In this document: in pieces, positions 1 through 64,000 of the stretch | How the letters are laid out: the number at the start of each line of letters is the position of its first letter | Position numbering within the stretch: the first letter of the stretch is position 1 | NCBI GenBank assembly: GCA_016202645.1 | Contig: JACQOF010000097.1 | Coordinates: 16,955-80,954, forward strand | DNA: 64,000 nucleotides | Origin: a bacterium | GTDB taxonomy: Bacteria > Lindowbacteria > 2-12-FULL-62-27 | Direction: 5' to 3' | Translations under genes and position numbers: made by a program | The notes under the pieces: model-generated | What the model saw: only the letters and a program-made list of their open reading frames with translations | Told to the model about the DNA's origin: nothing | Database searches by the model: none

Positions 1-813
1 GTCGTGCAGCGTCTGGATGGGGTTTTTTTTGATGCCAACGGAAATTACCGGAAACAAAATCAGCCATTGAAAGACGTGTACGACCTGGCTGACCATGTGA
101 TTTTTCAGAGCGAATTCAGCCTGGAGATGGCAAGCCGGTATCTGGGGCGGCCAGGCCGGCACCGGATCATTTACAACGCCGCGGATCCGGCCGTGTTCAA
201 TCCCGATGGATCGACCCGCCGCCCCCCCTATGACCACGTTCTTCTGGCGGCGTCCCGCTGGCGTCCCCACAAACGTCTGAGAGACCTCCTGGCCGCGTTT
301 GATCATCTTCGAGACGGAAAAACGTGCCTTGTGCTTGCCGGGTCCGCCGCTGGGCTGAGTGAATTGCCCCGGCCGGGTGCGGACGTGCTGACGCTGGGGG
401 ATATTTCCCAGTTGGAACTGTCCGAGTGGATGCGCGGCGCGGACGTTTTCGTCCATCCCGCCTGGCGGGACTGGTGCCCGAATGTTGTCGTGCAGTCTCT
501 GGCCTGCGGCGTTCCCGTCGTCTGCCCGGATATGGGCGGAACGAAAGAGATTGTGGGGGAGGCCGGGCTGGTTCTGGATTCCGGAGAGACAGAGACATAC
601 GAGCCGCTGCCCCTATACGACGAATCTCAGATCGCCCGCCTTGATTCTTTGAAACTCGCGGAAGCCATCACGTCGGTCCTGGCCCGCAAAGCGGAGTATT
701 GGGTCCGGGCCGTCAGACGCACGGAGACTGTTCTTTCCATGAACCTTGCCGCGCGGTCCTATCTCGAAGTTTTCGAGCAGGCCATGCGTCGCGAGGAAGT
801 CAGCGTCGGCTGA
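1..813 (+). CDS. Glycosyltransferase, GT-B fold family 1/4, C-terminal portion (5' end outside window)
   Basis: The reading frame is open to position 1. It carries the GT1/GT4 C-terminal sugar-nucleotide binding signature FVHPAWRDWCPNVVVQSLACGVPVVCPDMGGTKEIVGEAG. Confidence 0.8.
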   Translation, partial: VVQRLDGVFFDANGNYRKQNQPLKDVYDLADHVIFQSEFSLEMASRYLGRPGRHRIIYNAADPAVFNPDGSTRRPPYDHVLLAASRWRPHKRLRDLLAAFDHLRDGKTCLVLAGSAAGLSELPRPGADVLTLGDISQLELSEWMRGADVFVHPAWRDWCPNVVVQSLACGVPVVCPDMGGTKEIVGEAGLVLDSGETETYEPLPLYDESQIARLDSLKLAEAITSVLARKAEYWVRAVRRTETVLSMNLAARSYLEVFEQAMRREEVSVG

Positions 814-833
814 TGTTTCGTAACGATTCAGAT

Positions 834-920
834 CGTCATTCCCGCGAAAGCGGGAATCCAGATTATCGCAGGGCGGACTGGATTCCCGCTTTCGCGGGAA
901 TGACGGAGAGGGCCGAATAG
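834..920. repeat. Double-hairpin palindromic intergenic repeat, copy A (HSRESGNP/IPAFAGMT-type element)
   Basis: cgtcATTCCCGCgaaaGCGGGAATccag...ctggATTCCCGCtttcGCGGGAATgacgg: two 8-bp-stem hairpins that are inverted copies of each other. Near-identical to 35375-35461, with 2 mismatches over 87 nt. Lies between two CDSs. Confidence 0.9.
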
Positions 921-925
921 TAACG

Positions 926-2125
926 ATGTTTCAGAAATTTCTGTGTCTGGTCGGGCGGCACTGGTACAATGATATTCTTCTGCGCCAGTTTCAGGCCCAC
1001 GGTCTGAATGCCCATACCTGTTCGCTTCCCGCCCCTCTTTCGGATTCACCGCCGCTCGATTCCAGCCTGCTCTATGATCTCCCACGGGATGACACCACCC
1101 CCCCGGACGCCGTCCTGGTGGACGACATGTTCTGGAACGCGTGTCTCAGGAAATTCGGCGCCCCGGCGATCCGCTCCCTCGTCCGGGATCTGTCCCGTGG
1201 CGGCGCGGTGCCGGTCGTGGCGCTGGATCACGGAGACACCCTTCAATCGAAATTCCGCTCCAGCGACGTCGGTGAATTTGACCTTATTCTCAAGGCCCAC
1301 GGCCTGCCGCGCGACCGGGACCTCATGAACTGGGAGGTTGGCGTTCGGTGGGGACTCAATCGCCGGGAAAAAATCCGGAAAATTTCCAACCCTGAATGGC
1401 GCTACAGCCCCCGACAGCTCGACAAGTTCCGTCTTTCTTTCGATCTCGGCATGGCCTACTGCGGCCGCCGGATTCACCCTCTGCCTGGATTTTTCGAACC
1501 CTTTGACGTTTTCTTTGCCGGCGCATTCAACAGCCTGAACCGTCTCGAAGGCCTGAAGCTTTGCAAGCGCCGGTTCCGGACGCTCGGGCGGCTTGTCCGT
1601 CTGGCCGCCGATCATCCGATCGTGGGTCTGGAGGAGGGCGGCGCCCGCCGCGAAACCCTGGTGTGGGACGAGATTTATGCGCGGCGGCGCAAGTTGAGCG
1701 CGGAATGGATTGATCGTCACCCGGAGCTTTTCGGCCGCCCGATTTCGTCCGGACGGTTCACGGCGATGGCAGTCTTATCCAAAATCATGCCGGCCTTTTC
1801 AGGCATCGGCGAGCTCGGTCCGCGCCACTATCAGGCTCTTTCTTTCGGAAAACTTCTCTTGTGCGAGGATCTCAGTCACGTCGAGACTCATTTTCCGTTT
1901 CGGGACGGCGAGACCTGTGTCCATGTCTCGGACCGTCTGGAGGATCTTGAAACCCGGGTCCGGGAACTGTTGACGGACGCCGCCCGGCGCAAGCGAATCG
2001 CCCGGGAGGGATTTGAGCGGTTCCGGGAATGTTATGGGGACGGTTCAAAAATGTTCCGGGACTGTTTTCTCCGGCATCTGGAAGATGCCGCCCACGTGTC
2101 CATCACCGCGGCCGCCGGTTACTAA
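926..2125 (+). CDS. Putative glycosyltransferase-like protein (CgeB / Glyco_trans_1_2-like C-terminal half)
   Basis: 399-aa ORF. The C-terminus (FGKLLLCEDLSHVETHFPFRDGETCVHVSDRLEDLETRVRELLTDAARRKRIAREGFERFRECY) resembles the C-terminal half of CgeB-type GT-B proteins. The N-terminal part is unassigned. Confidence 0.5.
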   Translation: MFQKFLCLVGRHWYNDILLRQFQAHGLNAHTCSLPAPLSDSPPLDSSLLYDLPRDDTTPPDAVLVDDMFWNACLRKFGAPAIRSLVRDLSRGGAVPVVALDHGDTLQSKFRSSDVGEFDLILKAHGLPRDRDLMNWEVGVRWGLNRREKIRKISNPEWRYSPRQLDKFRLSFDLGMAYCGRRIHPLPGFFEPFDVFFAGAFNSLNRLEGLKLCKRRFRTLGRLVRLAADHPIVGLEEGGARRETLVWDEIYARRRKLSAEWIDRHPELFGRPISSGRFTAMAVLSKIMPAFSGIGELGPRHYQALSFGKLLLCEDLSHVETHFPFRDGETCVHVSDRLEDLETRVRELLTDAARRKRIAREGFERFRECYGDGSKMFRDCFLRHLEDAAHVSITAAAGY

Positions 2126-2155
2126 GGGAGCAGATAATGTCCGACATGTCCCGCT

Positions 2156-2239
2156 CGTCATTCCCGCGAAAGCGGGAATCCAGAGGCTGTCGCGTCCTCA
2201 GATACGGCGACTGGACCCCCGCTTTCGCGGGGGTGACGG
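2156..2239. repeat. Double-hairpin palindromic intergenic repeat, copy B
   Basis: The left arm is identical to copy A (cgtcattcccgcgaaagcgggaatccag). The right arm carries compensatory changes (ACCCCCGCtttcGCGGGGGT) that preserve the stem. Confidence 0.85.
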
Positions 2240-2249
2240 TCTCGCCGAC

Positions 2250-2882
2250 ATGAAGGTGGATGTCAGGGATCAGCTGATTTCGCTCATTCGGAAATGGGAC
2301 GATCTCTACCGCGAATGGAGCGATCTCACGATATCCTACTGCGGCGGCGTCCACGCCAAACACCGGTTCAGCCCGAGGGAGGACTGGTTCCGCCCGTGGC
2401 TCGGCCGGGAGGACACAGTGATCGATCTTGGGTGCGCCCACGGGAAAATCCTGCATGCGCTTGCCCCCCATATCCGGCGGGGAATCGGGCTGGATCACAA
2501 TCCCGAACATATTCGGACGGCGCGGACACGCTTTCAGGCGCCGAACATCCAGTTTTACGAGGGGGAGATAGAATCGAGTCCCTGGCCGTTTGACGACCGC
2601 GCGGATGGGGTCATCCTGTCGCACGTTCTGGAACATGTCGAAGACTCGGTGGGACTTCTTCGCCGCCTGAACACCCGCCGGGTTCTGATTCTGGTGCCCG
2701 GCACGGACGATTGGATTTCACAGCTGAAACACGAACTGGGGTATGACCGGTTCCGGGACGACGACCACAAGCGCGAGTACGGCCGGGAGGATCTGATCCG
2801 GGAAGTTGAAGCGGCTGGGTTTTCCGTCAGAGACATCCGATACACGGAAACCGGAAACCTGTTTTGCGTGGCGGATCATTGA
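2250..2882 (+). CDS. Class I SAM-dependent methyltransferase
   Basis: Motif I is VIDLGCAHGK and the acidic loop is GLDHN. The ORF-track ORF begins at 2013, but its first 79 codons only translate repeat copy B. The first in-frame ATG after the repeat is at 2250 (MKVDVRDQ...). Confidence 0.75.
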   Translation: MKVDVRDQLISLIRKWDDLYREWSDLTISYCGGVHAKHRFSPREDWFRPWLGREDTVIDLGCAHGKILHALAPHIRRGIGLDHNPEHIRTARTRFQAPNIQFYEGEIESSPWPFDDRADGVILSHVLEHVEDSVGLLRRLNTRRVLILVPGTDDWISQLKHELGYDRFRDDDHKREYGREDLIREVEAAGFSVRDIRYTETGNLFCVADH

Positions 2883-2953
2883 CCGTATCTTCGCTTGACA
2901 GTTCCCGCCGCCTCTCCTAACATTTTTACCGGCCATGAGAGTGAGAGGGGGAT

Positions 2954-3970
2954 TTGGAGATCTTGGTTAAAGCCATTGTTGTGGGTGGAATGGGGTTTAT
3001 CGGGAGTCATTTAACGGAGAGGCTTCTGGCGGAGGGTGTCGACGTAACGGTCCTCGATAATCTCTCCACCGGGCGCCGGTCCAATCTCGAACATCTGGAA
3101 CCTCACCCCCGTTTGAAATTTTTTGAGGTGGATGTCGCATCCTCCGAACCTCTGGAACCCCTCTTTGAGGGCGCGGACTGGGTATTTCATCTGGCCGGCC
3201 TGGCCGATTTGATTCCTTCCATCGAAAAACCCTTCGATTACTTCACCCACAACGTAACGGGAACCGTCCGGGTGCTGGAGGCGGCCAGAAATCAGGGTGT
3301 CTCCAGGCTGGTCTATGCCGCATCCTCGTCGTCGTATGGTCTCCCGGATATTTTCCCGACACCCGAAACGGCGCCCCTCCGGCCGGAACACCCCTATGCC
3401 TTCAGCAAATACCTGGGAGAACAGGCCGTTCTCCACTGGGGCAGGGTCTATCATCTGGGTGTGGTGTCTCTCCGTCTTTTCAACGTCTTCGGCCCGCGCG
3501 CCCGCACGACGGGCGCGTACGGCGCGGTGTTCGGCGTGTTTCTGGCCCAGAAACTTCGAAATCACCCTCTCACGATTGTGGGAGACGGCAATCAGACCCG
3601 TGATTTTATCTACGTGACGGACGTCGCGGAGGCGTTTGTCAGCGCCGCCCGAAGCGGCGTCCAGGGGGAAGTATTCAACGTCGGCTCGGGCGGAACCTGC
3701 TCCATTCGATATCTGGCCCAATTGATCGGAGGGCCGCGGGTGTTCGTTCCCAAGCGTCCGGGGGAACCGGATTGCACGTTCGCCGACATTTCCAAAATTC
3801 AGAACACCCTGGGTTGGAAACCGCGCGTCCCCTTTGAGGAGGGCGTCCGGCGGCTTTTGGAACATCTGGGGGACTGGAAGGACGCGCCGGTGTGGACACC
3901 CGACGCCATAGCCGGGGCCACTCGGGAATGGTTCCAGCGTCTGTCGCCGCGGATGGCGGAGGTCGGCTGA
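2954..3970 (+). CDS. NAD-dependent epimerase/dehydratase (extended SDR, UDP-sugar 4-epimerase/decarboxylase-like)
   Basis: Rossmann motif GGMGFIGSHL and catalytic YAFSKYLGE (YxxxK). The start is a non-ATG codon in the ORF track, so it is uncertain. Confidence 0.8.
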   Translation: MEILVKAIVVGGMGFIGSHLTERLLAEGVDVTVLDNLSTGRRSNLEHLEPHPRLKFFEVDVASSEPLEPLFEGADWVFHLAGLADLIPSIEKPFDYFTHNVTGTVRVLEAARNQGVSRLVYAASSSSYGLPDIFPTPETAPLRPEHPYAFSKYLGEQAVLHWGRVYHLGVVSLRLFNVFGPRARTTGAYGAVFGVFLAQKLRNHPLTIVGDGNQTRDFIYVTDVAEAFVSAARSGVQGEVFNVGSGGTCSIRYLAQLIGGPRVFVPKRPGEPDCTFADISKIQNTLGWKPRVPFEEGVRRLLEHLGDWKDAPVWTPDAIAGATREWFQRLSPRMAEVG

Positions 3971-3975
3971 ATCCC

Positions 3976-5505
3976 ATGCGATCCACTCTGGAAAAAATTC
4001 TGTCTCTGGAAGAATTAACGGAACGGCTGACGGAGGAACGCGAACAGGGGCGGCGGATCGTCCATTGCCACGGCGTATTTGATCTCCTCCATCCGGGACA
4101 TATCCATCACTTGAAATCCGCCCGTAAACTGGGAGACCTGCTCGTGGTCACGGTCACCCCCGATCCATTCGTCAACAAAGGCCCGGGTCGGCCCATTTTC
4201 CGGCAGGAACTGCGGGTGGAAACATTGTCGACCCTGGAGTATGTCGACTATGTGGCCCTGAATCTCTGGCCCACGGCCGTTGAAACCATCCGCAGGCTCA
4301 AGCCCCACATTTACGTCAAAGGAAAAGAATACGCGAATGCGGCCAGGGACGTCACGGGGAAAATCTCCGAAGAGGCCGGGGCCGTCGAGGAGGTGGGCGG
4401 CCGGATCGTGTTTACGGACGGCGAAACCTTCAGTTCCAGCCACTTGATCAACCGCTTCTTCAGCCCCTATCCGCCGGCCACGGACACGTTCCTCAGGGAG
4501 TTTCGAAAAATCCATTCGGCCGATGACGTGATCGAAAATTTGAAACGCCTGTCGGCGCTCAGGGTGATGGTGGTCGGCGAGGCCATCATTGACGAGTATT
4601 GCTACTGCAACCCGCTCGGGAAATCCCCCAAGGAAACCATCGTCGCGACGCGATTTCTTCAGGAAGAACGCTTCGCCGGCGGCGCCCTGGCGACGGCCAA
4701 CCATCTGGCAAATTTTTGCGAACGCGTCACGCTGGTCACGCCGTTCGGCCAGGACCCGAGAGACATCGATTTCGTGCGGTCGAAAATGCACCCCGGCGTG
4801 GATCTTCGGACCCTGACCACCGACAACCGCCCCACGGTGATCAAACGCCGCTATGTGGAGCCGGCTTTCATGACGAAAATGTTTGAAATCCAGTATTTGG
4901 ATGACCGTCCGATGTCGGCTGAGCTTGAGGAGGCCGCGGTATCGATTTTTGAGGAAAGGGCGGCCCAGACGGATTTGATCGTCGTCAATGATTTCGGCCA
5001 TGGATTTCTAACCGAACGGCTCCGCCGGTGGCTGGCCGGCTCTGGAAAATTTTTGGCGGTGAACGCCCAGACCAACAGCGCCAACCATGGTTTCAATCCG
5101 GTGACCAAATACGAGCGCGCGGACTACGTCTGCATCGACGAACCGGAATTACATCTGGCTTCCGGCACGCGGTACCGGGAGACCCACCATCTGGCCATGG
5201 ATTTGAAACGGAAAATGAAGGCCCATTACCTGACGGTGAGCCGGGGGCCGGAGGGATGTGTCGTGCTGAACAACCGGCCGGAAGCCGCGCGCGTCCCTGT
5301 GATGTCGACTCGCGTCATCGATCGGACCGGGGCGGGTGATGCTCTCTTTGCCGTGACATCTCCCTGCGTCTACAGGGAATTCGATCCCGTCCTCCTCGGA
5401 TTTATCGGGAATTGCGTGGGCGCCCTGGCCGTCGAGACGGTCTGCAACCGGGAGCCCATTCGGGCCGCGAATCTTTTCAAATTTATTTCCGCCCTGTTGA
5501 AATAA
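3976..5505 (+). CDS. Bifunctional cytidylyltransferase-fold nucleotidyltransferase / PfkB sugar kinase (HldE/RfaE-like, domains in reversed order)
   Basis: The N-terminus has HxGH (CHGVFDLLHPGHIHHLKSA). The C-terminal half is PfkB-like (VMVVGEAIIDEY ... DRTGAGDALFAV). I chose the ATG at 3976 (MRSTLEKIL) because it sits just after the upstream stop. Confidence 0.8.
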   Translation: MRSTLEKILSLEELTERLTEEREQGRRIVHCHGVFDLLHPGHIHHLKSARKLGDLLVVTVTPDPFVNKGPGRPIFRQELRVETLSTLEYVDYVALNLWPTAVETIRRLKPHIYVKGKEYANAARDVTGKISEEAGAVEEVGGRIVFTDGETFSSSHLINRFFSPYPPATDTFLREFRKIHSADDVIENLKRLSALRVMVVGEAIIDEYCYCNPLGKSPKETIVATRFLQEERFAGGALATANHLANFCERVTLVTPFGQDPRDIDFVRSKMHPGVDLRTLTTDNRPTVIKRRYVEPAFMTKMFEIQYLDDRPMSAELEEAAVSIFEERAAQTDLIVVNDFGHGFLTERLRRWLAGSGKFLAVNAQTNSANHGFNPVTKYERADYVCIDEPELHLASGTRYRETHHLAMDLKRKMKAHYLTVSRGPEGCVVLNNRPEAARVPVMSTRVIDRTGAGDALFAVTSPCVYREFDPVLLGFIGNCVGALAVETVCNREPIRAANLFKFISALLK

Positions 5506-5513
5506 CCCCATCC

Positions 5514-6128
5514 ATGACACCCGATTCCGCCATCCAATTTTTGAAGCGGCTGGATCAAATCCGGACGGACACCCGCGTCACTTCCCAGGGCCGGGACATC
5601 CCGCTGGCGGAGGGGTTGGGGCTTGGCGTGGATCTTCTGCGCAAGTCCCATCGGCTGGGGCACAAGCTCATGTTCATCGGAAACGGCGGAAGCGCCGCCA
5701 TCGCCAGCCATCTGACGCTCGATTTCTGGAGGGCCGCCGGATTCAACACCCTGGGGTTTAACGATCCCAGCCAGCTGACCTGCATGGCCAACGATTTCGG
5801 ATTCGAAAACGTTTTCGCCGAACCCATCCGCCGCGACGCCCGTCTCGGGGATGTTCTCGTGGCGATCAGCAGTTCCGGCAAATCGCCCAATATTCTCATC
5901 GGGACGGCCGCCGCGAAAAAAAAGGGGTGCGCGGTCATCACGTTTTCCGGATTTGAGCCGGCCAATCCATTGCGGTCCCTCGGAGATTTGAATTTTTATG
6001 TTCCTTCAGCCTCTTACGCCCTCGTCGAAATCGCCCATCTGGCGCTCCTGGGCGCCATGATGGAGGAGAGCATCGCCCGGGGGAAATCCCCGGCCGGGAG
6101 GAAAAAATCGGCCCCGGCCGTCCGATGA
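5514..6128 (+). CDS. gmhA: Phosphoheptose (sedoheptulose-7-phosphate) isomerase, SIS domain
   Basis: SIS motifs KLMFIGNGGSAAIASHLTLDF and LVAISSSGKSPNIL. Size ~200 aa. The start at 5514 follows the upstream stop, and the ORF-track N-terminal extension overlaps the previous gene. Confidence 0.8.
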   Translation: MTPDSAIQFLKRLDQIRTDTRVTSQGRDIPLAEGLGLGVDLLRKSHRLGHKLMFIGNGGSAAIASHLTLDFWRAAGFNTLGFNDPSQLTCMANDFGFENVFAEPIRRDARLGDVLVAISSSGKSPNILIGTAAAKKKGCAVITFSGFEPANPLRSLGDLNFYVPSASYALVEIAHLALLGAMMEESIARGKSPAGRKKSAPAVR

Positions 6129-7138
6129 AAAAAATCGCCATCCTGGGCGGCGCCGGCTACGTGGGTTCTGCGCTTACGCCGTATCTGCTCTCCCTCGGAT
6201 ATGCCGTCAACGTCATTGACCTCTTCTTCTATGGGGAGCGGGTCTTTGACGATATCCGCGCCCACCCGGCCCTCCGATTGATCCGCGGCGACGTCCGGGA
6301 CACGGACCTCCTGGAAAAGGAATTGAAAGGCATGGACGCCGTCGTGCATCTTGCCTGCATCTCGAACGATCCGAGTTTTGAACTCGACCCACAGCTTGGG
6401 AAATCCATCAATTATGACGCCTTCGACGGGATTTTGCGGGCGACGGTGTCCGGCGGCGCGGCGCGGTTTCTATACGCGTCAAGCTCCAGCGTCTATGGGG
6501 TAAGCGATGCGCCGGAGGTCCGGGAGGATTGCCCCTGCGCGCCGCTGACGGATTATTCAAAATACAAATGGATGTGCGAGGACCTCCTGAACCACACCGA
6601 TCTGGGTCAATGCGCTCCTGTCATTTTAAGGCCGGCCACCGTCTGCGGTTACGCCCCCCGCCTGAGACTCGACCTCATCGTCAACATCCTCGCGGCGCAG
6701 GCCCTCATCACCAAAAAAATCACCGTACACGGCGGGGAGCAACGAAGACCGAACATCCACATTCGGGACATGATCGAGGCCTACAGGGTTCTCTTGGAAG
6801 CGCCGGCCGACAAAGTGGCGGGGGAGACATTCAACGTGGGATTCGAAAACCAGACCGTCGCGGATCTTGCCGAAATGGTGCGGGCGGAAACAGGCCCGGA
6901 CGATGTGTCCATCGAAACCCTTCCGGTGATGGACAGCCGATCCTACCGCATCAATTCTGAAAAAATGACCCGGCGCCTCGGATTCCGGGCCTCCCGGACG
7001 ATTCGGGACGCCGTTCGGAGCCTCGCCGAGGCCTTGCAAAAAGGCCTCATCACGGATCCGCTGAACAATTCCCTCTATTACAACGTCCGACGGATGCGGG
7101 AAATCCGCGCCGCCGACTGGCAGCCGGTGTATGGCTGA
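6125..7138 (+). CDS. NAD-dependent epimerase/dehydratase (SDR)
   Basis: ILGGAGYVGSAL Rossmann motif and YSKYKWMCE (YxxxK). ATGA start/stop overlap with gmhA. Confidence 0.8.
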   Translation: MKKIAILGGAGYVGSALTPYLLSLGYAVNVIDLFFYGERVFDDIRAHPALRLIRGDVRDTDLLEKELKGMDAVVHLACISNDPSFELDPQLGKSINYDAFDGILRATVSGGAARFLYASSSSVYGVSDAPEVREDCPCAPLTDYSKYKWMCEDLLNHTDLGQCAPVILRPATVCGYAPRLRLDLIVNILAAQALITKKITVHGGEQRRPNIHIRDMIEAYRVLLEAPADKVAGETFNVGFENQTVADLAEMVRAETGPDDVSIETLPVMDSRSYRINSEKMTRRLGFRASRTIRDAVRSLAEALQKGLITDPLNNSLYYNVRRMREIRAADWQPVYG

Positions 7139-7153
7139 AGCCGCGCCGCGATT

Positions 7154-8146
7154 GTGATGAAGACCTGCGTGGTCCTGGGGAGCAACTGTTTCTCGGGGAG
7201 CCATCTGATCGACGCCCTCATGGACGATCCCCGGTACAGGGTCATCGGCGTCAGCCGGTCGCCGGAGCCGTCGGATCTGTATCTTCCCTACAAGCGCAGG
7301 TCCGCCGGGAATTTTTCTTTCCACAGGTGCGACCTGGCCGCCGGGATGGACGAGTTCATTCCGTGGCTGGACGAGATCCGCCCGGACATCATCGTCAACT
7401 TCGCCGCCCTCAGCGAAGTGTTTCAGAGCAATCTCACGCCGGAGGAATACTACAGGATCAATTGCTCGGCCGTGGTCCAATTGTCCAATGCGCTGAGATC
7501 GAGGGATTATCTGGAGCGCTACGTTCACATATCCTCCGCCGAAGTCTATGGGAATTGCTCCCGGCCTGTTTCTGAATCAGAGCCTCTCCGGCCCACAACG
7601 CCGTATGCGGCCTCCAAAGCCGCCGCGGACATGTATCTGGCCACTCTCATCCGGCATTTCCGCTTTCCGGCCGTCATCATTCGCTCGACCAATGTTTACG
7701 GAATGCGGCAGCAACTCTACAAGATTATTCCAAGAACGGTCATCCGCCTGCGACTCGATGAAAAAATTGAACTGCATGGCGGCGGCTTGATGATCCGGCC
7801 GTTTGTCCACATCCGGGACGTGGTTGCCGGGATTAAAGCGGTCATCGAGCGCGGCAATCCCGGGGAAATCCACCATTTCTCGACGGATCTCCACCTGAGC
7901 ATTTCGGACGTGGTTCGCCGAATCTGCGAGGCTCTCGAATATGACTTCGATGAGTCCACGACGGCGGTGGACGAGCGGAGCGGACAGGACCAGGCCTATC
8001 TGTTGGATGATTCAAAAGCCCGGCGGGAATTGGGATGGGAACCGAAAATATCCTTCGATGAGGGCCTGGAAGAAGTCATCCGGTGGATCGACCGGGACTG
8101 GGATGCCATTCTGGCTGAAACATTGACGTACATCCACCGCCCATGA
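7154..8146 (+). CDS. NDP-sugar 4,6-dehydratase-like SDR
   Basis: VLGSNCFSGSHL, the SSAEVYG segment and YAASKAAADMY are typical of RfbB/Gmd-type dehydratases. Confidence 0.75.
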   Translation: MMKTCVVLGSNCFSGSHLIDALMDDPRYRVIGVSRSPEPSDLYLPYKRRSAGNFSFHRCDLAAGMDEFIPWLDEIRPDIIVNFAALSEVFQSNLTPEEYYRINCSAVVQLSNALRSRDYLERYVHISSAEVYGNCSRPVSESEPLRPTTPYAASKAAADMYLATLIRHFRFPAVIIRSTNVYGMRQQLYKIIPRTVIRLRLDEKIELHGGGLMIRPFVHIRDVVAGIKAVIERGNPGEIHHFSTDLHLSISDVVRRICEALEYDFDESTTAVDERSGQDQAYLLDDSKARRELGWEPKISFDEGLEEVIRWIDRDWDAILAETLTYIHRP

Positions 8147-8682
8147 AGGCCGCGGTCCTCTTCATCCGGTCGGGAACGCTGGATCATTCCCGGAGGCTTC
8201 TCCGCGAGGCCCGGGAACGCCGCCGCCCGGCGGAGGGCGTGGATTGGATTTTGATTCTTCAGCCGGGCGTGGAAAAGGAATTTCAGGATTTCATCCGGGA
8301 AACCGGCGCCGTTGTCCTCACGTACGACCGGCCCGTATTCTCGTTCAATGACCTGAATGCGGCTTTTGGCGCCCGGCTCTCGACCGAGACCTTTCTGGAG
8401 GCCTATGTGCCGTTCAACAACCCGGAAGGCCATGGATATTTCCATATCCTTCGTTTCTTGTCGGGCCTCGGAGTCCCCCGCATTCTGATCCAGCGGGTGG
8501 ATGGGCCCATCGAGGATATGTCCCTGAAAAAATTCGTCCTGCAGCACGCGTTCTTCAAAGCTCTGTGGATTTCGGAAACGGCCATCCTCGTGATTTTAAT
8601 TCCGTTCATCGCCCTCTATTATCTGTTCAAGTCCATTTTCATGCGCCTGCAAAACCGGCTGCGGACCGCGCGAAATGCCTGA
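8143..8682 (+). CDS. Hypothetical protein with C-terminal transmembrane helix
   Basis: ATGA overlap with the upstream gene suggests translational coupling. Hydrophobic C-terminal segment ILVILIPFIALYYLF. No recognisable motif. Confidence 0.5.
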   Translation: MKAAVLFIRSGTLDHSRRLLREARERRRPAEGVDWILILQPGVEKEFQDFIRETGAVVLTYDRPVFSFNDLNAAFGARLSTETFLEAYVPFNNPEGHGYFHILRFLSGLGVPRILIQRVDGPIEDMSLKKFVLQHAFFKALWISETAILVILIPFIALYYLFKSIFMRLQNRLRTARNA

Positions 8683-8731
8683 GACCCCTGTCCGCGTTCC
8701 GCTGCCGATTTAAAGCGGGGAGGGTCCGCGG

Positions 8732-10447
8732 TCAATCCACCGGTGTGGACCAATCCTCGCACTGTCCGCAACGGTCGTAAACCTCGGAATAGCGGCCTTC
8801 CCGGTGCAATCTCCTCCCGGATTCCATTTGATCCCAGATATCTTGAAATGACGTGACCTCCATGACGTTGGCAATCCTCGTATCCGGGGATGGCGCAAAT
8901 ACCCGGTCACACAAAACGATACTGCCATCCGTCTTGATAAACACGCTGCGTGCCAATCGACTGCACATAAACCGTTTTAAAGGAGTATAGACGGCAAGCC
9001 GTTTGTCCGGAGTTTGTCCGGCGTAGGTGGATGCCCCCTGAATGACCAGATGCTCGACCATATGACCTTCTCTGTAATATTGCCGGCGCGCGGAAACCTT
9101 CATGTCATTTGGCGGATTTTTACCCAGCCGGGCCATGTATTGATCGACGCGCGTATAAGAGGACATGAATTCGTCGATGTGATCATCCAATTCCGCAATT
9201 AACGTGGTCGTCAGCGCAACGACGGGATTGACGTTCGCAGTATCCTGGTGTTGCAGGTGATGACGTTTCAGTTCCAGGAAGCGATGAATATTCTTCCGGA
9301 CGGTATGGAAATCACCGCCCGGACGGACTCTGAGGTAATGCTCCTGATCCACCGCGTCCAGGGATATCATCACGGAATAAACAAAAGGGTGCAGCAATTC
9401 CCGGGCGATTTCCTCTGTCAGACATCTCCCGTCTGTATAAATATGGATGGGAGACCATGGGGCTTGGCGCTCCGCCGCCCGCTTGACAATATTCAGAATG
9501 TCCGGAAAGGATGGATTCTGCAATGGCTCGCCCAATCCACTCAAATGCAGGGGTATCCTCTCCCGGCCGGCCAGAGTATATATCCGATCAAAGATTTCGG
9601 GTGTCATGTAGGGGGGAAGAGTATCCGGCTTTCGCCAATGGTTTAAAGGAGAGTAGATCGCCGGATGATCATTGACCGCGGAGACTTCAAGCCAGAGCGA
9701 TCGGATTCGATGAGTTTCCAGAAAATCGCTCGTTTCCTGAAGCGTCAGGATTTTATAAACATCCAGGTGAGACACCGGCTCCTTCAGAATATTGCCGATT
9801 TTTCGATAGGCGCTGATCATGCCCCCATATGTAAAATCGAGCAGCCCACTGCTCAGGAAGTTGGAGTCCGGCTTCCGCCCCCTTTTTTTTGAGATGTCCG
9901 CGCGATACGAGGTGACCGCAGGACCGTACTGAGCATTGAGTGACGTGAATAATTCATGCGGAGATATGGTTGGCCGGGATTCCGCCAGGCTGATCAATTC
10001 CGGCATTTTGGAATGAAGTGAACGATGGATGAGAACCATCTGCCATCCGGTAAAAGCGCCGTTGATCACACAGACATGGTTGTTCCGGCTGGCCTGCTCA
10101 AGCGCGAATTTAAACGCATCCGAATCGAAGAAGGTCGACAAAGGCGGAAGAGGCGCGGTCATCCAGGGCGTGTTCATAACCTGGATGGCGGACTGAAAAA
10201 GCTTAAGGATGGAAGATATATTGAAGATCGAGGTGGATTCACTTGCTTCGATCAACGTAATCGGACGGCCGATCTTCCCAATCTCGTTTTCACAGGCCGC
10301 CCGGGTTTGAGGTGTCACCGCCGCATACACAGACCGAATTTCCTCACAGCTTTCACCTCTCTTCACCACGGCCGCAAACAGGCTCTCCTCTCCAATCGGC
10401 TCAAACCACTTCAAATCAATGGCGGGAATTAACAAGCCGGACGTCAT
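8732..10447 (-). CDS. Radical-SAM-like / SPASM-like protein lacking the CxxxCxxC triad, with unknown ~270-aa N-terminal domain (paralog 1)
   Basis: GGE-type motif HLSGLGEPLQNP. C-terminal SPASM/twitch-like segment FMCSRL..IKTDGSIVLCDR..IANVMEV..W..CGQCEDW. The position of the cluster triad reads LWLEVSAVNDHPAIYSP, with no Cys. Start set at MTSGLLIPA by alignment to paralog 2; the ORF-track ORF extends to 10543. Confidence 0.7.
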   Translation of the reverse strand: MTSGLLIPAIDLKWFEPIGEESLFAAVVKRGESCEEIRSVYAAVTPQTRAACENEIGKIGRPITLIEASESTSIFNISSILKLFQSAIQVMNTPWMTAPLPPLSTFFDSDAFKFALEQASRNNHVCVINGAFTGWQMVLIHRSLHSKMPELISLAESRPTISPHELFTSLNAQYGPAVTSYRADISKKRGRKPDSNFLSSGLLDFTYGGMISAYRKIGNILKEPVSHLDVYKILTLQETSDFLETHRIRSLWLEVSAVNDHPAIYSPLNHWRKPDTLPPYMTPEIFDRIYTLAGRERIPLHLSGLGEPLQNPSFPDILNIVKRAAERQAPWSPIHIYTDGRCLTEEIARELLHPFVYSVMISLDAVDQEHYLRVRPGGDFHTVRKNIHRFLELKRHHLQHQDTANVNPVVALTTTLIAELDDHIDEFMSSYTRVDQYMARLGKNPPNDMKVSARRQYYREGHMVEHLVIQGASTYAGQTPDKRLAVYTPLKRFMCSRLARSVFIKTDGSIVLCDRVFAPSPDTRIANVMEVTSFQDIWDQMESGRRLHREGRYSEVYDRCGQCEDWSTPVD

Positions 10448-10589
10448 TTCAAACCCTCTGACTCCGGGATCCTGTCCACCCATCCCATCCTCCTCTCTCA
10501 CACTGCGTGAATGGCGGACATTGCACCTGATCGTGGATAGCAAGTCAAGAATTCGATTCGCGTCATGGGGTCGTGGACGGCTTATGAGA

Positions 10590-12410
10590 TCATGAGATCA
10601 GGGCAGCCTCCAGGGCGTCTAGAAAGGGGTCGATAAAGGTCCGCGCGGCCCGGACCGCCTGCTGCCGCCGGCCGGCATGGTCCCTTTCCGGCTCGATCCG
10701 GAGTACCGTTTTCAGCCGGATCCCGATATCGTAAGAACCCATCGTGGCCATGTCGTCCAGCGATATGCCGCAGATGTCCCGCAAGTCCTGAAAATCGTCG
10801 AGCCTGTCGAGTTCGCGGCGGACATGGCGCAACCGAAGGATCGACGCGTTCCGATCAATATCGTGGCCCACGGCCGCACAGCGCGCAAGTCGGTCATCAA
10901 TGTCATTACGGTCAGATATCCGGCCGTGAGCGGCCCTGTTCAGAAACTCCTCCACGCTCATGAGCGGATATCCCTTCAGAACCGCGCCCCGGCTGTTGCC
11001 GATGACCGCGCAGGCAATGCCGGTGTCGGCGGAGGCACTTTCCATCCAGTGTTTATACATCAGCAGAACCCGGTTCGTGTCGACCCGCCCGCCGGAGTAT
11101 GCCTGGACTTTCACGCGGGCTTTATCGGATACGTCCGAATAAACTCGATATTCCGGCGGTATAAAACGGCTCGGCTGTGGAAACATGCTTCGGTACTGGT
11201 TGCTGGATCGGCTGTGGGTCAGGCGGCCGGGATAAGACAGATCCACGCCGACCAATCCAATGGGCCGGCATCCGGCTCTCCATGCCAGGTCAAAAGCCGC
11301 GGTGATGACGGAGCCGCCGTTCTGAAGAAACCCGGTATGTGTCCGCAGGATATGTTCGAGCAGGGGCAAAAGGCCATTCTTGAATTCAACCACCCGGTCG
11401 CCCGTTTGGGTCAGAAGATGTCCGGTCATTGACATGATTCGCCGCCGCGCGGGATACCGGACAGGGATCAGGGGATGGCAGAAACTGTCAAACAGCAGGA
11501 TGGATTCATGCGCCGGAAGGTTCTCAAAGTCCCTGACGTTGGCGGGCAGGGAATCGACGGCAAGGATGACGTCCGGGATGACCCCGGCGGCCAGCAACGT
11601 GGCCAGTGCGGTGTCAACCGCGATGATCAGGCTTCGGGGTCGCAGACGGGCCAGCGTATCCATGTTGTCATCGAGACTGGGGCCGGCGCCCACGAGAACC
11701 GCCGGAATATCCTGAAACGCGCCATGAAATCCACGGACCGGCGCGGACGTCAGCAGCGGCTTCAGGTTCTCAATCAAATTCCGGTTCCAAATGTCCCATA
11801 AAACGGATTTGGTCCGTTCATCGATATCGATCTCATTTAGATGGCGCGCCACGACGGCCCGGAGATTGTTCAATTCGACTGAGAAAATGTCCGCGTAGGA
11901 CGACAATGATTGAATATGGCCGGATAGATCAAGCCCATCCTGATGAAACTCCCGAAGGGCCTGCACGGCCAGGTCGTCCGCCCGCCGACCCGCGACCAGT
12001 TTCACCCGGGCGTCGCCCAGCAGGGCCCGCAGATCGACGCATTCCAGAAGGCTCCGGAAAATCCGTATGTCGGGTTCAACCATAATGATCCCGCCGCCGG
12101 CCGGCAGGCGTCCCAGGACCGCTTCCGCCAGATATCCCATTCCAATACCGAATACAACGTGCGCGGCAGGCGCCCGTCCGGGCCGCGGGACACCCTGCGC
12201 CATCCGCTCCGCTTCCCTGACGGGATCGCGCGGACTGTGAATGTATTTTCCGCATAACCGAAAATTGTTGATGCGTCCACCGCCCCGGTCATCGCCGTGA
12301 ATCCATTCAATGTCCGGATGCCCCCCGGCGCGGGCCAGCTCCTCGGCCAGGTCCGGGTACCGATGTTTGAGAATCAGCAGGTGATCAGAGAGGTGAGTGT
12401 GCTGTTTCAT
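10590..12410 (-). CDS. Maf-type (motility accessory factor) / DUF115 MptE-like putative nonulosonic-acid glycosyltransferase
   Basis: DUF115 core AVLVGAGPSLDDN ... IIAVDTALATLLAAGVIPDVILAVDS ... GGSVITAAFDLAWRAGCRPIGLVGVDLSY. ~600 aa, as in Maf proteins. Confidence 0.7.
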   Translation of the reverse strand: MKQHTHLSDHLLILKHRYPDLAEELARAGGHPDIEWIHGDDRGGGRINNFRLCGKYIHSPRDPVREAERMAQGVPRPGRAPAAHVVFGIGMGYLAEAVLGRLPAGGGIIMVEPDIRIFRSLLECVDLRALLGDARVKLVAGRRADDLAVQALREFHQDGLDLSGHIQSLSSYADIFSVELNNLRAVVARHLNEIDIDERTKSVLWDIWNRNLIENLKPLLTSAPVRGFHGAFQDIPAVLVGAGPSLDDNMDTLARLRPRSLIIAVDTALATLLAAGVIPDVILAVDSLPANVRDFENLPAHESILLFDSFCHPLIPVRYPARRRIMSMTGHLLTQTGDRVVEFKNGLLPLLEHILRTHTGFLQNGGSVITAAFDLAWRAGCRPIGLVGVDLSYPGRLTHSRSSNQYRSMFPQPSRFIPPEYRVYSDVSDKARVKVQAYSGGRVDTNRVLLMYKHWMESASADTGIACAVIGNSRGAVLKGYPLMSVEEFLNRAAHGRISDRNDIDDRLARCAAVGHDIDRNASILRLRHVRRELDRLDDFQDLRDICGISLDDMATMGSYDIGIRLKTVLRIEPERDHAGRRQQAVRAARTFIDPFLDALEAALIS

Positions 12411-12561
12411 TCATTCCGGTTTGCCGGTTAGGAAATTCGATCCGGAGTTCACGGCCGGATCGAATCATGGGGCGGCACGGCAGTCAACAGAGGAACGGGC
12501 ATTGCGGCCCGAATCAGGATGATGTATACATCGGGCCGGCATTGGAAATCGGGGGCGAGGA
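12411..12561. promoter_or_regulatory. Divergent promoter region with two palindromes
   Basis: Perfect 11-bp inverted repeat ATTCGATCCGG-N9-CCGGATCGAAT (12435-12465). Perfect 12-bp palindrome GATGTATACATC (12521-12532), ~30 nt upstream of the 12562 start. Lies between divergently transcribed genes. Confidence 0.35.
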
Positions 12562-14658
12562 ATGGGAATTCGTGCGGAGGTACCCAGGAAAATTTATTTT
12601 GCGGACTTGACGCACACCGCGCAAGGCATCAGTGCGGCGACGTTCCCGCTGGGCGTCAGTTTTGTCGCGTCCTACGCGAGAAAGATGCTGGGGCCGGCCT
12701 ATGACGTCCGCCTTTTTAAATTTCCAAACGATCTGGATGAGGCCCTCAGAGAGGATCCGCCCGATTTTCTCGGCATGTCCAACTACAGTTGGAATTTTCG
12801 CCTGGCGTCGACGGCGGCCGCGGCCGCGAAACGCCGGGATCCGCGTCTAACGGTGATTTTCGGCGGCCCTAATTTCCCCATCGATCCTGGTGAAAAAACG
12901 GATTTCCTGACAAACCATCCATCGATTGATTTCTATGTCGAGCTTGAAGGGGAACTTGGATTTGTAGCGCTGATCCAGGCCTTGGAACGGAATGGCCGGG
13001 ATGCGGGCCGCCTGAAGGAATCCGGCGAGAAAATCCTGAATACCACGTATCTTTCGGATGGGGTCCTGATCAGCGGTCCCATCGAGCGGATCCACGACGT
13101 CAATCTGATTCCATCCCCCTATTTGACGGGGGTGCTAGACCACTTTTTTACTCAGCCGCTCGCGCCGATGATCGAAACCACCCGCGGGTGTCCTTTCACC
13201 TGCACGTTTTGCGCGGACGGCCTGGACATCAAAGGCCAGGTGCGCCGGTTTACGGACGGCCGCGTCCGGGAGGAGTTGCGGTATATTGCCGGGAAAATCC
13301 GGAAAAGCGATGAGATCATCATCACGGACCTGAATTTTGGCATGTACAAGGAGGATCGGGAGACCTGCGAGGCCATCGCCGACGTTCAACGAACGTATGA
13401 CTGGCCGGTTCTGGTCAAGGGGTCGGCCGGAAAAAACAAGCCGGAACGGATCATTGAAGCCGCGTCGATTCTCAAGGGATCGTGGCTGATCGGATCGTCC
13501 ATCCAGTCGTCCGACCCGGACGTCCTCAGGTCCATCAAGCGCGGGAACATCTCCCGGGAGGCGTTCACGCGGTTTATCGAGTACGGAAACAGCCTCAGCG
13601 GAGATTCGCTGACGTATACGGAGATCATCCTGGGCCTGCCGGGCGACACACGGGACAAGCATTTCGAGTCACTCCGCTACGGCGTTGAGAACCGCGTCAA
13701 CAGCCTGCGGATGTATCAGGCCATTTTGCTCATGGGTACGGAGATGGCCACGCCGGAGTGCCGCCGGCAATTCGGTTTAACCACCCGATTCCGAACGATT
13801 CCGGGATGCGTGGGCATCTACCGGTTCCTGGGCGAGGATCTGCCGGTGGCTGAAATCGAGGAGATCATCGTCGGAAGCCGCACAATGTCCTTCTCGGACT
13901 ATGTGGACTGCCGGGTGATGAATCTCTTCATCGAGACGTTTTACAACAATGCTCTCTTTGAGGAAGTTTTTCAAATGGTTCGAACATTGGGAATGTCCGT
14001 ATTTGACTGCCTGGTCTATATGAAAACCCATCCGGAATTATACAGCCCTAAAATTCGCTCCGTCCTGGACAGTTTTGTGAATCAAACGCAGAACGACCTC
14101 TATGAAACATTGGAACAGGCGGAGTCCCGTCTTCTGACGCCGGAGATCATCAACCGGTACATCGGCGGCGAAATGGGGATCAACGAGCTTTTGGTCCACA
14201 AGGCCTGTCTCTATCTGGAACTCGACGACCTCGCGGATCTTCTTCGGAAATCCGTCCGGAGCATTCTGGAGGAAGCCGGGCTCTATACGCCTCCCGTGGC
14301 GGAATACCTGGGTCAGCTGATTCGATTTTTGGTCCATCGAAAAAAGAACATCACGAATACCCGGCACAGGATCGCTGACCGGTTCACGTACGATTTTGAG
14401 GCCTTCAGTCAGCTCGATTACCGGGTTGACCCCAACCGGATTGCCCCTGGAAACGAAATCGAATACGTTTTTTTTCATGATGACAAACAGCAAAAACATA
14501 TCCAGACCCAGTACACCCTGTATTCGGATACGCCCATGGGGTTGGGCCGTTTTATTCAGAGATGTAATTTCAAGAAAATGTACAGACGCTTTCGCCCACA
14601 ATCCATCGAGTCCCGGTCGGCGCCGGATCCGGCGGTCCTGGCGTCCCAGACCGCCTGA
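12562..14658 (+). CDS. B12-binding-domain radical SAM protein (paralog 1)
   Basis: N-terminal B12-like Rossmann region (LGMSNYSWNF ... VIFGGPNFP ... DFYVELEGELGF). Cluster motif TTRGCPFTCTFCADG (CxxxCxxC). ~250-aa C-terminal extension. Clear paralog of 29992-32139. Confidence 0.8.
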   Translation: MGIRAEVPRKIYFADLTHTAQGISAATFPLGVSFVASYARKMLGPAYDVRLFKFPNDLDEALREDPPDFLGMSNYSWNFRLASTAAAAAKRRDPRLTVIFGGPNFPIDPGEKTDFLTNHPSIDFYVELEGELGFVALIQALERNGRDAGRLKESGEKILNTTYLSDGVLISGPIERIHDVNLIPSPYLTGVLDHFFTQPLAPMIETTRGCPFTCTFCADGLDIKGQVRRFTDGRVREELRYIAGKIRKSDEIIITDLNFGMYKEDRETCEAIADVQRTYDWPVLVKGSAGKNKPERIIEAASILKGSWLIGSSIQSSDPDVLRSIKRGNISREAFTRFIEYGNSLSGDSLTYTEIILGLPGDTRDKHFESLRYGVENRVNSLRMYQAILLMGTEMATPECRRQFGLTTRFRTIPGCVGIYRFLGEDLPVAEIEEIIVGSRTMSFSDYVDCRVMNLFIETFYNNALFEEVFQMVRTLGMSVFDCLVYMKTHPELYSPKIRSVLDSFVNQTQNDLYETLEQAESRLLTPEIINRYIGGEMGINELLVHKACLYLELDDLADLLRKSVRSILEEAGLYTPPVAEYLGQLIRFLVHRKKNITNTRHRIADRFTYDFEAFSQLDYRVDPNRIAPGNEIEYVFFHDDKQQKHIQTQYTLYSDTPMGLGRFIQRCNFKKMYRRFRPQSIESRSAPDPAVLASQTA

Positions 14659-14674
14659 AGACATCCCCACCCTT

Positions 14675-15898
14675 TTGGACTTGAAACCCGCCGCGGCGCT
14701 CTCCTTTCCGGATCGGATTCTGCTTGCTCTGCTTAAATTCTCCTTCAGACTGCTCCAATCCGTGGTGGATATTCGTGTCGGAATGCTCACCGCGGAGAGA
14801 CTGGGGCATCTGGTCCTCGATGCGGAAGACTGGATGCGCAGCTCGATCAACTCATCCCGGGGCATTCCTCAAATCTCCCTGTTTTTTTGCGGGCGGTCCT
14901 GCAACCCGCGGCTTCTGGGCATGCTGAAACGCCAAATGTCCATCTGGAGCGGCCTCCCGGCGCTCCGGCTGTACGAATTGTTGACGACAAGGGTTCTTCC
15001 CGCGGCTTCACGGATTGAATTCAAAAAACATCAGGAAGCCGACTGGGAAATGTGGACACATGGACGGCCGAATCTGACGTTTACGACTGCCGAAAAGAGG
15101 GAAGGGGAAGCGTTATTAAGATCCATGGGGATTCCGGAGGGATCACCGTTTGTCTGCATCCACACCCGGGATTCCGCCTATTTGGAGGATGGCAGATCGG
15201 TCCGGTCGAGAATGGGGGATTGGCGGTACCATGACTACCGCGATGGCCAAATCGAAAATTATCTGCCGGCGGCCGAGTGGCTCGCCGATCAGGGCTTTTT
15301 TGTGCTGAGAATGGGCGCGGTGGTCGAGCGCCCGATTCCGAGTCGTCATCCACGGGTGATCGACTATGCCTCCCGCCATCGGACGGATTTAGGCGACGTC
15401 TATCTCATGGCGAATTGCCGTTTTTATATCGGCAGCACCTCCGGCCTTCTGGTCCTGGCCATGGCCTTCAACATTCCCTACGTCATGATCAATACGGTGC
15501 CGTTGATGTTAAAAGCCTCCAGCGCCCGGGATCTGTTCATTCTCAAAAAATACCGAAGCATCCGGGAGAACCGCATCCTGACCTTTCCGGAAATTTTTTC
15601 CAGCGGCGGTCACCGCTGGATGACGACGGCAAGCTTCGAGCGCGCGGAGATTGAACTCGTCGAAAATTCAGCGGAGGAAATTCTTGCCGTCACGCGGGAA
15701 ATGAAGGCCCGCCTGGACGGGACTTGGGTATCGACTCCGGAGGATGAGCTCTTACAAGCCCGGTTTGACGCCCTTTTCCCGCCGGCCAGTCCCTATGCCG
15801 GACATCCTTCAAGAATTGGCGCCGAATTTCTGCGCCGGAATGCGGACCTCCTGGAGGCCGGAATACCGGCGGGTGCGCGCAAGGCGGTTGCCGGATGA
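14675..15898 (+). CDS. TIGR04372-like putative glycosyltransferase (paralog 1)
   Basis: Strong similarity to 37975-39168, e.g. WRYHDYRDGQIENYLPAAEWLADQGFFVLRMGAV..HPRVIDYASRHRTDLGDVYLMANCRFYIGSTSGL. The family name is from memory. Start uncertain: TTG at 14675 just after the upstream stop, or ATG near 14779. The ORF-track start at 14396 overlaps the upstream gene. Confidence 0.6.
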   Translation: MDLKPAAALSFPDRILLALLKFSFRLLQSVVDIRVGMLTAERLGHLVLDAEDWMRSSINSSRGIPQISLFFCGRSCNPRLLGMLKRQMSIWSGLPALRLYELLTTRVLPAASRIEFKKHQEADWEMWTHGRPNLTFTTAEKREGEALLRSMGIPEGSPFVCIHTRDSAYLEDGRSVRSRMGDWRYHDYRDGQIENYLPAAEWLADQGFFVLRMGAVVERPIPSRHPRVIDYASRHRTDLGDVYLMANCRFYIGSTSGLLVLAMAFNIPYVMINTVPLMLKASSARDLFILKKYRSIRENRILTFPEIFSSGGHRWMTTASFERAEIELVENSAEEILAVTREMKARLDGTWVSTPEDELLQARFDALFPPASPYAGHPSRIGAEFLRRNADLLEAGIPAGARKAVAG

Positions 15899-17070
15899 AC
15901 TGCAGTCTTTGCGGACGGCCCGAACTGGATGCGATCCACGTTCCGCATCCATTTTTCCGGCACATGGATTTTGAGATGATACGACCCTCGGCCTGCTTGT
16001 ACCGCTGCCGTCTCTGCCGTCTTCTTCAGACGGAGCACGGAAAAAATGAGGCGGCGGCGTTGGATCGGATGTACCGGGGAAAACGATATGCCCGAAGCCG
16101 TCAGACTGAACAGACCGTTCAAGTCCCGGAATATCGCGGGCCCGTCACGCGATCGTTTTTGCAGGCGGACATTCTTGCCAATGGGATGGACCGGGAGCCG
16201 GCGTCGATCCTGGACATCGGCTGTTTTGACGGCCGGCTTTTGAATGAGTTTGTATCCAGGTTTCCCTCGGCCCAACTTCATGGGTTTGACGTCAACGAAC
16301 CGGTCCGGCGGCTTTTCCCTTCCGGAAAAAGATTTCAATTCTGGACAGGGTCTTTGGAAAACGTAACCGGGGTGTTTGATCTGGTGTGCCTGTCTCACTC
16401 CCTGATCTGTATTCCGGACATCGGAACCGCTCTTCGACGGATTTTGGATCTCCTGGCGCCCTCCGGCCGCGTTTTCATCCAATTGCCGGATATTTCGAAA
16501 AATCCCTACGCGATTCTGTTTGCCGATCAATACACCTATTTTACGAATACCATCCTGTCCAACGCACTTTCCGTGGCTGGATTTGATTGGTCGCCCATTC
16601 TGTCTTCATGGTTTCCGCGGGAAATCCTTGGGATCGCCCGGCCGCGCGGGGCGGCCCTTCCGGCGCCTGTCTGCGAAGATACCACCATATACGGGACACT
16701 TGCCTATCTGAATTCCGCCGCCGATCAAATGAAACGTGTCTCCGATGCCCATCGGACAGGGATGTCCAGTCCCCGAAGCTCCAGACTCAGGAAATCCCAG
16801 GACGGGATTTCCTTCAATCTGCGAAGGGGGCGGACGGGCGTTCTGGGAACGACCCTGAATGCGGCGTGGGCGGATCAGCTGTGTCCGACGATGCAATTTT
16901 TTGTCGACGAAAATCCGGCGAAGATTGGCCGAAGATTTCGCGGGAAGCCTGTGATCCATCCGGAATCGCTGAAACCGGACGACCAAATCCTTCTGCCGTA
17001 CGGTCTCAGCGGAGCGGCCTTGCGGGAGAAATTTGAAAAGTCATATTCCGGAAATTTCGTGAACTTTTAA
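15895..17070 (+). CDS. SAM-dependent methyltransferase with N-terminal Cys-rich (zinc-ribbon-like) region and C-terminal Rossmann-like domain; carries an in-frame repeat insertion
   Basis: N-terminal CSLCG...CRLCRL. Motif I ILDIGCFDGRLL. C-terminal GVLGTTLNAAW...FVDENPAKIGRRFRGKPVIHPESL. ATGA overlap with the upstream gene. The repeat at 16753-16831 is translated as RTGMSSPRSSRLRKSQDGISFNLRRG. Confidence 0.7.
   Translation: MNCSLCGRPELDAIHVPHPFFRHMDFEMIRPSACLYRCRLCRLLQTEHGKNEAAALDRMYRGKRYARSRQTEQTVQVPEYRGPVTRSFLQADILANGMDREPASILDIGCFDGRLLNEFVSRFPSAQLHGFDVNEPVRRLFPSGKRFQFWTGSLENVTGVFDLVCLSHSLICIPDIGTALRRILDLLAPSGRVFIQLPDISKNPYAILFADQYTYFTNTILSNALSVAGFDWSPILSSWFPREILGIARPRGAALPAPVCEDTTIYGTLAYLNSAADQMKRVSDAHRTGMSSPRSSRLRKSQDGISFNLRRGRTGVLGTTLNAAWADQLCPTMQFFVDENPAKIGRRFRGKPVIHPESLKPDDQILLPYGLSGAALREKFEKSYSGNFVNF
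16753..16831 (+). repeat. ~79-nt palindromic element, copy 1 (inside a CDS)
   Basis: 59 nt (16754-16812) are identical to the reverse complement of 55030-55088. Similarity extends to ~79 nt with 2 mismatches. Internal 9-bp stem GGAAATCCC-aggac-GGGATTTCC and 5-bp stem GGACA-ggga-TGTCC. Confidence 0.9.
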
Positions 17071-17088
17071 ATGAGTTCCTTATAACCC

Positions 17089-18258
17089 ATGCCCGGATAT
17101 GATTTGTTTGACCGGCGGGAGATGGAAAGCCTGCAACGCTTGTTTGAGGAGGGGGGCTTGCTCAATCGATATGCGGCCCAACTGCGCGGGCGGTCTTATG
17201 TGGAATCCTTCGAGGCGGCCATCCGGCAGACCTATTCATTCCGGCAGACCCTGGCCGTCAGCTCCGGCACGGCGGCTTTAAAATGCGCTCTCAAGGCCTA
17301 CCGCGTGGGTCCGGGAGACGAAGTGATCCTTCCGGCTTTCGGATATATCGCCGCCGCCCTGGCGGTCCTGGACGTGGGCGCTGTTCCCAGGTTTGTTCCA
17401 ATGCGGGACCCGTATACCATGGACTCTCGGGCTCTCCCTCGACTTTTGTCCGGAAAAACAAAAGCGGCCTGTTTGATTCACATGCTCGGCGTGTTTCATG
17501 CGCCGCCGGACGTCGTGGATTTTTTTGCCGGGCGGGACATTCCGCTGATCCATGACATGGCCCAATGTTTCGGCTCGGAAATTCCTCCAATCTGGGCCGC
17601 CGACCGGCTGCATGCGTTTGTTTTCAGTTTCGATTTCAATAAAACGATCACCACCGGAGAAGGCGGGATGCTGGCCGTGGCCGACCCGGATCTTTTTCAA
17701 ACGGCCCACGCCTACAGCAACATGGGTCATGAAAACCGGCCGGGCCTCCCGAAATACCTCGATCCGCCGCTCATGCCCGGAATTAATTTCCGGATGGGCG
17801 AGATGGAGGGATGCCTGGGCCTGGTGCAATTGGAGAAATTTTTGAGACTCAGGTCTCCCCGGCAAAAGTTTGTGACCGAGCTGGAGATCCTGCTCTCGCA
17901 TGCGGGCGCCTCCATTCCTCGTCCGGCGCTCGCCGCCGTCAACGGCGATTACGCGACGTTGGAGATGGCCTCTGCGGAGGAAGCGGAATCGGCGCGCCGG
18001 CATTTGGTTTCAGAGGGCGTCGAGGTCCGAACCCTCCCCAATGGACTTCAGTGGAACTGGTGCGGCAACTGGGGCCATTTGGGGCCGGATGTTCTTTTAT
18101 CGTCCTATCCGAAAGCGGACCGGGATTCCGACCGCGCTCTGCTGGAACGCTGCATTGCCGTCTGCGTGCATTTTGGAAAGGAGGAATCCTGCCGGCAGAT
18201 TCTTGAGCGCTGGCGCCGCGCTAGGACGGAAGGGCGCAGTTTGAATAAAACTGTCTGA
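17089..18258 (+). CDS. DegT/DnrJ/EryC1/StrS-family PLP-dependent aminotransferase
   Basis: Fold-type I sugar aminotransferase pattern: LAVSSGTAALKCAL, IHDMAQCFG, and PLP-lysine region SFDFNKTITTGEGGML. Confidence 0.75.
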   Translation: MPGYDLFDRREMESLQRLFEEGGLLNRYAAQLRGRSYVESFEAAIRQTYSFRQTLAVSSGTAALKCALKAYRVGPGDEVILPAFGYIAAALAVLDVGAVPRFVPMRDPYTMDSRALPRLLSGKTKAACLIHMLGVFHAPPDVVDFFAGRDIPLIHDMAQCFGSEIPPIWAADRLHAFVFSFDFNKTITTGEGGMLAVADPDLFQTAHAYSNMGHENRPGLPKYLDPPLMPGINFRMGEMEGCLGLVQLEKFLRLRSPRQKFVTELEILLSHAGASIPRPALAAVNGDYATLEMASAEEAESARRHLVSEGVEVRTLPNGLQWNWCGNWGHLGPDVLLSSYPKADRDSDRALLERCIAVCVHFGKEESCRQILERWRRARTEGRSLNKTV

Positions 18259-19390
18259 TCTGATCCGCCACGTAGCGAATCTCATCTTCCTCCAGATATT
18301 GATGAATGGGCAACGACAGGATCGCGCCCGCCTGCCGCTCAGATACCGGGAAATCCCCGCGGCGATAGCCCAGATGCCGTGCCGCCTCCTGCAAATGAAT
18401 CGGGATCGGATAATGAACTTTGGTCTCAACGCCCCGGTCTGACAGGAACGGAATGAGGGTCTCCCTGAATTTCACCTGAAGGACATAAGTGTGGAAAACC
18501 TGCCGGACATCCTCGCGTCTTGGGGGAATCGTGACGAAGGGCTGCAAGTCCGAAAGGAGGTGGTCATACAGCGCCGCGTTCCGGATTCGTTTTTCGGTGA
18601 CGTCATCCATGTTTTCGGCCAACTTGAGGAGGAGCGCGGCCTGAATCGAGTCGAGCCGGGAGTTCAAGGCAAAAAAAGCGCATTCATCCCGGTTGACGAG
18701 GCCGTGATTTCTCCACAATCTCAGCTGCTCCGCGATCTCCTCCGAGTTCGTGGTAACCGCGCCGCCGTCTCCCCATCCATTGAGGTTTTTGAGGGGATGG
18801 AAGCTGAAGGCCGCCGCGACTCCCAGAGATCCCGACGGGCGGCCCCGGTAGACGGCATCGATCGCCTGTGACGCGTCCTCGATAACGTGAAGCCGATGCC
18901 GGTTTGCGATATCCAGAATCGGATCCATATCCGCCGGCAGGCCGGTCAGATGAACCGGGATAATCGCCCGTGTCCTGGGCGTGATGCGGCCAACGATTTG
19001 CGCCGGATCGATGGTGTAATCTTCCCGCACATCCACGAACACCGGCCTGGCACGGGTTTGCGCGATGGCGCCGGCGGTGGCGATGAAGCTGTTCGGCGCG
19101 GTGATGACCTCGTCGCCATCTCCGATCCCGCAGGCCCGCATCGCCAAAATGAGGGCGTCCGTTCCGGAGGCCACGCCGACGGCAAACCGCGCGCCGCACC
19201 GGGCCGCCAGAAACGCCTCGAATCGCTCAACCTCTTTTCCGAGCGTAAACTGGCCGGACTTCACCACGCTCTCGACACCCTCGAACAACGTTCGCAACGC
19301 CGCCGGCCCGGCAAACTGCCGGTCCAGATAGGAATAGCGAACGATTTTCCGTGTTTCGGTTGGGATTCCCCTCGATTGAAGTCTGGTCAT
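18221..19390 (-). CDS. DegT/DnrJ/EryC1/StrS-family aminotransferase (PseC/PglE-like)
   Basis: VGVASGTDALILAM, VIEDASQAIDA and FSFHPLKNLNGWGDGGAV are classic motifs. The 3' end overlaps the convergent aminotransferase gene by 38 nt. Confidence 0.85.
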   Translation of the reverse strand: MTRLQSRGIPTETRKIVRYSYLDRQFAGPAALRTLFEGVESVVKSGQFTLGKEVERFEAFLAARCGARFAVGVASGTDALILAMRACGIGDGDEVITAPNSFIATAGAIAQTRARPVFVDVREDYTIDPAQIVGRITPRTRAIIPVHLTGLPADMDPILDIANRHRLHVIEDASQAIDAVYRGRPSGSLGVAAAFSFHPLKNLNGWGDGGAVTTNSEEIAEQLRLWRNHGLVNRDECAFFALNSRLDSIQAALLLKLAENMDDVTEKRIRNAALYDHLLSDLQPFVTIPPRREDVRQVFHTYVLQVKFRETLIPFLSDRGVETKVHYPIPIHLQEAARHLGYRRGDFPVSERQAGAILSLPIHQYLEEDEIRYVADQIRQFYSNCALPS

Positions 19391-19497
19391 AAAATCGCCG
19401 CCACGCTAACTTGGCGTCCCGGTCAAGTCAAACCTCCCTCTGACCTCCCTCCTCCCTCGACATTCCGTCTTGACAACCATGAGGCTGGGACGTACAG

Positions 19498-21234
19498 ATG
19501 TGTCTTGAAATGACTGTGTCGGCCGGGCTGATCATCCCTGTGTTTGATTTGAAATGGTTCGAAACAATTGGTGAAGAGCACCGGTTTTTGGCCGCCGTTC
19601 GGAATGCGCAGAGGTGCGCTGAAATCCGATCCATTTTTGCGGCTGTCACACCGCGGACGCGAAAGACCTGCGAAATCGAAATTCAAAAATTTGGACTGCC
19701 GGTTACGCTTTTGGAAATGGGTGATTCCATTCCCAGACAGACGGCGTTGCTGTTGAAGTTCTTTCAAGCCGCTTTCGAATCTGGAGAAACGGAGTGGCTG
19801 GTCGGCCTGGCAGCGCCCTATTCCAGCTTTTTTGACAGGCAGGCGTTTACATTTGGTCTGCAGATGGCCGTCCGGGCCAATTCCACATCCGCGGTCTGTG
19901 GAGCCATTCCCGACTGGTCGATGTTGTTTTTACACCGGTCGGTCATTCCCGGATTGAACAATTTGATCCATCTCGCCGAATCCTGCGACGGCGAAAATTT
20001 ACATTCGGTGCTTCAGACGCTGAATGACCGGTATTCGGTTTTGATCCACGCTTACCGGGCGGAAATTTCCAAGTCGCTGGGCAAAGCGTTTAACGCCGGC
20101 TTGTTTAGGAGCTGTTTTGTCTCCTATTCCGGCAAGACAATCGATCATTACCGAAAAATAACCGAACGGTTGGGTTGCCCGCTTTCCGAATTGCGAATGG
20201 ACAGGATTCATGGCCTTCTGGAAACGGGTGATTTCTTAAACGTGGGTCGACCGAATTCCCTGTGGGTTGAAATTTCCGCGGTCAACGATGTTCCTCCCAT
20301 CTACTCACCGTTAAATCATTGGAAAATCCCGAAAGAGTATCCCCCCTATATGCCCTTCCCCGTATTCTCCAGGCTGTGGAGCCTGGTGACCTGGGATATC
20401 GCTTCCTGCCCTGCCATACATCTGGGCGGATTGGGAGAACCGCTGCAGCATCCGGATTTCATGGAATTTTTGGAGCTGATCCATCATACGCAGGAGGGAG
20501 GGGCATTAATTCCCAATGTTCACTGCTACACGGATGGCCGATGCCTGACCGAAGACATCGCGCGGAAACTCGTTCTGGGTGTCATCCAATCCGTCATGAT
20601 TTCACTGGATGCCGTGGAAGAATCCTATTACCGGAAGGTCCGGCCGAACGGTGATTTTCAGGCGGTGAAGAGGAATCTGGATCAACTGCTGGAATTGAAG
20701 AGGCAAAAGCAGGCGCAGGGGAAGGGTTCGGGAGTGCTGCCGGGCGTGGCCCTCGCGACCACGATGATATCCGAGCTGGTAGATCATCTGGATGCCTTCA
20801 TGACGTCCCATATGACGCTCCACCGCTTTGGCTTGAAACTCGGTAAGAATCCCTTGCTTGAAGCCAAGCGGGCCAGTGCGGCTCAATATTTTAAAGAGGG
20901 GCACGTCGTCGAGCATCTGGTCATTCAGGGCGCATCGACCTTTGCCGGCCAAAATCCGGACCGGCGGCTTGCCATCTACACCCCACTCAAACGCTTCGCC
21001 TGCCGCCGGTTGTCCCAGACGCTTTTTGTCAAGACGGACGGGAGCATCGTTTTATGTGACCGGGTCTTTTCCCCGGACGCATCAACCCGGATCGGAAATG
21101 TGATGGAGGTCGACACGTTGCAGGAACTCTGGGATCGCCTGGATTCGAAACGGCGGATGCACAGCGATGGAAAATATACGGAAGCGTATGAAAGATGTGG
21201 TTCTTGCGAAGACTGGTTTATACCGGTCGACTAG
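19498..21234 (+). CDS. Radical-SAM-like / SPASM-like protein lacking the CxxxCxxC triad (paralog 2)
   Basis: Collinear with 8732-10447 over the full length: LIIPVFDLKWFETIGEE..., LWVEISAVNDVPPIYSP, HLGGLGEPLQHP, FACRRL..KTDGSIVLCDR..IGNVMEV..W..CGSCEDW. An alternative ATG lies at 19510. A TTGACA-N17-TACAGA promoter-like string sits at 19470-19498. Confidence 0.7.
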   Translation: MCLEMTVSAGLIIPVFDLKWFETIGEEHRFLAAVRNAQRCAEIRSIFAAVTPRTRKTCEIEIQKFGLPVTLLEMGDSIPRQTALLLKFFQAAFESGETEWLVGLAAPYSSFFDRQAFTFGLQMAVRANSTSAVCGAIPDWSMLFLHRSVIPGLNNLIHLAESCDGENLHSVLQTLNDRYSVLIHAYRAEISKSLGKAFNAGLFRSCFVSYSGKTIDHYRKITERLGCPLSELRMDRIHGLLETGDFLNVGRPNSLWVEISAVNDVPPIYSPLNHWKIPKEYPPYMPFPVFSRLWSLVTWDIASCPAIHLGGLGEPLQHPDFMEFLELIHHTQEGGALIPNVHCYTDGRCLTEDIARKLVLGVIQSVMISLDAVEESYYRKVRPNGDFQAVKRNLDQLLELKRQKQAQGKGSGVLPGVALATTMISELVDHLDAFMTSHMTLHRFGLKLGKNPLLEAKRASAAQYFKEGHVVEHLVIQGASTFAGQNPDRRLAIYTPLKRFACRRLSQTLFVKTDGSIVLCDRVFSPDASTRIGNVMEVDTLQELWDRLDSKRRMHSDGKYTEAYERCGSCEDWFIPVD

Positions 21235-22036
21235 TGGGGACAAGATAGTTTCTCTGACGGAAGTGGAGCGTATCCTGCGCGCTGCCGCGGACATCGTCCA
21301 TTGCATTTACAGGCAGGGGACGGATTCTTCCAGAAAGGCCGACGGCTCCTATCTGACCCGCGCCGATACCGAGGCAAATCAATTCCTGCAGCAGGAACTC
21401 CTCAGGATCCTTCCGGCCGCGGCGTGGATATCCGAAGAAAGCGCGGCTGACGCGGACCGTCTGAAAAAGGACTGGGCCTGGGTGGTTGATCCGCTGGATG
21501 GAACGAAGGAATTTGTGCGCCGCGTCCCGGAATTCGCCATTTCGGTTGGGCTGGTTTTCCGACAGCAGGTCCGGCTGGGGGGGATTGTGAATCCCGTGAC
21601 GGGAGAAGGCGCCGTGGCCGAAGTCGGCGGCGAGTCCCGTTTTTGGAATCTCCCCACGCCCCGCGCGCCGGCGGCGGCGCTTGCGGAGGCATATGCTTGT
21701 GTGAGCCGGACGGAAACGGAGAAGGGTCTTCTCAAGCCGTATCTGAACATGGTGGGGTTCACACAGCCGGTGGGAAGTATCGCCTACAAGTTGTTGCGGG
21801 TGGCGGCCGGCGTGGATCATCTGACATTTTCCGTCGAGCCGAAATCCGAATGGGACATCTGTGGGGGTGTTGCGTTGCTCACCGCGGTCGGGAAGACGTA
21901 TCGCCGTCTGGACGGCCGCCCATTGCGGTTCGGACAGCCGGATCTTCGGATTCCCTGCGGAGCCGCCGCCGGCCCTGAAACCCTGGTATCGGCGTTTGTG
22001 TCGTCCTGGGAACGCTTATTTTCCGGCGTCCGCTGA
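21188..22036 (+). CDS. cysQ: Inositol-monophosphatase-family 3'(2'),5'-bisphosphate nucleotidase (CysQ-like PAP phosphatase)
   Basis: WISEES, WVVDPLDGTKEF and WDICGGVALL motifs. Start uncertain (21167 or 21188; both overlap the upstream gene end). The stop overlaps the sulfotransferase start (TGATG). Confidence 0.65.
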   Translation: MKDVVLAKTGLYRSTSGDKIVSLTEVERILRAAADIVHCIYRQGTDSSRKADGSYLTRADTEANQFLQQELLRILPAAAWISEESAADADRLKKDWAWVVDPLDGTKEFVRRVPEFAISVGLVFRQQVRLGGIVNPVTGEGAVAEVGGESRFWNLPTPRAPAAALAEAYACVSRTETEKGLLKPYLNMVGFTQPVGSIAYKLLRVAAGVDHLTFSVEPKSEWDICGGVALLTAVGKTYRRLDGRPLRFGQPDLRIPCGAAAGPETLVSAFVSSWERLFSGVR

Positions 22037-23220
22037 TGGATGACGCGCCGGTCGCGATGCCGACCCGGGTCGTGGCGATCCTGACCTATACGCGCGCCGG
22101 CAGCGGATTGATGGCAAGCCTGCTGGATTCCCATCCAAACATTCTCAGTACGCCGGACTGTCTGCTCATGGATTTTTATGAATTTTGGGAGGAATACGGT
22201 TCTGAGAGCGCCGATCAGATCATCCCGGCGTTCATGGACCACTATGCCGTCATTTTTGACGCCCGGGCGGAAATCCGGTCGTCACGGATCCCCCCGGGCG
22301 AAGGAGACTATTTGAATCTGACACGTCTGGGAGAGAGCCGCTCGGAATGTCTGCATGTCGATCAAGCCCTCTTTCGACGGCATCTGTCTCAACTGCTGGG
22401 CGCTTCGCGCGTTTCGCGAAGATTGTTTTTTCAAGGGATTCACACAGCCTACACTCGCGCGCTCGGCCGCACGGTGACGCGGCCCCTCATTCAATTCAGT
22501 CTTCACATTCCGAAACCGGCCTCCGTTCGGAAATTGCTCGAAGATTTCCCCGACACCTATTTTTTACAAATGGTCCGCCATCCCCTGCGGGGGATGGCTT
22601 CCCACTTCAGGCTGGCGTGTCGTTTCAACATCCACACGGAACCCCGCCGCGCGCTCAAGATTATCCATGCCGCGTTCCAGGGCGGGGTGCCCGTTCCCGC
22701 GGAATTTCGGGATCGCTGGCGGGCTGTCCGGCTGGAGGACGTGCATACCCGTCCCCGCGAAACCCTGGAGAAAATATGCGAATGGCTTGATCTCCCGTGG
22801 AATGACATTCTTCTCAAAAGCACTGTAAACGGAAAACTCTGGTGGAATGAAAAAAACACGGTTCAGGTCAGCGGATTCAGCCAGGCCATCCTCTCGCAGA
22901 AATTTGAGGAATACCTGCCGGCATTTGACCGGATTCGATTCCAGATCATTTTTGCGCGGAAATGCGCGGCATGGAATTATCCGGCGCCGGCGTGGAGCCG
23001 GAATTTTTTTGTAAAGATGCTTCTTTTTCCGCTGGCGCTGGTTGTCCCGTTTAAAATGGAAAGAATCTGTTTGATGGCGAGTCTGGATGCCCCGCCGCCG
23101 CGGGCCTTTTGGAAACGGATGTGGTCCGTCTTCCACGCCCTGTATCTTGGGCGAAGATTCGTATTTCGAGCCTGGATCCCGTCTGTTCGGCCCTCTCCGG
23201 AGGAGGTTTCTCTGATCTGA
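22036..23220 (+). CDS. Sulfotransferase family protein (paralog 1)
   Basis: 5'-PSB-like AILTYTRAGSGLMASLLDSHPNI, 3'-PB-like VRHPLRGMAS, and RLEDVHTRPRETLEKICEWLDLPW. Paralogous to 36535-38001. Confidence 0.7.
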   Translation: MDDAPVAMPTRVVAILTYTRAGSGLMASLLDSHPNILSTPDCLLMDFYEFWEEYGSESADQIIPAFMDHYAVIFDARAEIRSSRIPPGEGDYLNLTRLGESRSECLHVDQALFRRHLSQLLGASRVSRRLFFQGIHTAYTRALGRTVTRPLIQFSLHIPKPASVRKLLEDFPDTYFLQMVRHPLRGMASHFRLACRFNIHTEPRRALKIIHAAFQGGVPVPAEFRDRWRAVRLEDVHTRPRETLEKICEWLDLPWNDILLKSTVNGKLWWNEKNTVQVSGFSQAILSQKFEEYLPAFDRIRFQIIFARKCAAWNYPAPAWSRNFFVKMLLFPLALVVPFKMERICLMASLDAPPPRAFWKRMWSVFHALYLGRRFVFRAWIPSVRPSPEEVSLI

Positions 23221-23225
23221 ACCGA

Positions 23226-24275
23226 TCAGCCCGGCGTACCGGGCAAATCAATGCTCTCCACCCGCCTGCTGTTCTCAACCGCGGGGAAGAGGCGCGCCTG
23301 GGCGGCGTCGATGATGCGCCGCATGTGCATGACACTCTCCAGCGGATATCTTCCCACCGCCGTCTCTCCGGAAAGCATGATGGCGCCTGCGCCGTCCAGC
23401 ACCGCCGTCGTGACGTCCGTCACCTCGGCGATGGTCGGGAACGGCTTTTTGATCATGGAGTGCAGCGTTTCCGTCGCGATGATGACCGATTTCGAAAGCC
23501 GCCGGGCTTCCACCAGCACATCTTTCTGGACCAGCGCAATGGCGGCCAGCCGGGTTTCGGCGGACAGGTCGCCGCGATCGAGCATCAGCATGTCCGAGGC
23601 CTCCATGATTTCTTGAAGGCGTTCGAGCGCGCCGCGGGTCTCTATTTTTGAGACGATCCGCGCGCCGGACTTTCCAATCAGCCGGCGGACACTTTCCACA
23701 TCGCGCGAATGTTCGACATAACTCAGGCCCAGGTAATCGACCGGGGACTCGGCGGCGAAGGCGATCAGCCGCCGGTCCTGATCCGAGAGGAACTCCAGCC
23801 GCGGCGTCAAATGAGGAATATGCACGCCCTTCCGGCTTCGTAATTTCCCGCCCACCCGGACCCGGCAGTAGATGTCCCTGTCGCGGATTTCTTCGACAGA
23901 CATCTGGATCGTGCCGTCCGTCGCGAAGATGGGTTCTCCCGGTTTCACAAACAAGTGCAGATCTTCAAACGTCACCGAGACCTTGACGCGGCCGTCATGG
24001 CCCGGTTCAGACGTCAGCACAATCGCGTCTCCGGGCGCCAGATCCGGTTCATGCGCAAGCTGACCTGTCCGGATTTTCTTTCCCGGAACGTCGAACAGAA
24101 TGAGTACGTCCGGCGCGATCCTTCTTAACCGGCGGATGACACGGGCATGCCAGTTCAAATCGGCTTGCGAACCGTTCAGCCGGGCGATATTCATCCCATT
24201 CTGGGAGAGAAGCCGCAGGGCCGTCGGAGACTGGGTGCGCGGTCCAATCGTGGCGACAATTTGAACGGGAGTCAT
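23226..24275 (-). CDS. Pyruvate-kinase-like protein (A+B domains only; C-terminal regulatory domain absent)
   Basis: VATIGPRT, GMNIARLNGS, MLMLDRGDLSAE, VIIATETLHSMI and TIAEVTDVTTAVLDGAGAIMLSGETAVGRYP. Only 349 aa. ATGA overlap with sat. Confidence 0.75.
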   Translation of the reverse strand: MTPVQIVATIGPRTQSPTALRLLSQNGMNIARLNGSQADLNWHARVIRRLRRIAPDVLILFDVPGKKIRTGQLAHEPDLAPGDAIVLTSEPGHDGRVKVSVTFEDLHLFVKPGEPIFATDGTIQMSVEEIRDRDIYCRVRVGGKLRSRKGVHIPHLTPRLEFLSDQDRRLIAFAAESPVDYLGLSYVEHSRDVESVRRLIGKSGARIVSKIETRGALERLQEIMEASDMLMLDRGDLSAETRLAAIALVQKDVLVEARRLSKSVIIATETLHSMIKKPFPTIAEVTDVTTAVLDGAGAIMLSGETAVGRYPLESVMHMRRIIDAAQARLFPAVENSRRVESIDLPGTPG

Positions 24276-25357
24276 TCTTCCTGGGTGATAAACAGATCAA
24301 AATCCCGGATGCTCGCCAGAACTTCCGGCCGCATGATTTCCGGCGGGATCTGACGGCCGTTTGAAAGGATGGCGCGCAGATCGGTGCCGCTGATGTCCTG
24401 GATCGTTCCGGAATTCAGGCCGGCATGCGGGCACGTCCGTTCCGTGGCGATGCCATCGCATCGGGAGCAATAGAAGGGACCGGCGAATCGAAAGATGCGG
24501 ATGCCGAGTTCCGGCTCAAAATGTTTTGTCAGTTCATGGGCGTCGTATTTGCCGTAATAGGAACCAACCCCGGCATGATCCCGTCCGACAATAAAATGGG
24601 TGCAGCCGTAATTTTTACGAATGATGGCGTGAAAGACCGCCTCCCGGGGGCCCGCATAGCGCATGAATGTCGAGAGGACGCCGAGAAGGACCCGCTGGGC
24701 CGGAAGAAACTGATCGACCAGGGTACGGTAGGCCGCCAAAATGGCGTGGGGGGCAAAATCCCCGCGTTTTTTCTGGCCGACCAGGGGCTGGATGAACAAT
24801 CCGTCAACTTGTTCCAGGGCGAGGCGCTGCAGATATTCGTGCGCCCGGTGGGGAATGTTTCTGGTTTGGAAACCGGCCACCGTTTTCCATCCCAGTTCCC
24901 GGAATCGCGCCCGCGTTTCCTCGGGCGTCAGTTCATATTCAGAAAATTCAAACTCCACCCGTTCAAGGAGCCGCGCCTTTCCCCCGACAAAGAAGTTTCC
25001 GGCGGACATAAACGCCGCCACCCCTGGATGCCGGACGTCCGTTGTGCCGAAGACCCGTTCGGCGACGTCTAATTTATCGCACCTGTACACGCTTTCCGTA
25101 TGGACCTCCCCAACCGGCCGGTTCTGGAAGACGAGCCGGATCATGCCGGCCCGGCGGGCTTCGGCGGCCTGTTCTTCCGCGAGATCGAGAACGATTGGCA
25201 GGGGGAAAGGCTGCCCGTCGGGCAGACGCATCTCATTGACGACGGAATGAAATTCCCGCTCGGTCATGAATCCGCTCACGGGCGCAAACGCGCCGAAGGA
25301 TATTTTTTCGAGTTCCAGGTACTGGTTCCGGTTGATGGGAATCGTCGCGGTCGTCAT
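24272..25357 (-). CDS. sat: Sulfate adenylyltransferase (ATP sulfurylase)
   Basis: GFQTRNIPHRAHEYL and FIVGRDHAGVG motifs. 361 aa. Start/stop overlaps with cysC and the pyruvate-kinase-like gene. Confidence 0.9.
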   Translation of the reverse strand: MTTATIPINRNQYLELEKISFGAFAPVSGFMTEREFHSVVNEMRLPDGQPFPLPIVLDLAEEQAAEARRAGMIRLVFQNRPVGEVHTESVYRCDKLDVAERVFGTTDVRHPGVAAFMSAGNFFVGGKARLLERVEFEFSEYELTPEETRARFRELGWKTVAGFQTRNIPHRAHEYLQRLALEQVDGLFIQPLVGQKKRGDFAPHAILAAYRTLVDQFLPAQRVLLGVLSTFMRYAGPREAVFHAIIRKNYGCTHFIVGRDHAGVGSYYGKYDAHELTKHFEPELGIRIFRFAGPFYCSRCDGIATERTCPHAGLNSGTIQDISGTDLRAILSNGRQIPPEIMRPEVLASIRDFDLFITQEE

Positions 25358-25881
25358 ACCGGCGGGAGGACCCGGGCAAATCGGGGAATGGTCATCGCCA
25401 CGCGTCCGGCCAGATCGTCCGGCGGCTCAAGCTCGTCCATCCGGAGGGTCAAATCGGCCCTGGCCGGCGGGTGCCAGGGGATGTCGATGCCGACGACGTC
25501 CCGGATTTCTCCGGCCTGGGCCCGGGCATAGAGGCCTTTGGAATCCCGCTGTTTGAGCGCGTCAAGGGAGGATTGGAGATAGATCTCAAAGTATTCGTGG
25601 AGGTGTTCCCGATTCCAGCGGAGGAGATCCGGATGGGAATAGACAACGGCGACCAGGACGATCAGACCCTGGTCCGAAAGCATCTTCGCGAATCTCTGGA
25701 CCCGTTTGATCTGAATGGTTCGATCCGCTTCTGTATGACTCAGATCGTTTCCGAAAACCTCGCGGATTCCGTCTCCATCCAGAAGCACGATTTCCGGAAA
25801 TTCAGGTTTCAGGAGCCGGCCCAAGGCCCGGCACAGAGTGGTCTTGCCGGCGCCCGAGAGGCCCGTCACCCAGATCACCAT
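25354..25881 (-). CDS. cysC: Adenylyl-sulfate (APS) kinase
   Basis: P-loop VIWVTGLSGAGKTTL and LLDGDGIR. 175 aa. Confidence 0.9.
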   Translation of the reverse strand: MVIWVTGLSGAGKTTLCRALGRLLKPEFPEIVLLDGDGIREVFGNDLSHTEADRTIQIKRVQRFAKMLSDQGLIVLVAVVYSHPDLLRWNREHLHEYFEIYLQSSLDALKQRDSKGLYARAQAGEIRDVVGIDIPWHPPARADLTLRMDELEPPDDLAGRVAMTIPRFARVLPPV

Positions 25882-26023
25882 GTCAACATCCGCCGAGCAT
25901 GACGAATACCTTCACCCGCATCCCCCCACCCACCGAATTACAAGCCCGCCCTTGTACCATATATTTTTTATAGCGTGCAAGAACGGCTTGTTTGGGCGGG
26001 TGGCTTCTAGATAGTCTGGCCTG

Positions 26024-27169
26024 ATGAATCCTTCACCCAAGTGGGTCAGATCGGCGCCGCTGTCGCAGACCGATGGAACGGACTCTGAAGAAATCTGGAC
26101 ATCGACGGATCCTGCGTCCGGAGATTCCTGCGTTCATCCTCTGCGGGTGCGTCTTGGAAAACCGCTGAATGTTCTGGAACTGAAATCCGATGTTCTGGCC
26201 CAGTATGGCGCGGCGGTCGAAAAACACCGCCGACGGTGCGAGGAACTTTTTTCCGGAGAACTGGAACGCGTCATTTCGTGTCCGATTTGCGGAGAATCCA
26301 CGGAAAAGAGCGAACGTCGATTGAGCGTCTATCGCGCGGACTATCATGAATGCGCCGCCTGCCGCCATCATTTTGTCATTCGCCGGCCTTCCCGCGACGC
26401 CCTGGACGCTTTTTACTCGCGGGGCGAGGCCCTCTCACCGGTGTATGTGGATGATAAATCGTTGACTCGCCGGCTGGATGAAGTTTCCCGGCCGAAGGCG
26501 GAATGGATGCTGGATGCGTTTCGCCGCCGGCATGGCCGGCTGCCGCGCCGGGTGGTGGATGTCGGCGCCGGAGGGGGGCATTTCGTTCAGGTTTGCCGGG
26601 AGAAAGGCATCGAGGCGGAGGGGGTCGAGCTCAGCGGGCGAAACCTGGAATTTTGCCGGGACCGGTTTGGTTTCGATTTGATTCAGGCTGATTTTGTAAA
26701 GGAATGGACAAGGTGGGCCGGCGCGGAGATCATCACGTTCTGGGGCGTGCTGGAGCACACGCCCGATCCCATGTCTTTTCTGGCCGCCGCGGGCCGGGCC
26801 TTGAGCCGGGACGCGGGGGTTGTGGTGGCTGCCGTTCCCCGATGGGAGTGTATGGGGACCGCTGTACAATCCATTTTTACAGATTCGATCGTCCGTCATC
26901 TTGATCCGAGCGGCCACCTGCACGTTTTCTCGGACGACTCTCTGGCAACGGCCCTTGTGATGAACCGTTTGACCCCCATCGCCGCCTGGTATTACGGCAT
27001 GGACGCCTACGAGCTCGTCAGCCAACTGGCGCATCGATTTCGAAACGGAGATGCCATTCAGGCCCTGGGGAGGCAGATTGGGGAATGGCAGTCACGGATG
27101 GACCGCGCGCATTTTTCGGATGAAATCGCGGTGGCGGCTATATTCACCGGGGATGATGTCCGGCCTTGA
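26024..27169 (+). CDS. SAM-dependent methyltransferase with zinc-ribbon-like insert
   Basis: CPICGE...CAACRHHF and motif I VVDVGAGGGHF. Divergent from cysC. Confidence 0.7.
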   Translation: MNPSPKWVRSAPLSQTDGTDSEEIWTSTDPASGDSCVHPLRVRLGKPLNVLELKSDVLAQYGAAVEKHRRRCEELFSGELERVISCPICGESTEKSERRLSVYRADYHECAACRHHFVIRRPSRDALDAFYSRGEALSPVYVDDKSLTRRLDEVSRPKAEWMLDAFRRRHGRLPRRVVDVGAGGGHFVQVCREKGIEAEGVELSGRNLEFCRDRFGFDLIQADFVKEWTRWAGAEIITFWGVLEHTPDPMSFLAAAGRALSRDAGVVVAAVPRWECMGTAVQSIFTDSIVRHLDPSGHLHVFSDDSLATALVMNRLTPIAAWYYGMDAYELVSQLAHRFRNGDAIQALGRQIGEWQSRMDRAHFSDEIAVAAIFTGDDVRP

Positions 27170-27176
27170 AATCCGG

Positions 27177-28898
27177 TCAGGCAACGGCCGCGGCTGCCTG
27201 CTCGCTTCTGAGGATGATGTCGACGATGCGTTCCACGCCGCGGCCGTCGTAGAGGAGGCGGCCGTTTCGGCTCATTTTTTTTCTCCGCGATGAATCAGCC
27301 GCCAGCCGGCGCAGGGCCGACCGGATGTCTTCGACCGAGACGTCCGATTCATTCCCGAGGTATTCGATGGTCCCCAGTTCCATGAATTTTTGCACCCGCT
27401 GGGCCTCCCGATCGTTCTGAGAAATGACGACAGCCGGGATGCCGAAACAGGCAAGCTCGTGGAGCGTCAATCCGCCGCCGCAGACGGCCACATCCGCTCC
27501 CGACATGGTTGCGCCCATGTCTTTCATCTGCCGCAGGATTTCAAACGGCCGGGATATCCGCCCGAGCAGGGATTCAAGGCCCTGCTCATGGGCGAACGCC
27601 GGGCCCAGCACGATCTTCACGTCCACGGCCGCGCCCAACTCCGCCGCGGCCTCCACGGCTTTGAGGGTCAGTCCGTTTGGATCGCTTCCGCCGAACGTGA
27701 TCAGGAGCTGCCGGACGTTTTTCCGAAACCCCCGGGTCCGGCCTCCGGCCCGTTCGGCGAATTCCCGGCCCAGGGCCGCGAAAGACGGGCCTGAATAACA
27801 GGGCACCGGCGGGTCGACGTTCGATTTCAGATAACTGACGATAACGTCGGTGAGCGTGTCTGTCAGGTCCATTGGAATGTCGTCAAGACTGTCGACCACG
27901 TTCACAGTAAAGACATTGAAGGCTTTTAATTGCGCCAGATAGTCTTCATCCAGTATGGGCAAATCGTTCACGACCACGTTCGGTGAAAATTTGATGATTT
28001 CATCCATCACGGCCGAGCCGTCCTTTTCCGGGCAGACGGCCAGATCGTAGCCCCGGCTTTGAATTTCCGCGGCGGCGGGAGTGTCGGCCTGAGTGATGAG
28101 AAATCGCATGATCGCGGAAGACCGCCGTTTGATTTCATCGGCGATTCTCAACGAGCTGACCACATGGCCCATCCCCATCTGGGCCGACCCATCCGTCTTG
28201 AACATGATTCTCGGCCCCTGGAGCATCTGTTCGGCCATCCAAAAATCATTCAGGCTGTGGACGCTGACGGCGGCTTGCCGGGGCAGAAGATGCATGCCAA
28301 GCCGTCCGGCGTATCTCTGCCGCCGGTCGGCGTTTTTACGGGTGTAGATATAAATGGCGCCATTCTCCAAATAAATGGGCCGGCGACGCTCGCGTTCAAT
28401 TCTCGGGAGGTTCCGGTATTCCACATCGTGGAGCGGCCGCGGCACGCCGCCCTCTTCCGTCCACAAAAAACCGTCCTCTTCGGTCACGCTGAACAAGGCG
28501 TCCAGCCGGTCCTCCCGGAATTTCTCCCACGCATCCTCAATGTGCCGCGCGGTGCGAAAGGGCGTGCTGCACGGCAGGAGCACCACAACGTCATAGGCGA
28601 CACGGTCCATCGATTCGGCCACCTCCAGGGCATGGCGGACGACGTCGTCCAGGGACCGGTTGGTCTGCGAGAGTTCCCTGGGACGCAGGACCGGCACGGA
28701 GGCGCCGTAGGACTGGCTGATGGCGCGGATGCGGGAGTCATCGGTCGACACAAAAATGCGGTGAATGAAATCGCACTCCCGCGCCGCGCGGATCGTGTAG
28801 GCCAGAAGCGGAATGCCGTTCAGAGGTTTGATGTTCAGGTATGGAATCTTGTCATTCCCGGCGCGCGCGGGAATGACCGCGAGGACTTTCGGCGTCAC
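27177..28898 (-). CDS. Fusion: CMP-nonulosonate cytidylyltransferase (NeuA/PseF-like) + PseG-like UDP-sugar hydrolase (GT28 C-terminal fold)
   Basis: N-terminus AVIPARAGNDKIPYLNIKPLNGIPLLAYTI. Middle IMFKTDGSAQMGMGHVVSSLRIA (PseG-type). C-terminus LLITFGGSDPNG ... GGGLTLHELACFGIPAVVI. Confidence 0.75.
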   Translation of the reverse strand: MTPKVLAVIPARAGNDKIPYLNIKPLNGIPLLAYTIRAARECDFIHRIFVSTDDSRIRAISQSYGASVPVLRPRELSQTNRSLDDVVRHALEVAESMDRVAYDVVVLLPCSTPFRTARHIEDAWEKFREDRLDALFSVTEEDGFLWTEEGGVPRPLHDVEYRNLPRIERERRRPIYLENGAIYIYTRKNADRRQRYAGRLGMHLLPRQAAVSVHSLNDFWMAEQMLQGPRIMFKTDGSAQMGMGHVVSSLRIADEIKRRSSAIMRFLITQADTPAAAEIQSRGYDLAVCPEKDGSAVMDEIIKFSPNVVVNDLPILDEDYLAQLKAFNVFTVNVVDSLDDIPMDLTDTLTDVIVSYLKSNVDPPVPCYSGPSFAALGREFAERAGGRTRGFRKNVRQLLITFGGSDPNGLTLKAVEAAAELGAAVDVKIVLGPAFAHEQGLESLLGRISRPFEILRQMKDMGATMSGADVAVCGGGLTLHELACFGIPAVVISQNDREAQRVQKFMELGTIEYLGNESDVSVEDIRSALRRLAADSSRRKKMSRNGRLLYDGRGVERIVDIILRSEQAAAAVA

Positions 28899-28920
28899 AA
28901 TCGTCTTCCCCCTGTGCCGA

Positions 28921-29982
28921 TCACGCGCTCAGCATGTCCCAGGACAGAACGTCGCCGCGGGCGATGTCCCGCCGCGCAATTTTTCCCAGGATCTGTTCCA
29001 AGTCCTTCGGCGCAATGCCCGTCCCGGGGCGCTTGATCCCGACCGCATCCGCGGAAATTTCCCGGCCCGCGGGGATGTTCCGGACCGCGACGACGCTTCG
29101 CCTGGCCAGGCGCCGGGATTCCGCTTCCGAGTCGGCGGGGCATTTCACGGCTGATCCTGCCGCAGTCCTGATGTTTTCGGCCATTCGCCGGAGTTCCCGG
29201 AGTTGATCCGGAGTCATGGAAAAATGCTGATCCGGGCCGGGAAGGGCGCGGTCGATGGTGAAATGTTTTTCGATGGCGCAGGCGCCCATCGCGATGGCCG
29301 CCAGAGAAATTTCGATGCCGTCCGTGTGGTCGGAAAATCCAACCGGGCAGCGAAATTGGCGGAGGGCCTCCATCTTGCGCAGATGCGCGTCCCGGGGCTG
29401 TGTTGGATAATTGTTCACGCAGTGCAGAAGCACCCGTTGGCGGTTTCCCTCGGACTCAATGACCTCCACGGCCTCTTCCACTTCATCCAGCGTCGACATG
29501 CCGGTGGACAGAATGATGGCCTTTCCGGTCCGGGCGGTTTTTCGGAGCAGCTGAACATAGGTGAGATCGCCGGAGGCAATCTTGTAGCAGTCGACATTCA
29601 TGGATTCGAGGAAATCCACCTTGTCCTCGCTGAAGACGGACGCGAAGAACAGAACTCCCAGCCGGTCCGACAGGGACTTCAAGTCCCTCCATGCCTGGTC
29701 GGACAATTCCATCCTGCGAAAGAGGTCCATCTGTGTACCTTCAGCTTTTACGGCATAAACCCCCGCCTTTTCGACGACCAGCGACTCCGCGGAAAAACAC
29801 TGGAACTTGACGGCGCTGGCCCCCGCCAGAAACGCCTCCCGGATCATTCGTTCCGCCAGACGCGGATCGCCATTGTGATTGATGCCGATTTCAGCGATGA
29901 GAAACACAGGCTGATCCGGGCCGACTTGATGGGACCCGATGGAAACGCCCGCCCCGGCGCCGGTCATGGTTTCCGCCGACAT
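28921..29982 (-). CDS. N-acylneuraminate/pseudaminate synthase (NeuB/PseI family) with C-terminal SAF domain
   Basis: FLIAEIGINHNGD, YKIASGD, GFSDHT and a C-terminal SAF-like segment RSVVAVRNIPAGREIS. Confidence 0.9.
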   Translation of the reverse strand: MSAETMTGAGAGVSIGSHQVGPDQPVFLIAEIGINHNGDPRLAERMIREAFLAGASAVKFQCFSAESLVVEKAGVYAVKAEGTQMDLFRRMELSDQAWRDLKSLSDRLGVLFFASVFSEDKVDFLESMNVDCYKIASGDLTYVQLLRKTARTGKAIILSTGMSTLDEVEEAVEVIESEGNRQRVLLHCVNNYPTQPRDAHLRKMEALRQFRCPVGFSDHTDGIEISLAAIAMGACAIEKHFTIDRALPGPDQHFSMTPDQLRELRRMAENIRTAAGSAVKCPADSEAESRRLARRSVVAVRNIPAGREISADAVGIKRPGTGIAPKDLEQILGKIARRDIARGDVLSWDMLSA

Positions 29983-29991
29983 GATGCCCCC

Positions 29992-32139
29992 CTATGCGGA
30001 GGGGGAGGATCCCATCAGGCCTGAAGCCACGAGGGGGGCCGCGGCGGCGTCCTCCGCCGGCCCGGCGATTCGCAGTGCGTTCCTGAAGAATTCACGGACG
30101 GTGACGACGCGGGACAAAATAATTCCCAATCCGATCGGGGACGATCCATATCGGCGGATGGCGTTTTTCAATATCGTTTGCTGGGTTTCCGTATGAGAGA
30201 AAAGATACCTGACGGCGCTGCCGCCGGGTCGGTGATAGTCCTCCAGCGGCCGTGCATGCCGTTCTTCCTTCCAGCCCAAAATATCATATTGAAATTCCAC
30301 TTCCCGGCGCTCCAACTGACTTGCGATTTCAAAAAGATTCGACAGTTTATGCCAGATAAACGTTCGAATATCCGCCAGTTCGGCCCGGCACATCGCCCGA
30401 TCCTCTTCGGTGGAATATTTTGCGGCCAGGAGCTTCAAAGCCGTCGAAATGCCGTAGTCCAGAAAATCCTCAAATGCGTAGACAAATATCTTCCCGCAAG
30501 TGTTGAAGAGCAGATTTCCGCCGCTTTCGCCGTTCGTCAGTTTCCGATAGTTTTCGGGTTTTTGATAAAAGGCGTTGATCTCCTCAGGACTGTCCCAGAC
30601 TTCCTCCTTTGTGGCCTTGATAAAATCCGCGAGGGTCTGCCGCAGCCCCGATGGGGCGGAATGGTCAATCTGGCTGTACATTTCAGTCAGCCAATCAAAA
30701 GGCGATATTTCTTTTTGGGTTAAATATTCCAGGAGTTCGACGAAATAATCATCGTTGTAATAACAGGCCGCCATCAAGTGAAATCCCCGCAGATACAGGT
30801 AATCCTCAAAGCGCAGCGTATTCGTTTCCGTGCACACTTCCTCGATTTCAATCGCCTGTATTCCGTGATAGGTCCCGAAATCGCGCGGGATAATTCGGAA
30901 TTTCCCCTTCATTCCATATCGCGCGCGGCTTGCCGGCGAGTTCAATTCCGTTCCGTCGAGCATCATCAGCGTGTGCATCCGGATGTTTTTGACGCCGGTA
31001 TGGATGAGCGCCTTCATGCCCCGCAGGTAGCTCTCCCGCGATTCGCCCGGCAAACCGAGAATGACCTCCGCATAGGAATGCCGCCCGCGGCTTTTTAAAT
31101 CGTCGTGAATTTTCATGTAGGTGTCCAGCTTGATATTGGACCGGCGGATATTTTTCAAAACGTTTTCGTCCATCGATTGTACCGACATGCTCATGGTGAT
31201 CCCGCTGCCGATGGTTTCGATGGCCTCCACAATGCGCTCATGCTTGTTTTTCCCGGTCGTCACGGAAATATTGGTTGGCCATCCCGTTTTTTCCCTCACC
31301 TGGCGGATGGTCCGGCAAATTTCAAAATCCTGCGGATACATCGCGAAATTCGAATCGGCCACCTGCAATGTCTTCACCAGGGAGTCGCGCATTCTCTCCC
31401 CGATATAGGCGAGTTCTTCCTTGATTCGTTCCGGGCTGAAGATATGGACCTTGTTGAAATAGTCCGCGCCCTCGTGACAGAAGGAACAGGTGAAGGGACA
31501 CCCGCGGTTGGATTGGATCATGGGTGTGAGGCGGCCGTCAAAAAAGGCGTCCAGAGCGCCGGATAAATAGGGAGACGGGATTTCATCCAAATTTTTAATC
31601 CGGTCCGGCAGGCCCCCCCGGACCAGAAGCCGGCTTTCGGCGGAATAAAAATGGCAGCCAAGGATCGGGGACTGTTTCATTTTTTGGATGTCCCCGCCGC
31701 AGTTCATGAACCGTTCGATTAATTTGCTGAAAGAGATCTCCCCCTCCAGGTGAACGTAGAAATCGACAAAGGGCCTCTTTTTTAAATAGGTGTCCTGGTC
31801 TTTCTCATTCGCCGGATATCCCGATCCGCCCCAAACCGTCACCGGCGCCGGCCGGCGGCTTTCCTTCCCGAATTTCAATATCGCCTCGGAAAGCGCGCTG
31901 CACCAGGGATAATTGCTGAGGCCGAGAATGTGGGGGGTTTCCTCCTTGAGCGCTGAAATGAGATCATCCGGGTATTTGAACAAACGGATGTCCACTTCGT
32001 CCCGGAATATTTTTCGAGCGTAGGTTGATACGAAACCGATGTTCAACGGAAAGATATCGGAGGCGATCGATACAGATGTATGCGAAAGATCCCCCAGATA
32101 TATTTTTATTCCGGCGATGGCCCTGTCCCCCCTCCCCAT
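29992..32139 (-). CDS. B12-binding-domain radical SAM protein (paralog 2)
   Basis: SNRGCPFTCSFCHEG cluster motif. The N-terminus IYLGDLSHTSVSIASDIFPLNIGFVSTYARK aligns with IYFADLTHTAQGISAATFPLGVSFVASYARK of 12562-14658. Confidence 0.8.
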   Translation of the reverse strand: MGRGDRAIAGIKIYLGDLSHTSVSIASDIFPLNIGFVSTYARKIFRDEVDIRLFKYPDDLISALKEETPHILGLSNYPWCSALSEAILKFGKESRRPAPVTVWGGSGYPANEKDQDTYLKKRPFVDFYVHLEGEISFSKLIERFMNCGGDIQKMKQSPILGCHFYSAESRLLVRGGLPDRIKNLDEIPSPYLSGALDAFFDGRLTPMIQSNRGCPFTCSFCHEGADYFNKVHIFSPERIKEELAYIGERMRDSLVKTLQVADSNFAMYPQDFEICRTIRQVREKTGWPTNISVTTGKNKHERIVEAIETIGSGITMSMSVQSMDENVLKNIRRSNIKLDTYMKIHDDLKSRGRHSYAEVILGLPGESRESYLRGMKALIHTGVKNIRMHTLMMLDGTELNSPASRARYGMKGKFRIIPRDFGTYHGIQAIEIEEVCTETNTLRFEDYLYLRGFHLMAACYYNDDYFVELLEYLTQKEISPFDWLTEMYSQIDHSAPSGLRQTLADFIKATKEEVWDSPEEINAFYQKPENYRKLTNGESGGNLLFNTCGKIFVYAFEDFLDYGISTALKLLAAKYSTEEDRAMCRAELADIRTFIWHKLSNLFEIASQLERREVEFQYDILGWKEERHARPLEDYHRPGGSAVRYLFSHTETQQTILKNAIRRYGSSPIGLGIILSRVVTVREFFRNALRIAGPAEDAAAAPLVASGLMGSSPSA

Positions 32140-32261
32140 GACATTTCCGCCAAGATATAAATGTTTTTGATTGTCGTGTCAAGCTTCTTGACACGCGCGC
32201 CCGGGAATCATAATCTTCCGGAGATGAGGGGATTGGGCCATTTCAATTCAGGCATCAGAGG

Positions 32262-33149
32262 GTGACCGTGCGGATTTCCCGAATGGAGGAGCGTCTCCGG
32301 GGATGGGTGGATTTCTACGCCAACCGGTACGTCGGAATGATCGAGAGATTCGAAAATTACGTGAGAACGAGGGATATGAAGTTCACCGTGCTCACCCTGG
32401 AAGAGGCGCGGCGGAGAAAAAAGAGTGACACGATTTTTTTGCTGGGAAGCGGCCCTTCGATCAACCAAATGACCGAAAGCGCGTGGCGGGAAGTGGCGCG
32501 CCACGACTCGCTCGCGATCAATTTGTTTATCCTGCACCCCTTTGTTCCGACGTTTTATCACACCGAGGTCAGCAAAAACCCCCGGATCCGGGGATTTTTC
32601 ATGGAGGTTGTCCGGCGAAGGCGGAAGGACTACTCAAATACGGTTGTTTTGGTCCACCCCAAAAGCCGAAGGTACGGCATGCACCCGAGATTTTGTCCGG
32701 GATTGTTTCCGGAAAGGCCGATTGTCTGTTTTCCAAAATTTCCGAAAATCATCCAAGTCCCCGCCTCACGACCCTTTGCCGCGGCGGACTTCAAAGAGAG
32801 CATGATCTACCGCGGAACCATGAACAACGCCATCTACTTGGCCTGTGAATTGGGATTTCAGAACATTGTTCTTCTCGGGGTGGACCTGAAAACCAATGAA
32901 TACTTTTACGATGATTTTGAATCTGTTCAGTGGATGAAGGAAATAAAGGGCGCCCCGGTCGAAGAACGTAAAAAGCACCCCTACGGCATGGATCATATTC
33001 CGGAAATCGGAAAATCCAAACACAGCTATCCAAACCTCTACTATGCGTTGAGGGATTTTGTACTGAACCCCAGGGGCATCCGCCTGTCCGTGGGTTCCAC
33101 GGAGAGTCTGCTCCATCCTAAAATACCGTTGTATCCGTGGCCGGCCTGA
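32262..33149 (+). CDS. Hypothetical protein, DUF115/MptE- or sialyltransferase-like signature
   Basis: IFLLGSGPSINQM ... GFQNIVLLGVDL resembles the GxGPS...G(V/I)D pattern of DUF115/Maf and some sialyltransferases. Weak call; non-ATG start in the ORF track. Confidence 0.4.
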   Translation: MTVRISRMEERLRGWVDFYANRYVGMIERFENYVRTRDMKFTVLTLEEARRRKKSDTIFLLGSGPSINQMTESAWREVARHDSLAINLFILHPFVPTFYHTEVSKNPRIRGFFMEVVRRRRKDYSNTVVLVHPKSRRYGMHPRFCPGLFPERPIVCFPKFPKIIQVPASRPFAAADFKESMIYRGTMNNAIYLACELGFQNIVLLGVDLKTNEYFYDDFESVQWMKEIKGAPVEERKKHPYGMDHIPEIGKSKHSYPNLYYALRDFVLNPRGIRLSVGSTESLLHPKIPLYPWPA

Positions 33150-33153
33150 CTCT

Positions 33154-34431
33154 TCACTCCTCCCGCAGGAGACCCGCCGTCCGCAGTTCGGCCGAAACGG
33201 AAATCAGGGTTTTTAAGGGCTGACCTGAACGTTCGGCGATGTGCATCAGATCGTTGGCGCCATCGGCGAGATTTAACACCCAAAATTTCGCCCGGTCTCT
33301 GTCCTGCTTGCCTTGCGGGGTCCCATTGGTGATATAGAGTCCCCGGCGTCCCATTTGGGGTTCTCCATCCAGGACCGTGCCGCGCCAGCGGACATTGTTT
33401 TCAAGCGCGCAAACCATGCCGAAATAAGCGTCAATGCTGCCGGTCATCGCTTCAAAACTGATGAAGTCTTTGTTGTCCAGGGAGGTGTGATACTCCGGAT
33501 ACCGCATATACCTCGTGCGCATGAGCGACCCGAACGGCAGATCGAATCCGGGCGAACAATACTGTCGTTCGTCACTACCGAGAGGATCAAACGGAATGAT
33601 CTCATGCGGGCCCATATCTCTGAGGACCAGACGCGCCGCGCGGTCCGCGAGGGTATCGCCCCGCCTGGAGAGCTTATAGGTGAAATGCCCGCGATCTCCG
33701 ATGCACGTCATTTGAAAGCCGGCGTCCATCCGTTGTTTCAAGTGATCCCCGCGTACGCTCAGGTAACAGACGGCTCCAATGGTTTCCGGAGCAACGACAA
33801 ACCGATACGAAAACCGGCGATTCGGAAGCGAGGCAATCCGGTCATACAGAAAAGCCATGACCAGGGGACCCGACAATTCATTGTTGGCCAGGGAGGGATG
33901 GCAGAGATTCGTTGAGAAGAAAATTTCCCGGTCGGTTGATCCCGGAAGGACAGCCTCGCCAACCTCAACATGCCCGTCTGTCAATTCCGTATCCACAACG
34001 ACCTGGTAGTCGCCCTCCGGAAGAGATTGGAGTTCCCGATGCGTCATGCAAAGTCCCCACGCTTCAGTGTAGTAGGATATGACATAGGGAATGGCATCCG
34101 GTTGGGCCGGTATGGAATGAAGGTGAGGCCGCAAATCCGAAAGGTTCAGCGTACCGTTAAACGGAATGGAATACCCGACGAGATGAAGATTGTTCGACTT
34201 GAAATCCGCCCGTTTGACGCCATTGGGATCGATCAGATAGGCGTCCCGCGCAATCCATTCCTTCGGAACGATCCAGTCCAGGACCCTTCGGCCGCTTTCA
34301 AATTTGAGCCGCTCCATCGGCATGACTTCAGACAAAATATCGAGAGACCGGCGATAGCCTTCGCCCGTAAGACTGCGGCAGAGCGGCCACAGCCGGTCAA
34401 AATATGTTTCCAGGCTGTTTTTCAAATCCAT
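33154..34431 (-). CDS. Aminopeptidase-like DUF4910/DUF2172 protein (polysaccharide-cluster associated)
   Basis: N-terminal FDRLWPLCRSLTGEGYRRSLDIL...LDWIVPKEW and a C-terminal winged-helix-like tail. Family recognised from memory of typical members. Confidence 0.55.
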   Translation of the reverse strand: MDLKNSLETYFDRLWPLCRSLTGEGYRRSLDILSEVMPMERLKFESGRRVLDWIVPKEWIARDAYLIDPNGVKRADFKSNNLHLVGYSIPFNGTLNLSDLRPHLHSIPAQPDAIPYVISYYTEAWGLCMTHRELQSLPEGDYQVVVDTELTDGHVEVGEAVLPGSTDREIFFSTNLCHPSLANNELSGPLVMAFLYDRIASLPNRRFSYRFVVAPETIGAVCYLSVRGDHLKQRMDAGFQMTCIGDRGHFTYKLSRRGDTLADRAARLVLRDMGPHEIIPFDPLGSDERQYCSPGFDLPFGSLMRTRYMRYPEYHTSLDNKDFISFEAMTGSIDAYFGMVCALENNVRWRGTVLDGEPQMGRRGLYITNGTPQGKQDRDRAKFWVLNLADGANDLMHIAERSGQPLKTLISVSAELRTAGLLREE

Positions 34432-34438
34432 GGAGGCC

Positions 34439-35338
34439 TTATGATTTCACCGCCTCGACGACAAAAGCCGAGCAGAGGAACAAGCCCCGCCAATCCGAGG
34501 ACTCCTGTTCGAGTCGAAATCCCTCCTGGCGGAACAGACCAGGATCCACGGTTTCCAAAAAAGGCATTGCCGGATGATAGTGATACCAAAGCAGGCGAAT
34601 ATCCCGAAACCCCGTTTTTTTAAAGAGATTCTGAACTTCAAAGGGATTATGAAATCGGGACAGGATGGCGTCGTATCCCGGCGCATCCGGCCGGCGGCTC
34701 TCCTCCACGCGACTGCGCACGGGCGGCTGATCCATCCGCAATTTCGGTTCAATTTCCGCGCGGACCAACTCTTTCATCCTCGGATCCACATCCCGCAGGA
34801 GGTCATCCAGAATAAACGAGAGTGTCAGGCGGTTAAAGGTGAAAAGCGAAAAAAATTTGTTTCGGAATTCGACCAGGATGGTTCCGCCGGGCTTGAGGCA
34901 GACGGCCATATTTTTCAATACCTCTTCGTCATGCTCGACATGGGGCATCACCCCCAGAGCCATGAGACCGTCAAAAAGGCCCCCGCGCAGGCAGTACGCA
35001 TACGAAACGGGATCCTGTATATCCGCCCGAAAAATATGCCCTGGATCCAGACCCTCTTTTCGCATGTTTTCCTTCGCCCGTTCGACCATCTCGTGGGAAA
35101 TATCAAATCCCCATCCTTCAATCCCGGTTTTCGCCAAAGTGACCAGAGGAGTCCCCTCTCCCACACCGACATCCAGAACTCTTCCGACATTTTTTGAAAT
35201 AAAAGAGTTCACCACCAACCGCAGACGGAAATAGTTGGCGGGATAAAACCCCAAAGTTTTTAGATTTTGCTTTTCGTATTGCTCGTGGTATTTGTCGGAA
35301 ATCGCGTCGTAATGATTTTCGATATCTTTTTTTCCCAT
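34439..35338 (-). CDS. Class I SAM-dependent methyltransferase
   Basis: Motif I VLDVGVGEGTP. The ORF-track ORF extends to 35488, but the first 50 codons translate repeat copy C (SRESGNP...IPAFAGMT). Start placed at MGKKDIENHYD. Confidence 0.75.
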   Translation of the reverse strand: MGKKDIENHYDAISDKYHEQYEKQNLKTLGFYPANYFRLRLVVNSFISKNVGRVLDVGVGEGTPLVTLAKTGIEGWGFDISHEMVERAKENMRKEGLDPGHIFRADIQDPVSYAYCLRGGLFDGLMALGVMPHVEHDEEVLKNMAVCLKPGGTILVEFRNKFFSLFTFNRLTLSFILDDLLRDVDPRMKELVRAEIEPKLRMDQPPVRSRVEESRRPDAPGYDAILSRFHNPFEVQNLFKKTGFRDIRLLWYHYHPAMPFLETVDPGLFRQEGFRLEQESSDWRGLFLCSAFVVEAVKS

Positions 35339-35374
35339 GATAGAACCCCGCTCCTCATTATTCCGCCGCCAGGT

Positions 35375-35461
35375 CGTCATTCCCGCGAAAGCGGGAATCC
35401 AGATTATCGCAGTGCGGACTGGATTCCCGCTTTCGCGGGAATGACGGAGAGGGCTGAATAG
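35375..35461. repeat. Double-hairpin palindromic intergenic repeat, copy C
   Basis: 87 nt, 2 mismatches relative to copy A (834-920). Lies in the divergent intergenic region. Confidence 0.9.
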
Positions 35462-35488
35462 CAACCGACATTTAACATTTGAAGTCAT

Positions 35489-36538
35489 ATGAATTCAAGC
35501 TTTCAACTCTTGCATCTTTTATGGTGGAATATTAGTCTCCGCGGACTGCCTGAATATATTGGCGGTGAAAGATGGAGGGGGTTGAGAATGTCTGACGTCA
35601 AAGAGCGCAGAAACATGAATACGGGAACCATTTTACTCGACTTATATTCAATCGAAGACCAGGGGGAGGCAGTAGAACAGGCGTCCCGCCTGTCCCTCAC
35701 ACCCCGGACCGCCGTCCCCGAAAAAGTGTTGTTCCGCCGGATCGAGGGGAGGGATGCGTACGACACCTGGATCCTGCAGGAGTTTTTCAAAGAGATCCTG
35801 ATCTACAAGCGTCTTCTTTCCGGGGGGAGATTTCCCCTGTCCAAAATACCGCGGAATGAGAAAAATCTGCTGGTGTATCTTCTTTTGGCGGTCACCAGCC
35901 CCGGCGCGGCGATTTTGGAGCTGGGGTCGTCTCTGAATGAGCTGATCGACGGCTTGGAGGTCGTGGACCGTTATTTTGTCGACCGGGAATCTTCGGTCCG
36001 CTGCCCGGACATCCCGAAACGGCGGTTTGGAGGCATCGAGATTTCCGAGTTTTTGTCGTTTGCGGGCCGGGTGCTTCATCCCGGGTATGACATTCGGATA
36101 TATCCCCACGCCGGAAAAGTCGACCAACCGTATGGAATCCTCTATGATCGAAACGTCAGTTCGGACGCGTTCACAACGTCGGAAGAACTGGCCGCGTTCA
36201 TCCGGCGCGCCGACGCGGCGATCCTCAATATCTTTGTCTCCCGGGACGAGACATTTCAGACACCGCGCCTCGGCCGGGCCATTACCTATTTTCATCTGAA
36301 CTCGCTTTTGGACGGCCTTGACAAACCGTTGTTTCACCTCTTCGGCAGGAAATCCCCCGGCGGCCCGGTCAACTTTGATCTCAGCCAGGGGAGAGACGTG
36401 GTGGAGGGATTTTTCCTGTATGGGAGCGAGGAGACCGCGCGCCGGTGGCACGCGGCTGCGCAGGTGGATGCAGAGGTAAGGGCTTATTTTCAGCGGAAGA
36501 ATATTTCCCTGAAGCCCGCACAGGCGCTGTTTGAATGA
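35489..36538 (+). CDS. Hypothetical protein (possible Rossmann/methyltransferase-like)
   Basis: AAILELGSSLNELIDG is weakly motif-I-like. ATGA overlap with the downstream sulfotransferase. Start uncertain (ATGs at 35489, 35588 and 35615). Confidence 0.4.
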   Translation: MNSSFQLLHLLWWNISLRGLPEYIGGERWRGLRMSDVKERRNMNTGTILLDLYSIEDQGEAVEQASRLSLTPRTAVPEKVLFRRIEGRDAYDTWILQEFFKEILIYKRLLSGGRFPLSKIPRNEKNLLVYLLLAVTSPGAAILELGSSLNELIDGLEVVDRYFVDRESSVRCPDIPKRRFGGIEISEFLSFAGRVLHPGYDIRIYPHAGKVDQPYGILYDRNVSSDAFTTSEELAAFIRRADAAILNIFVSRDETFQTPRLGRAITYFHLNSLLDGLDKPLFHLFGRKSPGGPVNFDLSQGRDVVEGFFLYGSEETARRWHAAAQVDAEVRAYFQRKNISLKPAQALFE

Positions 36539-38001
36539 AGACCGCGATTTCGCGCACGCCTCAACACCGGTCGGATCCGCGCGCCGGGTTTCTCAAAATG
36601 GCGGCGCTGACCTGTGTCGGACGCGCCGGAACGAAACTCGTCCAAAGCTATCTGGACGGCCACCCGAATCTTCGGATGATCCCGGGATACCCCCTGATGT
36701 ATCTCTATCCCCACTGGGAGACATGGCGGCGGGAATACGGGAATCGGCTGACTTGGCACAGGGTGATCGACCTGTTTTGCGAAAAACACGCCTCCGTCAT
36801 CGACACCCGCAGGCTCAATGACCTCCTTGGGTTGGACCGCCTGGGGCCAACCCGGCAGGATTTTCTGGCCATCAACGAGTCCGGATTTCGAAAGCGGTTG
36901 CTTGAAATTCTGTCCGGCAGCCCGATTTGCCGAAAAACATTTCTGCTGGCCGTCCATGAAGCTTACGCCGAATCAGCCGGCGCGCCGTGCGACCGGCATA
37001 CCGTTGTGCTCTATCATATCCATGAGCCGGACTTCGTCCGGGATCTGGTTGATGATTTTCCGGAGATGAAACTCATCGTGATGGTCCGTGAGCCCAAGGC
37101 ATCTTTCGCGTCGACCAAGGTCGCGGAGGATTTTGTGGACCAAGCCAAGCTCAATCCAACGGATTGCATGATCCTTTCCGGCAAGAACGTCGTTCAGGCA
37201 TGTTACTACCAGCAGAAGGTCATGGAGTCGCTCGGCGACATTGTCCGGGACCATCCCGGGGTCGATCTACTGGCAGTTCGCCACGATGACCTGCACCTGC
37301 GCCGCGACCAGACCCTCACTGCTATTTTGCGGTGGCTTGGGATCCCCGAACACCCGGCCATGCGCGTAAGCACCTTCGGAGGGAAACTCTGGTGGGGCGA
37401 TGCGACCAACCGGACGCCGGTGAACGGGTACAACGCGGATGCCCTGTCAGACAAGTGGCGCAAGACACTGAGTTGCGGCGACGGGTTTCTGATCGAAGGT
37501 TTACAATATGAACTCTGCCGGGCGGCCGGATATGAGCCGGCGTACTATCGGAAGGATGACCGTCATAACCGGATCCGCCTGATCCTGAGGGTCCTGCTTC
37601 CCATGCGGGAGGAATGGAGGCTGTTGGGCCGGGCACTCGACCCACGACAGCATATGGCCTTTATTTGGCATGCATGGGCGGAATCGGCGTCGAGCCGCAT
37701 CGATTATTCGTGGAGCGCGACGTACCGTTACAAACGGGCCTATCAAAGATGGGGTCTGTGGCGGCGCCGATGGGAGGAAGGGTTGCTTTCGGCAAGCCCC
37801 AAACGGCCGGCTCGAATCGTCTTCGTTATCGTCCGTTATCTGAGGTTTCTGGGCGCTGCCCTGCGGGCGCCGCTATGGGTTCTTCACAGATACCGGATGA
37901 ATCTGGGGACACTGCGCTACCGTTTGACAGGCAAATCCTATTGTCCTTTGGTGCTGCGGCCGGAGACGGTGGAATCAGTCGAGCAAGTGCCGATATTTTA
38001 G
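36535..38001 (+). CDS. Sulfotransferase family protein (paralog 2)
   Basis: LTCVGRAGTKLVQSYLDGHPNL, VMVREPKASFAS, RHDDLHLRRDQTLTAILRWLGIP and GGKLWWGD. Collinear with 22036-23220. Confidence 0.7.
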   Translation: MKTAISRTPQHRSDPRAGFLKMAALTCVGRAGTKLVQSYLDGHPNLRMIPGYPLMYLYPHWETWRREYGNRLTWHRVIDLFCEKHASVIDTRRLNDLLGLDRLGPTRQDFLAINESGFRKRLLEILSGSPICRKTFLLAVHEAYAESAGAPCDRHTVVLYHIHEPDFVRDLVDDFPEMKLIVMVREPKASFASTKVAEDFVDQAKLNPTDCMILSGKNVVQACYYQQKVMESLGDIVRDHPGVDLLAVRHDDLHLRRDQTLTAILRWLGIPEHPAMRVSTFGGKLWWGDATNRTPVNGYNADALSDKWRKTLSCGDGFLIEGLQYELCRAAGYEPAYYRKDDRHNRIRLILRVLLPMREEWRLLGRALDPRQHMAFIWHAWAESASSRIDYSWSATYRYKRAYQRWGLWRRRWEEGLLSASPKRPARIVFVIVRYLRFLGAALRAPLWVLHRYRMNLGTLRYRLTGKSYCPLVLRPETVESVEQVPIF

Positions 38002-39168
38002 GAGAAAGGCCGTGGCGACGCGTGAGGGATGGCGTCGGATCGGGTGCGTTTCAGGAAAGAGGCGGCGGTACTTTTCCTGCAGAAGTTCGTCCTCGGCCCG
38101 GTCTGCCCAGGCGCCGTCCACGCGGCTGATTAATTCGACGGAGGCATCCAGAATTTCATCCGGGCCATTCTCGATCACCTCGATCCCGGCGCGGTTGTAC
38201 GAATCAGAATCGGTCCACTGGTGCATCCCACATGCGATCACCTCCCCAAACCGGAGAATCCGGCCCCCACGCATATCCCGGTAAAGTTTCGGTATAAACA
38301 GGCTGTGGCGATGCGCCGCGGCGATCGCCAATGGCGTCTGATTGGCCAGAAGATAGGGAACATTGAAGACTGCGGCAAGGTTGAGGAGGCCGGCGGTATT
38401 GCCGATGAAGCATTTGCAATGGGCGACCAGGTAAATGTCGCCGAAATCCGAACGGTGACGCGTGGCGTAGTCAATAACACGGGGATGAATGGCGCCGATC
38501 TCTGTTTCAACCATCGACCCCATGCGCAGCGCCCATACGCCCGATTCAGCAGCCCACAGGGCCGCCGGAATATAGTTTTCGATTGTGCAGTCCCGGAAGT
38601 CATGGTACCGCCACCCGCCGATGCGCCCGGAGGGCAGCGCCGCGTCCAAGTACGCGCGGTCGCGTGCATGAAAACAGACGAAGGGCGCGCCGTCCGGGAC
38701 ACCCATTTCCGCCAGCAGGGCCCGACCGCGGCGATGTTCCGCCGGAGTGAACGTGAGAGAAGGATGTTGGGTATTCCAGACAGACCAATCCTGCCAGCCG
38801 GAAGGTTTGAGGTCGATCCAGATGTCGTCCTCACTCAGCCATGACCGGAGGGCATGATAGATCCGCAGGGCGATGCGGCCCTGAAAGACACGGATCCGTC
38901 GTTTGATCATACGGAGAACCTGCCGGTTGGTCGCTGAGCCGCAGAAGAAGATCTCAACACCGGCCGAATGGGACTCAGGCTGACTCCGTTTTTTCCTCAG
39001 GAAATACTCCGTGTTGGCGATCAGGTGTCCGAAGCGCTCGGAATTGATGCGTCCGAAGCGGATGAGGTTTTGTTTGGGAAGGAGATGAACGAGAAGCCAA
39101 ACCGGCCAGATCAATAAAAATTCCAGCGCCCTTTGGGCGCGCCCCCCCTTGAAACTACAGGCGGCCAA
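37975..39168 (-). CDS. TIGR04372-like putative glycosyltransferase (paralog 2)
   Basis: WRYHDFRDCTIENYIPAALWAAESGVWALRMGSM..HPRVIDYATRHRSDFGDIYLVAHCKCFIGNTAGL. The 3' end overlaps the convergent sulfotransferase by 27 nt. Confidence 0.6.
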   Translation of the reverse strand: MAACSFKGGRAQRALEFLLIWPVWLLVHLLPKQNLIRFGRINSERFGHLIANTEYFLRKKRSQPESHSAGVEIFFCGSATNRQVLRMIKRRIRVFQGRIALRIYHALRSWLSEDDIWIDLKPSGWQDWSVWNTQHPSLTFTPAEHRRGRALLAEMGVPDGAPFVCFHARDRAYLDAALPSGRIGGWRYHDFRDCTIENYIPAALWAAESGVWALRMGSMVETEIGAIHPRVIDYATRHRSDFGDIYLVAHCKCFIGNTAGLLNLAAVFNVPYLLANQTPLAIAAAHRHSLFIPKLYRDMRGGRILRFGEVIACGMHQWTDSDSYNRAGIEVIENGPDEILDASVELISRVDGAWADRAEDELLQEKYRRLFPETHPIRRHPSRVATAFLLKYRHLLD

Positions 39169-40786
39169 GAAGCCTCACAGAAAGTTGCCGCCAGACCAGG
39201 TAGACCAGTCCGTGCAAGCCAAAATAAATTCCGGACAGAACGAGAATGGGTTTCAAGTACACGGCGGAAAGCGGGACCGTCAGCATTTGTTTGTAGATCG
39301 GGGCGGAGAAGTACGCGATGGTGCCCGCGATGTAGAGGGAGCCGAGGATCATGAAGAGAAGGCCGCCCGTCGATCCCGCCGCGCGCTCGAGACTGCTCTG
39401 GCTCCGCGGGGGCATGACCAGCGCCGCCCAGAGGGCAAGGCCGACGATGGCGAGAGTCTGGACGGCGTTGACGGCGTGGGAAAACACCGCAAAAAATGTT
39501 GAGACTCCGGTCTGGCTGTTGGCGATGAAGAGGAGGGACTGGGAGAGGACGAGCAGGAGCAGGGCGTGGGTCCAGAATTTCGCGCGGAGGATGACGCGCG
39601 GGCGGATGGGGAGCGTCTTCAAAAGATACGCGCTCTCGCCCTCGAGCGAAAAGGTCGGATAGACGAACCGGACCGACACCGCGACGATGAGAAGGCCTGA
39701 CACGGTGAGGTTGACGAAGGAGACGAAGTTGATGAGGTAGGCCTGGTCGAGCGGCAGGTCCCGGATGTTGATGATGTGGATGAAGATGAGCGTCAGGAGC
39801 ACCAGCATCTGGGACCATTCGGCGATGTCCCGGTGGAGGAATTTGAAATCCTTGAGGCACAGCGTCAGCGCCGGGCTGCGGCGGGGCCACGCCGCCGAAA
39901 ATTTTATCAGCGTGGCAACCTTGACCTGCGCGTCGGCCTGGGACCGCCAGCCCCGTAGAAACAGCGGATAAGACAGCGTCATGAGAATCACGAGACCCAA
40001 GCTGTTGGCAAGCCACAGGATGCCGAGGTTGAGCCACGCGCCGCCGATATCCCCCCGCGCCATGCACGCGATGGCCTGGGCCGAAAGCGTGTCCGGCGTA
40101 TAGGGATGCGTGGGGACTTCGATCGATTTGAGAATCGCGCCCATCTGGAACGTGTCGAACTCCATCGAAAAGAGGACGCCGATGTCGATCCGGCCCGCGA
40201 AGTCGATCGTCACGTAGGAACCGAGGAGCGCGAGCACGAGCGCGAGGGTTTTGAGGCGATGTCTCGGGAGGGTTGCGTAGGTGGCGCAGAGCAATGTCAC
40301 GCCGAGCGCCGTCGGCAGAACCGTGAGGCCGAGGAGGGCCAGCACCGCGACGACAATGTAATCCCAGCCGAGAATGAAACTGCGGCCCAGGCCGACGGCG
40401 ATGGGCGTTCCGAAGAGAAACACCATCCAGCCGGTTGCCGCCATGCACTCGATGAACTGGACCGCGAAGAGTTTCCGGGGCGGGATCGGCAGGGAAAAAA
40501 GCAGGTCGGATTCCGGGTTTGAATAGAGGATCAGGGCGCCGGACACCAGACTTGAAAACGTCAGCATGATGCAAAACGACAGGTGCGCCATCGCCACGAC
40601 CCGGAACACAAGGGCCGTTCCGATCTCGGGCGTGAGGCGCAGGGTGTCGAAGAGCTGTGTGGAGACCCGGGACGTGAGGACCACGAAGAACGCAAACAGC
40701 GCCACGACCACCATGTTGCGGCGGCCTTCCGGCGACGCTTTGAATGTCAGGAGTCTTTTGAGAAGCCGCCACCGGAGTTGCCACAT
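39155..40786 (-). CDS. Polytopic membrane protein with internal duplication (putative ABC-exporter-type permease, no ATPase nearby)
   Basis: About 12 hydrophobic segments. The motif DLLFSLPIPPRKLFAVQF in the first half recurs as AYLLKTLPIRPRVILRAKFW in the second half. Preferred over the out-of-frame P/R/G-rich ORF 39111-40784. Confidence 0.6.
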   Translation of the reverse strand: MWQLRWRLLKRLLTFKASPEGRRNMVVVALFAFFVVLTSRVSTQLFDTLRLTPEIGTALVFRVVAMAHLSFCIMLTFSSLVSGALILYSNPESDLLFSLPIPPRKLFAVQFIECMAATGWMVFLFGTPIAVGLGRSFILGWDYIVVAVLALLGLTVLPTALGVTLLCATYATLPRHRLKTLALVLALLGSYVTIDFAGRIDIGVLFSMEFDTFQMGAILKSIEVPTHPYTPDTLSAQAIACMARGDIGGAWLNLGILWLANSLGLVILMTLSYPLFLRGWRSQADAQVKVATLIKFSAAWPRRSPALTLCLKDFKFLHRDIAEWSQMLVLLTLIFIHIINIRDLPLDQAYLINFVSFVNLTVSGLLIVAVSVRFVYPTFSLEGESAYLLKTLPIRPRVILRAKFWTHALLLLVLSQSLLFIANSQTGVSTFFAVFSHAVNAVQTLAIVGLALWAALVMPPRSQSSLERAAGSTGGLLFMILGSLYIAGTIAYFSAPIYKQMLTVPLSAVYLKPILVLSGIYFGLHGLVYLVWRQLSVRLLGRL

Positions 40787-40799
40787 GCGGTGAGTCTGC

Positions 40800-41756
40800 T
40801 TAGAGGGGGGTGTCTATGGCGTTGGCGAAGCGGTTCAATGAAGTCAGGAAGCGTGTTTTCAATGTTCGACCGCCGTGAGTTGGACCCCGGTAGGACTCGT
40901 GGGGGTTGACGATTCGGCGAAATCCCGAATAGTCGCATTTGGCGCATAACGGAATCGCCGCGCGGTCGCCGGCCAGCAATCTTCGCCGGATCTCCCGGAA
41001 CCGGTCGCAGAACCAGATGTCCTTGAGACTTTGCGCCCTCACGCTGCCAATTCGTTCGGAGAAATAAAAATCATGTTCGCACAGTCCCACGACGCCTTCC
41101 GCGCTGATCATGATTTTTTCAAACGGCCTCTGGCAAAACGATTTTAAGGGCCGCGACAGGACGGAACCGTTGGGACTGGAGCCGGCGCGATTGTTTAATT
41201 GCGCCGTCAGTTTCCGGCGGTTCAGCCGGACCCGGCCGGGAAAGTCCGGCGCCACCACATCCATAAAGCTCCGAATATTCGGAAACACCGTATCGGTATC
41301 GGAGTAGTTGTTGATTTCCAGAATATCCAGGCCGTTTTCCAGGAGAAGCCGGCCAAGATCATGGGTCAGAGACTTGCCGTTGGTCATGACATGCAATGAG
41401 GCGTTCGAGCAGACCCGCCGGGCCATCGCGACCCAGCGCGGCAGGCGTTTGTCGAGAAGGGGTTCGGTATTGATAAAAAAACAGAGCCGTCCTGTGTACT
41501 TCAGGCCGCCCAGCTCGTCGATGATTTTTTGAAATATGTCTTCCGGCATGGATACATCGGGTCTGGTGTCGAACTGCGCCGCCGCCGCGCAAAAAGAGCA
41601 CGTCCCATTACACTTCTTGCGAAGTTCCAATTCCACGGTATTGAACAGGGCCGGCCGGTTGGCGTCGAAGTGTGCCCGGCCGACCGCCAGCGAAAGTTTT
41701 TCTTTGATCAGGCGTTTCATGCGCCGTTTGATGGTCTGAAGCATGGGTCTGAGCAT
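40800..41756 (-). CDS. Radical SAM protein with SPASM/twitch-like C-terminus
   Basis: ELELRKKCNGTCSFCAAA (CxxxCxxC). C-terminal CQRPFEKIMISAEGVVGLCEHD...IGSV...IW...PLCAKCDY. Confidence 0.8.
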   Translation of the reverse strand: MLRPMLQTIKRRMKRLIKEKLSLAVGRAHFDANRPALFNTVELELRKKCNGTCSFCAAAAQFDTRPDVSMPEDIFQKIIDELGGLKYTGRLCFFINTEPLLDKRLPRWVAMARRVCSNASLHVMTNGKSLTHDLGRLLLENGLDILEINNYSDTDTVFPNIRSFMDVVAPDFPGRVRLNRRKLTAQLNNRAGSSPNGSVLSRPLKSFCQRPFEKIMISAEGVVGLCEHDFYFSERIGSVRAQSLKDIWFCDRFREIRRRLLAGDRAAIPLCAKCDYSGFRRIVNPHESYRGPTHGGRTLKTRFLTSLNRFANAIDTPL

Positions 41757-41847
41757 ATCTTATCAGCGGGATGCCACAAAGCGGCCCAGGCCGACGGCGC
41801 GGGAGTCTGCTTTGCGTTTTGGGGGTAATCAAGGTAACTGTGGGGGG

Positions 41848-42756
41848 ATGAACCGGAAAATTGTGATTTGCCTTCTGTGCGTAATGTTTTTGGCGGCTTG
41901 CAAGTCAGGTCGAGCCCCGGTTACGCAGACTTCTCTTTCGCCGATGCCTTTGAAAACCCGCCTGGCTGTCGTGCCCGTTCAGGGCGGCGGGCCCCTGCAA
42001 TCAGGCTTGACGGAACTTCTGACGGCGGAGCTGATCCAAACGGGACGGTTTATCGTGGTGGAGAGGTCGAGTTTGGCGGAAGTACAGGCGGAACAAGCGC
42101 GAGGCAGTGAGCCGGGATTTTGGGCGGAGGGCAAGGTCACGCCTCGGATGATTCCGGCGCATCTTCTGCTCATGGTCAAGGCGCTCAGTTCCGGCCTGGA
42201 GCAGGACGCGCTGGTGGGGACCATCACGGAGGGAAAGGGCGGGGGATTTCGGCTCAAGCGCGCGAAGTCTGTTCTGGAAGTGCGGCTTCTGGATGTCGGC
42301 ACCGGGCAGATTCTGGAGAGCCGCGTGGTGGAGGCAAGCGCGACCGGCGGGGATCTGGCGGCCGGCGTCGGCGCGGAGGGCGTGATGGTGGGCACGGCCG
42401 TGTTCAACTCGAGCGCCGCTGGGCGCGCGGCGAAGGACGCGATCAAGAAAGCGGCGCGGGCGCTCATGGAAAAATTTCCGAATGAGCGGTGGGAGACGCG
42501 CGTCGCGGATGTAGGCGAGGACGGGAAGGTCTACATCGCGGCGGGTCTGGATGACGGACTCCAGGCCGGCCGCCTGCTGAATTTGCACCGGCCGGGTCGG
42601 GCCGTGGTGGATCCGACGACAGGCGTACAGCTCGCCGTCACGGACGTGCAGATTGGCCAGGTGCGGGTGGATCAAGCGTGGCCGGCGTATTCGACCGGCA
42701 CGGCGATATCCGATACGGCGCCGCGGCGGGGGGATATACTCCGGCCCCGCTTTTAG
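41848..42756 (+). CDS. CsgG-family lipoprotein with extra C-terminal domain
   Basis: Lipobox MNRKIVICLLCVMFLAAC. CsgG-like LAVVPVQ...LTELLTAELIQTGRFIVVERSSLAEVQAEQ. The ORF-track start at 41743 overlaps the divergent gene. Confidence 0.65.
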   Translation: MNRKIVICLLCVMFLAACKSGRAPVTQTSLSPMPLKTRLAVVPVQGGGPLQSGLTELLTAELIQTGRFIVVERSSLAEVQAEQARGSEPGFWAEGKVTPRMIPAHLLLMVKALSSGLEQDALVGTITEGKGGGFRLKRAKSVLEVRLLDVGTGQILESRVVEASATGGDLAAGVGAEGVMVGTAVFNSSAAGRAAKDAIKKAARALMEKFPNERWETRVADVGEDGKVYIAAGLDDGLQAGRLLNLHRPGRAVVDPTTGVQLAVTDVQIGQVRVDQAWPAYSTGTAISDTAPRRGDILRPRF

Positions 42757-42822
42757 AGGATCCTTGCCAAACAGGGCCCGGCGGGCGACAATAACAACGA
42801 GAAATAAAAGAGGAGGCATACG

Positions 42823-43083
42823 ATGAAAGGGTCCAAGGCGCGGAGGCGGGTGAAACAGGCAGCCGGTTACAACCCCGATCCGAACGACGATAAAATTTTG
42901 AGAGAGAAGATGGATGAGCTTTTCAGAAAATATCCGGGACAATATGTCGTCGTTTGTGGTGGAGAGATTTTTGTCGGGCGCAATGCGGCGGCGCTCGATC
43001 GTAAGGCTCGTCGCAAGCATCCGGGAATAACTCCGCACGGTTGTCCAATCCCGCGCCCGCAGGACCTCGTTTGCGTCCTGTAG
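42823..43083 (+). CDS. Small DUF5678-like protein
   Basis: 86 aa. YPGQYVVVCGGEIFVGRNAAALDRKARRKHPG matches the typical DUF5678 pattern (recalled from memory). Paired with a downstream aspartic protease. Confidence 0.5.
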   Translation: MKGSKARRRVKQAAGYNPDPNDDKILREKMDELFRKYPGQYVVVCGGEIFVGRNAAALDRKARRKHPGITPHGCPIPRPQDLVCVL

Positions 43084-43541
43084 TTTTTCCTTACCGTTTA
43101 TTTGGCGGCGTGCTGTGTCCCTTCATTGAATTTGGCATCAAGGGTGTAAGCGGGGAGTGGGTCAAAGCTGACGCCTATGTCGATTCCGGAGCTTTCCTTT
43201 CAGTTTTTTCAATCAGGGATGCAGAAAGGTTGGGTCTTCGTCTCACTGCGGGTGATCTGATTTACGCAAGTGGTGTAGACGGCAAATCAATCCCGGTCTA
43301 CGTCCACCGCATGCCGGTGCAGATCGGGCCACACAAATTTCAGGCGCACATGGGTTTTTCTGAAAAACTCGGTTCCGGATTCAATCTGCTGGGCCGCGAA
43401 GATTTTTTCTCGCGCTTCGACGTTACATTCAGCGACACGAGTCGGCGGCTGATGTTTCAACCGATCAAAGGAAAACCGAAGGCGGGCGGCAAAAGTATTG
43501 TGGCGCTGATGAAGGCACGTCGAAAGAGAAAAGCGTATTGA
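43041..43541 (+). CDS. Retropepsin-like aspartic protease
   Basis: Catalytic AYVDSGAFLSVFS (D-S-G-A). ~160 aa. Overlaps the upstream small gene by 43 nt if the ATG at 43041 is used. Confidence 0.6.
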   Translation: MSNPAPAGPRLRPVVFPYRLFGGVLCPFIEFGIKGVSGEWVKADAYVDSGAFLSVFSIRDAERLGLRLTAGDLIYASGVDGKSIPVYVHRMPVQIGPHKFQAHMGFSEKLGSGFNLLGREDFFSRFDVTFSDTSRRLMFQPIKGKPKAGGKSIVALMKARRKRKAY

Positions 43542-43907
43542 AGTCGCCGCCCCTGGGTACGAGATTCGGGGACTGGTCCACTCGAATTGTGGGGAGGCTG
43601 GTAAACATCACCTGGGTGGTGGAGGAAGGGCCTCCCGCTCCATCGCGAGGACAGGGATGTCCGAGTGTCGGCCGCTCAGGGATGGCCGCTTTTGTCGCGG
43701 GTGCGTCCGCCTTTGGCGGACGCCGGGAGCGCGAGCGCTCCCGCGCCCGCGACCCATCCCACGCGCCGCGAGAAGCGCCGACGGAGTGCGTCTATGACGG
43801 TCATAGACGCACGGGTTCAATCGCATTCACGCGCTGTGGCCTGTTGATTTTCTTTTGATGCATTTCTCTCCTTTTGAAATTATCCGGAACAAATTAGAAT
43901 AACCCAT

Positions 43908-44747
43908 ATGCTGATTTGGATATTACTCGCGATTGCCTTCGGTATGATTGTTGTTGAACGCATCTATCCCGCGATGGATCTGCCCCGTGTCCGTGCGTGG
44001 TGGTTACGGGTTATTCTTGTGAATCTGATTCAACTTGGCATCATCGTTCTGGCCGGACACACGTGGGAACTTTGGTTCTCGTCCGTGTCTCTGTTGCGGC
44101 TCCAAGACCATTTCGGCGATATTGCTTCCGGATTTATTGCCTACTTTATTTCAACCTTCGTCTATTATTGGTGGCACCGCATCCGTCATGAATCCCAATG
44201 GTTCTGGCTCCTTTGCCACCAGCTCCACCATTCGCCGCGGCGGATCGAGGTTCTTACTTCTTTTTACAAACATCCGGTCGAAATCACGCTGAATTCTCTC
44301 TTGAGCGCTGCGATCGTATATCTGTTGCTTGGATGCTCCATCACAGCCGGAGCCATCTACACGTTTTTAACCGCCATCGCCGAATATTTCTATCACTGGA
44401 ACATCCATACTCCCCAATGGATCGGGTACATTCTCCAGAGGCCGGATTCGCACCGGATTCATCATCAGTACCGGCACCATACCCAAAATTTTGCTGATCT
44501 GCCGGTTTGGGACATGATGTTCAAAACGTTCAAAAATCCGGCCAGATTCGATGCCACCTGCGGATTCGACGACTGGCGGGAAGACAGATTTGAGGACGTT
44601 TTGGCGTTCCGGGACATGCATGCCGAGGGCATTGAAAACATCGCACCGCTTCAGTTTCTGCCAACCTGCATCGGCTGCGGCAAACGCTGGGCATGCTATG
44701 AATCAAAGCGCCGCGATCCGGATGTGAAGGACACCAACGTCCCTTGA
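43908..44747 (+). CDS. Fatty acid hydroxylase / sterol desaturase family membrane di-iron oxygenase
   Basis: Histidine boxes WWHRIRH, HQLHHSP and HRIHHQYRHH. Several transmembrane segments. Confidence 0.8.
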   Translation: MLIWILLAIAFGMIVVERIYPAMDLPRVRAWWLRVILVNLIQLGIIVLAGHTWELWFSSVSLLRLQDHFGDIASGFIAYFISTFVYYWWHRIRHESQWFWLLCHQLHHSPRRIEVLTSFYKHPVEITLNSLLSAAIVYLLLGCSITAGAIYTFLTAIAEYFYHWNIHTPQWIGYILQRPDSHRIHHQYRHHTQNFADLPVWDMMFKTFKNPARFDATCGFDDWREDRFEDVLAFRDMHAEGIENIAPLQFLPTCIGCGKRWACYESKRRDPDVKDTNVP

Positions 44748-44760
44748 AGGGTTGAATGTT

Positions 44761-45999
44761 TTACGGAAGGAAGCGACTCCGCACAGAGGGTTCTGGCAGT
44801 CGGCAGGCATCGTAGCGCCCAAACCACTTGTAACGATTCCTGGCGACCCACCGATAAACCACATCGCGTATCGCCTGAGGCACGACCCTCGATCCTGAAA
44901 CCACGCGCCAAAAGCCGCCGAGATCATCCAGCATTTCAAGAACAGCTTGGGATCGAATCGCAACCGATTCTTCCGGCGTTCCAAAGCTCCGAACAACTAT
45001 AATTGTTTGAAGATCCCGCTCGATTCCGGGATGCCGAGCCAGAACTGCCGCGGCTGTTTCGCCTTGTAATGGAGCGAATTTGAAACTTCCCATCGTGTCC
45101 TGGTCCAGGAGAAATTGGACGGTTCTATCACAGAGTCCGCAAACACCGTCAAACAGAACGACCCCTATCCCAGCCGTCCGAACACGAGGCGGCAGCCACG
45201 ACGGATCGAAAGTGAATAGATGGATCATCAACATTCCAAAAGTCAGATCGGCAAAATCCACTATCGACAAAATTCCGAAGTGCATCGCCACCATTGACAG
45301 CCATGCCAGGGGCCGCGTTTTCGGATGGAGACAGAGAGGAAGGAACGCTATTTCCATGACCAACGATCCCCATGTTGCGCACCTCAAGACCCATGTCGGC
45401 AACCCCAGAAAAATCTCTCTGACGCATCCGGGTCGGGCAAGCGGATTGCTCGCCACGTGTATGAGCGCCGTTCCATCAACCCAACTCGGACTCGATAGTT
45501 TCACAATTCCGCTGAATGAGTAACCGGCCGCCATTAACATCCATGCAGTCACAAAAAGACTCGCCGGCATTCTCCAATCCGCCTTGGTTTTTGCCTGTCG
45601 TAGTAAAGCCGGCTCTCCCGGGGGAATAATGGCGGAAAAAAGCAAGAGAAGTCCTACATAAGGAATCGACGGATTGCCGATCAAATTATTCCTGTTGTAC
45701 AGACAGGCCCATCCGAACCATAAGAGGAGCGCACATCCCTGACGGAAAATCCCAAGCGTGTACGCGGCAGAAATGAGCAGTAACAAACTCAGAAAGGTGG
45801 TCACACTTCCTGGTGAATCCCATCGCTCAAGCGGGTTTGGAAGAATCCCGTGTGTGAAGTTCAGAGTGGAGTCCGCCACGACGCCTTTATCGCTGAAGAG
45901 TTCGGTTCCGTATGGGATCAGGCCGGAAAAATGGACACACAGATACAAACCAAACACGATCCGAAATGCGGCAAACTGATATTTTGAAACCGGATTCAT
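44761..45999 (-). CDS. Fusion of HTTM-like (vitamin-K-dependent gamma-carboxylase-related) membrane domain and DCC-family thiol-disulfide oxidoreductase (DUF393)
   Basis: The N-terminal polytopic region starts FAAFRIVFGLYLCVHF. C-terminal VVLFDGVCGLCDRTVQFLLDQD (CxxC). Start set at MNPVSKY, which forms an ATGA overlap with the upstream stop at 45996-45999. Confidence 0.65.
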   Translation of the reverse strand: MNPVSKYQFAAFRIVFGLYLCVHFSGLIPYGTELFSDKGVVADSTLNFTHGILPNPLERWDSPGSVTTFLSLLLLISAAYTLGIFRQGCALLLWFGWACLYNRNNLIGNPSIPYVGLLLLFSAIIPPGEPALLRQAKTKADWRMPASLFVTAWMLMAAGYSFSGIVKLSSPSWVDGTALIHVASNPLARPGCVREIFLGLPTWVLRCATWGSLVMEIAFLPLCLHPKTRPLAWLSMVAMHFGILSIVDFADLTFGMLMIHLFTFDPSWLPPRVRTAGIGVVLFDGVCGLCDRTVQFLLDQDTMGSFKFAPLQGETAAAVLARHPGIERDLQTIIVVRSFGTPEESVAIRSQAVLEMLDDLGGFWRVVSGSRVVPQAIRDVVYRWVARNRYKWFGRYDACRLPEPSVRSRFLP

Positions 46000-46565
46000 G
46001 GAAAACACTCCGGCCGGAGAAGCCATGTGTCCGATCTCCCCCGCGTCTTTGTCCTGATGACTATGCTCACCCTTTGGGTATCTTCCGGTAAACCAAACTC
46101 TTTTCGCAGAGGGCCCGTGGCTCCGAAACCAGAACAAAAAACCGATTCGAAAAGCCTTTGTGGAATTCGAGGGGCGTAGGACAGCGCCGCGCCATAGACA
46201 TTGCGGCGATTATAAGGACCGCCCATGTGTTGATACAATTCAGGAGTAATCGAGATTTCCAGTTGCTGACCTGACGAGGTTTCTACACGCATCTCAAAAT
46301 CGGATGCGAAAGTTTCCAATCCCTCAACGTCGGAAAAAACTTTGGGTAGGGGCGACGCGGCTGTCGCGGCCCCCACTCCCCTCAAAATCTTGGACCCTGC
46401 GATGTATCCAGCCATTTGAAGAAGACCTACGATTAAAAGAACAACGGCGGCGGCATCACGCCAATCTATTTTGCGCCGTTGACTTTCTTTGTCGGTCGGA
46501 GCCATTGCAAAAACATACCATCTCAAATCGCCGAAGGGGAGAACCCCTTTCTCCCCTTCGGGCAT
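45996..46565 (-). CDS. Hypothetical membrane-anchored protein
   Basis: One N-terminal transmembrane helix (AAAVVLLIVGLLQMAGYIAG). Translationally coupled to the HTTM-DCC gene. An alternative start lies at 46505. Confidence 0.5.
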   Translation of the reverse strand: MPEGEKGVLPFGDLRWYVFAMAPTDKESQRRKIDWRDAAAVVLLIVGLLQMAGYIAGSKILRGVGAATAASPLPKVFSDVEGLETFASDFEMRVETSSGQQLEISITPELYQHMGGPYNRRNVYGAALSYAPRIPQRLFESVFCSGFGATGPLRKEFGLPEDTQRVSIVIRTKTRGRSDTWLLRPECFP

Positions 46566-46886
46566 CCCCTCTTACCCATTTCCCCTCTCGAATTTCAAAA
46601 TGACTTACGACTTTTTTCCGCTCCGATTTCACTGCCCTTTCACTGCCCTTTTCCCCCCGAAAAAGGGCGCTTTCGGGCAGTTGGCGCGTCCACGCGCGTG
46701 TTGACGAAACACGCGCTAACAGTTTGAATCACAAAAAGTTTTCCGCGCTTGTCGGAATTTTCGGAGTGGTCGGCGCCGGTCACTCCTAAGGACAAGGTCG
46801 GCGAGCGACTGCGCTCGGGATATACGTGCCAAATAGGGTGCATCGGGCGACAAGAAGAACAAGAAAACGCTGATGAGGTCAGAACG

Positions 46887-47588
46887 TCAATAATAAACCT
46901 TCATCAAACATAGTCCAGACGCCGGCGCGGCGTAGAGAGGTTCCCTGCGCGCCGATCCCAGCGCCGTTTCCACGAGGTAGGCGACCATCCGGCGGACCAT
47001 GCGGTGGAGGAAGGCGTCGGCGACGAAGCGGATCCGCAGTTCGTCGCGTGTACGCTGGATGACGACGTGTTTCAAGGTTCGCGTCGTGTTCATTTTCCTC
47101 GCCCGGCGAATGGTGAATACGGAAAAATCTTTTGTTCCCCGGAGCGTACCGGCTATTCGGCGCAGATTTTCCGGCGTGATCCGGGCGGCTTTCGGACAAT
47201 GCCAGACAAGCGGCGCGCGGAACGGATCCGGAATGGGTGAAACGAGGATCCGGTAGAGGTACTCCCGGGCGCCCGCGCTGTTTCTGGCGTCAAATTTTTT
47301 GGAGACCCGACGGGCTCCGAGAACGGAAATATCCGCCGGGAGGAGGCCGTTCAGGATCCTGGGAAGGTCTCGAACGGCGGGCCGGGTTTTTTGAACGTCG
47401 AAGTGCGCCACCTGTCCGGCGGCGTGGACGCCCGCGTCCGTTCGGCCTGCGCCGGTGATTTGAATTCTGCGATCATAGAGTTTCGACAGCGCATCCTCCA
47501 CCACAGCCTGGATGCTGACGCCCTTGGATTGCCTCTGCCAGCCGACGTAGCGGGCGCCGACGTAGGCGAGGTCCAGTCGGACACGCAT
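46887..47588 (-). CDS. truA: tRNA pseudouridine(38-40) synthase
   Basis: MRVRLDLAYVGARYVGWQRQ and GAGRTDAGVHA (catalytic Asp). Confidence 0.9.
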   Translation of the reverse strand: MRVRLDLAYVGARYVGWQRQSKGVSIQAVVEDALSKLYDRRIQITGAGRTDAGVHAAGQVAHFDVQKTRPAVRDLPRILNGLLPADISVLGARRVSKKFDARNSAGAREYLYRILVSPIPDPFRAPLVWHCPKAARITPENLRRIAGTLRGTKDFSVFTIRRARKMNTTRTLKHVVIQRTRDELRIRFVADAFLHRMVRRMVAYLVETALGSARREPLYAAPASGLCLMKVYY

Positions 47589-47590
47589 TG

Positions 47591-48112
47591 TTACCAGGCG
47601 AGGAATGGCCCGGTCCCGAGCATCGCCAGACCGCAGAGCAGGCCCACAATCGCAGCCGCGGCCGCGCCGGCCGCGACGTCGTCGATCACGATGCCGAGGC
47701 CGCCCGGCAGGCGCTGGATGCTTCTAATGCCGAGCGGTTTTTGAATATCGAAATACCGGAAAAGCAAAAATGCCGCGAGGAGGGTGGAGTGCCAGGGATC
47801 GGAGAATCGAAAAGCCGCATAGGGCAAATAGGCAATCAGCATGCCCACAACCTCGTCCAGGACGATGACGTGCGGGTCGATCTCGCCCAGGGCTTTTTCG
47901 GCCCGGGTGCAGATTGGAATGGAGACCGCCGTGAGGAGCAGGCAAATACCCAAATAGGGCCAGAAACCGGACAGGGCTAAAAAGTGGGCGAGGGGCAGGG
48001 TGACGAGTGACGCGGCTGTTCCGGGAATTTTGGGAATGCGGCCGATGCCGAAGAGGGTGGCGATGAGTACCGAGAGAGGACTTGCGTCAGCTCTGTTCGC
48101 TGCCGGTGACAA
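47591..48112 (-). CDS. pgpA: Phosphatidylglycerophosphatase A
   Basis: GIGRIPKIPGTAASL and DIQKPLGIRSIQRLPGGLGIVIDDVAAG. Confidence 0.85.
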   Translation of the reverse strand: MSPAANRADASPLSVLIATLFGIGRIPKIPGTAASLVTLPLAHFLALSGFWPYLGICLLLTAVSIPICTRAEKALGEIDPHVIVLDEVVGMLIAYLPYAAFRFSDPWHSTLLAAFLLFRYFDIQKPLGIRSIQRLPGGLGIVIDDVAAGAAAAAIVGLLCGLAMLGTGPFLAW

Positions 48113-48695
48113 GATGTTTGTAGTTTTTGACGAGGTATTCGATGCCGGAATAGACGGTGATGGCGGTGGTGGTGTAGAGGCAGATGTCGACGCCGAGATG
48201 GGCCATTCGCATGTACGGTGCGAGGGCGACGGCCTGTCCGAGCCGGACGGCGTTTTCCGCGAGGGCGACGATGAGGATGTAATGCAGACTGACCATCTGG
48301 ACGATGGTTTTGAGTTTCCCGATGGTTTCGGCGCCGACCGTGACGCCGTCGGCGGCGGCCAGAAGACGCAGGCCCGTCACGGAAAATTCGCGGGCGATGA
48401 TGAGCGCGACCGGCCATGCCGGGACGCGGACGAAGGGGGAGTCGACGAACACCACGAGCGCGGCCGCGATGAGGATTTTGTCGGCGATCGGGTCCATGAA
48501 GCGGCCGAGCCGGGTGATGGCGCCGTATTTTCTTGCGAGGTATCCGTCGACGATGTCGGTGACGGACGCGAGGATGAAAATCCCGAGTCCGGCGGCCTGC
48601 GCCCAGAGACAGCGTTCATAACTTTCCGCGGCGAGAAAGCAGAGCGCGAGGACGATGCGCAGGGCCGTGAGGATATTGGGAAGGCGGTTGATCAT
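48087..48695 (-). CDS. pgsA: CDP-diacylglycerol--glycerol-3-phosphate 3-phosphatidyltransferase
   Basis: CDP-alcohol phosphatidyltransferase motif DIVDGYLARKYGAITRLGRFMDPIADK. Start placed at MINRLPNILT. The ORF-track N-terminal 65 aa are P/R/G-rich and implausible. Confidence 0.85.
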   Translation of the reverse strand: MINRLPNILTALRIVLALCFLAAESYERCLWAQAAGLGIFILASVTDIVDGYLARKYGAITRLGRFMDPIADKILIAAALVVFVDSPFVRVPAWPVALIIAREFSVTGLRLLAAADGVTVGAETIGKLKTIVQMVSLHYILIVALAENAVRLGQAVALAPYMRMAHLGVDICLYTTTAITVYSGIEYLVKNYKHLVTGSEQS

Positions 48696-48744
48696 CCCGC
48701 TCCCACCCGTCCATGGGTTCGCGGGATTCCCTCCATCCGGTCGG

Positions 48745-49548
48745 TCATTGGGTTTCCTCGTCGGGCGATCTGGACCGGAACCTCTGCAGGTCCCGGCCCC
48801 GGGGCGATTCGGCGGCGAGGACGCCGTCCGCCTGGGCGCTGAATATTCTGTCGTAGACTTTCTCGGTGTGAACGGGGATATCCTCGCCATCGAGCACGAA
48901 TTTAAGCCCGTTGGTGTTGCCGATGCGAACGCGCAGACGCTCCGAAAAACTCACGTTCACGACTTCACCCGCACTCAGAATTTTTTCCACAGACTGTCCG
49001 TCCGCCTCCCAGAACATCCAGACATCCTCCAAAGCGCGAATCTGGGCGGAGTGTCCACCGGCTTCAGCCGGTTTCTCCGGCGCGGCCGCATCGCCGTCCG
49101 TCGTCTGTTTCATTTCGCTTTCCGGCTCCGGCTGGAATATTTCAACCGTTGACCGGAAAAAGCCCACCTTGAATAGATACATGCCGCCGGCCACAACCAG
49201 AACACCCGCGAGCGCGAGAAGGGCCGAAGAGGGACCGGTTCCGGGCTGCGTCTCGCGCGGTGTCGGCTCCGGTTCCGCCTCCGCCTGCTCCTGCGGTTTA
49301 TCTGCCGGGGTCTCGGCGGAATCCTCGAGAAGCGGCATGACCTGGGATTCGTCGATCCGCAGAAAGCGCGCATACGTCCGGATAAAATTCCGCGCGTAGA
49401 TGGGCGCGTCGAACACGGCCAGATCGCCCTCCTCAATAGCCTTCAGAAACGTCATCTTGACCCGCGTGCGGTCGGCGACGTTCTGGAGGGTGAGCCGGCG
49501 GCTCTCGCGGGCGTTCTTGAGGAGCGCTCCGATGGTTTTGCTATCCAC
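48745..49548 (-). CDS. rodZ: RodZ-like cytoskeleton protein (HTH + TM + DUF4115)
   Basis: N-terminal HTH IGALLKNARESRRLTLQNVADRTRVKMTFLKAIEEGD, a central transmembrane helix, and a C-terminal beta-rich domain. Confidence 0.7.
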   Translation of the reverse strand: MDSKTIGALLKNARESRRLTLQNVADRTRVKMTFLKAIEEGDLAVFDAPIYARNFIRTYARFLRIDESQVMPLLEDSAETPADKPQEQAEAEPEPTPRETQPGTGPSSALLALAGVLVVAGGMYLFKVGFFRSTVEIFQPEPESEMKQTTDGDAAAPEKPAEAGGHSAQIRALEDVWMFWEADGQSVEKILSAGEVVNVSFSERLRVRIGNTNGLKFVLDGEDIPVHTEKVYDRIFSAQADGVLAAESPRGRDLQRFRSRSPDEETQ

Positions 49549-51904
49549 GAATTTCTTCCTCCTCGCGCTGTCGGGCCGGCGCGGCGATCAACACGTCCCG
49601 CGGCGTGGGGCCCTTGTTGGGCCCGACCACGCCGTCCTTTTCCAGCATGTCGATGATTTTCGCGGCGCGGTTGAAACCGACCTTGAACTTTCGCTGAAGC
49701 ATCGACACGGATCCCTTGCGGATGTCGATGGTGAAGCGTTTCGCCGCCTCGTAGAGCTGGGGGTCGATGTCCTCTGCGCCGTCCGCGACGGCCTGCGTCG
49801 TCGCGGCGTCAAGGCTCGGCATCATGCCTTCCGGAATTTCGTCGAAATCGACGTACGCGGGCTTCATCTGGTTCCGGATAAAATCGACGGCGCGCCGGAT
49901 TTCCTCCTCATCAACGTACGCGCCCTGCAGGCGCACGGGTTTCGGGGCGGTCGGAGAAAGAAAGAGCATGTCCCCGCGGCCCAGCAGGGTCTCGGCACCC
50001 TTGGCGTCGAGGATCGTGCGGGCGTCGAACTGGGACGCGACCTGAAACGCGATGCGCGCGGGCATGTTGGCCTTGATGAGTCCGGTGATGACGTCGACGC
50101 TGGGGCGTTGGGTGGCGAGGACGAGATGGATCCCGACGGCGCGGGACATCTGCGACAGGCGCGTGATGGCGCCTTCGGTTTCTCGCGGCGCGACCAGCAT
50201 CAGATCGGCCAGTTCGTCGACGACTAGGACGATGTAGGGCATGGGGACCATGCCGAGTTTGACCTGTTCGGCGTTGTAGCTCTCGAGGTTTTTCGATCCG
50301 GAATCCGACAGGATATTGTACCGGCTTTCCATTTCGATCATCAGCCATTTGAAGGCGCGCGCGGCGCCTTTGGCGTCGAGGATCGGCTGGGAAAGGAGGT
50401 GCGGGATTTCGGAGAACATCGAGAGTTCCACCCGTTTGGGGTCGATTAAAATCAGCCGGAGGTTGGCGGGCGTGAGGCGGAAGAGGAGCGTGAGGAGGAG
50501 ACTGCCGATGCAGATGGATTTGCCCGATCCGGTCGCGCCGGCGATGAGGATGTGGGGCATTTTCTGAAGATCGATGATGACGGGCTTGCCATGAATATTT
50601 TTTCCAAGCGCGAACGGCAGAATGAAGGATCCCTCGGTGAACTTTTCAAACGCCAAAAGCTCCCGAAGCTTGACGATTTTGGGTTTCGCGGTGGGGACTT
50701 CCACCCCGACCACCGATTTCCCGGGTATGGGGGCCTCGATCCGGACCGAATCGGCGGCCAGCGCGAGTTTGAGGTCGGCTTCCCGCGCGGCGATCCGGCT
50801 CACCGAAACGCCCGGCGCCGGGAGAACTTCGTAGAGCGTGACGGTCGGCCCTGGAACAATCTGGACGACCTGGGCATCGATGCCGAAATTTTTCAACGTG
50901 TCCTCGAGAATCTGCCCGGCGTTCTGAAGAGACTTCTGGTCGAGATCGCCGTCCTGGTCCTGGGGCCATTTCAAAAGTTCGAGCGGCGGAAGACGGTATC
51001 GCGCCAGGCCCTCCCGAAACTGGCGTTCTTCGGGGGTTTCGTCCTGCTGGGGTTTCCATTCCCTCACCGGAGATTTTTGGGGCTGGATGCTTGCCGGCCC
51101 CGAATCGGCGGCCGCGCGCGCCGGCATCGGAAACGGGATGGTTTTCGGAGAGGCCGGCGCGGAATCCGCCAAAGCCGCCGACGGCCGGGTCAGCGCCTCC
51201 GGCGCTCCAAGTGCCGGCGTCTCCGACGCCGGCCGGGGGACTTCGGGCGCCAAAAGCGGCGGTTTTTCTTTTCGGACGACTTCCGTTCGCAGTCCATCCG
51301 CGACCGGAATCGGTTTTTTGAATGCGCCGCGCTCTGTTGTGCTCCCCCACAGGTCACCGATCAGTGCGCTCAGCCGGCCAGGCAGGCTTCGCAGGAATTT
51401 CCAGACGAGGGGCCACCAAGCCGCGGGCAAAATCCCGATGAGCGCGAGGGCGCCAAGGAAGGAGAGGATAAGAGCGGAACCGGTTTTTCCAAAAACACCG
51501 AGCCGGGCGCCCAGCCACATGCCGAGCCGCCCGCCGGCGCGGGAATCATCCGGCCAGAGGAGAAAGAAGACGCCGCAGGAGAAGGCGAGCAGGAGGCCCG
51601 CGGCCGCCGCGGTCCGCCCCGGTTTTTCCTGAAAATTCTCGGGCGGGCGGGATAAGGCCAGGCCCGCGACAGCGAAAAAGGCGAGCGGGAAGAGCCACGC
51701 GGAGACGCCGAAGAGAAAGAATCCCCAGAAGGAAACAAGCGCGCCGAATTTTCCGCAGAGGTTGTGGATGCCGGGCTTGGAGGACATCGGCCAGTCGCCC
51801 TCGGAAAAGCTTCCGAGAGAAAGGGCAAACAAAATGCCCAGCAGAAGAAAAAACAGGCCGCTGACCCGTCTTACTGACATGACCCCATTGTTCCCCCCAT
51901 GCAT
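49541..51904 (-). CDS. ftsK: DNA translocase FtsK
   Basis: N-terminal transmembrane segments, a Pro-rich linker, Walker A ILIAGATGSGKS, LVVDELADLM, and the C-terminal gamma domain (SVSMLQRKFKVGFNRAAKIIDMLE). Confidence 0.9.
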   Translation of the reverse strand: MHGGNNGVMSVRRVSGLFFLLLGILFALSLGSFSEGDWPMSSKPGIHNLCGKFGALVSFWGFFLFGVSAWLFPLAFFAVAGLALSRPPENFQEKPGRTAAAAGLLLAFSCGVFFLLWPDDSRAGGRLGMWLGARLGVFGKTGSALILSFLGALALIGILPAAWWPLVWKFLRSLPGRLSALIGDLWGSTTERGAFKKPIPVADGLRTEVVRKEKPPLLAPEVPRPASETPALGAPEALTRPSAALADSAPASPKTIPFPMPARAAADSGPASIQPQKSPVREWKPQQDETPEERQFREGLARYRLPPLELLKWPQDQDGDLDQKSLQNAGQILEDTLKNFGIDAQVVQIVPGPTVTLYEVLPAPGVSVSRIAAREADLKLALAADSVRIEAPIPGKSVVGVEVPTAKPKIVKLRELLAFEKFTEGSFILPFALGKNIHGKPVIIDLQKMPHILIAGATGSGKSICIGSLLLTLLFRLTPANLRLILIDPKRVELSMFSEIPHLLSQPILDAKGAARAFKWLMIEMESRYNILSDSGSKNLESYNAEQVKLGMVPMPYIVLVVDELADLMLVAPRETEGAITRLSQMSRAVGIHLVLATQRPSVDVITGLIKANMPARIAFQVASQFDARTILDAKGAETLLGRGDMLFLSPTAPKPVRLQGAYVDEEEIRRAVDFIRNQMKPAYVDFDEIPEGMMPSLDAATTQAVADGAEDIDPQLYEAAKRFTIDIRKGSVSMLQRKFKVGFNRAAKIIDMLEKDGVVGPNKGPTPRDVLIAAPARQREEEEIRG

Positions 51905-51937
51905 TCCTGCAAGACTTCAACCGCCCGAATCAATTTT

Positions 51938-52001
51938 CGTCACCCCCGCGAATGCGGGGGTCCAGAGTGCGGTTCTGGATTCCCGCTTTCGCGGGAATGA
52001 C
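51938..52001. repeat. Double-hairpin palindromic intergenic repeat, copy D (short spacer, compensatory variant)
   Basis: cgtcACCCCCGCgaatGCGGGGGTccag...ctggATTCCCGCtttcGCGGGAATgac, between the ftsK start and the pnp stop. Confidence 0.8.
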
Positions 52002-52009
52002 AATCAATG

Positions 52010-54328
52010 TCAGACGCTCGATCCCACCGTCGAATCCGAGCCGCCGCCCTGCCGATAGCCGCCGCTGTCTTCGCGGCGCGGGCCGCGGTCGCCCCGGTCA
52101 AATCTTGGCGGGCGGTCGCCCCGGTCCCGCGGGCCGCGGTCGTTTCGGTCGCCCCGGTCGAATCGGCGGGGCGGCCGGTCGTCCCGGTCTCGCGGGCCGC
52201 CGCTGGTGCGGGGTTTGACCGGGAGCGGGGGTTTGCCCTCCATCTCCCGGATGGCCGCGACGCGAGAGAGCCGGAGCCGCCCGAGATGATCGATCTCGAT
52301 CAGCTTGACGGGCGTGACGTCGCCTTCCTTGAGCACATCTTCGACGCGCTCGGTCCGTTCCTCCGAGATTTCGGAAATATGGAGGAGTCCCTCGTGTCCG
52401 GGCATGATCTCGCAGAACGCGCCGAAGTCCACCACGCGGACGACCTTGCCCTGGTAGACGCGGCCGAGGTCCGGTTCGGCGATCATCATGTGGATTTTTT
52501 CCTTCGCGACGAGCGCGCTCTTCTCGTCCTCCGAGTAAATCCTCACGGAGCCGTCGTCCTCGATGTCGATCTTGACGCCGGTCTCCTCGACGATCGCCCG
52601 GATGTTCTTGCCGCCCGGGCCGATGATCGCGCCGATCTTGTCCTTCGGAACCATGAGCAGGAACACCCGCGGAGCGTAGGGCGAAATGTCCGCGCGCGGC
52701 GCCGCGATAGCGGCTTCCATCTTGCCGATAATGTGCAGGCGCGCGGCCTGGGCTTTGGCCAGGGCCTTGCGCATGAGGTCCACGGAAATCCCGCCGATCT
52801 TGATGTCCATCTGAATGGCGGTCACGCCCTGCCGGGTCCCGGCGACTTTGAAGTCCATGTCGCCGAGATGGTCCTCGTCACCGAGAATGTCCGTGAGAAT
52901 CGCCACGCGGTCGCCCTCCTTGACGAGGCCCATCGCGACGCCCGCGACGTGCGAAGCGATCGGAACGCCCGCGTCCATCATCGCCAGCGATCCGCCGCAG
53001 ACGGATGCCATGGAGGAAGAACCGTTCGATTCAAGAATGTCGGATACGAGTCGAATGGCGTACGGGAAGGATTCCTCGGTCGGGATGAGGGACCGGAGCG
53101 CCTTTTCGGCGAGCATGCCATGCCCGATTTCCCGGCGGCCCTGCCCGCCGAAGCGGCCGACTTCGCCGACTGAAAATGGGGGAAAATTATAGTGAAGGTA
53201 AAACCGGCGTGACTTGTCGCCCTCGATGTCGTCCGTCCGCTGGACATCGTCTCCCGTGCCGAGGGTCACGACGGCGAGGGCCTGTGTTTCGCCCCGCGTG
53301 AAAACGGCGGATCCGTGGGTCCTGGGAAGAAATCCGAGTTTGATGTCGATCGGCCGGACTTCGTCAAGTCCGCGGCCGTCGTTGCGTTTGCCCTTTTCAA
53401 GAATGTTCGACCGGACGATCTTGGCTTTGATCTCCTCGATCTCGCCCTTGGCCTCCATCTCGATCTTCTCGCGCTCCAGCCCGAGTTTCCCGGCGGCTTG
53501 GCCGATCGCGTCGTCCTCGATCCTGTGAATTTCCGCGTAGCGTTCCATCTTGGTCGGGATGACGAGGGCCTTGGACAGGCCGGCGGCCGCGAGCGCGTTC
53601 AGCGTCTCGGCGAGTTTCGGAGTTTTGGCGGGCGGCGAGAAAAGCCGTTTGGCCTTGCCGACTTTCCGCGCCAGTTCCTCCTGGACCTTGCAGATTTTTT
53701 GGATTTCCGACTGGGCGATCTGCAGGCCCTCGATCACAACGTCCTCGGAAACCTGCCGGGCGTTGCCTTCGACCATCGCAATGTCGGTGGCGGTGCCGGC
53801 GACCACCAGTTCCAAATCGGCGTTATCGACTTCCTCCCGGGACGGGTTGACTTTGAACTGGCCGTTGAGCCGGATCACGCGCACGGCGCCGACGGCCTTG
53901 GTGAAGGGAATGTCCGAGATCAGGAGGGACGTGGCCGCGCCGACGATCGAGAGAACGTCGGGCAGGGCGGTCAGATCCGCGGAAATGACGAATGACGCCG
54001 CCTGGACTTCGTTGTGGTACCCTTCCGGAAAGAGCGGCCGGAGAGGCCGGTCGGTCATGCGGGCCGAGAGGGTTTCGCGGTCGCCGGGGCGGGTTTCGCG
54101 TTTGATGAATCCACCGGGGATTTTTCCGGCCGAATAGGCTTTTTCCCGGTATTCGATGGTCAAGGGCAGAAAGTCGACGCCCGCTTCGGCTTTTTCCTCG
54201 GCGCACGCGGTGGAGAGCACCATCGTGTCGCCGTATTTCACGAGGACGGAACCGTTCGCCTGTTTGGCGAGTAGTCCTTGAGTGAGGGTCAGCGGTCGCC
54301 CGCCGACGTCAACGGATACTTCGTTCAT
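52010..54328 (-). CDS. pnp: Polyribonucleotide nucleotidyltransferase (PNPase) with Arg/Asp/Gly/Pro-rich C-terminal tail
   Basis: Two RNase PH domains, KH and S1 (GKVVRVVDFGAFCEI). ~65-aa tail PRDRDDRPPRRFDRGDRNDRGPRDRGDRPPRFDRGDRGPRRED. Confidence 0.95.
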   Translation of the reverse strand: MNEVSVDVGGRPLTLTQGLLAKQANGSVLVKYGDTMVLSTACAEEKAEAGVDFLPLTIEYREKAYSAGKIPGGFIKRETRPGDRETLSARMTDRPLRPLFPEGYHNEVQAASFVISADLTALPDVLSIVGAATSLLISDIPFTKAVGAVRVIRLNGQFKVNPSREEVDNADLELVVAGTATDIAMVEGNARQVSEDVVIEGLQIAQSEIQKICKVQEELARKVGKAKRLFSPPAKTPKLAETLNALAAAGLSKALVIPTKMERYAEIHRIEDDAIGQAAGKLGLEREKIEMEAKGEIEEIKAKIVRSNILEKGKRNDGRGLDEVRPIDIKLGFLPRTHGSAVFTRGETQALAVVTLGTGDDVQRTDDIEGDKSRRFYLHYNFPPFSVGEVGRFGGQGRREIGHGMLAEKALRSLIPTEESFPYAIRLVSDILESNGSSSMASVCGGSLAMMDAGVPIASHVAGVAMGLVKEGDRVAILTDILGDEDHLGDMDFKVAGTRQGVTAIQMDIKIGGISVDLMRKALAKAQAARLHIIGKMEAAIAAPRADISPYAPRVFLLMVPKDKIGAIIGPGGKNIRAIVEETGVKIDIEDDGSVRIYSEDEKSALVAKEKIHMMIAEPDLGRVYQGKVVRVVDFGAFCEIMPGHEGLLHISEISEERTERVEDVLKEGDVTPVKLIEIDHLGRLRLSRVAAIREMEGKPPLPVKPRTSGGPRDRDDRPPRRFDRGDRNDRGPRDRGDRPPRFDRGDRGPRREDSGGYRQGGGSDSTVGSSV

Positions 54329-54492
54329 GATTGAGCCGCCTTTTCAAATGGGCGGAGGCGAGAAAACGGGAAAGATCCAAAATCGGAAACTGCCAACTGT
54401 TGATTGTTGAATAGCGAAGCGGTTCGCTCCTCAGCAATCCACAATTGCCAATCTCCGGCTTTCTTTTCCGTTTCTCACCCGCGCCGAAAATG

Positions 54493-54512
54493 TCCGCCGA
54501 TCAGTCGGCGGA
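54493..54512 (-). terminator. Hairpin immediately downstream of rpsO (terminator/attenuator candidate in the rpsO-pnp spacer)
   Basis: TCCGCCGA-CTGA-TCGGCGGA has an 8-bp stem and 4-nt loop. It starts 4 nt after the rpsO stop and is followed on the minus strand by CATTTTC. E. coli has a hairpin-rich rpsO-pnp spacer. Confidence 0.5.
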
Positions 54513-54516
54513 GAAT

Positions 54517-54780
54517 TTACTTGCGCAATCCGAGCCGCTTGACCACGCCGCGGTACCGGCCCAGCTCGCTGGTTCGGAGATGGCTGAGAAGCTGGCGCCG
54601 TCGGCCGACCATGATCAAAAGTCCGCGGCGGGACCCGTGATCTTTGGGATGGGTTTTCAGGTGGTCTGTGAGAGTGCGAATGCGCTCCGTGAGGACCGCC
54701 ACCTGAACATCCGCGGATCCGGTATCCTGGTCATGAGTCCGGTATTCATCAATGATTTTTCGCTTCATTTCCTTTTCCAT
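54517..54780 (-). CDS. rpsO: 30S ribosomal protein S15
   Basis: 87 aa; GSADVQVAVLTERIRTLTDHLKTHPKDHGSRRGLLIMVGRRRQLLSHL. Confidence 0.95.
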   Translation of the reverse strand: MEKEMKRKIIDEYRTHDQDTGSADVQVAVLTERIRTLTDHLKTHPKDHGSRRGLLIMVGRRRQLLSHLRTSELGRYRGVVKRLGLRK

Positions 54781-55751
54781 TTCAATATCCTTTTCGCCCG
54801 GGCAACGTCGGTTTGGATCGCCGCTTTCAACCGGGCTAAATTCGAAAATTTCCGTTCCGGCCTCAAAAACCGGACCACATCAACCGCCACCACCGCCGCT
54901 GGCCGGATTGAAACGCGTTTCCCGTCCAGCACGTGTACTTCCAAAATCGCCCGGCGCGATGCCCGCAAAGTCGGCGCGACGCCGAAATTCATGACGGCGG
55001 GGCGGCACCGGCCCCCTTCGCAGATGGAGGGAAATCCCGTCCTGGGATTTCCTGAGTCTGGAGCTTCGGGGACTGGACATCCCTGTCCGCCCGCGGTTTT
55101 CAGCCAACCGGCGTAGACGCCGAATTTCGGCTGAAGCTCGTTCGCTACATGGATGTTGACGGTCCGCGCGCCGGTTTTACCGCCAAGTCCCGCGCCGGTT
55201 TCCACCCGGCCGACCAGTTCCAAGGGCCGACCGAGAAGTTTCGCCGCGGATTCAACCCGTCCGGCGGATACCATGCGTCGAACTCGCGTACTCTGGATCG
55301 CAGTCCCTCCGGACAGAACCGGCTTGACCGCAAGAGCAAACGCCCCGCGGTCTCGAAGAAGCCGGTCCAGATCCCGGACCGTGCCGGCGCGCCGATGGCC
55401 GAACCGGAATCCCCGGCCGACCACGACGCCCTTTACATTCCAGTGTCGAAAGAGCACCCGCTCCACAAATTGAGCGGGGGACAGTCTAGCCAGTGATTTC
55501 GTAAAATGCAAGGGATATATCCGGCGGATGCCCAAGCTGCGGATGGAATCGCAACGCTGGGAAAACGTCTGAACAAGCGGGACGGGATGTCCCGGCGCCA
55601 GGATCCGGCTGGGATGGATGGAAAAGGTCAGCGCGACAGGCAGAGCGCCGAGCGCGCTCGCGCGCCGGAGCGTTGTCCGCAAAATGGCCTGATGGCCGAG
55701 GTGGACGCCGTCGAAAATTCCGATCGCAACGACAGCCGCTGGTTTAGACAA
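54765..55751 (-). CDS. ribF: Bifunctional riboflavin kinase / FMN adenylyltransferase, carrying an in-frame repeat insertion
   Basis: IGIFDGVHLGHQ, GRGFRFG, GVYAGW...VMNFGVAPTL...LEVHVLD...VRFLRPERKF. The segment GQGCPVPEAPDSGNPRTGFPSICEG is encoded by repeat copy 2. Confidence 0.9.
   Translation of the reverse strand: MSKPAAVVAIGIFDGVHLGHQAILRTTLRRASALGALPVALTFSIHPSRILAPGHPVPLVQTFSQRCDSIRSLGIRRIYPLHFTKSLARLSPAQFVERVLFRHWNVKGVVVGRGFRFGHRRAGTVRDLDRLLRDRGAFALAVKPVLSGGTAIQSTRVRRMVSAGRVESAAKLLGRPLELVGRVETGAGLGGKTGARTVNIHVANELQPKFGVYAGWLKTAGGQGCPVPEAPDSGNPRTGFPSICEGGRCRPAVMNFGVAPTLRASRRAILEVHVLDGKRVSIRPAAVVAVDVVRFLRPERKFSNLARLKAAIQTDVARAKRILKWKRK
55011..55089 (-). repeat. ~79-nt palindromic element, copy 2 (inside ribF)
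   Basis: 55030-55088 is the exact reverse complement of 16754-16812. The flanks add ~20 nt of similarity with 2 mismatches. Confidence 0.9.
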
Positions 55752-56634
55752 ACGATCCCTTCGGATAGATCTTCCCGCCGCGGACTTCGCCGAAACCGCA
55801 GAGGCCGCTGCGGCCGACGCCGAAGATCATCTGGCCGCTGTCGACGGAGGGGCGGTCGAATAGGACGGAGAGGGAGATCGGGTGGCCCGCGACGAAACCG
55901 GCTTCAAGTTCGCCGAGGGGAAGCTTGGGCCAGCTTGATAGAAGCTGGTCGGGCGCGAGAAGAACAGGCTGTTCGGGGAGTTCCTTCGGGCCGGCGGCCC
56001 GGTCGAGCGTGAGGTCGCCGATCTGAACCCGCGTGAGGGCGTCGACCGTGGCCCCGCACCCGAGTTCCTGCCCGAGGTCGTGGACCAGGCTCCGCACGTA
56101 CATCCCGGGGCCGCAGAGGACGTCAAAAGAAAAAAAAGGCGGCTGGATGTCGCCGGGGACGATTTCATAAATTTTGATCCGGCGCGCCGGCAGGTCCAGT
56201 TTCACGCCCTGCCGGGCCAGTTCGTAGAGGGGTTTGCCCTGGTATTTGATGGCCGAGAACATCGGCGGCACCTGGTCGTGCTCGCCGACGAACGCCATGA
56301 GCGCGTCGCGAATTTTGGGTCCGACTTCCGGCCCGACCGGATTTTGCGCGACGATCTGGCCGGTCCGGTCGTAGGTGTCGGTCACGACTCCGAGTTTCGC
56401 CGTCACGCTGTATCGTTTGGGAAGGTCGGCCAGAAAGGGCGCGAGTTTGGTCGCGGGCCCGACGCAGAGCAGGAGCAGTCCCGTTCCGAACGGATCTATC
56501 GTGCCGGAATGTCCGACCTTTTTGTACTTGTACCGCTTCCGCACAAACGCCACCACGTCATGCGACGTCCAGTCGACGGGCTTGTTCACCGGTAAAATTC
56601 CAACAGGTCTCATGGGTAAGAGGTATACCTCCAC
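55744..56634 (-). CDS. truB: tRNA pseudouridine(55) synthase
   Basis: GHSGTIDPFGTGLLLL and a PUA-like C-terminus. Confidence 0.9.
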   Translation of the reverse strand: MEVYLLPMRPVGILPVNKPVDWTSHDVVAFVRKRYKYKKVGHSGTIDPFGTGLLLLCVGPATKLAPFLADLPKRYSVTAKLGVVTDTYDRTGQIVAQNPVGPEVGPKIRDALMAFVGEHDQVPPMFSAIKYQGKPLYELARQGVKLDLPARRIKIYEIVPGDIQPPFFSFDVLCGPGMYVRSLVHDLGQELGCGATVDALTRVQIGDLTLDRAAGPKELPEQPVLLAPDQLLSSWPKLPLGELEAGFVAGHPISLSVLFDRPSVDSGQMIFGVGRSGLCGFGEVRGGKIYPKGSFV

Positions 56635-56666
56635 ATCTCATCACATGCAATCAGCCGGCGGAAAAC

Positions 56667-56711
56667 CTGCGGGGAATCCAGAACAACTGTACTGGATTTC
56701 GCGGGAATGAC
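56667..56711. repeat. Degenerate/partial copy E of the double-hairpin repeat
   Basis: ctgcGGGGAATCCAGaacaactgtaCTGGATTTCGCGGGAATGAC, between the truB start and the nrnA stop. The outer left hairpin is missing. Confidence 0.55.
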
Positions 56712-56740
56712 ACATCGGACATTCTTTTTTGAGCGATTTC

Positions 56741-57718
56741 CTAAAGAACCGCCTTTTCGAGTTCCCCCAGGACTTTTTTCCGGACTTCCGAGATTTCACC
56801 AGGGACGGTGCATCCCGCGGCGAGGCGGTGGCCGCCGCCGCCGAAGAGTTTGCAGATTTTGAGGACGTCGACGCCCGGTTTGGATCGGAGGTTGACTTTG
56901 ATCTGGCCCGGGGCCGTTTCCCTGAAGAAGACGACGGCGCGGACGGTCCCGACGCTTTTGCCGAAGTCGATGAGGCCTTCGAGGTCGTCGTCGGTGGCGC
57001 AGAGGTCGGTGAGGAGTTTGCGCGGGATTTCGGACCAGAGGATTTTCCCGCCGGCGGCTTCCCGCGCTTCGCCGAAAATCCGGGACATGAGCCTGATTTT
57101 CTGGATGCGGTTGCGTTCGAAGATGGAACTGTATACCGCGTGCGGCGACACGCCGTGTTTTTCGACTATGGACGCCGCGAGGTTCAGGGCCTCGGAGCTG
57201 GTGTTGGCCTGTTTGAAGTTTCCGGTGTCGGTGACGAGGGTTGTGTAGACAGCCGTGGCGATGTCTTTGGTGACCGGCCAGCCCGCCCATTCAAGAAACC
57301 GGTGGATGACCATGCCGGTCGAGGCGGCGTTGACGTCGATGAGGCGGTAGGGCGTTTTGATTTCATTTCCGAGATGATGGTCGACGGACACAAGGTACGG
57401 CGCGGACTTGAGCGCGGGCTGAAGCGCCGGCGCGACGCGGGTGAGGTCGCTGGCGTCGCAGTAAAAGACGGCGCGGACCGGCCACGGCGGCGGCTCGACG
57501 GTGACGTGCTCGATGCCCGGCAGAAAATCGTATTCGGGCGTCACCGGGAATCCGTTCGCGGCCCAGACGCGTTTGCCGAGGGCTTTGAACGCGTGGAAGA
57601 GCGCAAGTTCCGACCCGGTGACGTCGCCGTCCGGGCGTTCGTGTCCGGTGAGGAGAAACCCGTCCTCTTTGAGGATGAGGTCCTTGACGGTCTTGCAGTC
57701 TTCAGCGCGAAGCGGCAT
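56741..57718 (-). CDS. nrnA: DHH/DHHA1 phosphoesterase (NrnA-like oligoribonuclease / pAp phosphatase)
   Basis: LTGHERPDGDVTGS, SVDHH and GGGGHRLAAG. Confidence 0.8.
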   Translation of the reverse strand: MPLRAEDCKTVKDLILKEDGFLLTGHERPDGDVTGSELALFHAFKALGKRVWAANGFPVTPEYDFLPGIEHVTVEPPPWPVRAVFYCDASDLTRVAPALQPALKSAPYLVSVDHHLGNEIKTPYRLIDVNAASTGMVIHRFLEWAGWPVTKDIATAVYTTLVTDTGNFKQANTSSEALNLAASIVEKHGVSPHAVYSSIFERNRIQKIRLMSRIFGEAREAAGGKILWSEIPRKLLTDLCATDDDLEGLIDFGKSVGTVRAVVFFRETAPGQIKVNLRSKPGVDVLKICKLFGGGGHRLAAGCTVPGEISEVRKKVLGELEKAVL

Positions 57719-58073
57719 CGTTGTCCGGCGCCGGGTCCGCGGTTTCCGTGCGGCTTAAGCCCTCGATCTTCCGGATGAGTTCGAACCCACGTTTGAGGGA
57801 ATCGTCCTCGACAAACGAGACAGTAGGGATTTTCCTCCAGGAGAGGCGATGCATCAGCTGTTCGCGGACATCCCACGCGCGCGCGTTCAGGGCGGTGACC
57901 GCCGGGCCCGTCTCGCCGTCCTTGAGATGGCTGACGTAGACTTTCGCGGTCGACTGGTCCGGCGAAAGTTTCACGTGGGTGACGGAGAGGAGCTTAAAGG
58001 ACTCCGGGAGTTTCAGATCGTTGCGGATGATGTCGGAAAAATCCCGGATCAGCTGTTTGCTCATCCGTTCCAT
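57702..58073 (-). CDS. rbfA: Ribosome-binding factor A
   Basis: MERMSKQLIRDFSDIIRNDLK...VTHVKLSPDQSTAKVYV. The ORF-track N-terminal 92 aa overlap the DUF503 gene and are P/R/G-rich. Confidence 0.85.
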   Translation of the reverse strand: MERMSKQLIRDFSDIIRNDLKLPESFKLLSVTHVKLSPDQSTAKVYVSHLKDGETGPAVTALNARAWDVREQLMHRLSWRKIPTVSFVEDDSLKRGFELIRKIEGLSRTETADPAPDNDAASR

Positions 58074-58090
58074 CCGGGTTTCCTTCGACC

Positions 58091-58396
58091 TCACGGCCGC
58101 GCCTCCCCTCCGAGTTCGATTTCCTCGACGCCGAGCACATCGGTTTCCCCGCCGTGGTCCAGGGCCTCGAGGATCAGGTCGACCCGGGTTCGGATTTCCG
58201 ATTCCGTCCGGCCGACCGCCGCGAGGCCGATTTCGGCGTAGTTGGATTTCAAGGGGTCGGACAGATCCGCGGCTGAAAATCCGTGGCGGCGTTTGGCTCT
58301 CTGGATCAGGCTCTGGACCCGCATGCGGCGGTCCTTGAGGGTCCGGCATTCCGGAAAGCGAAGGCGAATTCTGAATCCCATGAATCGTCCGGCCAA
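58091..58396 (-). CDS. DUF503 (YlxP-like) protein
   Basis: ~100 aa; FRIRLRFPECRTLKDRRMRVQSLIQRAKRRHGFSAAD. Occupies the canonical position between infB and rbfA. Confidence 0.75.
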   Translation of the reverse strand: MAGRFMGFRIRLRFPECRTLKDRRMRVQSLIQRAKRRHGFSAADLSDPLKSNYAEIGLAAVGRTESEIRTRVDLILEALDHGGETDVLGVEEIELGGEARP

Positions 58397-58400
58397 CGCG

Positions 58401-60533
58401 CTAGAGGGTGGCGGCCATTTCTTCGACGACGAAGATTTCGAAGATGTCTCCGACTTTTACGTCGTTGTAATTTTCGACCAGTATCCCGCACTCGTATCCT
58501 TTTTCCACTTCCCGGGCGTCGTCCTTGAACCGCTTCAACGAGGCGATTTTGCCCTCGTACCCGGAGACCCCGTCCCGGACGACCCGGACTTTTCCGCGTC
58601 GCTCGACCTTGCCCTCCTTCACGAAACACCCGGCGACGGTGCCAAACTTGGAAATCTTGAAAACGTTCCGGACTTCCGCCGTGCCGATCACCCGCTCGCT
58701 GATGCGCGGGGCCATCCGGCCGGTCACGGCTTTTTTGACGTCATTCAAAAGATCATAGATGATCCGGTAACAGCGGATGCTGACGCCTTCGTGATCGGCC
58801 GTGTGCGTGGCGCGGTCGTCCGGCCGGACGTTGAATCCGAGGATGGCGGCGCGGGACGCGGCGGCGAGGAGGACGTCGCTTTCGGTGATGCCGCCGAGGG
58901 CGGCGTGGAGGACCTGGATGGGGACTTCGTCGTTGCGAAGCCGCTCGAGCGCGTCGCGGATGGCTTCGAGAGATCCCTGGACGTCCGCTTTCAGGAGCAG
59001 GGGCACCACGGGCTTTTCGCCTTCCCGGAGATTTTCCGTCATCGCCTCGATCGTGAGCGGCGCCTGCTGGCGGTTTCGGGCGAGGTCCTTGCGCTGAAGG
59101 TTCCGGGTTTCAGCCGCGTCTTTCGCGGTTTTTTCGTCGGACACGACATGGAACCGGTCGCCCGCCTGGGGCGCCTGGATGAACCCGAGGACTTCCACGG
59201 GCGTCGAGGGGCCGACCGCCGGAAGGCGTTTGCCGAATTCGTCGACGAGGGCTTTGACTTTGCCGGACGTCGCGCCGCAGACAAAGACGTCGCCAACCCG
59301 GAGTGTTCCGTTCTGAACGAGGACGGTGGCGGTGGGCCCGCGTCCGCGTTCCAGCCGGGACTCGATGATGGTTCCGGACCCGGGCCGGTCGGGATTGGCC
59401 TTGAGGTCGAGCATCTCCGCCCGAAGTTCGATCATTTCGAGGAGGGACGGCATGCCGGTGCCCTTCAAAGCCGAAATCTCGACGACGACGGTGTCACCTC
59501 CCCAGGCTTCCGGCACAAGTCCCTGGTCGGAAACACTCTTGAGGACCCGCTGTTTGTCGCCTTCGACTTTGTCGATTTTATTGAGCGCGACGATGATCGG
59601 CACGTTCGCGGCGCGGGCGTGGCTGATGGCTTCAACCGTCTGGGGCATCACGCCGTCGTCCGCGGCGACGACAAGGACGGCGATGTCCGTGACGTTCGCG
59701 CCGCGCGCGCGCATGGCGGTGAATGCCTCGTGGCCGGGCGTGTCGAGGAACGTGATGGTTTTGCCTTTGCCGACGTCGACCCGGTAGGCGCCGATGTGCT
59801 GGGTGATGCCGCCGAACTCGCCCTCGGCAACGCGGGTTTTCCGGATGGCGTCGAGAAGCGAGGTTTTCCCGTGGTCGACGTGGCCCATGACCACAACGAC
59901 GGGCGGTCGGGGCTTGAGATTTTTTGGATCGTCAATTTCCTCCACCGCCGCCTCGGCCACCGGAGCTTCCTCGGTCTCTTCCTGGAGTTCAAGTTCAAAT
60001 CCGTATTCCTGCGCGATGAGAATCGCGGCGTCCTTGTCGAGGGGCGCGTTGGCGGAAACCATCATGCCAAGACCCATCAGTTTCCCGACCACTTCGGCGA
60101 CGCTCTTGTCGGCGGCCCGGGCCAGATCGACGACCCGAAGGGGAAACGGCAGGGATAATTTTTTAAGCGGCTGGACCGGTTTGGGCGCGGGCGCAGGTAC
60201 CGGCGCCGGCGGCGACTGCGGCTTAGGCGCGGCCGCGACGGGCGCTGCTTTTGCGGGCTCGGGTTTCTTGACGGGCGCCGGCGGCTGTGGCGCGGGTTTG
60301 GGCGGCGGCGCGGGCGCCTGGGCCTGCGGTTTCACCGGCGGTTTTTGGGGTTCAACCGGTGTGGGAGGCTGCACGGGCGCCGGCGCAAGCGCTTTCGCGG
60401 GAACGAGCATTTTTTCCAGTTCCGGAGGAACGGCGACCATGTGATTTTTGAGCAGGATGCCGTGTTTGGCGGCCGTGTCGATGATCTCCTTCGACGGAAT
60501 GCCGATCACCTTCGCGAGTTCGAATACTCTCAT
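58401..60533 (-). CDS. infB: Translation initiation factor IF-2
   Basis: G domain [25 protein letters not shown] and NKID. Pro/Ala-rich N-terminal linker. Confidence 0.95.
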
Positions 60534-60536
60534 GGT

Positions 60537-62144
60537 TTAGGCCCCATCCCTGTCTTTTTCCGCGGCGGTTTTCTCAGTGGAAGTTTTTGATTCACCCAGT
60601 CGTTTGGAAAAGAGTTTGAGGGCCTCCTCAAACGTCATGGGCGGGTGTTTTTCGACGATTTCTTTTTCGTGGGATTCCGCTTCATGTTCCTCGTCGGTCT
60701 TCGTGGCCTTCCCGCGCTTGACTTTGACCTTGTCGGCCTTCACCTTCTCCTTCGTGTCTTCGTCCACGGCCTTCTCCCCATCCGCCCCTTTGTCCTCCTG
60801 CGCCTTCGCCGCGCGTTCGGCCAGAACTTTTTTGTAGGCCTCCTTCGCGCCCTCGATCAGCTTCTCGGCTTTCTTTGCGCCGATCCCCTCCACGTCCACC
60901 AGCTCCTCCGGTTTGGCCTCCTGCAGACGCTGAAGAGAAAATCCGGCTTCGGTAAGGGCCTTCGCGGCTTTCGGGCCGACGCCCGGGATGGTCTGAAGGT
61001 CCTTCTGGAGGTCCTCGGCGGTGGCGAAGAGTTTCGCGGCGGCCTCTTTGGCGGCTTTGGAGGCGATCTCGGCGTAGGACGTTTCGCTGTAGATGTCGAT
61101 TCGCTTCTGCGTGAGGCGCGCCGCCAGCCTCGCGTTCTGGCCCTGCTTGCCGATGGCCAGGGAAAGCTGGTTGTCGGGCACGACGACATGGACCGTGTGG
61201 CCGTCCATCTGGAGGACGACTTTGGTGACCTGGGCGGGGGAGAGGGCGTTTTTGCAGAAGACGGAAATTTCCTCGTGCCAGGGAACGATGTCGATTTTTT
61301 CCCCGGGGACCTCTTTCAAGATCATCCGGATCCGGCTGCCGCGGACGCCCACGCACGCGCCGATCGGATCGACGTTCGGATCGTTGCTCTTGACGCCGAT
61401 TTTGGTCCGCACGCCCGCTTCGCGGACGATGGCCTTGATTTCGATGAGGCCGTCGAAAACTTCGGGGATTTCCATCTTGAAAAGTTTCTCCACCAGCCTC
61501 GGGTGCGTCCGCGACACGATGATGAGCGGCCCCCGGAGACCCTTGCGGACCCGGACGACGTAGACTTTGAGGCGGTCGCCGACGCTGTAGATTTCCCGGT
61601 TGATCTGTTCCTTGAGCGGCATGATCGCCTCGACTTTGTCGAGGTTCAAGATGACCTTGTCGCCGATGATCTTCTGGACGATCACGGTGACGACTTCGCC
61701 CTCCCGCGTCCGGTATTCCTCGTAGAGAAGGTCCCGTTCGGCCTCGCGGATGCGCTGGACGAGGACCTGCCGGGCGGTCTGCGCGGCGATGCGGCCGAAT
61801 TCCTCGACGTCGAAAACAAGTTTCTCGCCGGGCAGTCGCGCGCCGATCTCGGCGTCCTTGCGGCGCTTTTTGGCATCTTCAAGCGATACCTGCAGTTCCG
61901 GATCCTCGACGGTTTCGACGACGTCGTAATAGCGCGAAAACGTGATCTCGGCGTTTTTGCGGTCGACGCGGGTTTCGACGTTAAAGAGAACCCCATGATT
62001 CTTCCGGTAGGCCGACACGAGCGAGGCTTCCACCGCCTGGAACATGATCTCCCGGTCGATGCCCTTTTCCTTTTCGATCTCGTCGATGGCCTGCAGAAGC
62101 GCCTCGCGATTGACGGCGGAGGAAGGTTTGCGTTTGGTGGCCAT
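60537..62144 (-). CDS. nusA: Transcription termination/antitermination factor NusA (with HhH and Lys/Glu-rich C-terminal extension)
   Basis: N-terminal domain, S1 (GEVVTVIVQKI), KH1/KH2 (GACVGVRGSRI; AIGKQGQNARLA), and HhH (IPGVGPKAAKAL...VEGIGAKKAEKL). Confidence 0.95.
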   Translation of the reverse strand: MATKRKPSSAVNREALLQAIDEIEKEKGIDREIMFQAVEASLVSAYRKNHGVLFNVETRVDRKNAEITFSRYYDVVETVEDPELQVSLEDAKKRRKDAEIGARLPGEKLVFDVEEFGRIAAQTARQVLVQRIREAERDLLYEEYRTREGEVVTVIVQKIIGDKVILNLDKVEAIMPLKEQINREIYSVGDRLKVYVVRVRKGLRGPLIIVSRTHPRLVEKLFKMEIPEVFDGLIEIKAIVREAGVRTKIGVKSNDPNVDPIGACVGVRGSRIRMILKEVPGEKIDIVPWHEEISVFCKNALSPAQVTKVVLQMDGHTVHVVVPDNQLSLAIGKQGQNARLAARLTQKRIDIYSETSYAEIASKAAKEAAAKLFATAEDLQKDLQTIPGVGPKAAKALTEAGFSLQRLQEAKPEELVDVEGIGAKKAEKLIEGAKEAYKKVLAERAAKAQEDKGADGEKAVDEDTKEKVKADKVKVKRGKATKTDEEHEAESHEKEIVEKHPPMTFEEALKLFSKRLGESKTSTEKTAAEKDRDGA

Positions 62145-62146
62145 GC

Positions 62147-62626
62147 CTAGATTGCGACCTCGGTCTGGAGCTTGGCGCGGAGGATATCGCTGAAGGGAAG
62201 AAAGGGGAGCGCGTCGGATTCGAGCGTGATGCCGTCGTCGGACACGGCAAGGAGTTTCGCGCGGACGGTCTGCTTGACCCCGCCGGTCCTGGCGGTCACT
62301 TCGACCGGCTGTCCCACAGCCGATTCGAAGTGGTCCTTGCGGCGGAGCCGCCGGAAAATCCCGGGCGAGGAAACTTCAACACGGCCCTCCCTGGGAAAAA
62401 GGCCCTGCAGAGTCAGGAATGGGATCAAGACTTTGGCAAACGCATCGATTTCACCGATCGACACCCCCGCCCGTTCAGGCTGAGCCTCCCCGGTTGACGG
62501 GCATTTTTCGACAAAGACCCGGAGAAGCGGCCGGCCAAGGCTCACGAATTCAATATCGTAGACCGCCAGGCCATACCTCCCGGCCATCGGCGCGATCTCA
62601 GTTTCAATGGTCCCGACTTCCGTCAT
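62147..62626 (-). CDS. rimP: Ribosome maturation factor RimP
   Basis: LAVYDIEFVSLGRPLLRVFVE...VEVSSPGIFRRL. Start set at MTEVGTIE. Confidence 0.85.
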   Translation of the reverse strand: MTEVGTIETEIAPMAGRYGLAVYDIEFVSLGRPLLRVFVEKCPSTGEAQPERAGVSIGEIDAFAKVLIPFLTLQGLFPREGRVEVSSPGIFRRLRRKDHFESAVGQPVEVTARTGGVKQTVRAKLLAVSDDGITLESDALPFLPFSDILRAKLQTEVAI

Positions 62627-62754
62627 GCGGCATTCCCTTCCATACTCCTTTTTGCCAACCCCCCGCCAACAATACAAAATGCGTGGGGATTGCCCACGCA
62701 TTCGGCAGGAGAAAGGATCAGTCTATGTCAGCTGGCCCCAAAAAGCAAGCTTTT

Positions 62755-63216
62755 TTAGAACAGCGCCGGGGTCAGGAGGTTTCGGTAGAGGAAGATGAGG
62801 GCGAGGATCGCCAGGCCGGCGCCGGTCAGGCGGGCATCCAGGATGGAACGCCTGATGGAGGTCCTTAGAGATCCGGATTTGTGCCGGGAGAAACGGTTGG
62901 CGTAGGGGAAGGCCATGAAGATGACGCCGCAAACGACGAGGGCAAGAGGCATCGCCCAGCGGAAGACTGTGTAGCCGCCCAGGAGCGCGGCGAGGAATGC
63001 GGCCGTGACCAGGGCCACCTGCGAGAGAAACCACCCTTTCACGTGACGGGCATACCGGCGATAGTATTGGCTCGCCGAGGCCTGACATGCCTCGCCGCAG
63101 GCGGGGAACCGGCGTGCGACTTTCTGAAAGGGATCCCCGAATCCTTCCGGTATCCCGGCCTCGAACTCCGGTAAATTCTCGCCATCCTTTCCGCACCACT
63201 CGCATTTGGGGTTCAT
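62755..63216 (-). CDS. Hypothetical zinc-ribbon membrane protein
   Basis: CEWCGK...CGEAC followed by 3-4 hydrophobic helices. ATG at 63216 preceded by GGAGAG and an (AT)n tract at 63223-63233. The ORF-track TTG start at 63249 is less likely. Confidence 0.5.
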   Translation of the reverse strand: MNPKCEWCGKDGENLPEFEAGIPEGFGDPFQKVARRFPACGEACQASASQYYRRYARHVKGWFLSQVALVTAAFLAALLGGYTVFRWAMPLALVVCGVIFMAFPYANRFSRHKSGSLRTSIRRSILDARLTGAGLAILALIFLYRNLLTPALF

Positions 63217-63321
63217 CTCTCCATATATATATAGTATGCGGGAGCCCAATTGTTCAATGGCCTTTCTGTTGACACGGGGGGTTCTTTCGCTAATCCGCTT
63301 ATGTCTGGTAGTCTCTCTGAT

Positions 63322-64000
63322 ATGAGTGAGCCATCGTCAGACAAATCGGGTGGTTTGGATCGGACAGATCATTTCAAAAAACTGCGCCCAAGCGGAGGTT
63401 ATCGGACCCTCCGGAGCTTCCAGGTTACAACGGTCATCTACGATGCGACCGTGTCGTTCTGCGCGCGTTTCATGGACAAGCGCTCGCGCACGGTGGATCA
63501 GATGGTGCAGGCGGCGCGCAGCGGGCGGCAGAACATTGCCGAGGGTAGTCGGGCTTCGGCCACTTCCAGCCAAACCGAATTGCGCCTGGTCAATGTCGCT
63601 CGGGCCAGCCTTGACGAGCTGTTGCTCGACTACGAGGACTTCCTGCGACAGCGCGGTAAACGACAGTGGGGCAAGGACGACCCGGAAGCCCGGGCGGTGC
63701 GGGAAGTGAGGATTGGGGAAAAAAAGGATCCGACGAATCCGTCCGATGCGTCTGATTGGAATCTTTACGCCCCATGGCTCACGCACGCCGACCCCACCGT
63801 GGTGGCCAATTCGCTCATCTGTCTCATCCACCAGGCCAACTATCTGCTGGATCGGCAAATATCCGGTCTGGAACGTGATTTCATTCACGAGGGTGGCTAC
63901 AGCGAACGCCTGGCGGCGGCGCGAATCGCCGAACGCCAAAGGAAAGCGCAGACGGATCAGTCTGATCAGGAATTTCCCGTCTGTCCGAGTTGCGGCAAGA
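63322..64000 (+). CDS. Four-helix-bundle protein (23S rRNA intervening-sequence protein / Avd-like family), 3' end outside window
   Basis: Not in the ORF track because it has no stop in the window. I translated it by hand from the ATG at 63322: MSEPSSDKSGGLDRTDHFKKLRPSGGYRTLRSFQVTTVIYDATVSFCARFMDKRSRTVDQMVQAARSGRQNIAEGSRASATSSQTELRLVNVARASLDELLLDYEDFL... No stop occurs up to 63999. The QxxRAxxSxxxNIAEG...ASxxEL pattern is diagnostic. Confidence 0.75.
   Translation, partial: MSEPSSDKSGGLDRTDHFKKLRPSGGYRTLRSFQVTTVIYDATVSFCARFMDKRSRTVDQMVQAARSGRQNIAEGSRASATSSQTELRLVNVARASLDELLLDYEDFLRQRGKRQWGKDDPEARAVREVRIGEKKDPTNPSDASDWNLYAPWLTHADPTVVANSLICLIHQANYLLDRQISGLERDFIHEGGYSERLAAARIAERQRKAQTDQSDQEFPVCPSCGK

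Follow-up and report, generated by a model that had tools for sequence, protein, structure and literature searches.

A mosaic island of nonulosonate, heptose-type and sulfation genes in an uncultured bacterium, with a possible role in Maf-dependent protein glycosylation

Related loci in uncultured bacteria

Literature searches on sulfated flagellin glycans, and on sulfotransferases in such clusters, turned up no characterised system with the chemistry encoded here, in keeping with the preliminary description of this DNA. The components are familiar; their combination has had no experimental study so far. The nearest comparisons come from other uncultured bacteria. For example, locus L016 carries consecutive genes for a GmhA-like SIS protein (42% identity to the one described here), a PfkB kinase (34%), homologues of the dehydratase-like (47%) and epimerase/reductase (40%) SDRs of Table 1, an APS kinase and a sulfotransferase (48%). 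Locus L015 encodes a B12-radical-SAM protein, three sulfotransferases, an APS kinase, DegT, SIS and HAD proteins, a transaldolase and SDRs. An Omnitrophica locus (L017) combines a sulfotransferase and an APS kinase with a TIGR04372 glycosyltransferase, B12-radical-SAM and radical-SAM/SPASM proteins, a cytidylyltransferase and NeuB. The same sulfotransferase family thus lies, in unrelated bacteria, beside genes for APS kinase, GmhA-like, PfkB, SDR, B12-radical-SAM, NeuB and cytidylyltransferase proteins, which argues for functional coupling more than for an accident of one contig.

The closest relatives, in Candidatus Lindowbacteria, are arranged differently. There, Maf is encoded away from the nonulosonate cluster, and that cluster lacks sulfation genes. 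The relatives' Maf gene sits between M42 peptidase, CBM9-like and VanZ-like genes, with MotAB ∼3 kb away and no sugar genes around it. The island is thus a mosaic: elsewhere, its modules are conserved independently of one another. Predicted heptose plus sulfation modules, and predicted nonulosonate plus pseudo-radical-SAM modules, recur in uncultured bacteria. The gene combination is not unique: it recurs, so far uncharacterised, among candidate-phylum bacteria.

Sugar and sulfation modules of the island

Pfam and NCBIfam profiles were scanned against the ORFs of the window, the whole 64-kb stretch of DNA analysed. Nearly all of the 34 island genes (Table 1) fall into sugar-nucleotide, sulfate-activation, methylation, radical-SAM or glycosyltransferase families, and most pathway enzymes score below NCBIfam equivalog cut-offs. 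The region is contiguous and densely packed, as previously described: ATGA or TGATG start-stop overlaps occur at no fewer than eight junctions and the remaining gaps are mostly below 25 bp. Its right end falls at 41756, and housekeeping genes (truA ... nusA, rimP) begin at 46.9 kb; the left window edge cuts through the island, and the cluster extends further left. About 10 transcription units alternate between strands, with the sulfation genes lying physically among nonulosonate, heptose and transferase genes. Four corrections aside, nearly every earlier gene assignment was upheld, including NeuB, PseG-like, Sat, CysC and the sulfotransferases.

Table 1. Predicted features in window coordinates, with profile scores in bits
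Feature	Position	Strand	Main evidence	Remarks
Glycan island	1-41756	both	34 genes, ∼42 kb	uncultured bacterium
GT4-family glycosyltransferase, C-terminal part	1..813	+	Glyco_trans_1_4 65.7, Glycos_transf_1 55.9	frame open from base 1; cut by left window edge
Soluble glycosyltransferase-like protein, 399 aa	926..2125	+	Glyco_trans_1_2 PF13524 30.8 vs 25	gene call present in collection
Class-I SAM methyltransferase, 210 aa	2250..2882	+	Methyltransf_23/25/11 matches	210-aa product on record; longer upstream ORF is an artefact of REP-like element 2150-2239
SDR epimerase/dehydratase, GalE/LegB-like	2963..3970	+	Epimerase 206.6 (Pfam)	335-aa gene call on record
HldE-like bifunctional enzyme	3976..5505	+	CTP_transf_like 61.4, PfkB 48.6	
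GmhA-like SIS-domain sugar-phosphate isomerase	5514..6128	+	SIS_2 48.9	
SDR epimerase/reductase	6125..7138	+	Epimerase 128.7	
SDR, NDP-sugar 4,6-dehydratase-like	7157..8146	+	GDP_Man_Dehyd 165.7	
179-aa protein, hydrophobic C-terminal segment	8143..8682	+	conserved neighbour of pseudo-radical-SAM family	
Pseudo-radical-SAM paralogue A	8732..10483	-	Radical_SAM 36.7, SPASM 26.9	
Maf-type (motility-associated-factor) glycosyltransferase, 606 aa	10590..12410	-	MptE-like PF01973 112.8 vs 34.6	
B12-binding radical-SAM enzyme A	12562..14658	+	B12-binding 35.9, Radical_SAM 40.6	
TIGR04372-family glycosyltransferase A	14675..15898	+	TIGR04372 218.4 vs cut-off 45	
Class-I SAM methyltransferase	15895..17070	+	Methyltransf_23 46.3	
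DegT-family sugar aminotransferase, LegC-like, divergent	17089..18258	+	DegT_DnrJ_EryC1 159.5	
DegT-family sugar aminotransferase, PseC-like	18221..19390	-	DegT_DnrJ_EryC1 355.7	
Pseudo-radical-SAM paralogue B	19498..21234	+	Radical_SAM 33.7, SPASM 29.3	
CysQ-like inositol-monophosphatase-family phosphatase	21167..22036	+	Inositol_P 128.8	
Sulfotransferase A	22036..23220	+	Sulfotransfer_3 50.7 vs 27	
Short pyruvate kinase	23226..24275	-	PK barrel 261	
ATP sulfurylase Sat	24272..25357	-	ATP-sulfurylase 287.5, PUA_2	
APS kinase CysC	25354..25881	-	APS_kinase 128.2	
Class-I SAM methyltransferase, N-terminal extension	26024..27169	+	Methyltransf_23 55.9	
CMP-nonulosonate synthetase/PseG-like hydrolase fusion	27177..28898	-	CTP_transf_3 61.7, Glyco_tran_28_C 26	
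NeuB-family nonulosonate synthase	28921..29982	-	NeuB 272, SAF 60.9	
B12-binding radical-SAM enzyme B	29992..32139	-	Radical_SAM 59.5, B12-binding 26.8	alternative start 32046 gives 684-aa product on record
295-aa protein with GSGPS and GVDL motifs	32262..33149	+	motifs reminiscent of MptE/Maf-type transferases	
DUF4910/DUF2172 aminopeptidase-like protein, winged-helix domain	33154..34431	-	DUF4910 291.8	DUF2172 113.9, HTH_47 74.1
Class-I SAM methyltransferase	34439..35380	-	Methyltransf_25 54.5	start 35380 or 35338; longer ORF enters REP-like element 35370-35465
∼316-aa protein, translationally coupled to sulfotransferase B	35588..36538	+	ATGA overlap with sulfotransferase B	
Sulfotransferase B, 488 aa	36535..38001	+	Sulfotransfer_3 33.5 vs 27	
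TIGR04372-family glycosyltransferase B	37975..39168	-	TIGR04372 186.3 vs cut-off 45	
12-TM membrane protein, PF16949 ('putative ABC')	39155..40786	-	ABC_tran_2 230.7	
Radical-SAM/SPASM (twitch-like) enzyme, 318 aa	40800..41756	-	SPASM 43.4, Radical_SAM 33.7	final gene of island
CsgG-like lipoprotein	41743-42756		adjacent to island	

At the sequence level, the island contains a nucleotide-heptose-type module (GmhA-like, HldE-like, the 4,6-dehydratase-like SDR and two further SDRs), a diamino-nonulosonate module (two DegT aminotransferases, the synthetase/PseG-like fusion and the NeuB-family synthase) and a PAPS factory (an operon of Sat, CysC and pyruvate kinase, with the CysQ-like gene coupled to a sulfotransferase). 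The heptose assignment previously made depends on GmhA and HldE matches that lie far below equivalog cut-offs (gmhA TIGR00441, 82.2 bits vs 209; rfaE domain II, 102.5 vs 181.5; domain I, 97.2 vs 345) and profile scans of the window ORFs found no GmhB. The HldE-like enzyme has its domains in reversed order, the nucleotidyltransferase being N-terminal and the PfkB kinase C-terminal. The GalE/LegB-like SDR stays below cut-off for its NCBIfam matches (GalE 172, LegB 148, PseB 30.7 bits) and is 58% identical to an SDR of L015; the dehydratase-like SDR reaches 192 bits vs 365 for dTDP-glucose 4,6-dehydratase; and the epimerase/reductase is 40-48% identical to SDRs beside the APS kinase and sulfotransferase genes of L015 and L016.

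A NeuB-type synthase, a PseF-PseG-like fusion and two DegT aminotransferases were likewise confirmed as Pfam families, but the label 'pseudaminate-type' once given to them is not established. The window yielded no PseB (top SDR 30.7 bits vs cut-off 408) and, in profile scans, no GNAT/PseH. In NCBIfam, the synthase fits NeuB/LegI better than PseI, both below cut-off (NeuB_NnaB 359 bits vs 399.65; PseI 274 vs 340.25), and among PDB structures it is roughly equidistant from the two types (SpsE/NeuB ∼178 bits, PseI 161). In the fusion, the synthetase half is N-terminal and the PseG-like nucleotide-sugar hydrolase half C-terminal; both PseF (106.5 bits vs 205.7) and PseG (113.9 vs 153.55) matches stay below cut-off, and the nearest solved structure is CMP-Neu5Ac synthetase 6IFD (E 2.3e-25). 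The PseC-like aminotransferase reaches 251.8 bits vs 423.5 for PseC, and the divergent one 113 vs 420 for the LegC family and 100 for PseC.

The sulfation genes are those named earlier, with Sat (NF003166, 447.5 bits vs 387) and CysC (NF004041, 156.2 vs 127) above curated cut-offs. Pyruvate kinase, last in the cysC-sat-pk operon and overlapping sat by 4 bp, consists of the barrel without the C-terminal domain (pyruv_kin TIGR01064, 327 bits vs 306, profile positions 3-339 of 476). The CysQ-like enzyme (CysQ TIGR01331, 117 bits vs 229), whose stop overlaps the start of sulfotransferase A, is probably a PAP phosphatase, or possibly a sugar-bisphosphate phosphatase. Homologues of sulfotransferase A (42-48% identity) adjoin APS kinase and sugar genes in L015, L016 and L017. 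Sulfotransferase B is 29% identical to A; the ∼316-aa protein to which its overlap predicts translational coupling has no Pfam or NCBIfam match.

Radical-SAM proteins, their relatives and methyltransferases

A motif check agreed with the original count of two B12-radical-SAM proteins and one radical-SAM/SPASM protein with CxxxCxxC, and two radical-SAM/SPASM-like proteins without it. The B12-binding enzymes, A with CPFTCTFC at residue 210 and B with CPFTCSFC at residue 214, are probable class B methyltransferases, with KedN5-family scores of 159 and 193 bits vs a cut-off of 700. Homologues of B (35-49% identity) lie beside a pseudo-radical-SAM gene (L010) and sulfotransferase genes (L015). The canonical radical-SAM/SPASM enzyme has CNGTCSFC at residue 49 and weak NCBIfam matches, of maturase type only. 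'At least five' SAM methyltransferases had been counted; Pfam and NCBIfam confirmed four of class I among the island ORFs and found no fifth.

The pseudo-radical-SAM paralogues, each ∼580 aa and 49% identical to one another, join a cytidylyltransferase-like N-terminal fold to a cysteine-less radical-SAM-like barrel and a four-cysteine SPASM/twitch-like C-terminal region. In the family alignment, with which paralogue B aligns over its full length, SAVNDxPxIYSP replaces the cysteine loop; without these cysteines, neither paralogue should be able to cleave SAM canonically. Spiro-SPASM TIGR04321 scores are 78 (A) and 95.9 bits (B) vs 250, and the top Foldseek match to the AF2 model of A is a Leptospira cytidylyltransferase (6OEW, E 2.8e-7). 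A set of 1.84 billion representatives contains 18 clusters of this rare family, which has its closest members in Candidatus Lindowbacteria and always occurs within nonulosonate or sugar clusters, with NeuB, TIGR04372 glycosyltransferase, 179-aa protein, DUF4910 or B12-radical-SAM genes as neighbours. The 179-aa protein has no Pfam, NCBIfam or PDB match, and its homologues (33-36% identity) are encoded less than 2 kb from a pseudo-radical-SAM gene in L007, L008, L009 and L011. The DUF4910 protein is 71% identical to homologues in two of these loci, L008 and L009.

Glycosyltransferases and the predicted product

The Maf-type transferase described earlier was confirmed: beyond its PF01973 score above gathering, it matches a PseD domain model (42 bits), its homologues are named motility associated factor glycosyltransferases, and its AF2 model matches Magnetospirillum magneticum Maf (5MU5, E 3.2e-22) over nearly its full length. 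The TIGR04372 enzymes are 45% identical, and a homologue of A adjoins a pseudo-radical-SAM gene in Lindowbacteria. The 295-aa protein shows an MptE-like match of 21.8 bits over 24 residues, below the 34.6 gathering score, and hhalign gave no significant match to the Maf alignment.

On balance, we lean towards reading the island as machinery for Maf-dependent glycosylation of a protein in the cytoplasm, put together from modules found repeatedly among uncultured bacteria. The CMP-activated nonulosonate would be modified, after which Maf would attach it to Ser/Thr residues of a secreted filament protein. This protein is most likely flagellin, by analogy with the role of the Maf family in studied bacteria, on which the assignment rests because the relatives' Maf stands without sugar genes. 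The 64 kb contain no flagellin or flagellar gene, and a crude scan for the flagellin N-terminal motif was negative in the window and in every compared locus. Other soluble glycosyltransferases (both TIGR04372 enzymes, GT4 and one further) would lengthen the glycan by adding a heptose-derived sugar, with tailoring by four class-I methyltransferases, two B12-radical-SAM enzymes and one radical-SAM/SPASM enzyme. The two sulfotransferases would add sulfate from locally made PAPS, most probably to the heptose-derived unit, since in other loci genes of this sulfotransferase family directly adjoin the same heptose and SDR genes. The CysQ-like phosphatase would clear PAP, and pyruvate kinase would regenerate ATP. 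The pseudo-radical-SAM fusions probably either serve the nonulosonate module as nucleotide-sugar-binding partners or are enzymes dependent on the remaining Fe-S cluster.

Alternatively, the island could serve polymer export, as the 12-TM protein and the adjacent CsgG-like lipoprotein might suggest. The former has 12 hydrophobic segments, overlaps the downstream glycosyltransferase gene and lies 13 bp from the upstream radical-SAM gene; it has no partner ATPase in the window. The ORFs scanned include no phosphoglycosyl transferase, flippase, polymerase, oligosaccharyltransferase or ABC ATPase, consistent with the earlier report that the window lacks Wzx/Wzy, an ABC ATPase and flagellin. This absence of lipid-carrier machinery, together with transferases mostly free of predicted TM segments, fits cytoplasmic glycosylation of a protein. 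A single sulfated, methylated product containing nonulosonate and heptose had been proposed; the enzyme families and the sulfation linkage stand, but a single product was only assumed, and the modules are separate in relatives. Since the modules are conserved separately elsewhere and the genes form ∼10 transcription units that switch between strands, the island may make more than one product.

Genes that the preliminary description had missed are those for the two TIGR04372 glycosyltransferases, pyruvate kinase, the DUF4910 protein and the 12-TM PF16949 protein.

Extent and gene content of the island

The island is a succession of 34 genes from base 1 to 41756, nearly all of which encode enzymes of sugar-nucleotide, sulfate-activation, methyl-transfer, radical-SAM or glycosyl-transfer chemistry (see table). 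The gene set consists of the longest non-overlapping ORFs of the window, scanned against Pfam and NCBIfam. The tight packing with start-stop overlaps noted in the preliminary description is real: overlaps of 4 bp or 1 bp occur at no fewer than eight island junctions, and the remaining gaps are mostly below 25 bp. About ten strand switches divide the island into about ten transcription units, and its GC content dips at 30-36 kb (window GC ~0.58-0.60). On the left the island is cut, as the N-terminal half of its first gene, which encodes a GT4 glycosyltransferase (GT), lies beyond the window edge. On the right, an ordinary housekeeping block (truA, pgpA, pgsA, rodZ, ftsK, pnp, ribF, truB, nrnA, rbfA, infB, nusA and rimP) starts at 46.9 kb, so the right border first proposed, at 41756, is correct.

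Five genes lie between the island and the housekeeping block. The first encodes a CsgG-family lipoprotein; it is transcribed away from the island's last gene, and the starts of the two overlap. The others encode a small aspartyl-protease-like protein, an OlsE-like fatty-acid hydroxylase, an HTTM and DCC1-like membrane protein and a protein without assignment. GC falls to ~0.52 at 43-46.5 kb. tRNA genes are absent from the window, nothing in it matches Rfam at gathering score, and scans for promoter and terminator consensus sequences stayed at or below shuffle expectation. The window forms part of a 94,928-bp NCBI contig, on which alone exact-sequence look-ups placed the leftmost genes. The window proteins are singletons at 90% identity; two short Logan contigs (runs SRR12113385 and SRR12113390) bear the same Maf gene, and both end inside the window.

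Features of the island and its right flank, in window positions
Feature	Position	Strand	Remark
REP/MITE-like copy	829-924		intergenic
REP/MITE-like copy	2150-2239		intergenic
First methyltransferase	2250 (start)		start set by record product
First SDR	2963 (start)		start set by record product
Heptose-module run	3976-8146		co-directional
179-aa protein	8143-8682
Pseudo-radical-SAM paralogue A	8732-10483	-
Maf-type transferase	10590-12410	-
B12-radical-SAM A	12562-14658
TIGR04372 GT	14675-15898
DegT aminotransferase	18221-19390		top match PseC
Pseudo-radical-SAM paralogue B	19498-21234	+
Sulfotransferase A	22036-23220	+
Pyruvate kinase	23226-24275	-
B12-radical-SAM B	29992-32139
295-aa protein	32262-33149
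DUF4910/DUF2172/HTH_47 protein	33154-34431	-	aminopeptidase-like
REP/MITE-like copy	35370-35465		intergenic
Sulfotransferase B	36535-38001	+
TIGR04372 GT	37975-39168
Overlapping frames	39155-40786; 39111-40784		first is the real gene; second rejected, no domains
Five genes beyond the island	41743-46565		precede housekeeping block
REP/MITE-like copy	51932-52003		outside island; intergenic, between ftsK and pnp

Profile searches bore out most of the gene content that had been read from the sequence. They recovered two GT-B-type GTs, a GmhA-like isomerase, an HldE-like enzyme and three SDRs; a Maf/MptE-like transferase; two DegT aminotransferases, a NeuB synthase with a SAF domain and a cytidylyltransferase-GT28-like fusion matching PseF and PseG; and Sat and CysC above curated cut-offs, with a CysQ-like phosphatase and two Sulfotransfer_3 proteins. 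The CxxxCxxC motif is present in both B12-binding radical-SAM proteins and in the radical-SAM/SPASM protein. The two proteins described as lacking this triad are ~580 aa long and match Radical_SAM and SPASM with CxxxCxxC indeed absent. Support was obtained for only four class-I methyltransferases, where at least five had been counted. Genes that were missing from the earlier list encode two TIGR04372 GTs (218 and 186 bits; cut-off 45), a short pyruvate kinase, a DUF4910/DUF2172/HTH_47 protein and a 12-TM PF16949 protein. The island holds five or six GTs, and paralogue pairs of pseudo-radical-SAM proteins, B12-radical-SAM enzymes, TIGR04372 GTs and sulfotransferases. Both B12-radical-SAM enzymes combine an N-terminal B12-binding domain with a radical SAM domain bearing CPFTC(T/S)FC, as in class B.

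Two further assignments were tried and dropped. The 295-aa protein gave too little to be claimed as a second Maf-like transferase (its MptE match spans 24 residues below threshold; hhalign probability 0.8%), and neither Pfam nor the PDB supports the 179-aa protein as an RmlC-like epimerase. The DUF4910/DUF2172/HTH_47 protein is 71% identical to its homologues on two unrelated metagenome contigs (L008 9950-11236 and L009 8901-10193), compared with only ~45% for its neighbours, which points to unusually strong conservation or recent transfer.

Maf, nonulosonate and heptose modules

The 606-aa Maf protein matches PF01973 at 112.8 bits (gathering score 34.6) and the PseD model at 42 bits. By sequence it aligns with the Magnetospirillum Maf 5MU5 (E 1e-6) only around the GAGPS motif. 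In structural comparison of its AF2 model (pLDDT 77), 5MU5 is by far the top match, nearly over the full length (E 3.2e-22), and the modelled fold marks the protein as a genuine, very divergent Maf-type transferase. In the flagellin islands of Campylobacter jejuni, Helicobacter pylori, Aeromonas and Magnetospirillum magneticum AMB-1, as here, a full-length Maf-type transferase stands among genes for a NeuB-family synthase, a CMP-nonulosonate synthetase, a PseG-like hydrolase and DegT aminotransferases; soluble enzymes and the absence of lipid-carrier machinery are also common to both. Unlike them, the island has no flagellin or flagellar gene nearby, PseB and PseH were not found in the window, and its Maf protein is very low in identity to characterised Maf. 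PAPS synthesis, two sulfotransferases, a heptose module, and B12-radical-SAM and pseudo-radical-SAM proteins come on top; neither from the literature searched nor otherwise do we know of a Maf island in which any of these additions has been described. Extra methyl-type nonulosonate decorations and extension by further sugars are known from Campylobacter and Aeromonas.

No flagellar domain was detected in any ORF scanned across the 64 kb, and a flagellin motif scan gave no match, so Maf is not linked to a flagellin gene within the window. The nearest homologues of Maf, ~45% identical, are found in Candidatus Lindowbacteria MAGs, as are those of the pseudo-radical-SAM proteins. In these and related MAGs (L003/L006 and L004/L005), Maf has a conserved setting between genes for an M42 peptidase, a CBM9-like protein and a VanZ-like protein, and a MotA/MotB pair lies ~3 kb upstream of Maf in L003. 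Sugar-biosynthesis genes are absent within 10 kb of the relatives' Maf, and no flagellin accompanies it; Maf synteny therefore neither backs nor rules out a flagellin target.

The synthase has a NeuB Pfam match of 272 bits, and the fusion protein carries a CTP_transf_3 domain and aligns with the CMP-Neu5Ac synthetase 6IFD (E 2.3e-25), which together put CMP-nonulosonate genes in linkage with Maf. The nonulosonate part of the preliminary description thus stands, and its pseudaminate label is not secured, for the searches gave neither a PseB-like SDR nor an acetyltransferase. With the PseB model (cut-off 407.75) no island SDR scores above 30.8 bits, and matches to Polysacc_synt_2 are weak; no PseH, GNAT or other acetyltransferase domain occurs in the island ORFs scanned against Pfam and NCBIfam. 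The PseC-like DegT protein scores 251.8 bits (cut-off 423.5). PseF and PseG are the top matches of the two halves of the fusion, at 106.5 bits (cut-off 205.7) and 113.9 bits (cut-off 153.55). The synthase scores 359 bits with NeuB_NnaB (NeuB/LegI; cut-off 399.65) and 274.4 bits with PseI (cut-off 340.25), below the threshold for a PseI assignment, and it is roughly equidistant from NeuB/SpsE (~178 bits) and PseI (161 bits) in the PDB. With no PseB, no acetyltransferase, and the synthase and the PseG and PseF halves below cut-off, the predicted pathway is a divergent diamino-nonulosonate route.

A similar qualification applies to the heptose label: GmhA- and HldE-like genes are present, with scores well below the equivalog cut-offs (GmhA 82 bits against 209; rfaE domains 97 against 345 and 102 against 181) and no GmhB. 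The module resembles ADP-heptose and 6-deoxyheptose pathways, such as those with the Campylobacter and Yersinia 6-deoxyheptose enzymes, in its co-directional order of SIS isomerase, kinase and nucleotidyltransferase, then a 4,6-dehydratase-like SDR and epimerase/reductase-like SDRs. It departs from the GmhA/HldE/GmhB/HldD set in these sub-threshold scores, in the reversed order of the HldE domains and in the absence of a HAD phosphatase of the GmhB type from the window ORFs scanned. Related loci give the label indirect backing: genes of the same isomerase family are accompanied there by ones for a PfkB kinase, a GmhB-like HAD phosphatase and a transaldolase.

Sulfation genes and pseudo-radical-SAM fusions

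Sat (447.5 bits; cut-off 387) and CysC (156.2 bits; cut-off 127) are identified as ATP sulfurylase and APS kinase, and the two sulfotransferases, at 50.7 and 33.5 bits with Sulfotransfer_3 (gathering score 27), qualify as PAPS-dependent. The CysQ-like phosphatase matches Inositol_P at 128.8 bits, CysQ TIGR01331 at 117 bits against 229 and HisN at 86 bits. Sulfotransferase B stands 13 kb from the PAPS genes, beside a GT. The final gene of the cysC-sat operon encodes a pyruvate kinase of 349 aa that comprises the barrel only, with no C-terminal domain (327 bits; cut-off 306), and 4-bp overlaps couple pk, sat and cysC translationally. Such coupling hints that PAPS synthesis is served by its own ATP regeneration or by a PEP/pyruvate link.

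Homologues of sulfotransferase A in uncultured bacteria (42-48% identity) adjoin APS kinase and sugar genes. In one such locus, L016, consecutive genes encode a GmhA-like protein (42%), PfkB (34% identical to the HldE-like enzyme's kinase half), homologues of the 4,6-dehydratase-like SDR (47%) and of a second SDR (40%), APS kinase and the sulfotransferase (48%). In L015, a B12-radical-SAM protein with 35% identity to enzyme B occurs alongside three sulfotransferases, APS kinase, DegT, SIS, HAD and transaldolase, and SDRs there are 48% and 58% identical to those of the window. L017, from an Omnitrophica MAG (GCA_023143685.1), holds APS kinase, a sulfotransferase, a TIGR04372 GT, B12-radical-SAM and radical-SAM/SPASM proteins, a cytidylyltransferase and NeuB. 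These arrangements link sulfation in function with the sugar pathways, and most closely with the heptose and SDR genes. Across the three loci, the likeness to the window extends from the sulfotransferase family beside APS kinase, GmhA-like, PfkB and HAD proteins to homologues of all three SDRs (40-58%), B12-radical-SAM, radical-SAM/SPASM, TIGR04372 GT, NeuB and cytidylyltransferase. The clusters, known from genes alone, differ in that Maf, Sat, pyruvate kinase and pseudo-radical-SAM genes are absent from the 20-kb stretches seen. From gene content, the combination in the window is best described as a member of a recurrent, unstudied class and no one-off.

The two pseudo-radical-SAM paralogues are 49% identical, and neither contains CxxxCxxC. 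In the family alignment, SAVNDxPxIYSP is conserved where the cluster-binding loop would be, and GLGEPLQ and four C-terminal cysteines are kept. The AlphaFold model (mean pLDDT 73) has an N-terminal domain of ~260 residues, which in structural comparison comes closest to a Leptospira cytidylyltransferase (6OEW, E 2.8e-7), CMP-Neu5Ac synthetase and IspD; set against the canonical cytidylyltransferase N-terminal motif, the clade does not keep its basic residues. Of 1.84 billion cluster representatives searched with the family profile, only 18 match at E <= 1e-30. More distant relatives, 540-600 aa in length, have the same architecture, including the nucleotidyltransferase-like N-terminal region, and many keep CxxxCxxC. 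The proteins P0099-P0139 outline this wider superfamily, a nucleotidyltransferase-like N-terminus fused to a radical-SAM/SPASM body, in which the motif is kept or independently lost (lost, for instance, in P0105, P0110 and P0139); this mixed retention suggests repeated loss of the SAM-cleaving cluster.

The best NCBIfam match of both paralogues is spiro-SPASM TIGR04321, at 78.1 and 95.9 bits against a cut-off of 250, so they are relatives, not members, of that family. They share with it, and with pseudo-SAM/SPASM TIGR04347, a radical-SAM-like barrel and a SPASM-type C-terminus; the clade differs in these low scores and in having SAVNDxPxIYSP where many distant relatives hold CxxxCxxC. A literature search found no function for either family. 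Lindowbacteria have been treated as the phylum closest to Spirochaetes (bioRxiv 10.1101/2025.07.04.663154).

The record product of paralogue B (P0048) has only 397 aa, whereas the 578-aa ORF matches its paralogue and all homologues over its full length; the deposited call is therefore probably truncated N-terminally. In every recovered locus the gene lies within a sugar cluster, often divergent from a B12-radical-SAM gene and near the 179-aa protein. The closest homologues (42-46%, two paralogues) come from a Lindowbacteria nonulosonate cluster (GCA_001784175.1, MFPR01000004, 420-461 kb), where NeuB, a TIGR04372 GT (43%), a homologue of the 179-aa protein (34%), cytidylyltransferases and B12-radical-SAM adjoin. 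This 41-kb cluster, also known from genes alone, differs from the island: tblastn with window proteins (E <= 1e-4) gave no Sat, CysC, sulfotransferase or heptose-module gene in it, and Maf is on a separate contig, beside MotAB. The role of the pseudo-radical-SAM proteins is probably non-canonical and tied to the nonulosonate branch; it may consist in nucleotide-sugar binding, partnering of B12-radical-SAM or chemistry at the remaining cluster. In this fusion a radical-SAM scaffold has clearly lost its catalytic cluster and yet remained under selection inside one pathway.

Candidate products and competing readings

At sequence level, the island offers local PAPS synthesis, nucleotide-heptose-type and CMP-nonulosonate modules, and many methyl-transfer and radical enzymes. 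The balance tips modestly towards cytoplasmic Maf-type protein glycosylation. The sugars would be built and tailored in the cytoplasm, and Maf would put the nonulosonate on a filament protein that is secreted, by analogy flagellin. The remaining GTs would lengthen the glycan, and sulfate would go mainly onto the heptose-derived unit. The CysQ-like enzyme would remove PAP, and pyruvate kinase would regenerate ATP for the two ATP-consuming steps. A bolder, tentative version, to which we give distinctly less credence, is that the island makes a sulfated glycan on a bacterial protein (flagellin), the first of its kind: a C-/O-methylated diamino-nonulosonate attached by Maf and lengthened by a sulfated heptose-derived sugar. 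The cysteine-less fusions would then be a new kind of component reserved for nonulosonate pathways, which could be either a CMP-sugar-binding partner of B12-radical-SAM or an Fe-S enzyme with non-SAM chemistry, confined to a Lindowbacteria-related lineage and distantly related to spirochaete spiro-SPASM.

A surface polysaccharide locus (LPS O-antigen- or capsule-like, of the Leptospira rfb type) making a sulfated, methylated nonulosonate-heptose polymer is an unlikely alternative. Its initiation and export genes would lie outside the window, conceivably past the cut left edge, or the 12-TM PF16949 protein, co-oriented with a GT and a radical-SAM gene, and the adjoining CsgG-like lipoprotein would serve. 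Five or six GTs are many for a simple flagellin glycan, an ABC ATPase stands at the end of L017, and sulfotransferases are documented in O-chain loci, for example in Alteromonas (PMC3542563). Against this, the Maf-type transferase is full length, the transferases are all soluble in the sequence-level account (mostly without predicted TM segments), and the 12-TM protein has no ATPase with it. In agreement with the preliminary description, which saw neither Wzx/Wzy and Wzm/Wzt ATPase nor flagellin, the ORFs scanned contain no flippase, polymerase or ABC ATPase, and none over the 42 kb is of phosphoglycosyl transferase, Wzx, Wzy, Wzm/Wzt, KpsMT or WaaL type.

Just as improbable, in our estimate, is a glycan hot spot, in which independent sugar pathways have collected in one variable region and serve separate products (for instance a Maf/nonulosonate protein glycan, a separate sulfated heptose glycan and other methylated sugars) and no single glycoconjugate. 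The strand switches, the GC dip at 30-36 kb and the paralogue pairs, which suggest accretion, fit such a history; the Maf, nonulosonate and any sulfation genes of Lindowbacteria lie apart from one another, and the heptose-sulfation module stands alone in L016. However, the modules are interleaved, not side by side, with the PAPS genes between the aminotransferases and the NeuB operon and the Maf gene set within the heptose/radical-SAM part, and L015 and L017 also combine sulfation with NeuB, cytidylyltransferase, DegT and B12-radical-SAM. Far less credible than either is that the cluster makes a small secreted natural product, a glycoside or an aminoglycoside-like compound, in place of a cell-surface glycoconjugate. 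B12-radical-SAM methyltransferases of the KedN5/GenK kind, twitch/SPASM radical-SAM proteins, DegT, SDRs, methyltransferases and a membrane protein are all typical of aminoglycoside and enediyne-sugar pathways. Yet NeuB, the CMP-synthetase/PseG-like fusion and Maf are glycoconjugate hallmarks, the two B12-radical-SAM enzymes score 159 and 193 bits with the KedN5-family model, far under the cut-off of 700 for that subfamily, and no aglycone, inositol-cyclase, resistance or regulator gene was detected in the window.

Maf and nonulosonate islands for glycosylation of flagellin and other proteins are well known, as are sulfated bacterial polysaccharides, and large uncharacterised glycan clusters are common in uncultured bacteria. 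What is new is the combination of Maf/nonulosonate genes with PAPS synthesis, sulfotransferases, a heptose module and B12-radical-SAM enzymes, together with the rare pseudo-radical-SAM fusion family. Literature searches on sulfated flagellin glycans, sulfotransferases in flagellin islands and TIGR04372 gave nothing relevant and no characterised counterpart of the island, in keeping with the original statement of knowing no characterised system with this chemistry. Sulfated glycans in protein glycosylation have so far been linked to archaea and eukaryotes; the protein glycosylation reading, if true, would widen its bacterial form to sulfated, radical-SAM-modified nonulosonate/heptose glycans. 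Two recurrent modules of uncultured phyla are defined here, one of heptose genes with APS kinase and sulfotransferase, the other of nonulosonate synthase with pseudo-radical-SAM protein, 179-aa protein and TIGR04372 GT. They give a handle on several families without assigned function and provide enzymes with which modified sialic-acid-like sugars could be made.

Separate from these genes is a REP/MITE-like palindromic element of ~96 nt (GTCATTCCCGCGAAAGCGGGAATCCAG ... CTGGATTCCCGCTTTCGCGGGAATGAC), present in four copies, two of which are 96% identical. Its 14-mer core is observed 8 times against 0.08 expected. When translated, the copies yield an "IPAKAGIQ" artefact, and they inflate three ORFs.

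Follow-up and report, generated by a model that had tools for sequence, protein, structure and literature searches.

Radical-SAM-like proteins without a radical-cluster motif: a twitch-domain family in nonulosonic-acid glycan islands

Introduction

The founding radical SAM enzyme with a twitch domain is BtrN, which acts in butirosin biosynthesis as 2-deoxy-scyllo-inosamine dehydrogenase. In the butirosin pathway, the oxidation carried out by BtrN is followed by a transamination carried out by BtrS. A twitch domain holds one auxiliary cluster and a SPASM domain two, and the roles of auxiliary clusters in SPASM/twitch radical SAM enzymes have been described as 'largely enigmatic' (PMC10470005). 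Here, we describe two paralogous proteins, A and B, from a 64,000-nucleotide stretch of Lindowbacteria DNA (the window), which were first noticed in a reading of the DNA made without database searches (the sequence-only reading). The proteins were compared with 58 same-architecture relatives collected by an exhaustive HMMER search and, at closer range, within a clade of seven sequences with 44–49% identity (the close clade).

Among solved structures, the family profile finds its closest relative in BtrN (PDB 4M7T/4M7S), with a match that extends over the triad-bearing barrel as well as the twitch domain (E = 1e-28). BtrN also matches the structural model of B by Foldseek (E = 6e-8; TM-score normalised to target 0.71) and shows the same single-cluster C-terminal cysteine pattern ending in CxxC. 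In contrast to A and B, which have N/P/S at the triad positions, BtrN carries CxxxCxxC (EVNSQCNRTCWYCPN) and makes radicals, and a cytidylyltransferase-like N-terminal domain is absent from it. Among PDB sequences, BtrN is detected only by a profile that includes distant relatives, and not by that of the close clade. DesII (PDB 8HZV) is the top Foldseek match for the B model (2e-9). Both DesII and BlsE (7VOB) are matched by the family profile and have activated-sugar substrates, fitting the genomic context of A and B, but they carry a canonical triad, lack a cytidylyltransferase-fold domain and come from other sequence families. The haloarchaeal 'pseudo-SAM/SPASM protein' family TIGR04347 shares, by its name, the same pseudo-enzyme concept. 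It has no specific relationship to the proteins studied here, as B matches it at E = 0.14 and A not at all.

The closest named family is spiro-SPASM (TIGR04321), which the sequence-only reading had brought up as similar. This suggestion was apt in that A and B both match TIGR04321 better than any other NCBIfam model, but it did not extend to membership. A scores 78.2 bits and B 95.9 bits against a curated cut-off of 250, where true members reach 355–435, so A and B are relatives rather than members. The model is matched by 58/58 same-architecture relatives and is the best family match for all of them. True members have the same three-part architecture, and those sampled lie in similar sugar-nucleotide contexts. 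They differ in being ∼500 aa long and in keeping the triad in three of the five checked; the other two retain two of three cysteines (P0103) and one of three (P0146). The window clade forms a separate deep branch. A literature search found no published function for spiro-SPASM/TIGR04321 and no experimental work on any family member, and nothing relevant that linked radical SAM to cytidylyltransferases or nonulosonic acid, or SPASM to Leptospira. Word-indexed homologue searches with a single sequence and with the 58-sequence profile gave 7 and 11 proteins, respectively, and no useful names; the family became visible only with the exhaustive HMMER search, which gave ∼1,000 hits with E up to 1e-10. 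A and B belong to a deep, rare branch, from uncultivated bacteria of the Lindowbacteria type, of an uncharacterised family whose named core is TIGR04321.

Domain architecture

Paralogue B lies at 19498–21234 on the plus strand and encodes 578 aa; the ORF list and translation bear out these coordinates, as given by the sequence-only reading, and show an intact frame, and Pfam, NCBIfam and an AlphaFold2 (AF2) model support the assignment. For paralogue A, the reading gave 8732–10447 without a strand. The gene is an intact ORF on the minus strand with its stop codon at 8732–8734, but 10447 is an in-frame Met that would give 571 aa. The ATG at 10483 is the likelier start: it is preceded by an SD-like GAGGAGG and gives 583 aa, in agreement with the 583-aa database gene call P0002, so that the whole gene spans 8732–10483. 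The two proteins are indeed paralogues, with 49% identity across their full length (E = 0 in a pairwise comparison). All motifs originally quoted were found in the translations, namely HLSGLGEPLQNP / HLGGLGEPLQHP, SVMISLDAV, DGSIVLCDR, I(A/G)NVMEV, CGxCEDW and LWLEVSAVNDHPAIYSP / LWVEISAVNDVPPIYSP. The AF2 model of B was built from the 58-sequence alignment (pLDDT 92.7, pTM 0.90) and replaced an earlier one from seven sequences (pLDDT 71), in which the triad loop and the twitch domain were disordered. A and B are three-domain proteins, consisting of a cytidylyltransferase-fold N-terminal domain, a radical-SAM partial barrel and a BtrN-type twitch domain.

The N-terminal domain covers residues 1–250 of B (19498–20247, plus strand) and the aligned residues 1–243 of A (9719–10447, minus strand). 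At about 245–250 aa it is smaller than the ∼270 aa originally estimated. The domain had been described as having no recognisable motif. This holds for sequence: no Pfam or NCBIfam match was found for the domain in A or B, and close-clade profiles, full-length or restricted to the N-terminal domain, matched no PDB sequence. The fold, on the other hand, is identifiable. Foldseek with the N-terminal part of B matched KdsB (1h7e), IspD (2xwl), TarI (6xhq), a Leptospira cytidylyltransferase (6oew) and NeuA (9t4z), all with probability 1.0 and TM-scores (normalised to target) of 0.5–0.6. The wider family connects this fold to sequence. Pfam CTP_transf_3 or NTP_transf_3 is matched by 8–10 of the 58 relatives, to whose N-termini those of the close clade are homologous (hhalign against wider-family N-termini: probability 97.1%, E = 6e-11). 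For the window clade itself, the predicted likeness to KdsB, NeuA, PseF, IspD and TarI is at the level of the fold only, with a shorter nucleotide-binding loop in which the basic residues are missing. The domain was also considered as a recent duplicate of the island's own cytidylyltransferase, an idea that was dropped because hhalign against the window's PseF domain gave 3% probability.

The barrel is matched by Pfam Radical_SAM (PF04055) with 36.8 and 33.7 bits for the two proteins (cut-off 29.5), and both alignments start past the triad, at profile positions 25 and 52. Foldseek with the C-terminal part of the B model found DesII, CteB, BtrN and anSME. The radical-SAM/SPASM homology proposed from the letters alone is thus significant by Pfam, NCBIfam, Foldseek and the family profile. 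The GGE-type motif is retained (HLGGLGEPLQHP in B at 20419–20454, plus strand, from translation and family alignment) and reads GLGEP in both proteins, although its presence is no proof of SAM binding. Among the hallmarks of a functional radical SAM enzyme, A and B therefore have the barrel and a GGE-type motif and lack the three-cysteine motif.

The C-terminal region contains exactly four cysteines, as first reported: 495, 513, 560 and 563 in A and 502, 520, 567 and 570 in B. Together with a conserved linker, the twitch domain spans 8735–9067 (minus strand) in A, by cysteine scan and alignment, and 20899–21231 (plus strand) in B. There, alignment and family profile give C502-x12-G515-x4-C520 ... 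C567-x2-C570, and the chain ends 8 aa past C570. The spacing to the first cysteine is C-x11-DGSIVLCDR (C-x17-C) rather than the quoted C-x13. Pfam SPASM is exceeded at 27.1 and 29.3 bits (cut-off 21.5), and the family profile matches the BtrN twitch domain at 1.4e-10. The label 'SPASM/twitch-like' stands for its second half: four cysteines make one cluster site, and the two-cluster SPASM signature of 7–8 cysteines including CX2CX5CX3C is absent, since the chain ends after CxxC. The pattern is instead that of a BtrN-type twitch domain (Cx9-15Gx4C ... CxxC with no second cluster motif). Judged by this pattern, the domain is a BtrN-type twitch with a predicted single four-Cys cluster site, not a full SPASM domain, and the four cysteines would hold one fully ligated [4Fe-4S] cluster. 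The four cysteines, R499 and G515 are invariant in 58/58 same-architecture relatives, and 69% of the positions in the 35-residue linker are invariant across the close clade. Retention of the four twitch cysteines may be purely structural.

Loss of the radical cluster

The former cluster-binding loop of A, LWLEVSAVNDHPAIYSPLNHW, lies at 9635–9697 on the minus strand and is free of cysteine by motif scan and family alignment. The corresponding loop of B, LWVEISAVNDVPPIYSPLNHW, lies at 20260–20322 on the plus strand, where the family alignment puts N263, P267 and S270 in the three cysteine columns. Scans of the full proteins found neither CxxxCxxC nor the looser Cx(2-12)Cx(1-4)C, in agreement with the sequence-only reading. 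In the 58-member alignment, the three columns read C/C/C in 16 relatives, where the canonical triad appears as ELTNDCNLxCxxCPR, and N/P/S in the window clade. No profile alignment placed a functional triad in A or B, and the cysteine columns of the 16 relatives and of BtrN are those that hold N263, P267 and S270 in B. The conclusion that these proteins cannot be canonical radical enzymes is thus upheld. Without the triad the SAM-cleaving cluster cannot bind, so neither A nor B can start radical chemistry by itself.

Sequencing error, which had already been discounted, is ruled out. All close homologues from independent samples (44–48% identity to A and B) share the conserved triad-less loop, and the three other radical SAM genes in the window carry the normal triads CPFTCTFC, CPFTCSFC and CNGTCSFC, so the loss is no artefact. 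Nor is it confined to the close clade: the triad is missing in 42/58 relatives, and a neighbour-joining tree places the losses in at least five separate branches. The replacement loops are unrelated between triad-less lineages (DDNLPDRLRSP, DDPLPDTLLRP and VNDVPPIYSP). Other motifs differ with the triad. All 16 triad-bearing relatives have both the N of the TNG motif and the E of the GGE motif, versus 12/42 and 29/42, respectively, of the triad-less ones.

Within the close clade, the former triad loop is 36% invariant versus 22% for the remaining barrel. Its invariant residues are S260, V262, N263, D264, P266, Y269 and S270, followed by PPYM, and the B model has pLDDT > 94 across the loop. One further cysteine, C40 in the N-terminal domain, is invariant in the clade and is not conserved in the wider family. 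The strong conservation of the loop in the clade could equally mark a new active site.

Genomic context

In the genome collection, the close clade is found in Candidatus Lindowbacteria only; elsewhere it occurs on a few metagenome contigs. Scans for close relatives gave three genome loci and five metagenome loci, and two of the latter (L017 and L018) share a 507,730-bp contig with genome loci L005 and L007. As loci are few and two of them are repeats, the co-occurrence counts given here are anecdotal. Close-clade loci always lie in nonulosonic-acid glycan islands with NeuB, CTP_transf_3, DegT and methyltransferase genes nearby; L007, the locus of the second Lindowbacteria paralogue, enters this comparison without Pfam annotation. 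In the window, domain searches identify the core sugar pathway as a NeuB-type nonulosonate synthase (28921–29982, minus strand) and a PseF-PseG-like fusion (27177–28898, minus strand), the latter being the island's genuine cytidylyltransferase. A putative nonulosonic-acid glycosyltransferase of the Maf/MptE-like (PseD-like) type (10590–12410, minus strand; PF01973 at 2e-32 and a weak FlagModPseD match) is encoded by the gene that immediately precedes A, in the same orientation.

Several neighbours recur. The most consistently conserved is a 179-aa protein with a C-terminal hydrophobic helix (8143–8682, plus strand). Searches of Pfam and NCBIfam gave no family for it at thresholds up to E = 10. 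It is conserved in five loci, and its homologues adjoin or lie near the triad-less gene in L001/L014, L002, L003 and L019. In L019 the start of the homologue overlaps the stop of the triad-less gene. A DegT-family aminotransferase gene (18221–19390, minus strand; by domain search) runs divergently from B, and the pairing of such a gene with a triad-less gene recurs in L004 and L006. Domain and motif searches further identified two B12-binding radical SAM proteins that are 32% identical. The first, of the KedN5-like C-methyltransferase type (12562–14658, plus strand; triad CPFTCTFC), is encoded one gene away from A, and the second lies at 29992–32139 on the minus strand (triad CPFTCSFC); in L002 and L015 a B12-radical SAM gene is divergently adjacent. 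Finally, a stand-alone 318-aa radical SAM-twitch protein (40800–41756, minus strand; triad CNGTCSFC) is matched by the family C-terminal profile A4 at 3.7e-30 and belongs to the same BtrN-like group.

The window, L008, L011 and L012 all contain stand-alone, triad-bearing BtrN-like proteins. They also adjoin triad-bearing fusions (L008 and L012), so this co-occurrence is not specific to triad loss. There is no universal partner gene among the loci, and the contigs of P0007 and P0010 have no other radical SAM gene within reach. An arrangement in which A and B are each paired with one B12-radical SAM and one TIGR04372 glycosyltransferase paralogue was set aside as too weak, with distances of up to 17 kb and unresolved orthology.

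Function and alternatives

Those family members that have the triad resemble BtrN/DesII-style radical enzymes whose substrates are activated sugars of nonulosonic-acid pathways. For A and B, we favour a role as non-radical, Fe-S-bearing, sugar-nucleotide-binding accessory proteins, to which we give a probability of roughly one in two. The scaffold or substrate-binding pseudo-enzyme suggested by the sequence-only reading is consistent with all findings. We infer cluster content, ligand binding and partnership as follows. A CMP- or NDP-activated sugar, or else a partner protein, would be the ligand of the cytidylyltransferase-like domain and the barrel, with the twitch cluster serving to stabilise the fold or to relay electrons. 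As partners we would expect the B12-radical SAM methyltransferases, the stand-alone BtrN-like enzyme, the DegT aminotransferases and possibly the 179-aa protein. Repeated loss of the triad is most simply explained if the function that was kept (for example binding, or that of the cluster domain) was already ancestral, rather than newly invented catalysis.

New catalysis is nonetheless the alternative that survives best, though we consider it unlikely. Here, A and B would be neofunctionalised non-radical enzymes in which the cysteine-free loop forms a new active site on an activated sugar, for redox chemistry by the twitch cluster or polar SAM-dependent transfer. The invariance of the loop and PPYM relative to the rest of the barrel, its confident prediction and the retained GLGEP motif fit such a site, as do the DegT aminotransferases beside the gene, which recall the order of BtrN and BtrS in butirosin biosynthesis. 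However, the replacement loops are unrelated between lineages, so that a common new site must have evolved several times. A cluster ligated by four cysteines would offer no open iron site for Lewis-acid chemistry, and triad-less members show relaxation at the TNG and GGE positions.

The genuine PseF-PseG-like enzyme bears on an improbable alternative, in which the N-terminal domain is itself an active cytidylyltransferase for CMP- or NDP-sugar synthesis, with the C-terminal half attached for regulation or structure. Separate genuine cytidylyltransferases are present in the same loci, and searches of Pfam, NCBIfam and PDB sequences gave no match to the domain in the window clade, even though its fold matches KdsB, IspD, TarI and NeuA and some relatives match CTP_transf_3 or NTP_transf_3. 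Furthermore, strand 1 is followed not by the usual Arg/Lys-rich nucleotide-binding loop but by a shortened LIPAxDLKWFEPIG, and invariant positions make up only 7% of the domain in the close clade.

More improbable still is a cryptic radical enzyme, with the radical cluster bound through non-Cys ligands or supplied in trans by a partner subunit. Some radical SAM enzymes do use non-canonical cluster-binding arrangements, and the barrel and GGE motif are retained in A and B. Yet the loop has no cysteine at all, the only other clade-invariant one (C40) is N-terminal and not family-wide, and the positions tied to the triad (N of TNG, E of GGE) are relaxed where the triad is missing. A decaying, functionless relic, for which loss of a catalytic motif would be the usual first sign, is effectively refuted by the full-length intact ORFs, the identity of A and B to each other and to homologues from independent samples, the 120 invariant columns of the seven-sequence close-clade alignment (the 35-residue linker block among them) and the persistence of the triad-less state in two paralogues of a Lindowbacteria genome.

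The accessory role may extend beyond A and B. Our tentative proposal, which we hold with less than even confidence, is that a family of BtrN-like twitch proteins with a cytidylyltransferase-fold domain has repeatedly dropped the radical cluster and never the auxiliary one, and that the barrel/auxiliary-cluster module acts without radical chemistry in the tailoring of nonulosonic-acid glycans. The module might serve B12-radical SAM and other tailoring enzymes as a dedicated redox relay or by carrying CMP-sugars, and the 179-aa protein might tether it to the membrane. If this is true, Fe-S pseudo-radical-SAM proteins of the A/B type constitute a new functional class. As the radical cluster was lost several times while the auxiliary site and the barrel stayed under selection, the family offers a natural system in which the auxiliary-cluster module can be viewed alone. 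The uncharacterised spiro-SPASM family, including its spirochaete proteins, gains an architecture (cytidylyltransferase fold, BtrN-like barrel and twitch domain) and a link to the pathways of nonulosonic-acid and Maf-type glycosylation islands. For most of the wider family of A and B, automatic 'radical SAM protein' labels are misleading.

Two radical SAM-like paralogues without the cysteine triad

Paralogue A lies on the minus strand in an open reading frame spanning 8732-10543, and paralogue B on the plus strand at 19498-21234 (578 aa); the two are 49% identical from end to end. The sequence-only reading began A at a Met at 10447 (571 aa), but translation more likely starts at an in-frame ATG at 10483, which is preceded by GAGGAGG and agrees with the 583-aa database gene call P0002. 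The public gene call of B, P0001, starts internally and, at only 397 aa, misses the entire N-terminal domain; unlike this call, the homologues are all full length.

All motifs quoted in that first reading were found in the two translations. It had also reported that neither protein contains CxxxCxxC and that only four cysteines remain in the SPASM region. Both points hold: that motif and any looser three-cysteine motif are absent from A and B, and each protein has exactly four C-terminal cysteines. Both match Pfam Radical_SAM (36.8 bits for A and 33.7 for B; cut-off 29.5) and SPASM (27.1 and 29.3 bits; cut-off 21.5) significantly, with the Radical_SAM matches starting at profile positions 25 and 52, past the triad. 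A sequencing error had been discounted in the first reading from the conservation between the paralogues. Three further radical SAM genes of the window encode normal triads, which excludes a sequencing or assembly artefact as the source of the loss.

Domain architecture

A and B share a three-domain architecture. An AlphaFold2 model of B, built on a 58-sequence alignment, reached a pLDDT of 92.7 and a pTM of 0.90. Structure prediction followed by Foldseek, proposed at the outset for the N-terminal domain and the barrel, gave two groups of matches in the PDB: the N-terminal ∼250 aa resemble cytidylyltransferases (IspD, KdsB, TarI, NeuA and a Leptospira cytidylyltransferase), and the C-terminal two-thirds matched DesII (2e-9), CteB, ChlB, BtrN (6e-8; TM-score normalised to target 0.71), SkfB and anSME. 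An earlier, weaker model of B returned the same two groups of matches.

In the window clade, the N-terminal domain has no sequence match in Pfam, NCBIfam or PDB, and it showed no detectable resemblance to the PseF domain encoded in the window. Homology nevertheless links it to the N-termini of the remaining 46 relatives (hhalign probability 97.1%, E = 6e-11). Pfam CTP_transf_3 or NTP_transf_3 is matched by 8-10 of the 58 proteins in the alignment, a count that includes the window proteins. The window clade has a shortened version of the basic loop that follows strand 1, reading LIPAxDLKWFEPIG.

The C-terminal part is homologous to BtrN-type enzymes. A profile built on 19 members of the family, using their C-terminal halves, aligned with BtrN in two stretches (E = 1e-28). 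In the first, which covers the barrel, EVNSQCNRTCWYCPN of BtrN lines up with the family triad, which is absent from the homologous columns of A and B; in the second, VLPCFEDF...LCKNCNN of the BtrN twitch domain lines up with C520, C567 and C570 (numbering of B). The cysteines follow the pattern C-x12-G-x4-C ... C-x2-C and the chain stops 8 residues on, so it lacks the CX5CX3C that a SPASM domain would have. Judged from its sequence, this pattern fits a twitch domain, defined by one cluster as opposed to the two of SPASM (PMC10470005).

Conservation and repeated triad loss

The close clade is rare. Outside the window, a word-indexed search turned up just five close homologues (44-48% identity), one of them from Candidatus Lindowbacteria. 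In the genome collection, only two Candidatus Lindowbacteria genomes carry the clade, and scanning metagenomes contributed no more than three short contigs. Contig MFPR01000004.1 of Candidatus Lindowbacteria RIFCSPLOWO2_12_FULL_62_27 carries two triad-less paralogues (L005 and L007) ∼20 kb apart; the duplication is thus not peculiar to the window.

Both proteins are under purifying selection. Seven aligned close-clade sequences share 120 invariant columns, including S260, V262, N263, D264, P266, Y269 and S270 of the cysteine-free loop and all four C-terminal cysteines (C502, C520, C567 and C570). Conservation is uneven: 7% of columns are invariant in the N-terminal domain, 36% in the former triad loop, 22% in the barrel, 69% in the linker at 466-500 and 28% in the twitch domain.

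Searched exhaustively with HMMER, 1.84 billion representatives yielded only 18 proteins below 1e-30, and 1,081 below 1e-10. Among the best 150 matches, 58 proteins of 480-660 aa, A and B included, have the same architecture. A canonical ELTNDCNLxCxxCPR-type triad is present in 16 of them, and other residues occupy the three cysteine columns in the remaining 42. The twitch cysteines are retained in every relative examined: all four, with R499 and G515, occur in 58/58. Positions that accompany the triad are relaxed in its absence, with the N of TNG kept in 16/16 triad-bearing versus 12/42 triad-less proteins and the E of GGE in 16/16 versus 29/42. A rough neighbour-joining tree, computed from 283 C-terminal columns, scatters the triad-less proteins over at least five separate branches, and their replacement loops are unrelated.

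These proteins are predicted to bind one [4Fe-4S] cluster each and to be unable to cleave SAM reductively. A and B could serve as accessory proteins that bind a sugar nucleotide or a partner on behalf of catalytic tailoring enzymes nearby, possibly relaying electrons to them. Alternatively, they could be neofunctionalised enzymes with a new catalytic activity, a live if less favoured option. It draws support from how strongly the window clade conserves its new loop, whereas the replacements are unrelated between independent lineages. We favour the accessory role mainly because such swaps make more sense if the role that was kept predates the loss and was already present in the triad-bearing ancestor.

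Relation to named families

The family spiro-SPASM, named in the sequence-only reading, proved to be the right neighbourhood: TIGR04321 is the best NCBIfam match for both A and B and is hit by 58/58 relatives. A and B (78 and 96 bits) nevertheless fall far under its 250-bit cut-off and are not members. Among the proteins checked, five pass (P0099, P0103, P0146, P0035 and P0128). Three of these keep the triad, unlike A and B, while P0103 retains two of its cysteines and P0146 one; spiro-SPASM is itself mixed in this respect. Radical SAM-like proteins without the triad are already recognised through curated family names (spiro-SPASM, pseudo-SAM/SPASM). Our literature search found no mention of spiro-SPASM or TIGR04321 and no description of the A/B architecture. 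As far as could be checked, the divergent window clade, the assignment of a cytidylyltransferase fold joined to a BtrN-like twitch radical SAM core, and the pattern of repeated triad loss alongside an invariant twitch site are new.

Gene neighbourhood

A sugar-nucleotide/nonulosonate context is constant. In the window, a glycan island runs from about 0.9 to 41.8 kb; beyond it, from roughly 46.9 kb, come housekeeping genes (FtsK, PNPase, RibF, IF-2, NusA). The island encodes a NeuB synthase and a PseF-PseG-like fusion, a Maf/PseD-like protein, two DegT aminotransferases, HldE- and GmhA-like heptose genes with several epimerases, about six methyltransferases, two TIGR04372 glycosyltransferases, two KedN5-type B12-radical SAM proteins, a sulfation set (ATP sulfurylase, APS kinase, CysQ-like phosphatase, two sulfotransferases) and a stand-alone BtrN-like radical SAM-twitch protein. 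The Maf gene lies upstream of A on the same strand, and the pair is divergent from the first B12-radical SAM gene; B and a DegT gene are likewise in divergent orientation.

Elsewhere, close-clade loci carry NeuB, CTP_transf_3, DegT, HldE/SIS, DUF4910, methyltransferase and sulfotransferase genes. A B12-radical SAM gene is divergently adjacent to the triad-less gene in loci L002 and L015 and 8 kb away in the Lindowbacteria locus; the contigs of relatives P0007 and P0010 have none. Of all neighbours, the one that recurs most consistently is a ∼175-aa protein, which has a hydrophobic helix at its C-terminus and belongs to no family in Pfam or NCBIfam (window 8143-8682, plus strand; L001/L014, 12847-13389 in L001; L002 5176-5676; L003 3992-4522; L019 3948-4484, where its start and the stop codon of the triad-less gene overlap). 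Loci of distant members, triad-bearing and triad-less alike, contain NeuB, CTP_transf_3 or DegT, and often also a stand-alone triad-bearing BtrN-like protein.

Other features of the region

The sulfate-activation and transfer set (21167-25881 and 36535-38001) is complete within this pseudaminic-acid/Maf-type island, which suggests that the glycan is sulfated; the P0007 locus has a sulfotransferase too. Directly downstream of the ATP sulfurylase and APS kinase genes, on the same strand, a 349-aa protein (23226-24275, minus) consists of a pyruvate-kinase barrel domain alone. The TIGR04372 glycosyltransferases (14396-15898, plus; 37975-39168, minus) are 45% identical; the first probably starts internally, as its listed frame overlaps the 3′ end of a B12-radical SAM gene. 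A homologue adjoins the Lindowbacteria triad-less gene. At the island edge (39155-42756), the canonical BtrN-like protein (40800-41756) sits between ABC_tran_2/12TM-type and CsgG-like proteins. A DUF4910/DUF2172/HTH_47 protein (33154-34431, minus) shows 71% identity between the window and L002 (9950-11236) and L003 (8901-10193), against only 25-48% for neighbouring genes, a gap that suggests either exceptional constraint or a recent transfer. Outside the island, an HTTM/LMF1-like membrane domain is fused to a DCC1-like thiol-disulfide oxidoreductase (44761-46137, minus), adjoined by a fatty-acid-hydroxylase-family gene (43908-44747).

Follow-up and report, generated by a model that had tools for sequence, protein, structure and literature searches.

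A 78-nucleotide hairpin-forming repeat lying in frame within ribF and unrelated genes of an uncultured bacterium

A segment of the ribF gene of an uncultured bacterium is probably a copy of a small, hairpin-forming, non-autonomous interspersed repeat that has recently spread in the genome. The gene lies in a window of 64 kb, the whole stretch of DNA that was analysed, and the repeat is present in at least four host genes. In total four copies of the element are known, two as DNA and two as protein sequence. Intragenic copies would survive only where the reading frame is not shifted, no stop codon is introduced and a permissive loop is hit. In ribF, the unit would be transcribed and translated together with the gene, yielding a disordered loop of 26 residues in the riboflavin-kinase module. 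This loop would be added between two β-strands, at the L3c position that is naturally expanded in the FAD synthetases of Corynebacterium and Mycobacterium. For the host, the element is most likely without function.

A block of 79 nt occurs twice in the window, at 16753-16831 on the forward strand (copy A) and at 55011-55089 on the reverse strand (copy B), and a repeat search found 77 of the 79 positions to be identical (97%). The two mismatches are located at 16813 (T/C) and 16816 (A/C). The 59-nt core GGACAGGGATGTCCAGTCCCCGAAGCTCCAGACTCAGGAAATCCCAGGACGGGATTTCC has exactly two occurrences in the window, 16754-16812 (+) and 55030-55088 (-), which are 100% identical, while none of 100 dinucleotide-preserving shuffles reproduced such a match. 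This bears out the original prediction, which had reported an exact 59-nt core shared with an unrelated gene 38 kb away. Copying appears to have been recent, because the copies are identical at 77 of 79 positions while the host proteins are only 41-58% identical to their nearest homologues. In the pairwise alignment of the copies, identity is lost abruptly at both edges, and the insertion boundaries at both hosts are placed to within a few nucleotides. A second CGGAC at 16831-16835 leaves an uncertainty of as much as 5 nt in the register of the copy A insertion. The unit itself measures 78 nt, or 26 codons. Copy A (16753..16830, +) corresponds to codons 287-312 of a methyltransferase gene and encodes the peptide RTGMSSPRSSRLRKSQDGISFNLRRG, with the shared block reaching 16831. 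Copy B (55011..55088, -) corresponds to codons 222-247 of ribF and encodes GQGCPVPEAPDSGNPRTGFPSICEGG, with the shared block extending one base further, to 55089. A third full copy of the 78-nt unit was not found in the window with blastn-short and nhmmer. The G+C content of the window is 58%.

The ribF gene (54765..55751, -) encodes a bifunctional riboflavin kinase/FMN adenylyltransferase of 328 aa. This assignment is based on Pfam matches (FAD_syn, 1.1e-37; Flavokinase, 3.6e-26) and on comparison with the PDB, which gave a match to CaFADS, the FAD synthetase of Corynebacterium ammoniagenes (1e-35). The gene is part of a nusA-infB-truB-ribF-rpsO-pnp gene row, and the nearest named relatives of its product are from Omnitrophica-type MAGs. 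The stretch GVYA...N.G..PT comprises 51 residues in this protein versus 22-33 (mode 25) in 112 homologues, a surplus of 26. The insert is missing from the 10 closest relatives (45-58% identity) as well as from 102 others, and the nearest relative that could be retrieved (with a RibF 58% identical) provides only an approximate empty site. The number of extra residues had been put at about 22-26, of which the upper end proved correct, the exact number being 26. All invariant residues of RibF are kept and the reading frame continues on both sides of the insert. In the AF2 model of RibF (mean pLDDT 89.6, pTM 0.87) only residues 222-245 fall below 50, and the insert forms a coil between the strands 211-218 and 249-257. 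The model superposes on solved FAD synthetases with a TM-score of ~0.8. Catalytic motifs and predicted fold are intact, in line with the canonical motifs that the original prediction had noted on either side of the insert. Modelling, which it had proposed as a check for a surface loop, places the insert in a low-confidence coil. Judging from this model, the enzyme with the insert most likely still works. The RibF score is below all NCBIfam equivalog cut-offs.

The insert aligns to approximately residues 229-246 of CaFADS, which form loop L3c. This loop is present only in FAD synthetases of Corynebacterium and Mycobacterium (PMC5428420). The extra residues could also be read as a genuine, vertically inherited RibF loop comparable to L3c of CaFADS, where the loop is also longer at the same site and contains PTEAPVSGN, resembling the element-encoded PVPEAPDSGN. 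When only the CaFADS loop was compared, 40 of 5000 shuffles equalled or exceeded the observed score; against the whole CaFADS protein, however, the similarity is not significant (181 of 5000 shuffles). Based on these shuffle tests, the likeness of PEAPDSGN of the element to TEAPVSGN of L3c was judged to be chance. Furthermore, none of the 112 aligned RibF homologues has the segment, unrelated lineages included, and the identical DNA recurs in the genes of three unrelated proteins, one of which uses another frame. On these sequence comparisons an ancestral loop is effectively refuted, its probability being negligible, and the insertion is in frame and not ancestral, as originally proposed.

Copy A, the second copy in the window, is located in the gene for a three-domain SAM-dependent methyltransferase (15895..17070, +) of 391 aa with a Cys4 N-terminal domain, identified by Pfam (families Methyltransf_23/12/25/11) and Foldseek. 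The best Foldseek matches are MtmC, KijD1 and TcaB9 (E ~1e-16), and on these structural grounds the product resembles NDP-sugar C-3-methyltransferases. The gene sits in a cluster for sugar and nonulosonic-acid biosynthesis, with DegT aminotransferases, NeuB and radical-SAM genes as neighbours. The 26 extra residues are missing from all 94 homologues in which this region could be measured. In the AF2 model (pLDDT 93.6, pTM 0.91) the insert is again a low-confidence coil, leading from helix 264-288 to strand 314-317. In the models of both hosts the inserts have low pLDDT values and the remainder scores above 90.

Both window copies have the sense orientation relative to their host gene, yet they are read in different frames, the same DNA giving GQGCP... 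in one frame and RTGMSS... in the other. The use of two frames in two hosts implies that the shared entity is DNA and not protein. The unit adds exactly 26 residues both in RibF and in the methyltransferase and, because its length is a multiple of three, it never shifts the frame. Stop codons are absent from five of its six frames, and Gly, Pro, Ser and Arg are abundant in the peptides that it encodes. A different possibility is that the element is present in DNA but not in protein, either because the ribosome bypasses it during translation, as with T4 gene 60 and mitochondrial 'byp' elements, or because it is excised from the mRNA. The border codons match at a distance of 78 nt (GGC...GGC for ribF, CGG...CGG for the methyltransferase gene), and the first of each pair is immediately followed by a stable hairpin. 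These matching codons, however, are a trivial result of the short repeats at the junctions. In addition, the putative take-off codon is not followed by a stop codon and the frame stays open all the way, while each of the three insertion sites amenable to assessment is a permissive loop, for which there would be no need if the peptide were never made. Bypassing or removal is therefore highly improbable, and translation of the element as part of its host protein remains the preferred reading.

Two further in-frame copies were found in proteins of one NCBI MAG, probably the genome from which the window itself comes. MBI4179050.1 is a hybrid histidine kinase (PAS-HisKA-HATPase_c-REC) in which an insert spanning ~26 residues divides the HATPase_c domain between profile positions ~34 and 35. 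MBI4179311.1 is a partial LpxK that stops 22 residues into the element, at a contig end; truncation within the element would follow from a break of the assembly at a repeat. Both copies are 1-2 residues off the ribF copy. The kinase copy was obtained from an exhaustive search of representative proteins with the ribF-frame peptide only, whereas a concatenated five-frame peptide query in a word-indexed protein search recovered no more than the LpxK fragment and missed even the window's own two proteins, so that its recall was poor. An artefact, either assembly chimerism or a technical sequence introduced during metagenome assembly, might be suspected, since the source is a metagenome assembly and the LpxK copy lies at a contig end. 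Contig breaks, however, are also produced by real repeats. All four loci are in frame, with exactly 26 extra codons in ribF and in the methyltransferase gene, the divergence among copies is 1-3%, and three of these loci have unique coding flanks on both sides; plasmid and phage collections gave no match. Four slightly diverged in-frame copies in four genes thus speak against the chimerism that the original prediction had named as a possible refutation, and an artefact has almost no probability left.

The family seems to be very small. When 185,579 representative genomes were scanned for the hairpin core GGAAATCCC-N5-GGGATTTCC, 48 loci were returned, none with the full-length element. These loci were dismissed as chance matches, because blastn of the full element revealed only a hairpin of 23-28 nt in common; none is from Rickettsia. 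No match was found in JGI metagenome contigs scanned with ACTCAGGAAATCCC-N5-GGGATTTCC and GGACAGGGATGTCCAGTCCCC, and nothing similar to the element was found among IMG/VR viral contigs, plasmids and phages. As far as these searches can tell, the element family would therefore be very narrow and lineage-restricted, and its distribution gives mobility no corroboration.

The unit is palindromic, and both stems named in the original prediction are present in the copies: one of 9 bp, GGAAATCCC/GGGATTTCC, which encloses a loop of 5 nt, and one of 5 bp, GGACA/TGTCC. The latter forms a 5' hairpin, GGACA-GGGA-TGTCC, at 16754..16767 (+), with its equivalent in copy B at 55075-55088 (-) and the sense RNA ACAGGGAUGU. 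It is followed by an imperfect hairpin of 63 nt at 16769..16831 (+), equivalent to 55011-55073 (-) in copy B, which was recovered by RNA folding, DNA folding and pattern search. The outer stem of this hairpin is GTCCCC/GGGGGC, its internal loops are symmetric (GAA/GAA), and its apical stem is a perfect 9-10 bp helix, GGAAATCCC-AGGAC-GGGATTTCC, at 16790-16812 (55030-55052 in copy B). This hairpin and the repeat have exactly the same 3' end, and the ends of the fold match those of the repeat. The predicted RNA folds have energies of -36.8 kcal/mol (z = -3.5) for copy A and -35.1 kcal/mol (z = -2.4) for copy B, and the DNA fold has a z of -2.4. No promoter or terminator was predicted within either copy, and Rfam yielded no match at its gathering thresholds, while searching by E-value gave nothing but noise. 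An exact, isolated copy of the 14-nt 5' hairpin, GGACAGGGATGTCC, is found in intergenic DNA at 43649..43662 (+). Nearby, at 43564-43575, nt 15-26 of the element are present in reverse complement (TTCGGGGACTGG). The chance expectation for a given 14-mer in 128 kb is ~5e-4 by arithmetic, and the isolated hairpin may be related to the element, in partial or rearranged form, or may be a GGA hairpin of independent origin.

The GGA-containing loops suggest an alternative in which the sense transcript binds a CsrA/RsmA-type regulator through its two hairpins, for which reason the element would be kept or spread, with the host genes being regulated or their mRNAs titrating the regulator. The SELEX consensus for CsrA is RUACARGGAUGU (PMC7652899). 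The 5' hairpin GGACAGGGAUGUCC fits it at 11 of 12 positions, with ACA, GGA and GU all present, and its GGA can occupy an ARGGAU loop closed by AC/GU; three consensus matches were found in the window against 0.26 expected, although the match was spotted post hoc. The loop of the second hairpin is AGGAC, and all five known differences among the copies lie outside both of these hairpins. The intergenic 14-mer adjoins a terminator-like hairpin (43669-43688) that also has a GGA loop. GGA occurs in loops on the sense strand only and all four copies are sense, a bias that a selfish element would not obviously favour; however, two of the four copies came from a frame-specific search able to detect sense copies only, so that the unbiased orientation sample comprises two copies. 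The number of GGA motifs is ordinary, as 5% of 79-nt windows have at least five and the antisense strand has equally many. Weak matches to the Rsm clan of Rfam (PrrB_RsmZ, 10 bits; rsmX, 13.9 bits) are far under the gathering thresholds of 44 and 56 bits, with E ~3-4 (E = 4.4 for PrrB_RsmZ). Moreover, CsrA sites usually lie in the 5' UTR or at the Shine-Dalgarno sequence, whereas here the position is 660 nt into the coding region, and six-frame translation of the window revealed no csrA-like ORF or motif. A role in CsrA binding is therefore quite unlikely. Its extended form, in which the unit would be a portable sense-oriented RNA module that, through in-frame insertion at permissive loops, wires essential and envelope genes (ribF, lpxK, the sugar methyltransferase and the sensor kinase) into a post-transcriptional regulon, with the GGA-hairpin locus at 43.56-43.69 kb as a sponge sRNA, is very unlikely. 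Should the CsrA lead prove correct, the element would constitute a regulatory module that is mobile.

Returning to the interspersed repeat, we infer that it is mobile, translated and neutral. Mobility has to be deduced indirectly, because no transposition machinery, TIRs, TSDs or presence/absence polymorphism were seen. The element has no terminal inverted repeats: its ends, CGGACAGGG... and ...GAAGGGGGC, are not complementary, and the GTCCCC/GGGGGC inner stem begins 16 nt in from the 5' end. No convincing, consistent TSD was found at the two DNA junctions, where direct repeats of 4-5 nt pair the flank with the opposite element end and differ between the copies. No transposase was identified by Pfam among the 40 ORFs of the window. 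The window copies are on opposite strands, and the GC skew shows no clear switch from one to the other. Our guess is that a single-strand HUH/Y1 route (IS200/IS605- or RAYT-like) or microhomology-templated copying is more plausible than a DDE transposase, as TIRs and a regular target duplication are lacking and hairpins lie near both ends.

Copying of the second kind may even dispense with a dedicated enzyme, the 78-nt unit being a templated repair patch. Microhomology-primed synthesis on an existing copy would then place it at double-strand breaks or stalled forks. In both window copies, one flank and the opposite end of the element form a short direct repeat with a spacing of exactly 78 nt, namely GGGC (flank) and GGGGGC (element 3' end) in ribF, and CGGACAGGG (element 5' end) and CGGACGGGC (3' flank; 7 of 9 identical) in the methyltransferase gene. 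Gly-Gly(-Gly) codons also stand before the copies in the kinase and LpxK, which means G-rich DNA like the 3' end of the element, and neither TIRs nor a transposase were found. However, the pattern is drawn from two DNA junctions, the repeats are short and unlike between copies, matches of 4-5 nt are common in G+C-rich coding DNA, and the target preference of a site-specific HUH enzyme would fit equally. Such an enzyme-free origin is unlikely, and a non-autonomous mobile repeat is favoured.

The element shows that selfish DNA is probably read as protein in a free-living, G+C-rich, uncultured lineage as well, a behaviour best known from Rickettsia and sporadic elsewhere. It is unusually compact, with 26 codons and five of six frames open, and provides a concrete case for the movement of elements without TIRs or TSDs. 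Its insertions mark permissive sites in loop L3c of RibF, in the helix-to-strand linker of sugar C-methyltransferases and in a loop of HATPase_c. Inserts of this kind depress the scores of family models and thereby affect annotation, the insert being a possible cause only of the low NCBIfam score of RibF, and such repeats fragment assemblies within genes, as in the case of LpxK.

In-frame intragenic palindromic repeats have been documented for RPE, BRE, BOX, ERIC and tagged REPs (PMC3184786, PMC10969869, PMC3733652). The element is most similar in behaviour to the Rickettsia palindromic elements (RPEs), being a hairpin-capable, palindromic interspersed repeat whose near-identical dispersed copies lie in frame in unrelated housekeeping genes, are missing from the orthologues, are read through as peptide at sites predicted to be compatible with the fold and have no known autonomous partner. 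RPEs are described as units of ~105-150 nt in dozens of copies (Ogata et al. 2000 via PMC10969869, PMC3184786), whereas the present element has 78 nt, four known copies, two frames and a G+C-rich (58%) uncultured host that is not a Rickettsia. RPE sequences of R. conorii end with CGTC (PMC3733652), a tag that is found at neither end of the element. The likening to RPEs in the original prediction is therefore sound for behaviour, and membership was not upheld in view of the length, the host and the two frames. BREs, as far as they are described in PMC3184786, are ~90 bp long, mainly intergenic, with in-frame inserts in about nine protein genes (Hot et al. 2011) and some copies reported to be transcribed; compared by description and not by sequence, they are alike in size and different in lineage. 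By analogy, the element behaves like an RPE or BRE and would not be a sequence member of the RPEs, from which it is set apart by published descriptions rather than by a consensus alignment.

GTAG- and CGTC-tagged REPs are found inside coding regions of known proteins (PMC3733652). As with the element, the encoded residues are tolerated, and CGTC REPs also have no dedicated transposase. REPs, however, are single stem-loops of 20-40 bp, tagged on one side by GTAG or CGTC, while the element has 78 nt, two hairpins and the untagged ends CGGAC.../...GGGGGC, with GACG only in the apical loop. A true CGTC-1-type REP family is present in the same window and is strictly intergenic. MITEs such as Nezha, Correia, ERIC and RUP are likewise small, non-autonomous and structured, with some in-frame fusions, but neither TIRs nor TSDs were found for the element and no parent IS with matching ends is present in the window. 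PATEs, which derive from IS200/IS605, and REP/RAYT systems have no TIRs, no TSD and hairpins near both ends. From general knowledge of these systems, they are comparable to the element also in the short motif (GGGC) that it has in common with its flank, while differing in that no Y1/HUH transposase was seen in the window and the four copies yield no fixed target tetranucleotide. Taken together, these comparisons make the element a clear new example of a behaviour known from Rickettsia and a few other bacteria, and not a new principle.

The element is present twice in the window, as copy A (16753-16830, + strand) in a methyltransferase gene and copy B (55011-55088, − strand) in ribF. The 59-nt core that the original prediction had placed at two distant loci is indeed found at 16754-16812 (+) and 55030-55088 (−), with no match in any of 100 dinucleotide-preserving shuffles. 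Ungapped extension yields a pair of 79 nt (16753-16831 and 55011-55089; 77/79 identical) that includes one base of junction ambiguity, and identity is lost sharply at both ends. No further full copy was detected in the 64 kb by blastn-short or with an nhmmer profile.

Both copies are insertions relative to homologous proteins. In an alignment with the 10 closest relatives (45-58% identity) and five more distant ones, the extra RibF block occurs in the window protein alone. The segment from GVYA to N.G..PT measures 22-33 residues (mode 25) in 112 homologues compared to 51 in the window, confirming that 26 extra residues interrupt the riboflavin-kinase domain and that other RibF proteins lack them. 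The equivalent methyltransferase segment spans 53-61 residues in 94 homologues and 82 in the window, again about 26 more, and an alignment of 14 sequences shows a clean gap of 26 columns. As both hosts gained 26 residues, the insertion amounts to 26 codons (78 nt). At the ribF junction, the syntenic relative L049 reads AAA ATG CCC GCG GGA CGG CGG CCG, whereas the window reads AAA ACC GCG GGC (78 nt) CGG TGC CGC CCC.

The host of copy B encodes a bifunctional RibF of 328 aa (54765..55751, −; Pfam FAD_syn 1e-37, Flavokinase 4e-26), whose closest solved structure is the Corynebacterium ammoniagenes FAD synthetase (CaFADS; 1e-35), and lies in the row nusA-infB-truB-ribF-rpsO-pnp. At its 3' end, ribF runs 16 nt (54765-54780) into the start of rpsO (54517..54780, −), which suggests translational coupling, so that any polarity from the element hairpins would reach rpsO and pnp too. 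The PNPase (52010-54328, −) carries a long low-complexity tail past its S1 domain, comprising approximately the last 70 residues and rich in Arg, Asp, Gly and Pro (PRDRDDRPPRRFDRGDRNDRGPRDRGDRPPRFDRGDRGPRRED...); to our knowledge, such a C-terminal tail is unusual among bacterial PNPases. In the window RibF, as in its 10 closest relatives, the P-T-A-N motif of the family is replaced by R-T-(V/I)-N. The window protein also falls short of every NCBIfam equivalog cut-off (best 240.7 vs 295), for which both the insert and lineage divergence may be partly responsible.

Copy A resides in a class I SAM methyltransferase of 391 aa with a Cys4 N-terminal domain (15895..17070, +), the model of which best matches the NDP-sugar C-3-methyltransferases MtmC, KijD1 and TcaB9. 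The gene is surrounded by a large sugar/nonulosonic-acid cluster (DegT aminotransferases, NeuB, cytidylyltransferases, radical-SAM enzymes and sulfotransferases). Positions 1-40000 form a very large glycan-modification island with glycosyltransferases, two NAD-epimerases/dehydratases, NeuB, cytidylyltransferases, two DegT aminotransferases, an MptE-like protein, several SAM methyltransferases, two sulfotransferases, an ATP sulfurylase and four radical-SAM enzymes (two B12-binding and two SPASM). Two pairs of imperfect inverted repeats in this region are probably paralogous gene segments: 13159-13227/31462-31530, located in the two B12-binding radical-SAM genes, and 15212-15327/38507-38622. Copies A and B are each in the sense orientation of their host but are read in different frames, giving GQGCPVPEAPDSGNPRTGFPSICEGG in RibF and RTGMSSPRSSRLRKSQDGISFNLRRG in the methyltransferase; it is thus the DNA, not the protein, that the two genes have in common.

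Run exhaustively against 1.84 billion representative proteins, phmmer with the 33-residue RibF-frame peptide as query returned two additional proteins. MBI4179050.1 is a PAS-HisKA-HATPase_c-REC kinase (532 aa) in which the insert (...TEGGGQGCPIPEAPDSGNPRTGFPSIREGGEQL...) splits the HATPase_c domain, and MBI4179311.1 is a partial LpxK (112 aa) ending in ...GGGQGCPVPGAPDSGNPRTGFPSI, 22 residues into the element, the appearance expected of an assembly break at a repeat. Both carry the label '[bacterium]' and their accession numbers lie 261 apart, indicating one NCBI MAG as their source. The window, the proteins of which also come from NCBI (a contig of 94,928 bp), likely belongs to the same MAG; neither lpxK nor such a kinase is encoded in the window. 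Peptides differ between copies by one or two residues (V>I, C>R, E>G). Members of the family number at least four, each in frame within a different, unrelated gene, in agreement with the behaviour of Rickettsia palindromic elements (RPEs) named in the original prediction. No relatives were found in 185,579 representative genomes, where 48 matches had only a 23-nt hairpin in common, nor in JGI metagenomes (two patterns), IMG/VR, plasmids or phages, and the family is narrow and probably confined to the lineage of the window. The nearest named RibF relatives belong to Omnitrophica-type MAGs (~40% identity).

The element forms two hairpins, whether folded as RNA or as DNA: one with a 5-bp stem at nt 2-15 (GGACA-GGGA-TGTCC) and an imperfect one of 63 nt at nt 17-79. 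The 3' limit of the repeat is exactly where the outer stem of the long hairpin (GTCCCC/GGGGGC) ends, and the apex of this hairpin is a perfect stem-loop, GGAAATCCC-AGGAC-GGGATTTCC. Both the 9-bp and the 5-bp stem originally described are present. RNA fold z-scores are −3.5 (copy A) and −2.4 (copy B), and the DNA value is −2.4. Stop codons occur in only one of the six frames, and all three sense frames are open; we estimate the chance of this at ~0.05 for 26 codons of this base composition. Neither window copy contains a promoter- or terminator-like site, and no Rfam family matches the element at curated thresholds. In each window copy, one flank and the opposite element end together give a short direct repeat with a spacing of 78 nt (GGGC at ribF; CGGAC(A/G)GG at the methyltransferase gene), and the LpxK and kinase copies also follow Gly-Gly codons. 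On the four copies known, these junction repeats may reflect either target preference or microhomology.

The 5' hairpin, GGACAGGGAUGUCC as sense RNA, agrees with 11 of the 12 positions of the CsrA SELEX consensus RUACARGGAUGU (PMC7652899): its GGA falls in an ARGGAU loop that AC/GU closes. The long hairpin has AGGAC as its apical loop. Beyond the two element copies, the 5' motif occurs in the window only as an exact copy of the 14-nt hairpin (43649-43662). A terminator-like hairpin begins 7 nt downstream of this copy (43669-43688, then CTTTTG) and likewise carries GGA in its loop. These features would suit a putative regulatory module binding a CsrA-type protein, but we consider this very unlikely, as Rsm-clan Rfam matches are all sub-threshold, the total GGA density of the element is ordinary, no csrA was seen in the window and the putative site sits far within coding regions. 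The surrounding intergenic region (43541-43908) is densely structured and GGA-rich, with strong palindromes at 43703-43724 and 43778-43805, a reverse-complement fragment of element nt 15-26 at 43564-43575 and a single, sub-threshold Rfam match (rsmX, 13.9 bits, E = 3.3). The region may represent the remnant of a rearranged element or a small RNA with GGA hairpins.

The AlphaFold2 model of RibF, built on a 70-sequence alignment (mean pLDDT 89.6, pTM 0.87; TM-score ~0.8 to solved FAD synthetases), has residues 222-245 as its sole segment with pLDDT below 50, a coil between strands 211-218 and 249-257. Every family-invariant residue is kept, including GxFDGxHxGH, the Thr and Asn of the PTAN motif and the catalytic Glu. 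In the methyltransferase model (pLDDT 93.6, pTM 0.91), the insert joins helix 264-288 to strand 314-317 as a coil of low confidence. The insert is thus modelled as a low-confidence loop in RibF too, and both folds are predicted to remain intact. The RibF insertion aligns with CaFADS residues ~229-246, which make up loop L3c. This additional loop is reported only for the enzymes of Corynebacterium and Mycobacterium, where it stabilises the dimer of trimers (PMC5428420); extra length is known to be tolerated at this point of the backbone. The element-encoded PVPEAPDSGN (RibF residues 226-235) resembles L3c PTEAPVSGN (PDB 2x0k/5fo1, residues ~231-240) at the same structural site. In shuffle tests, 40 of 5000 shuffles score as well against the loop, and there is no significance against the whole CaFADS protein; the likeness is probably due to chance. 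All three judgeable insertion sites are loops, which argues for a peptide that is really produced at sites filtered by selection, and against translational bypassing or excision. Tolerance in coding DNA would follow from a length divisible by three, the absence of stop codons and flexible Gly/Pro/Ser/Arg-rich peptides in permissive loops.

Taken together, the original interpretation is correct and the finding real and cleanly documented: the element is most likely a lineage-restricted, non-autonomous interspersed repeat. It does not fit the definition of a MITE, as terminal inverted repeats are absent, nor that of a tagged REP, as it is too long and has no tag. A scan of 40 window ORFs yielded no transposase. 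Movement by a single-strand HUH/Y1-type route or microhomology-templated copying may be more likely than by a DDE transposase. A second, unrelated repeat family (829-924, 2150-2240, 35370-35465 and 51932-52005) consists of CGTC-ATTCCCGC-GAAA-GCGGGAAT-CCA stem-loops in head-to-head dimers, every copy in an intergenic gap, such as that between ftsK and pnp. Its CGTC tag, 8-bp stem beginning AT, 4-nt loop and CCA tail agree with the 'CGTC-1' type of REP, which includes Neisseria dRS3 and Rickettsia RPE-6 (PMC3733652). In-frame behaviour comparable to that of the 78-nt element is documented for RPEs, betaproteobacterial BRE, some BOX/ERIC copies and intragenic GTAG/CGTC REPs (PMC3184786; PMC10969869; PMC3733652). 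Its mode of action matches that of the RPEs, but it differs in size and host, has no sequence relatives and uses two frames, so that membership of the RPE family is rejected; the family is a further example of a documented behaviour rather than a novel kind.
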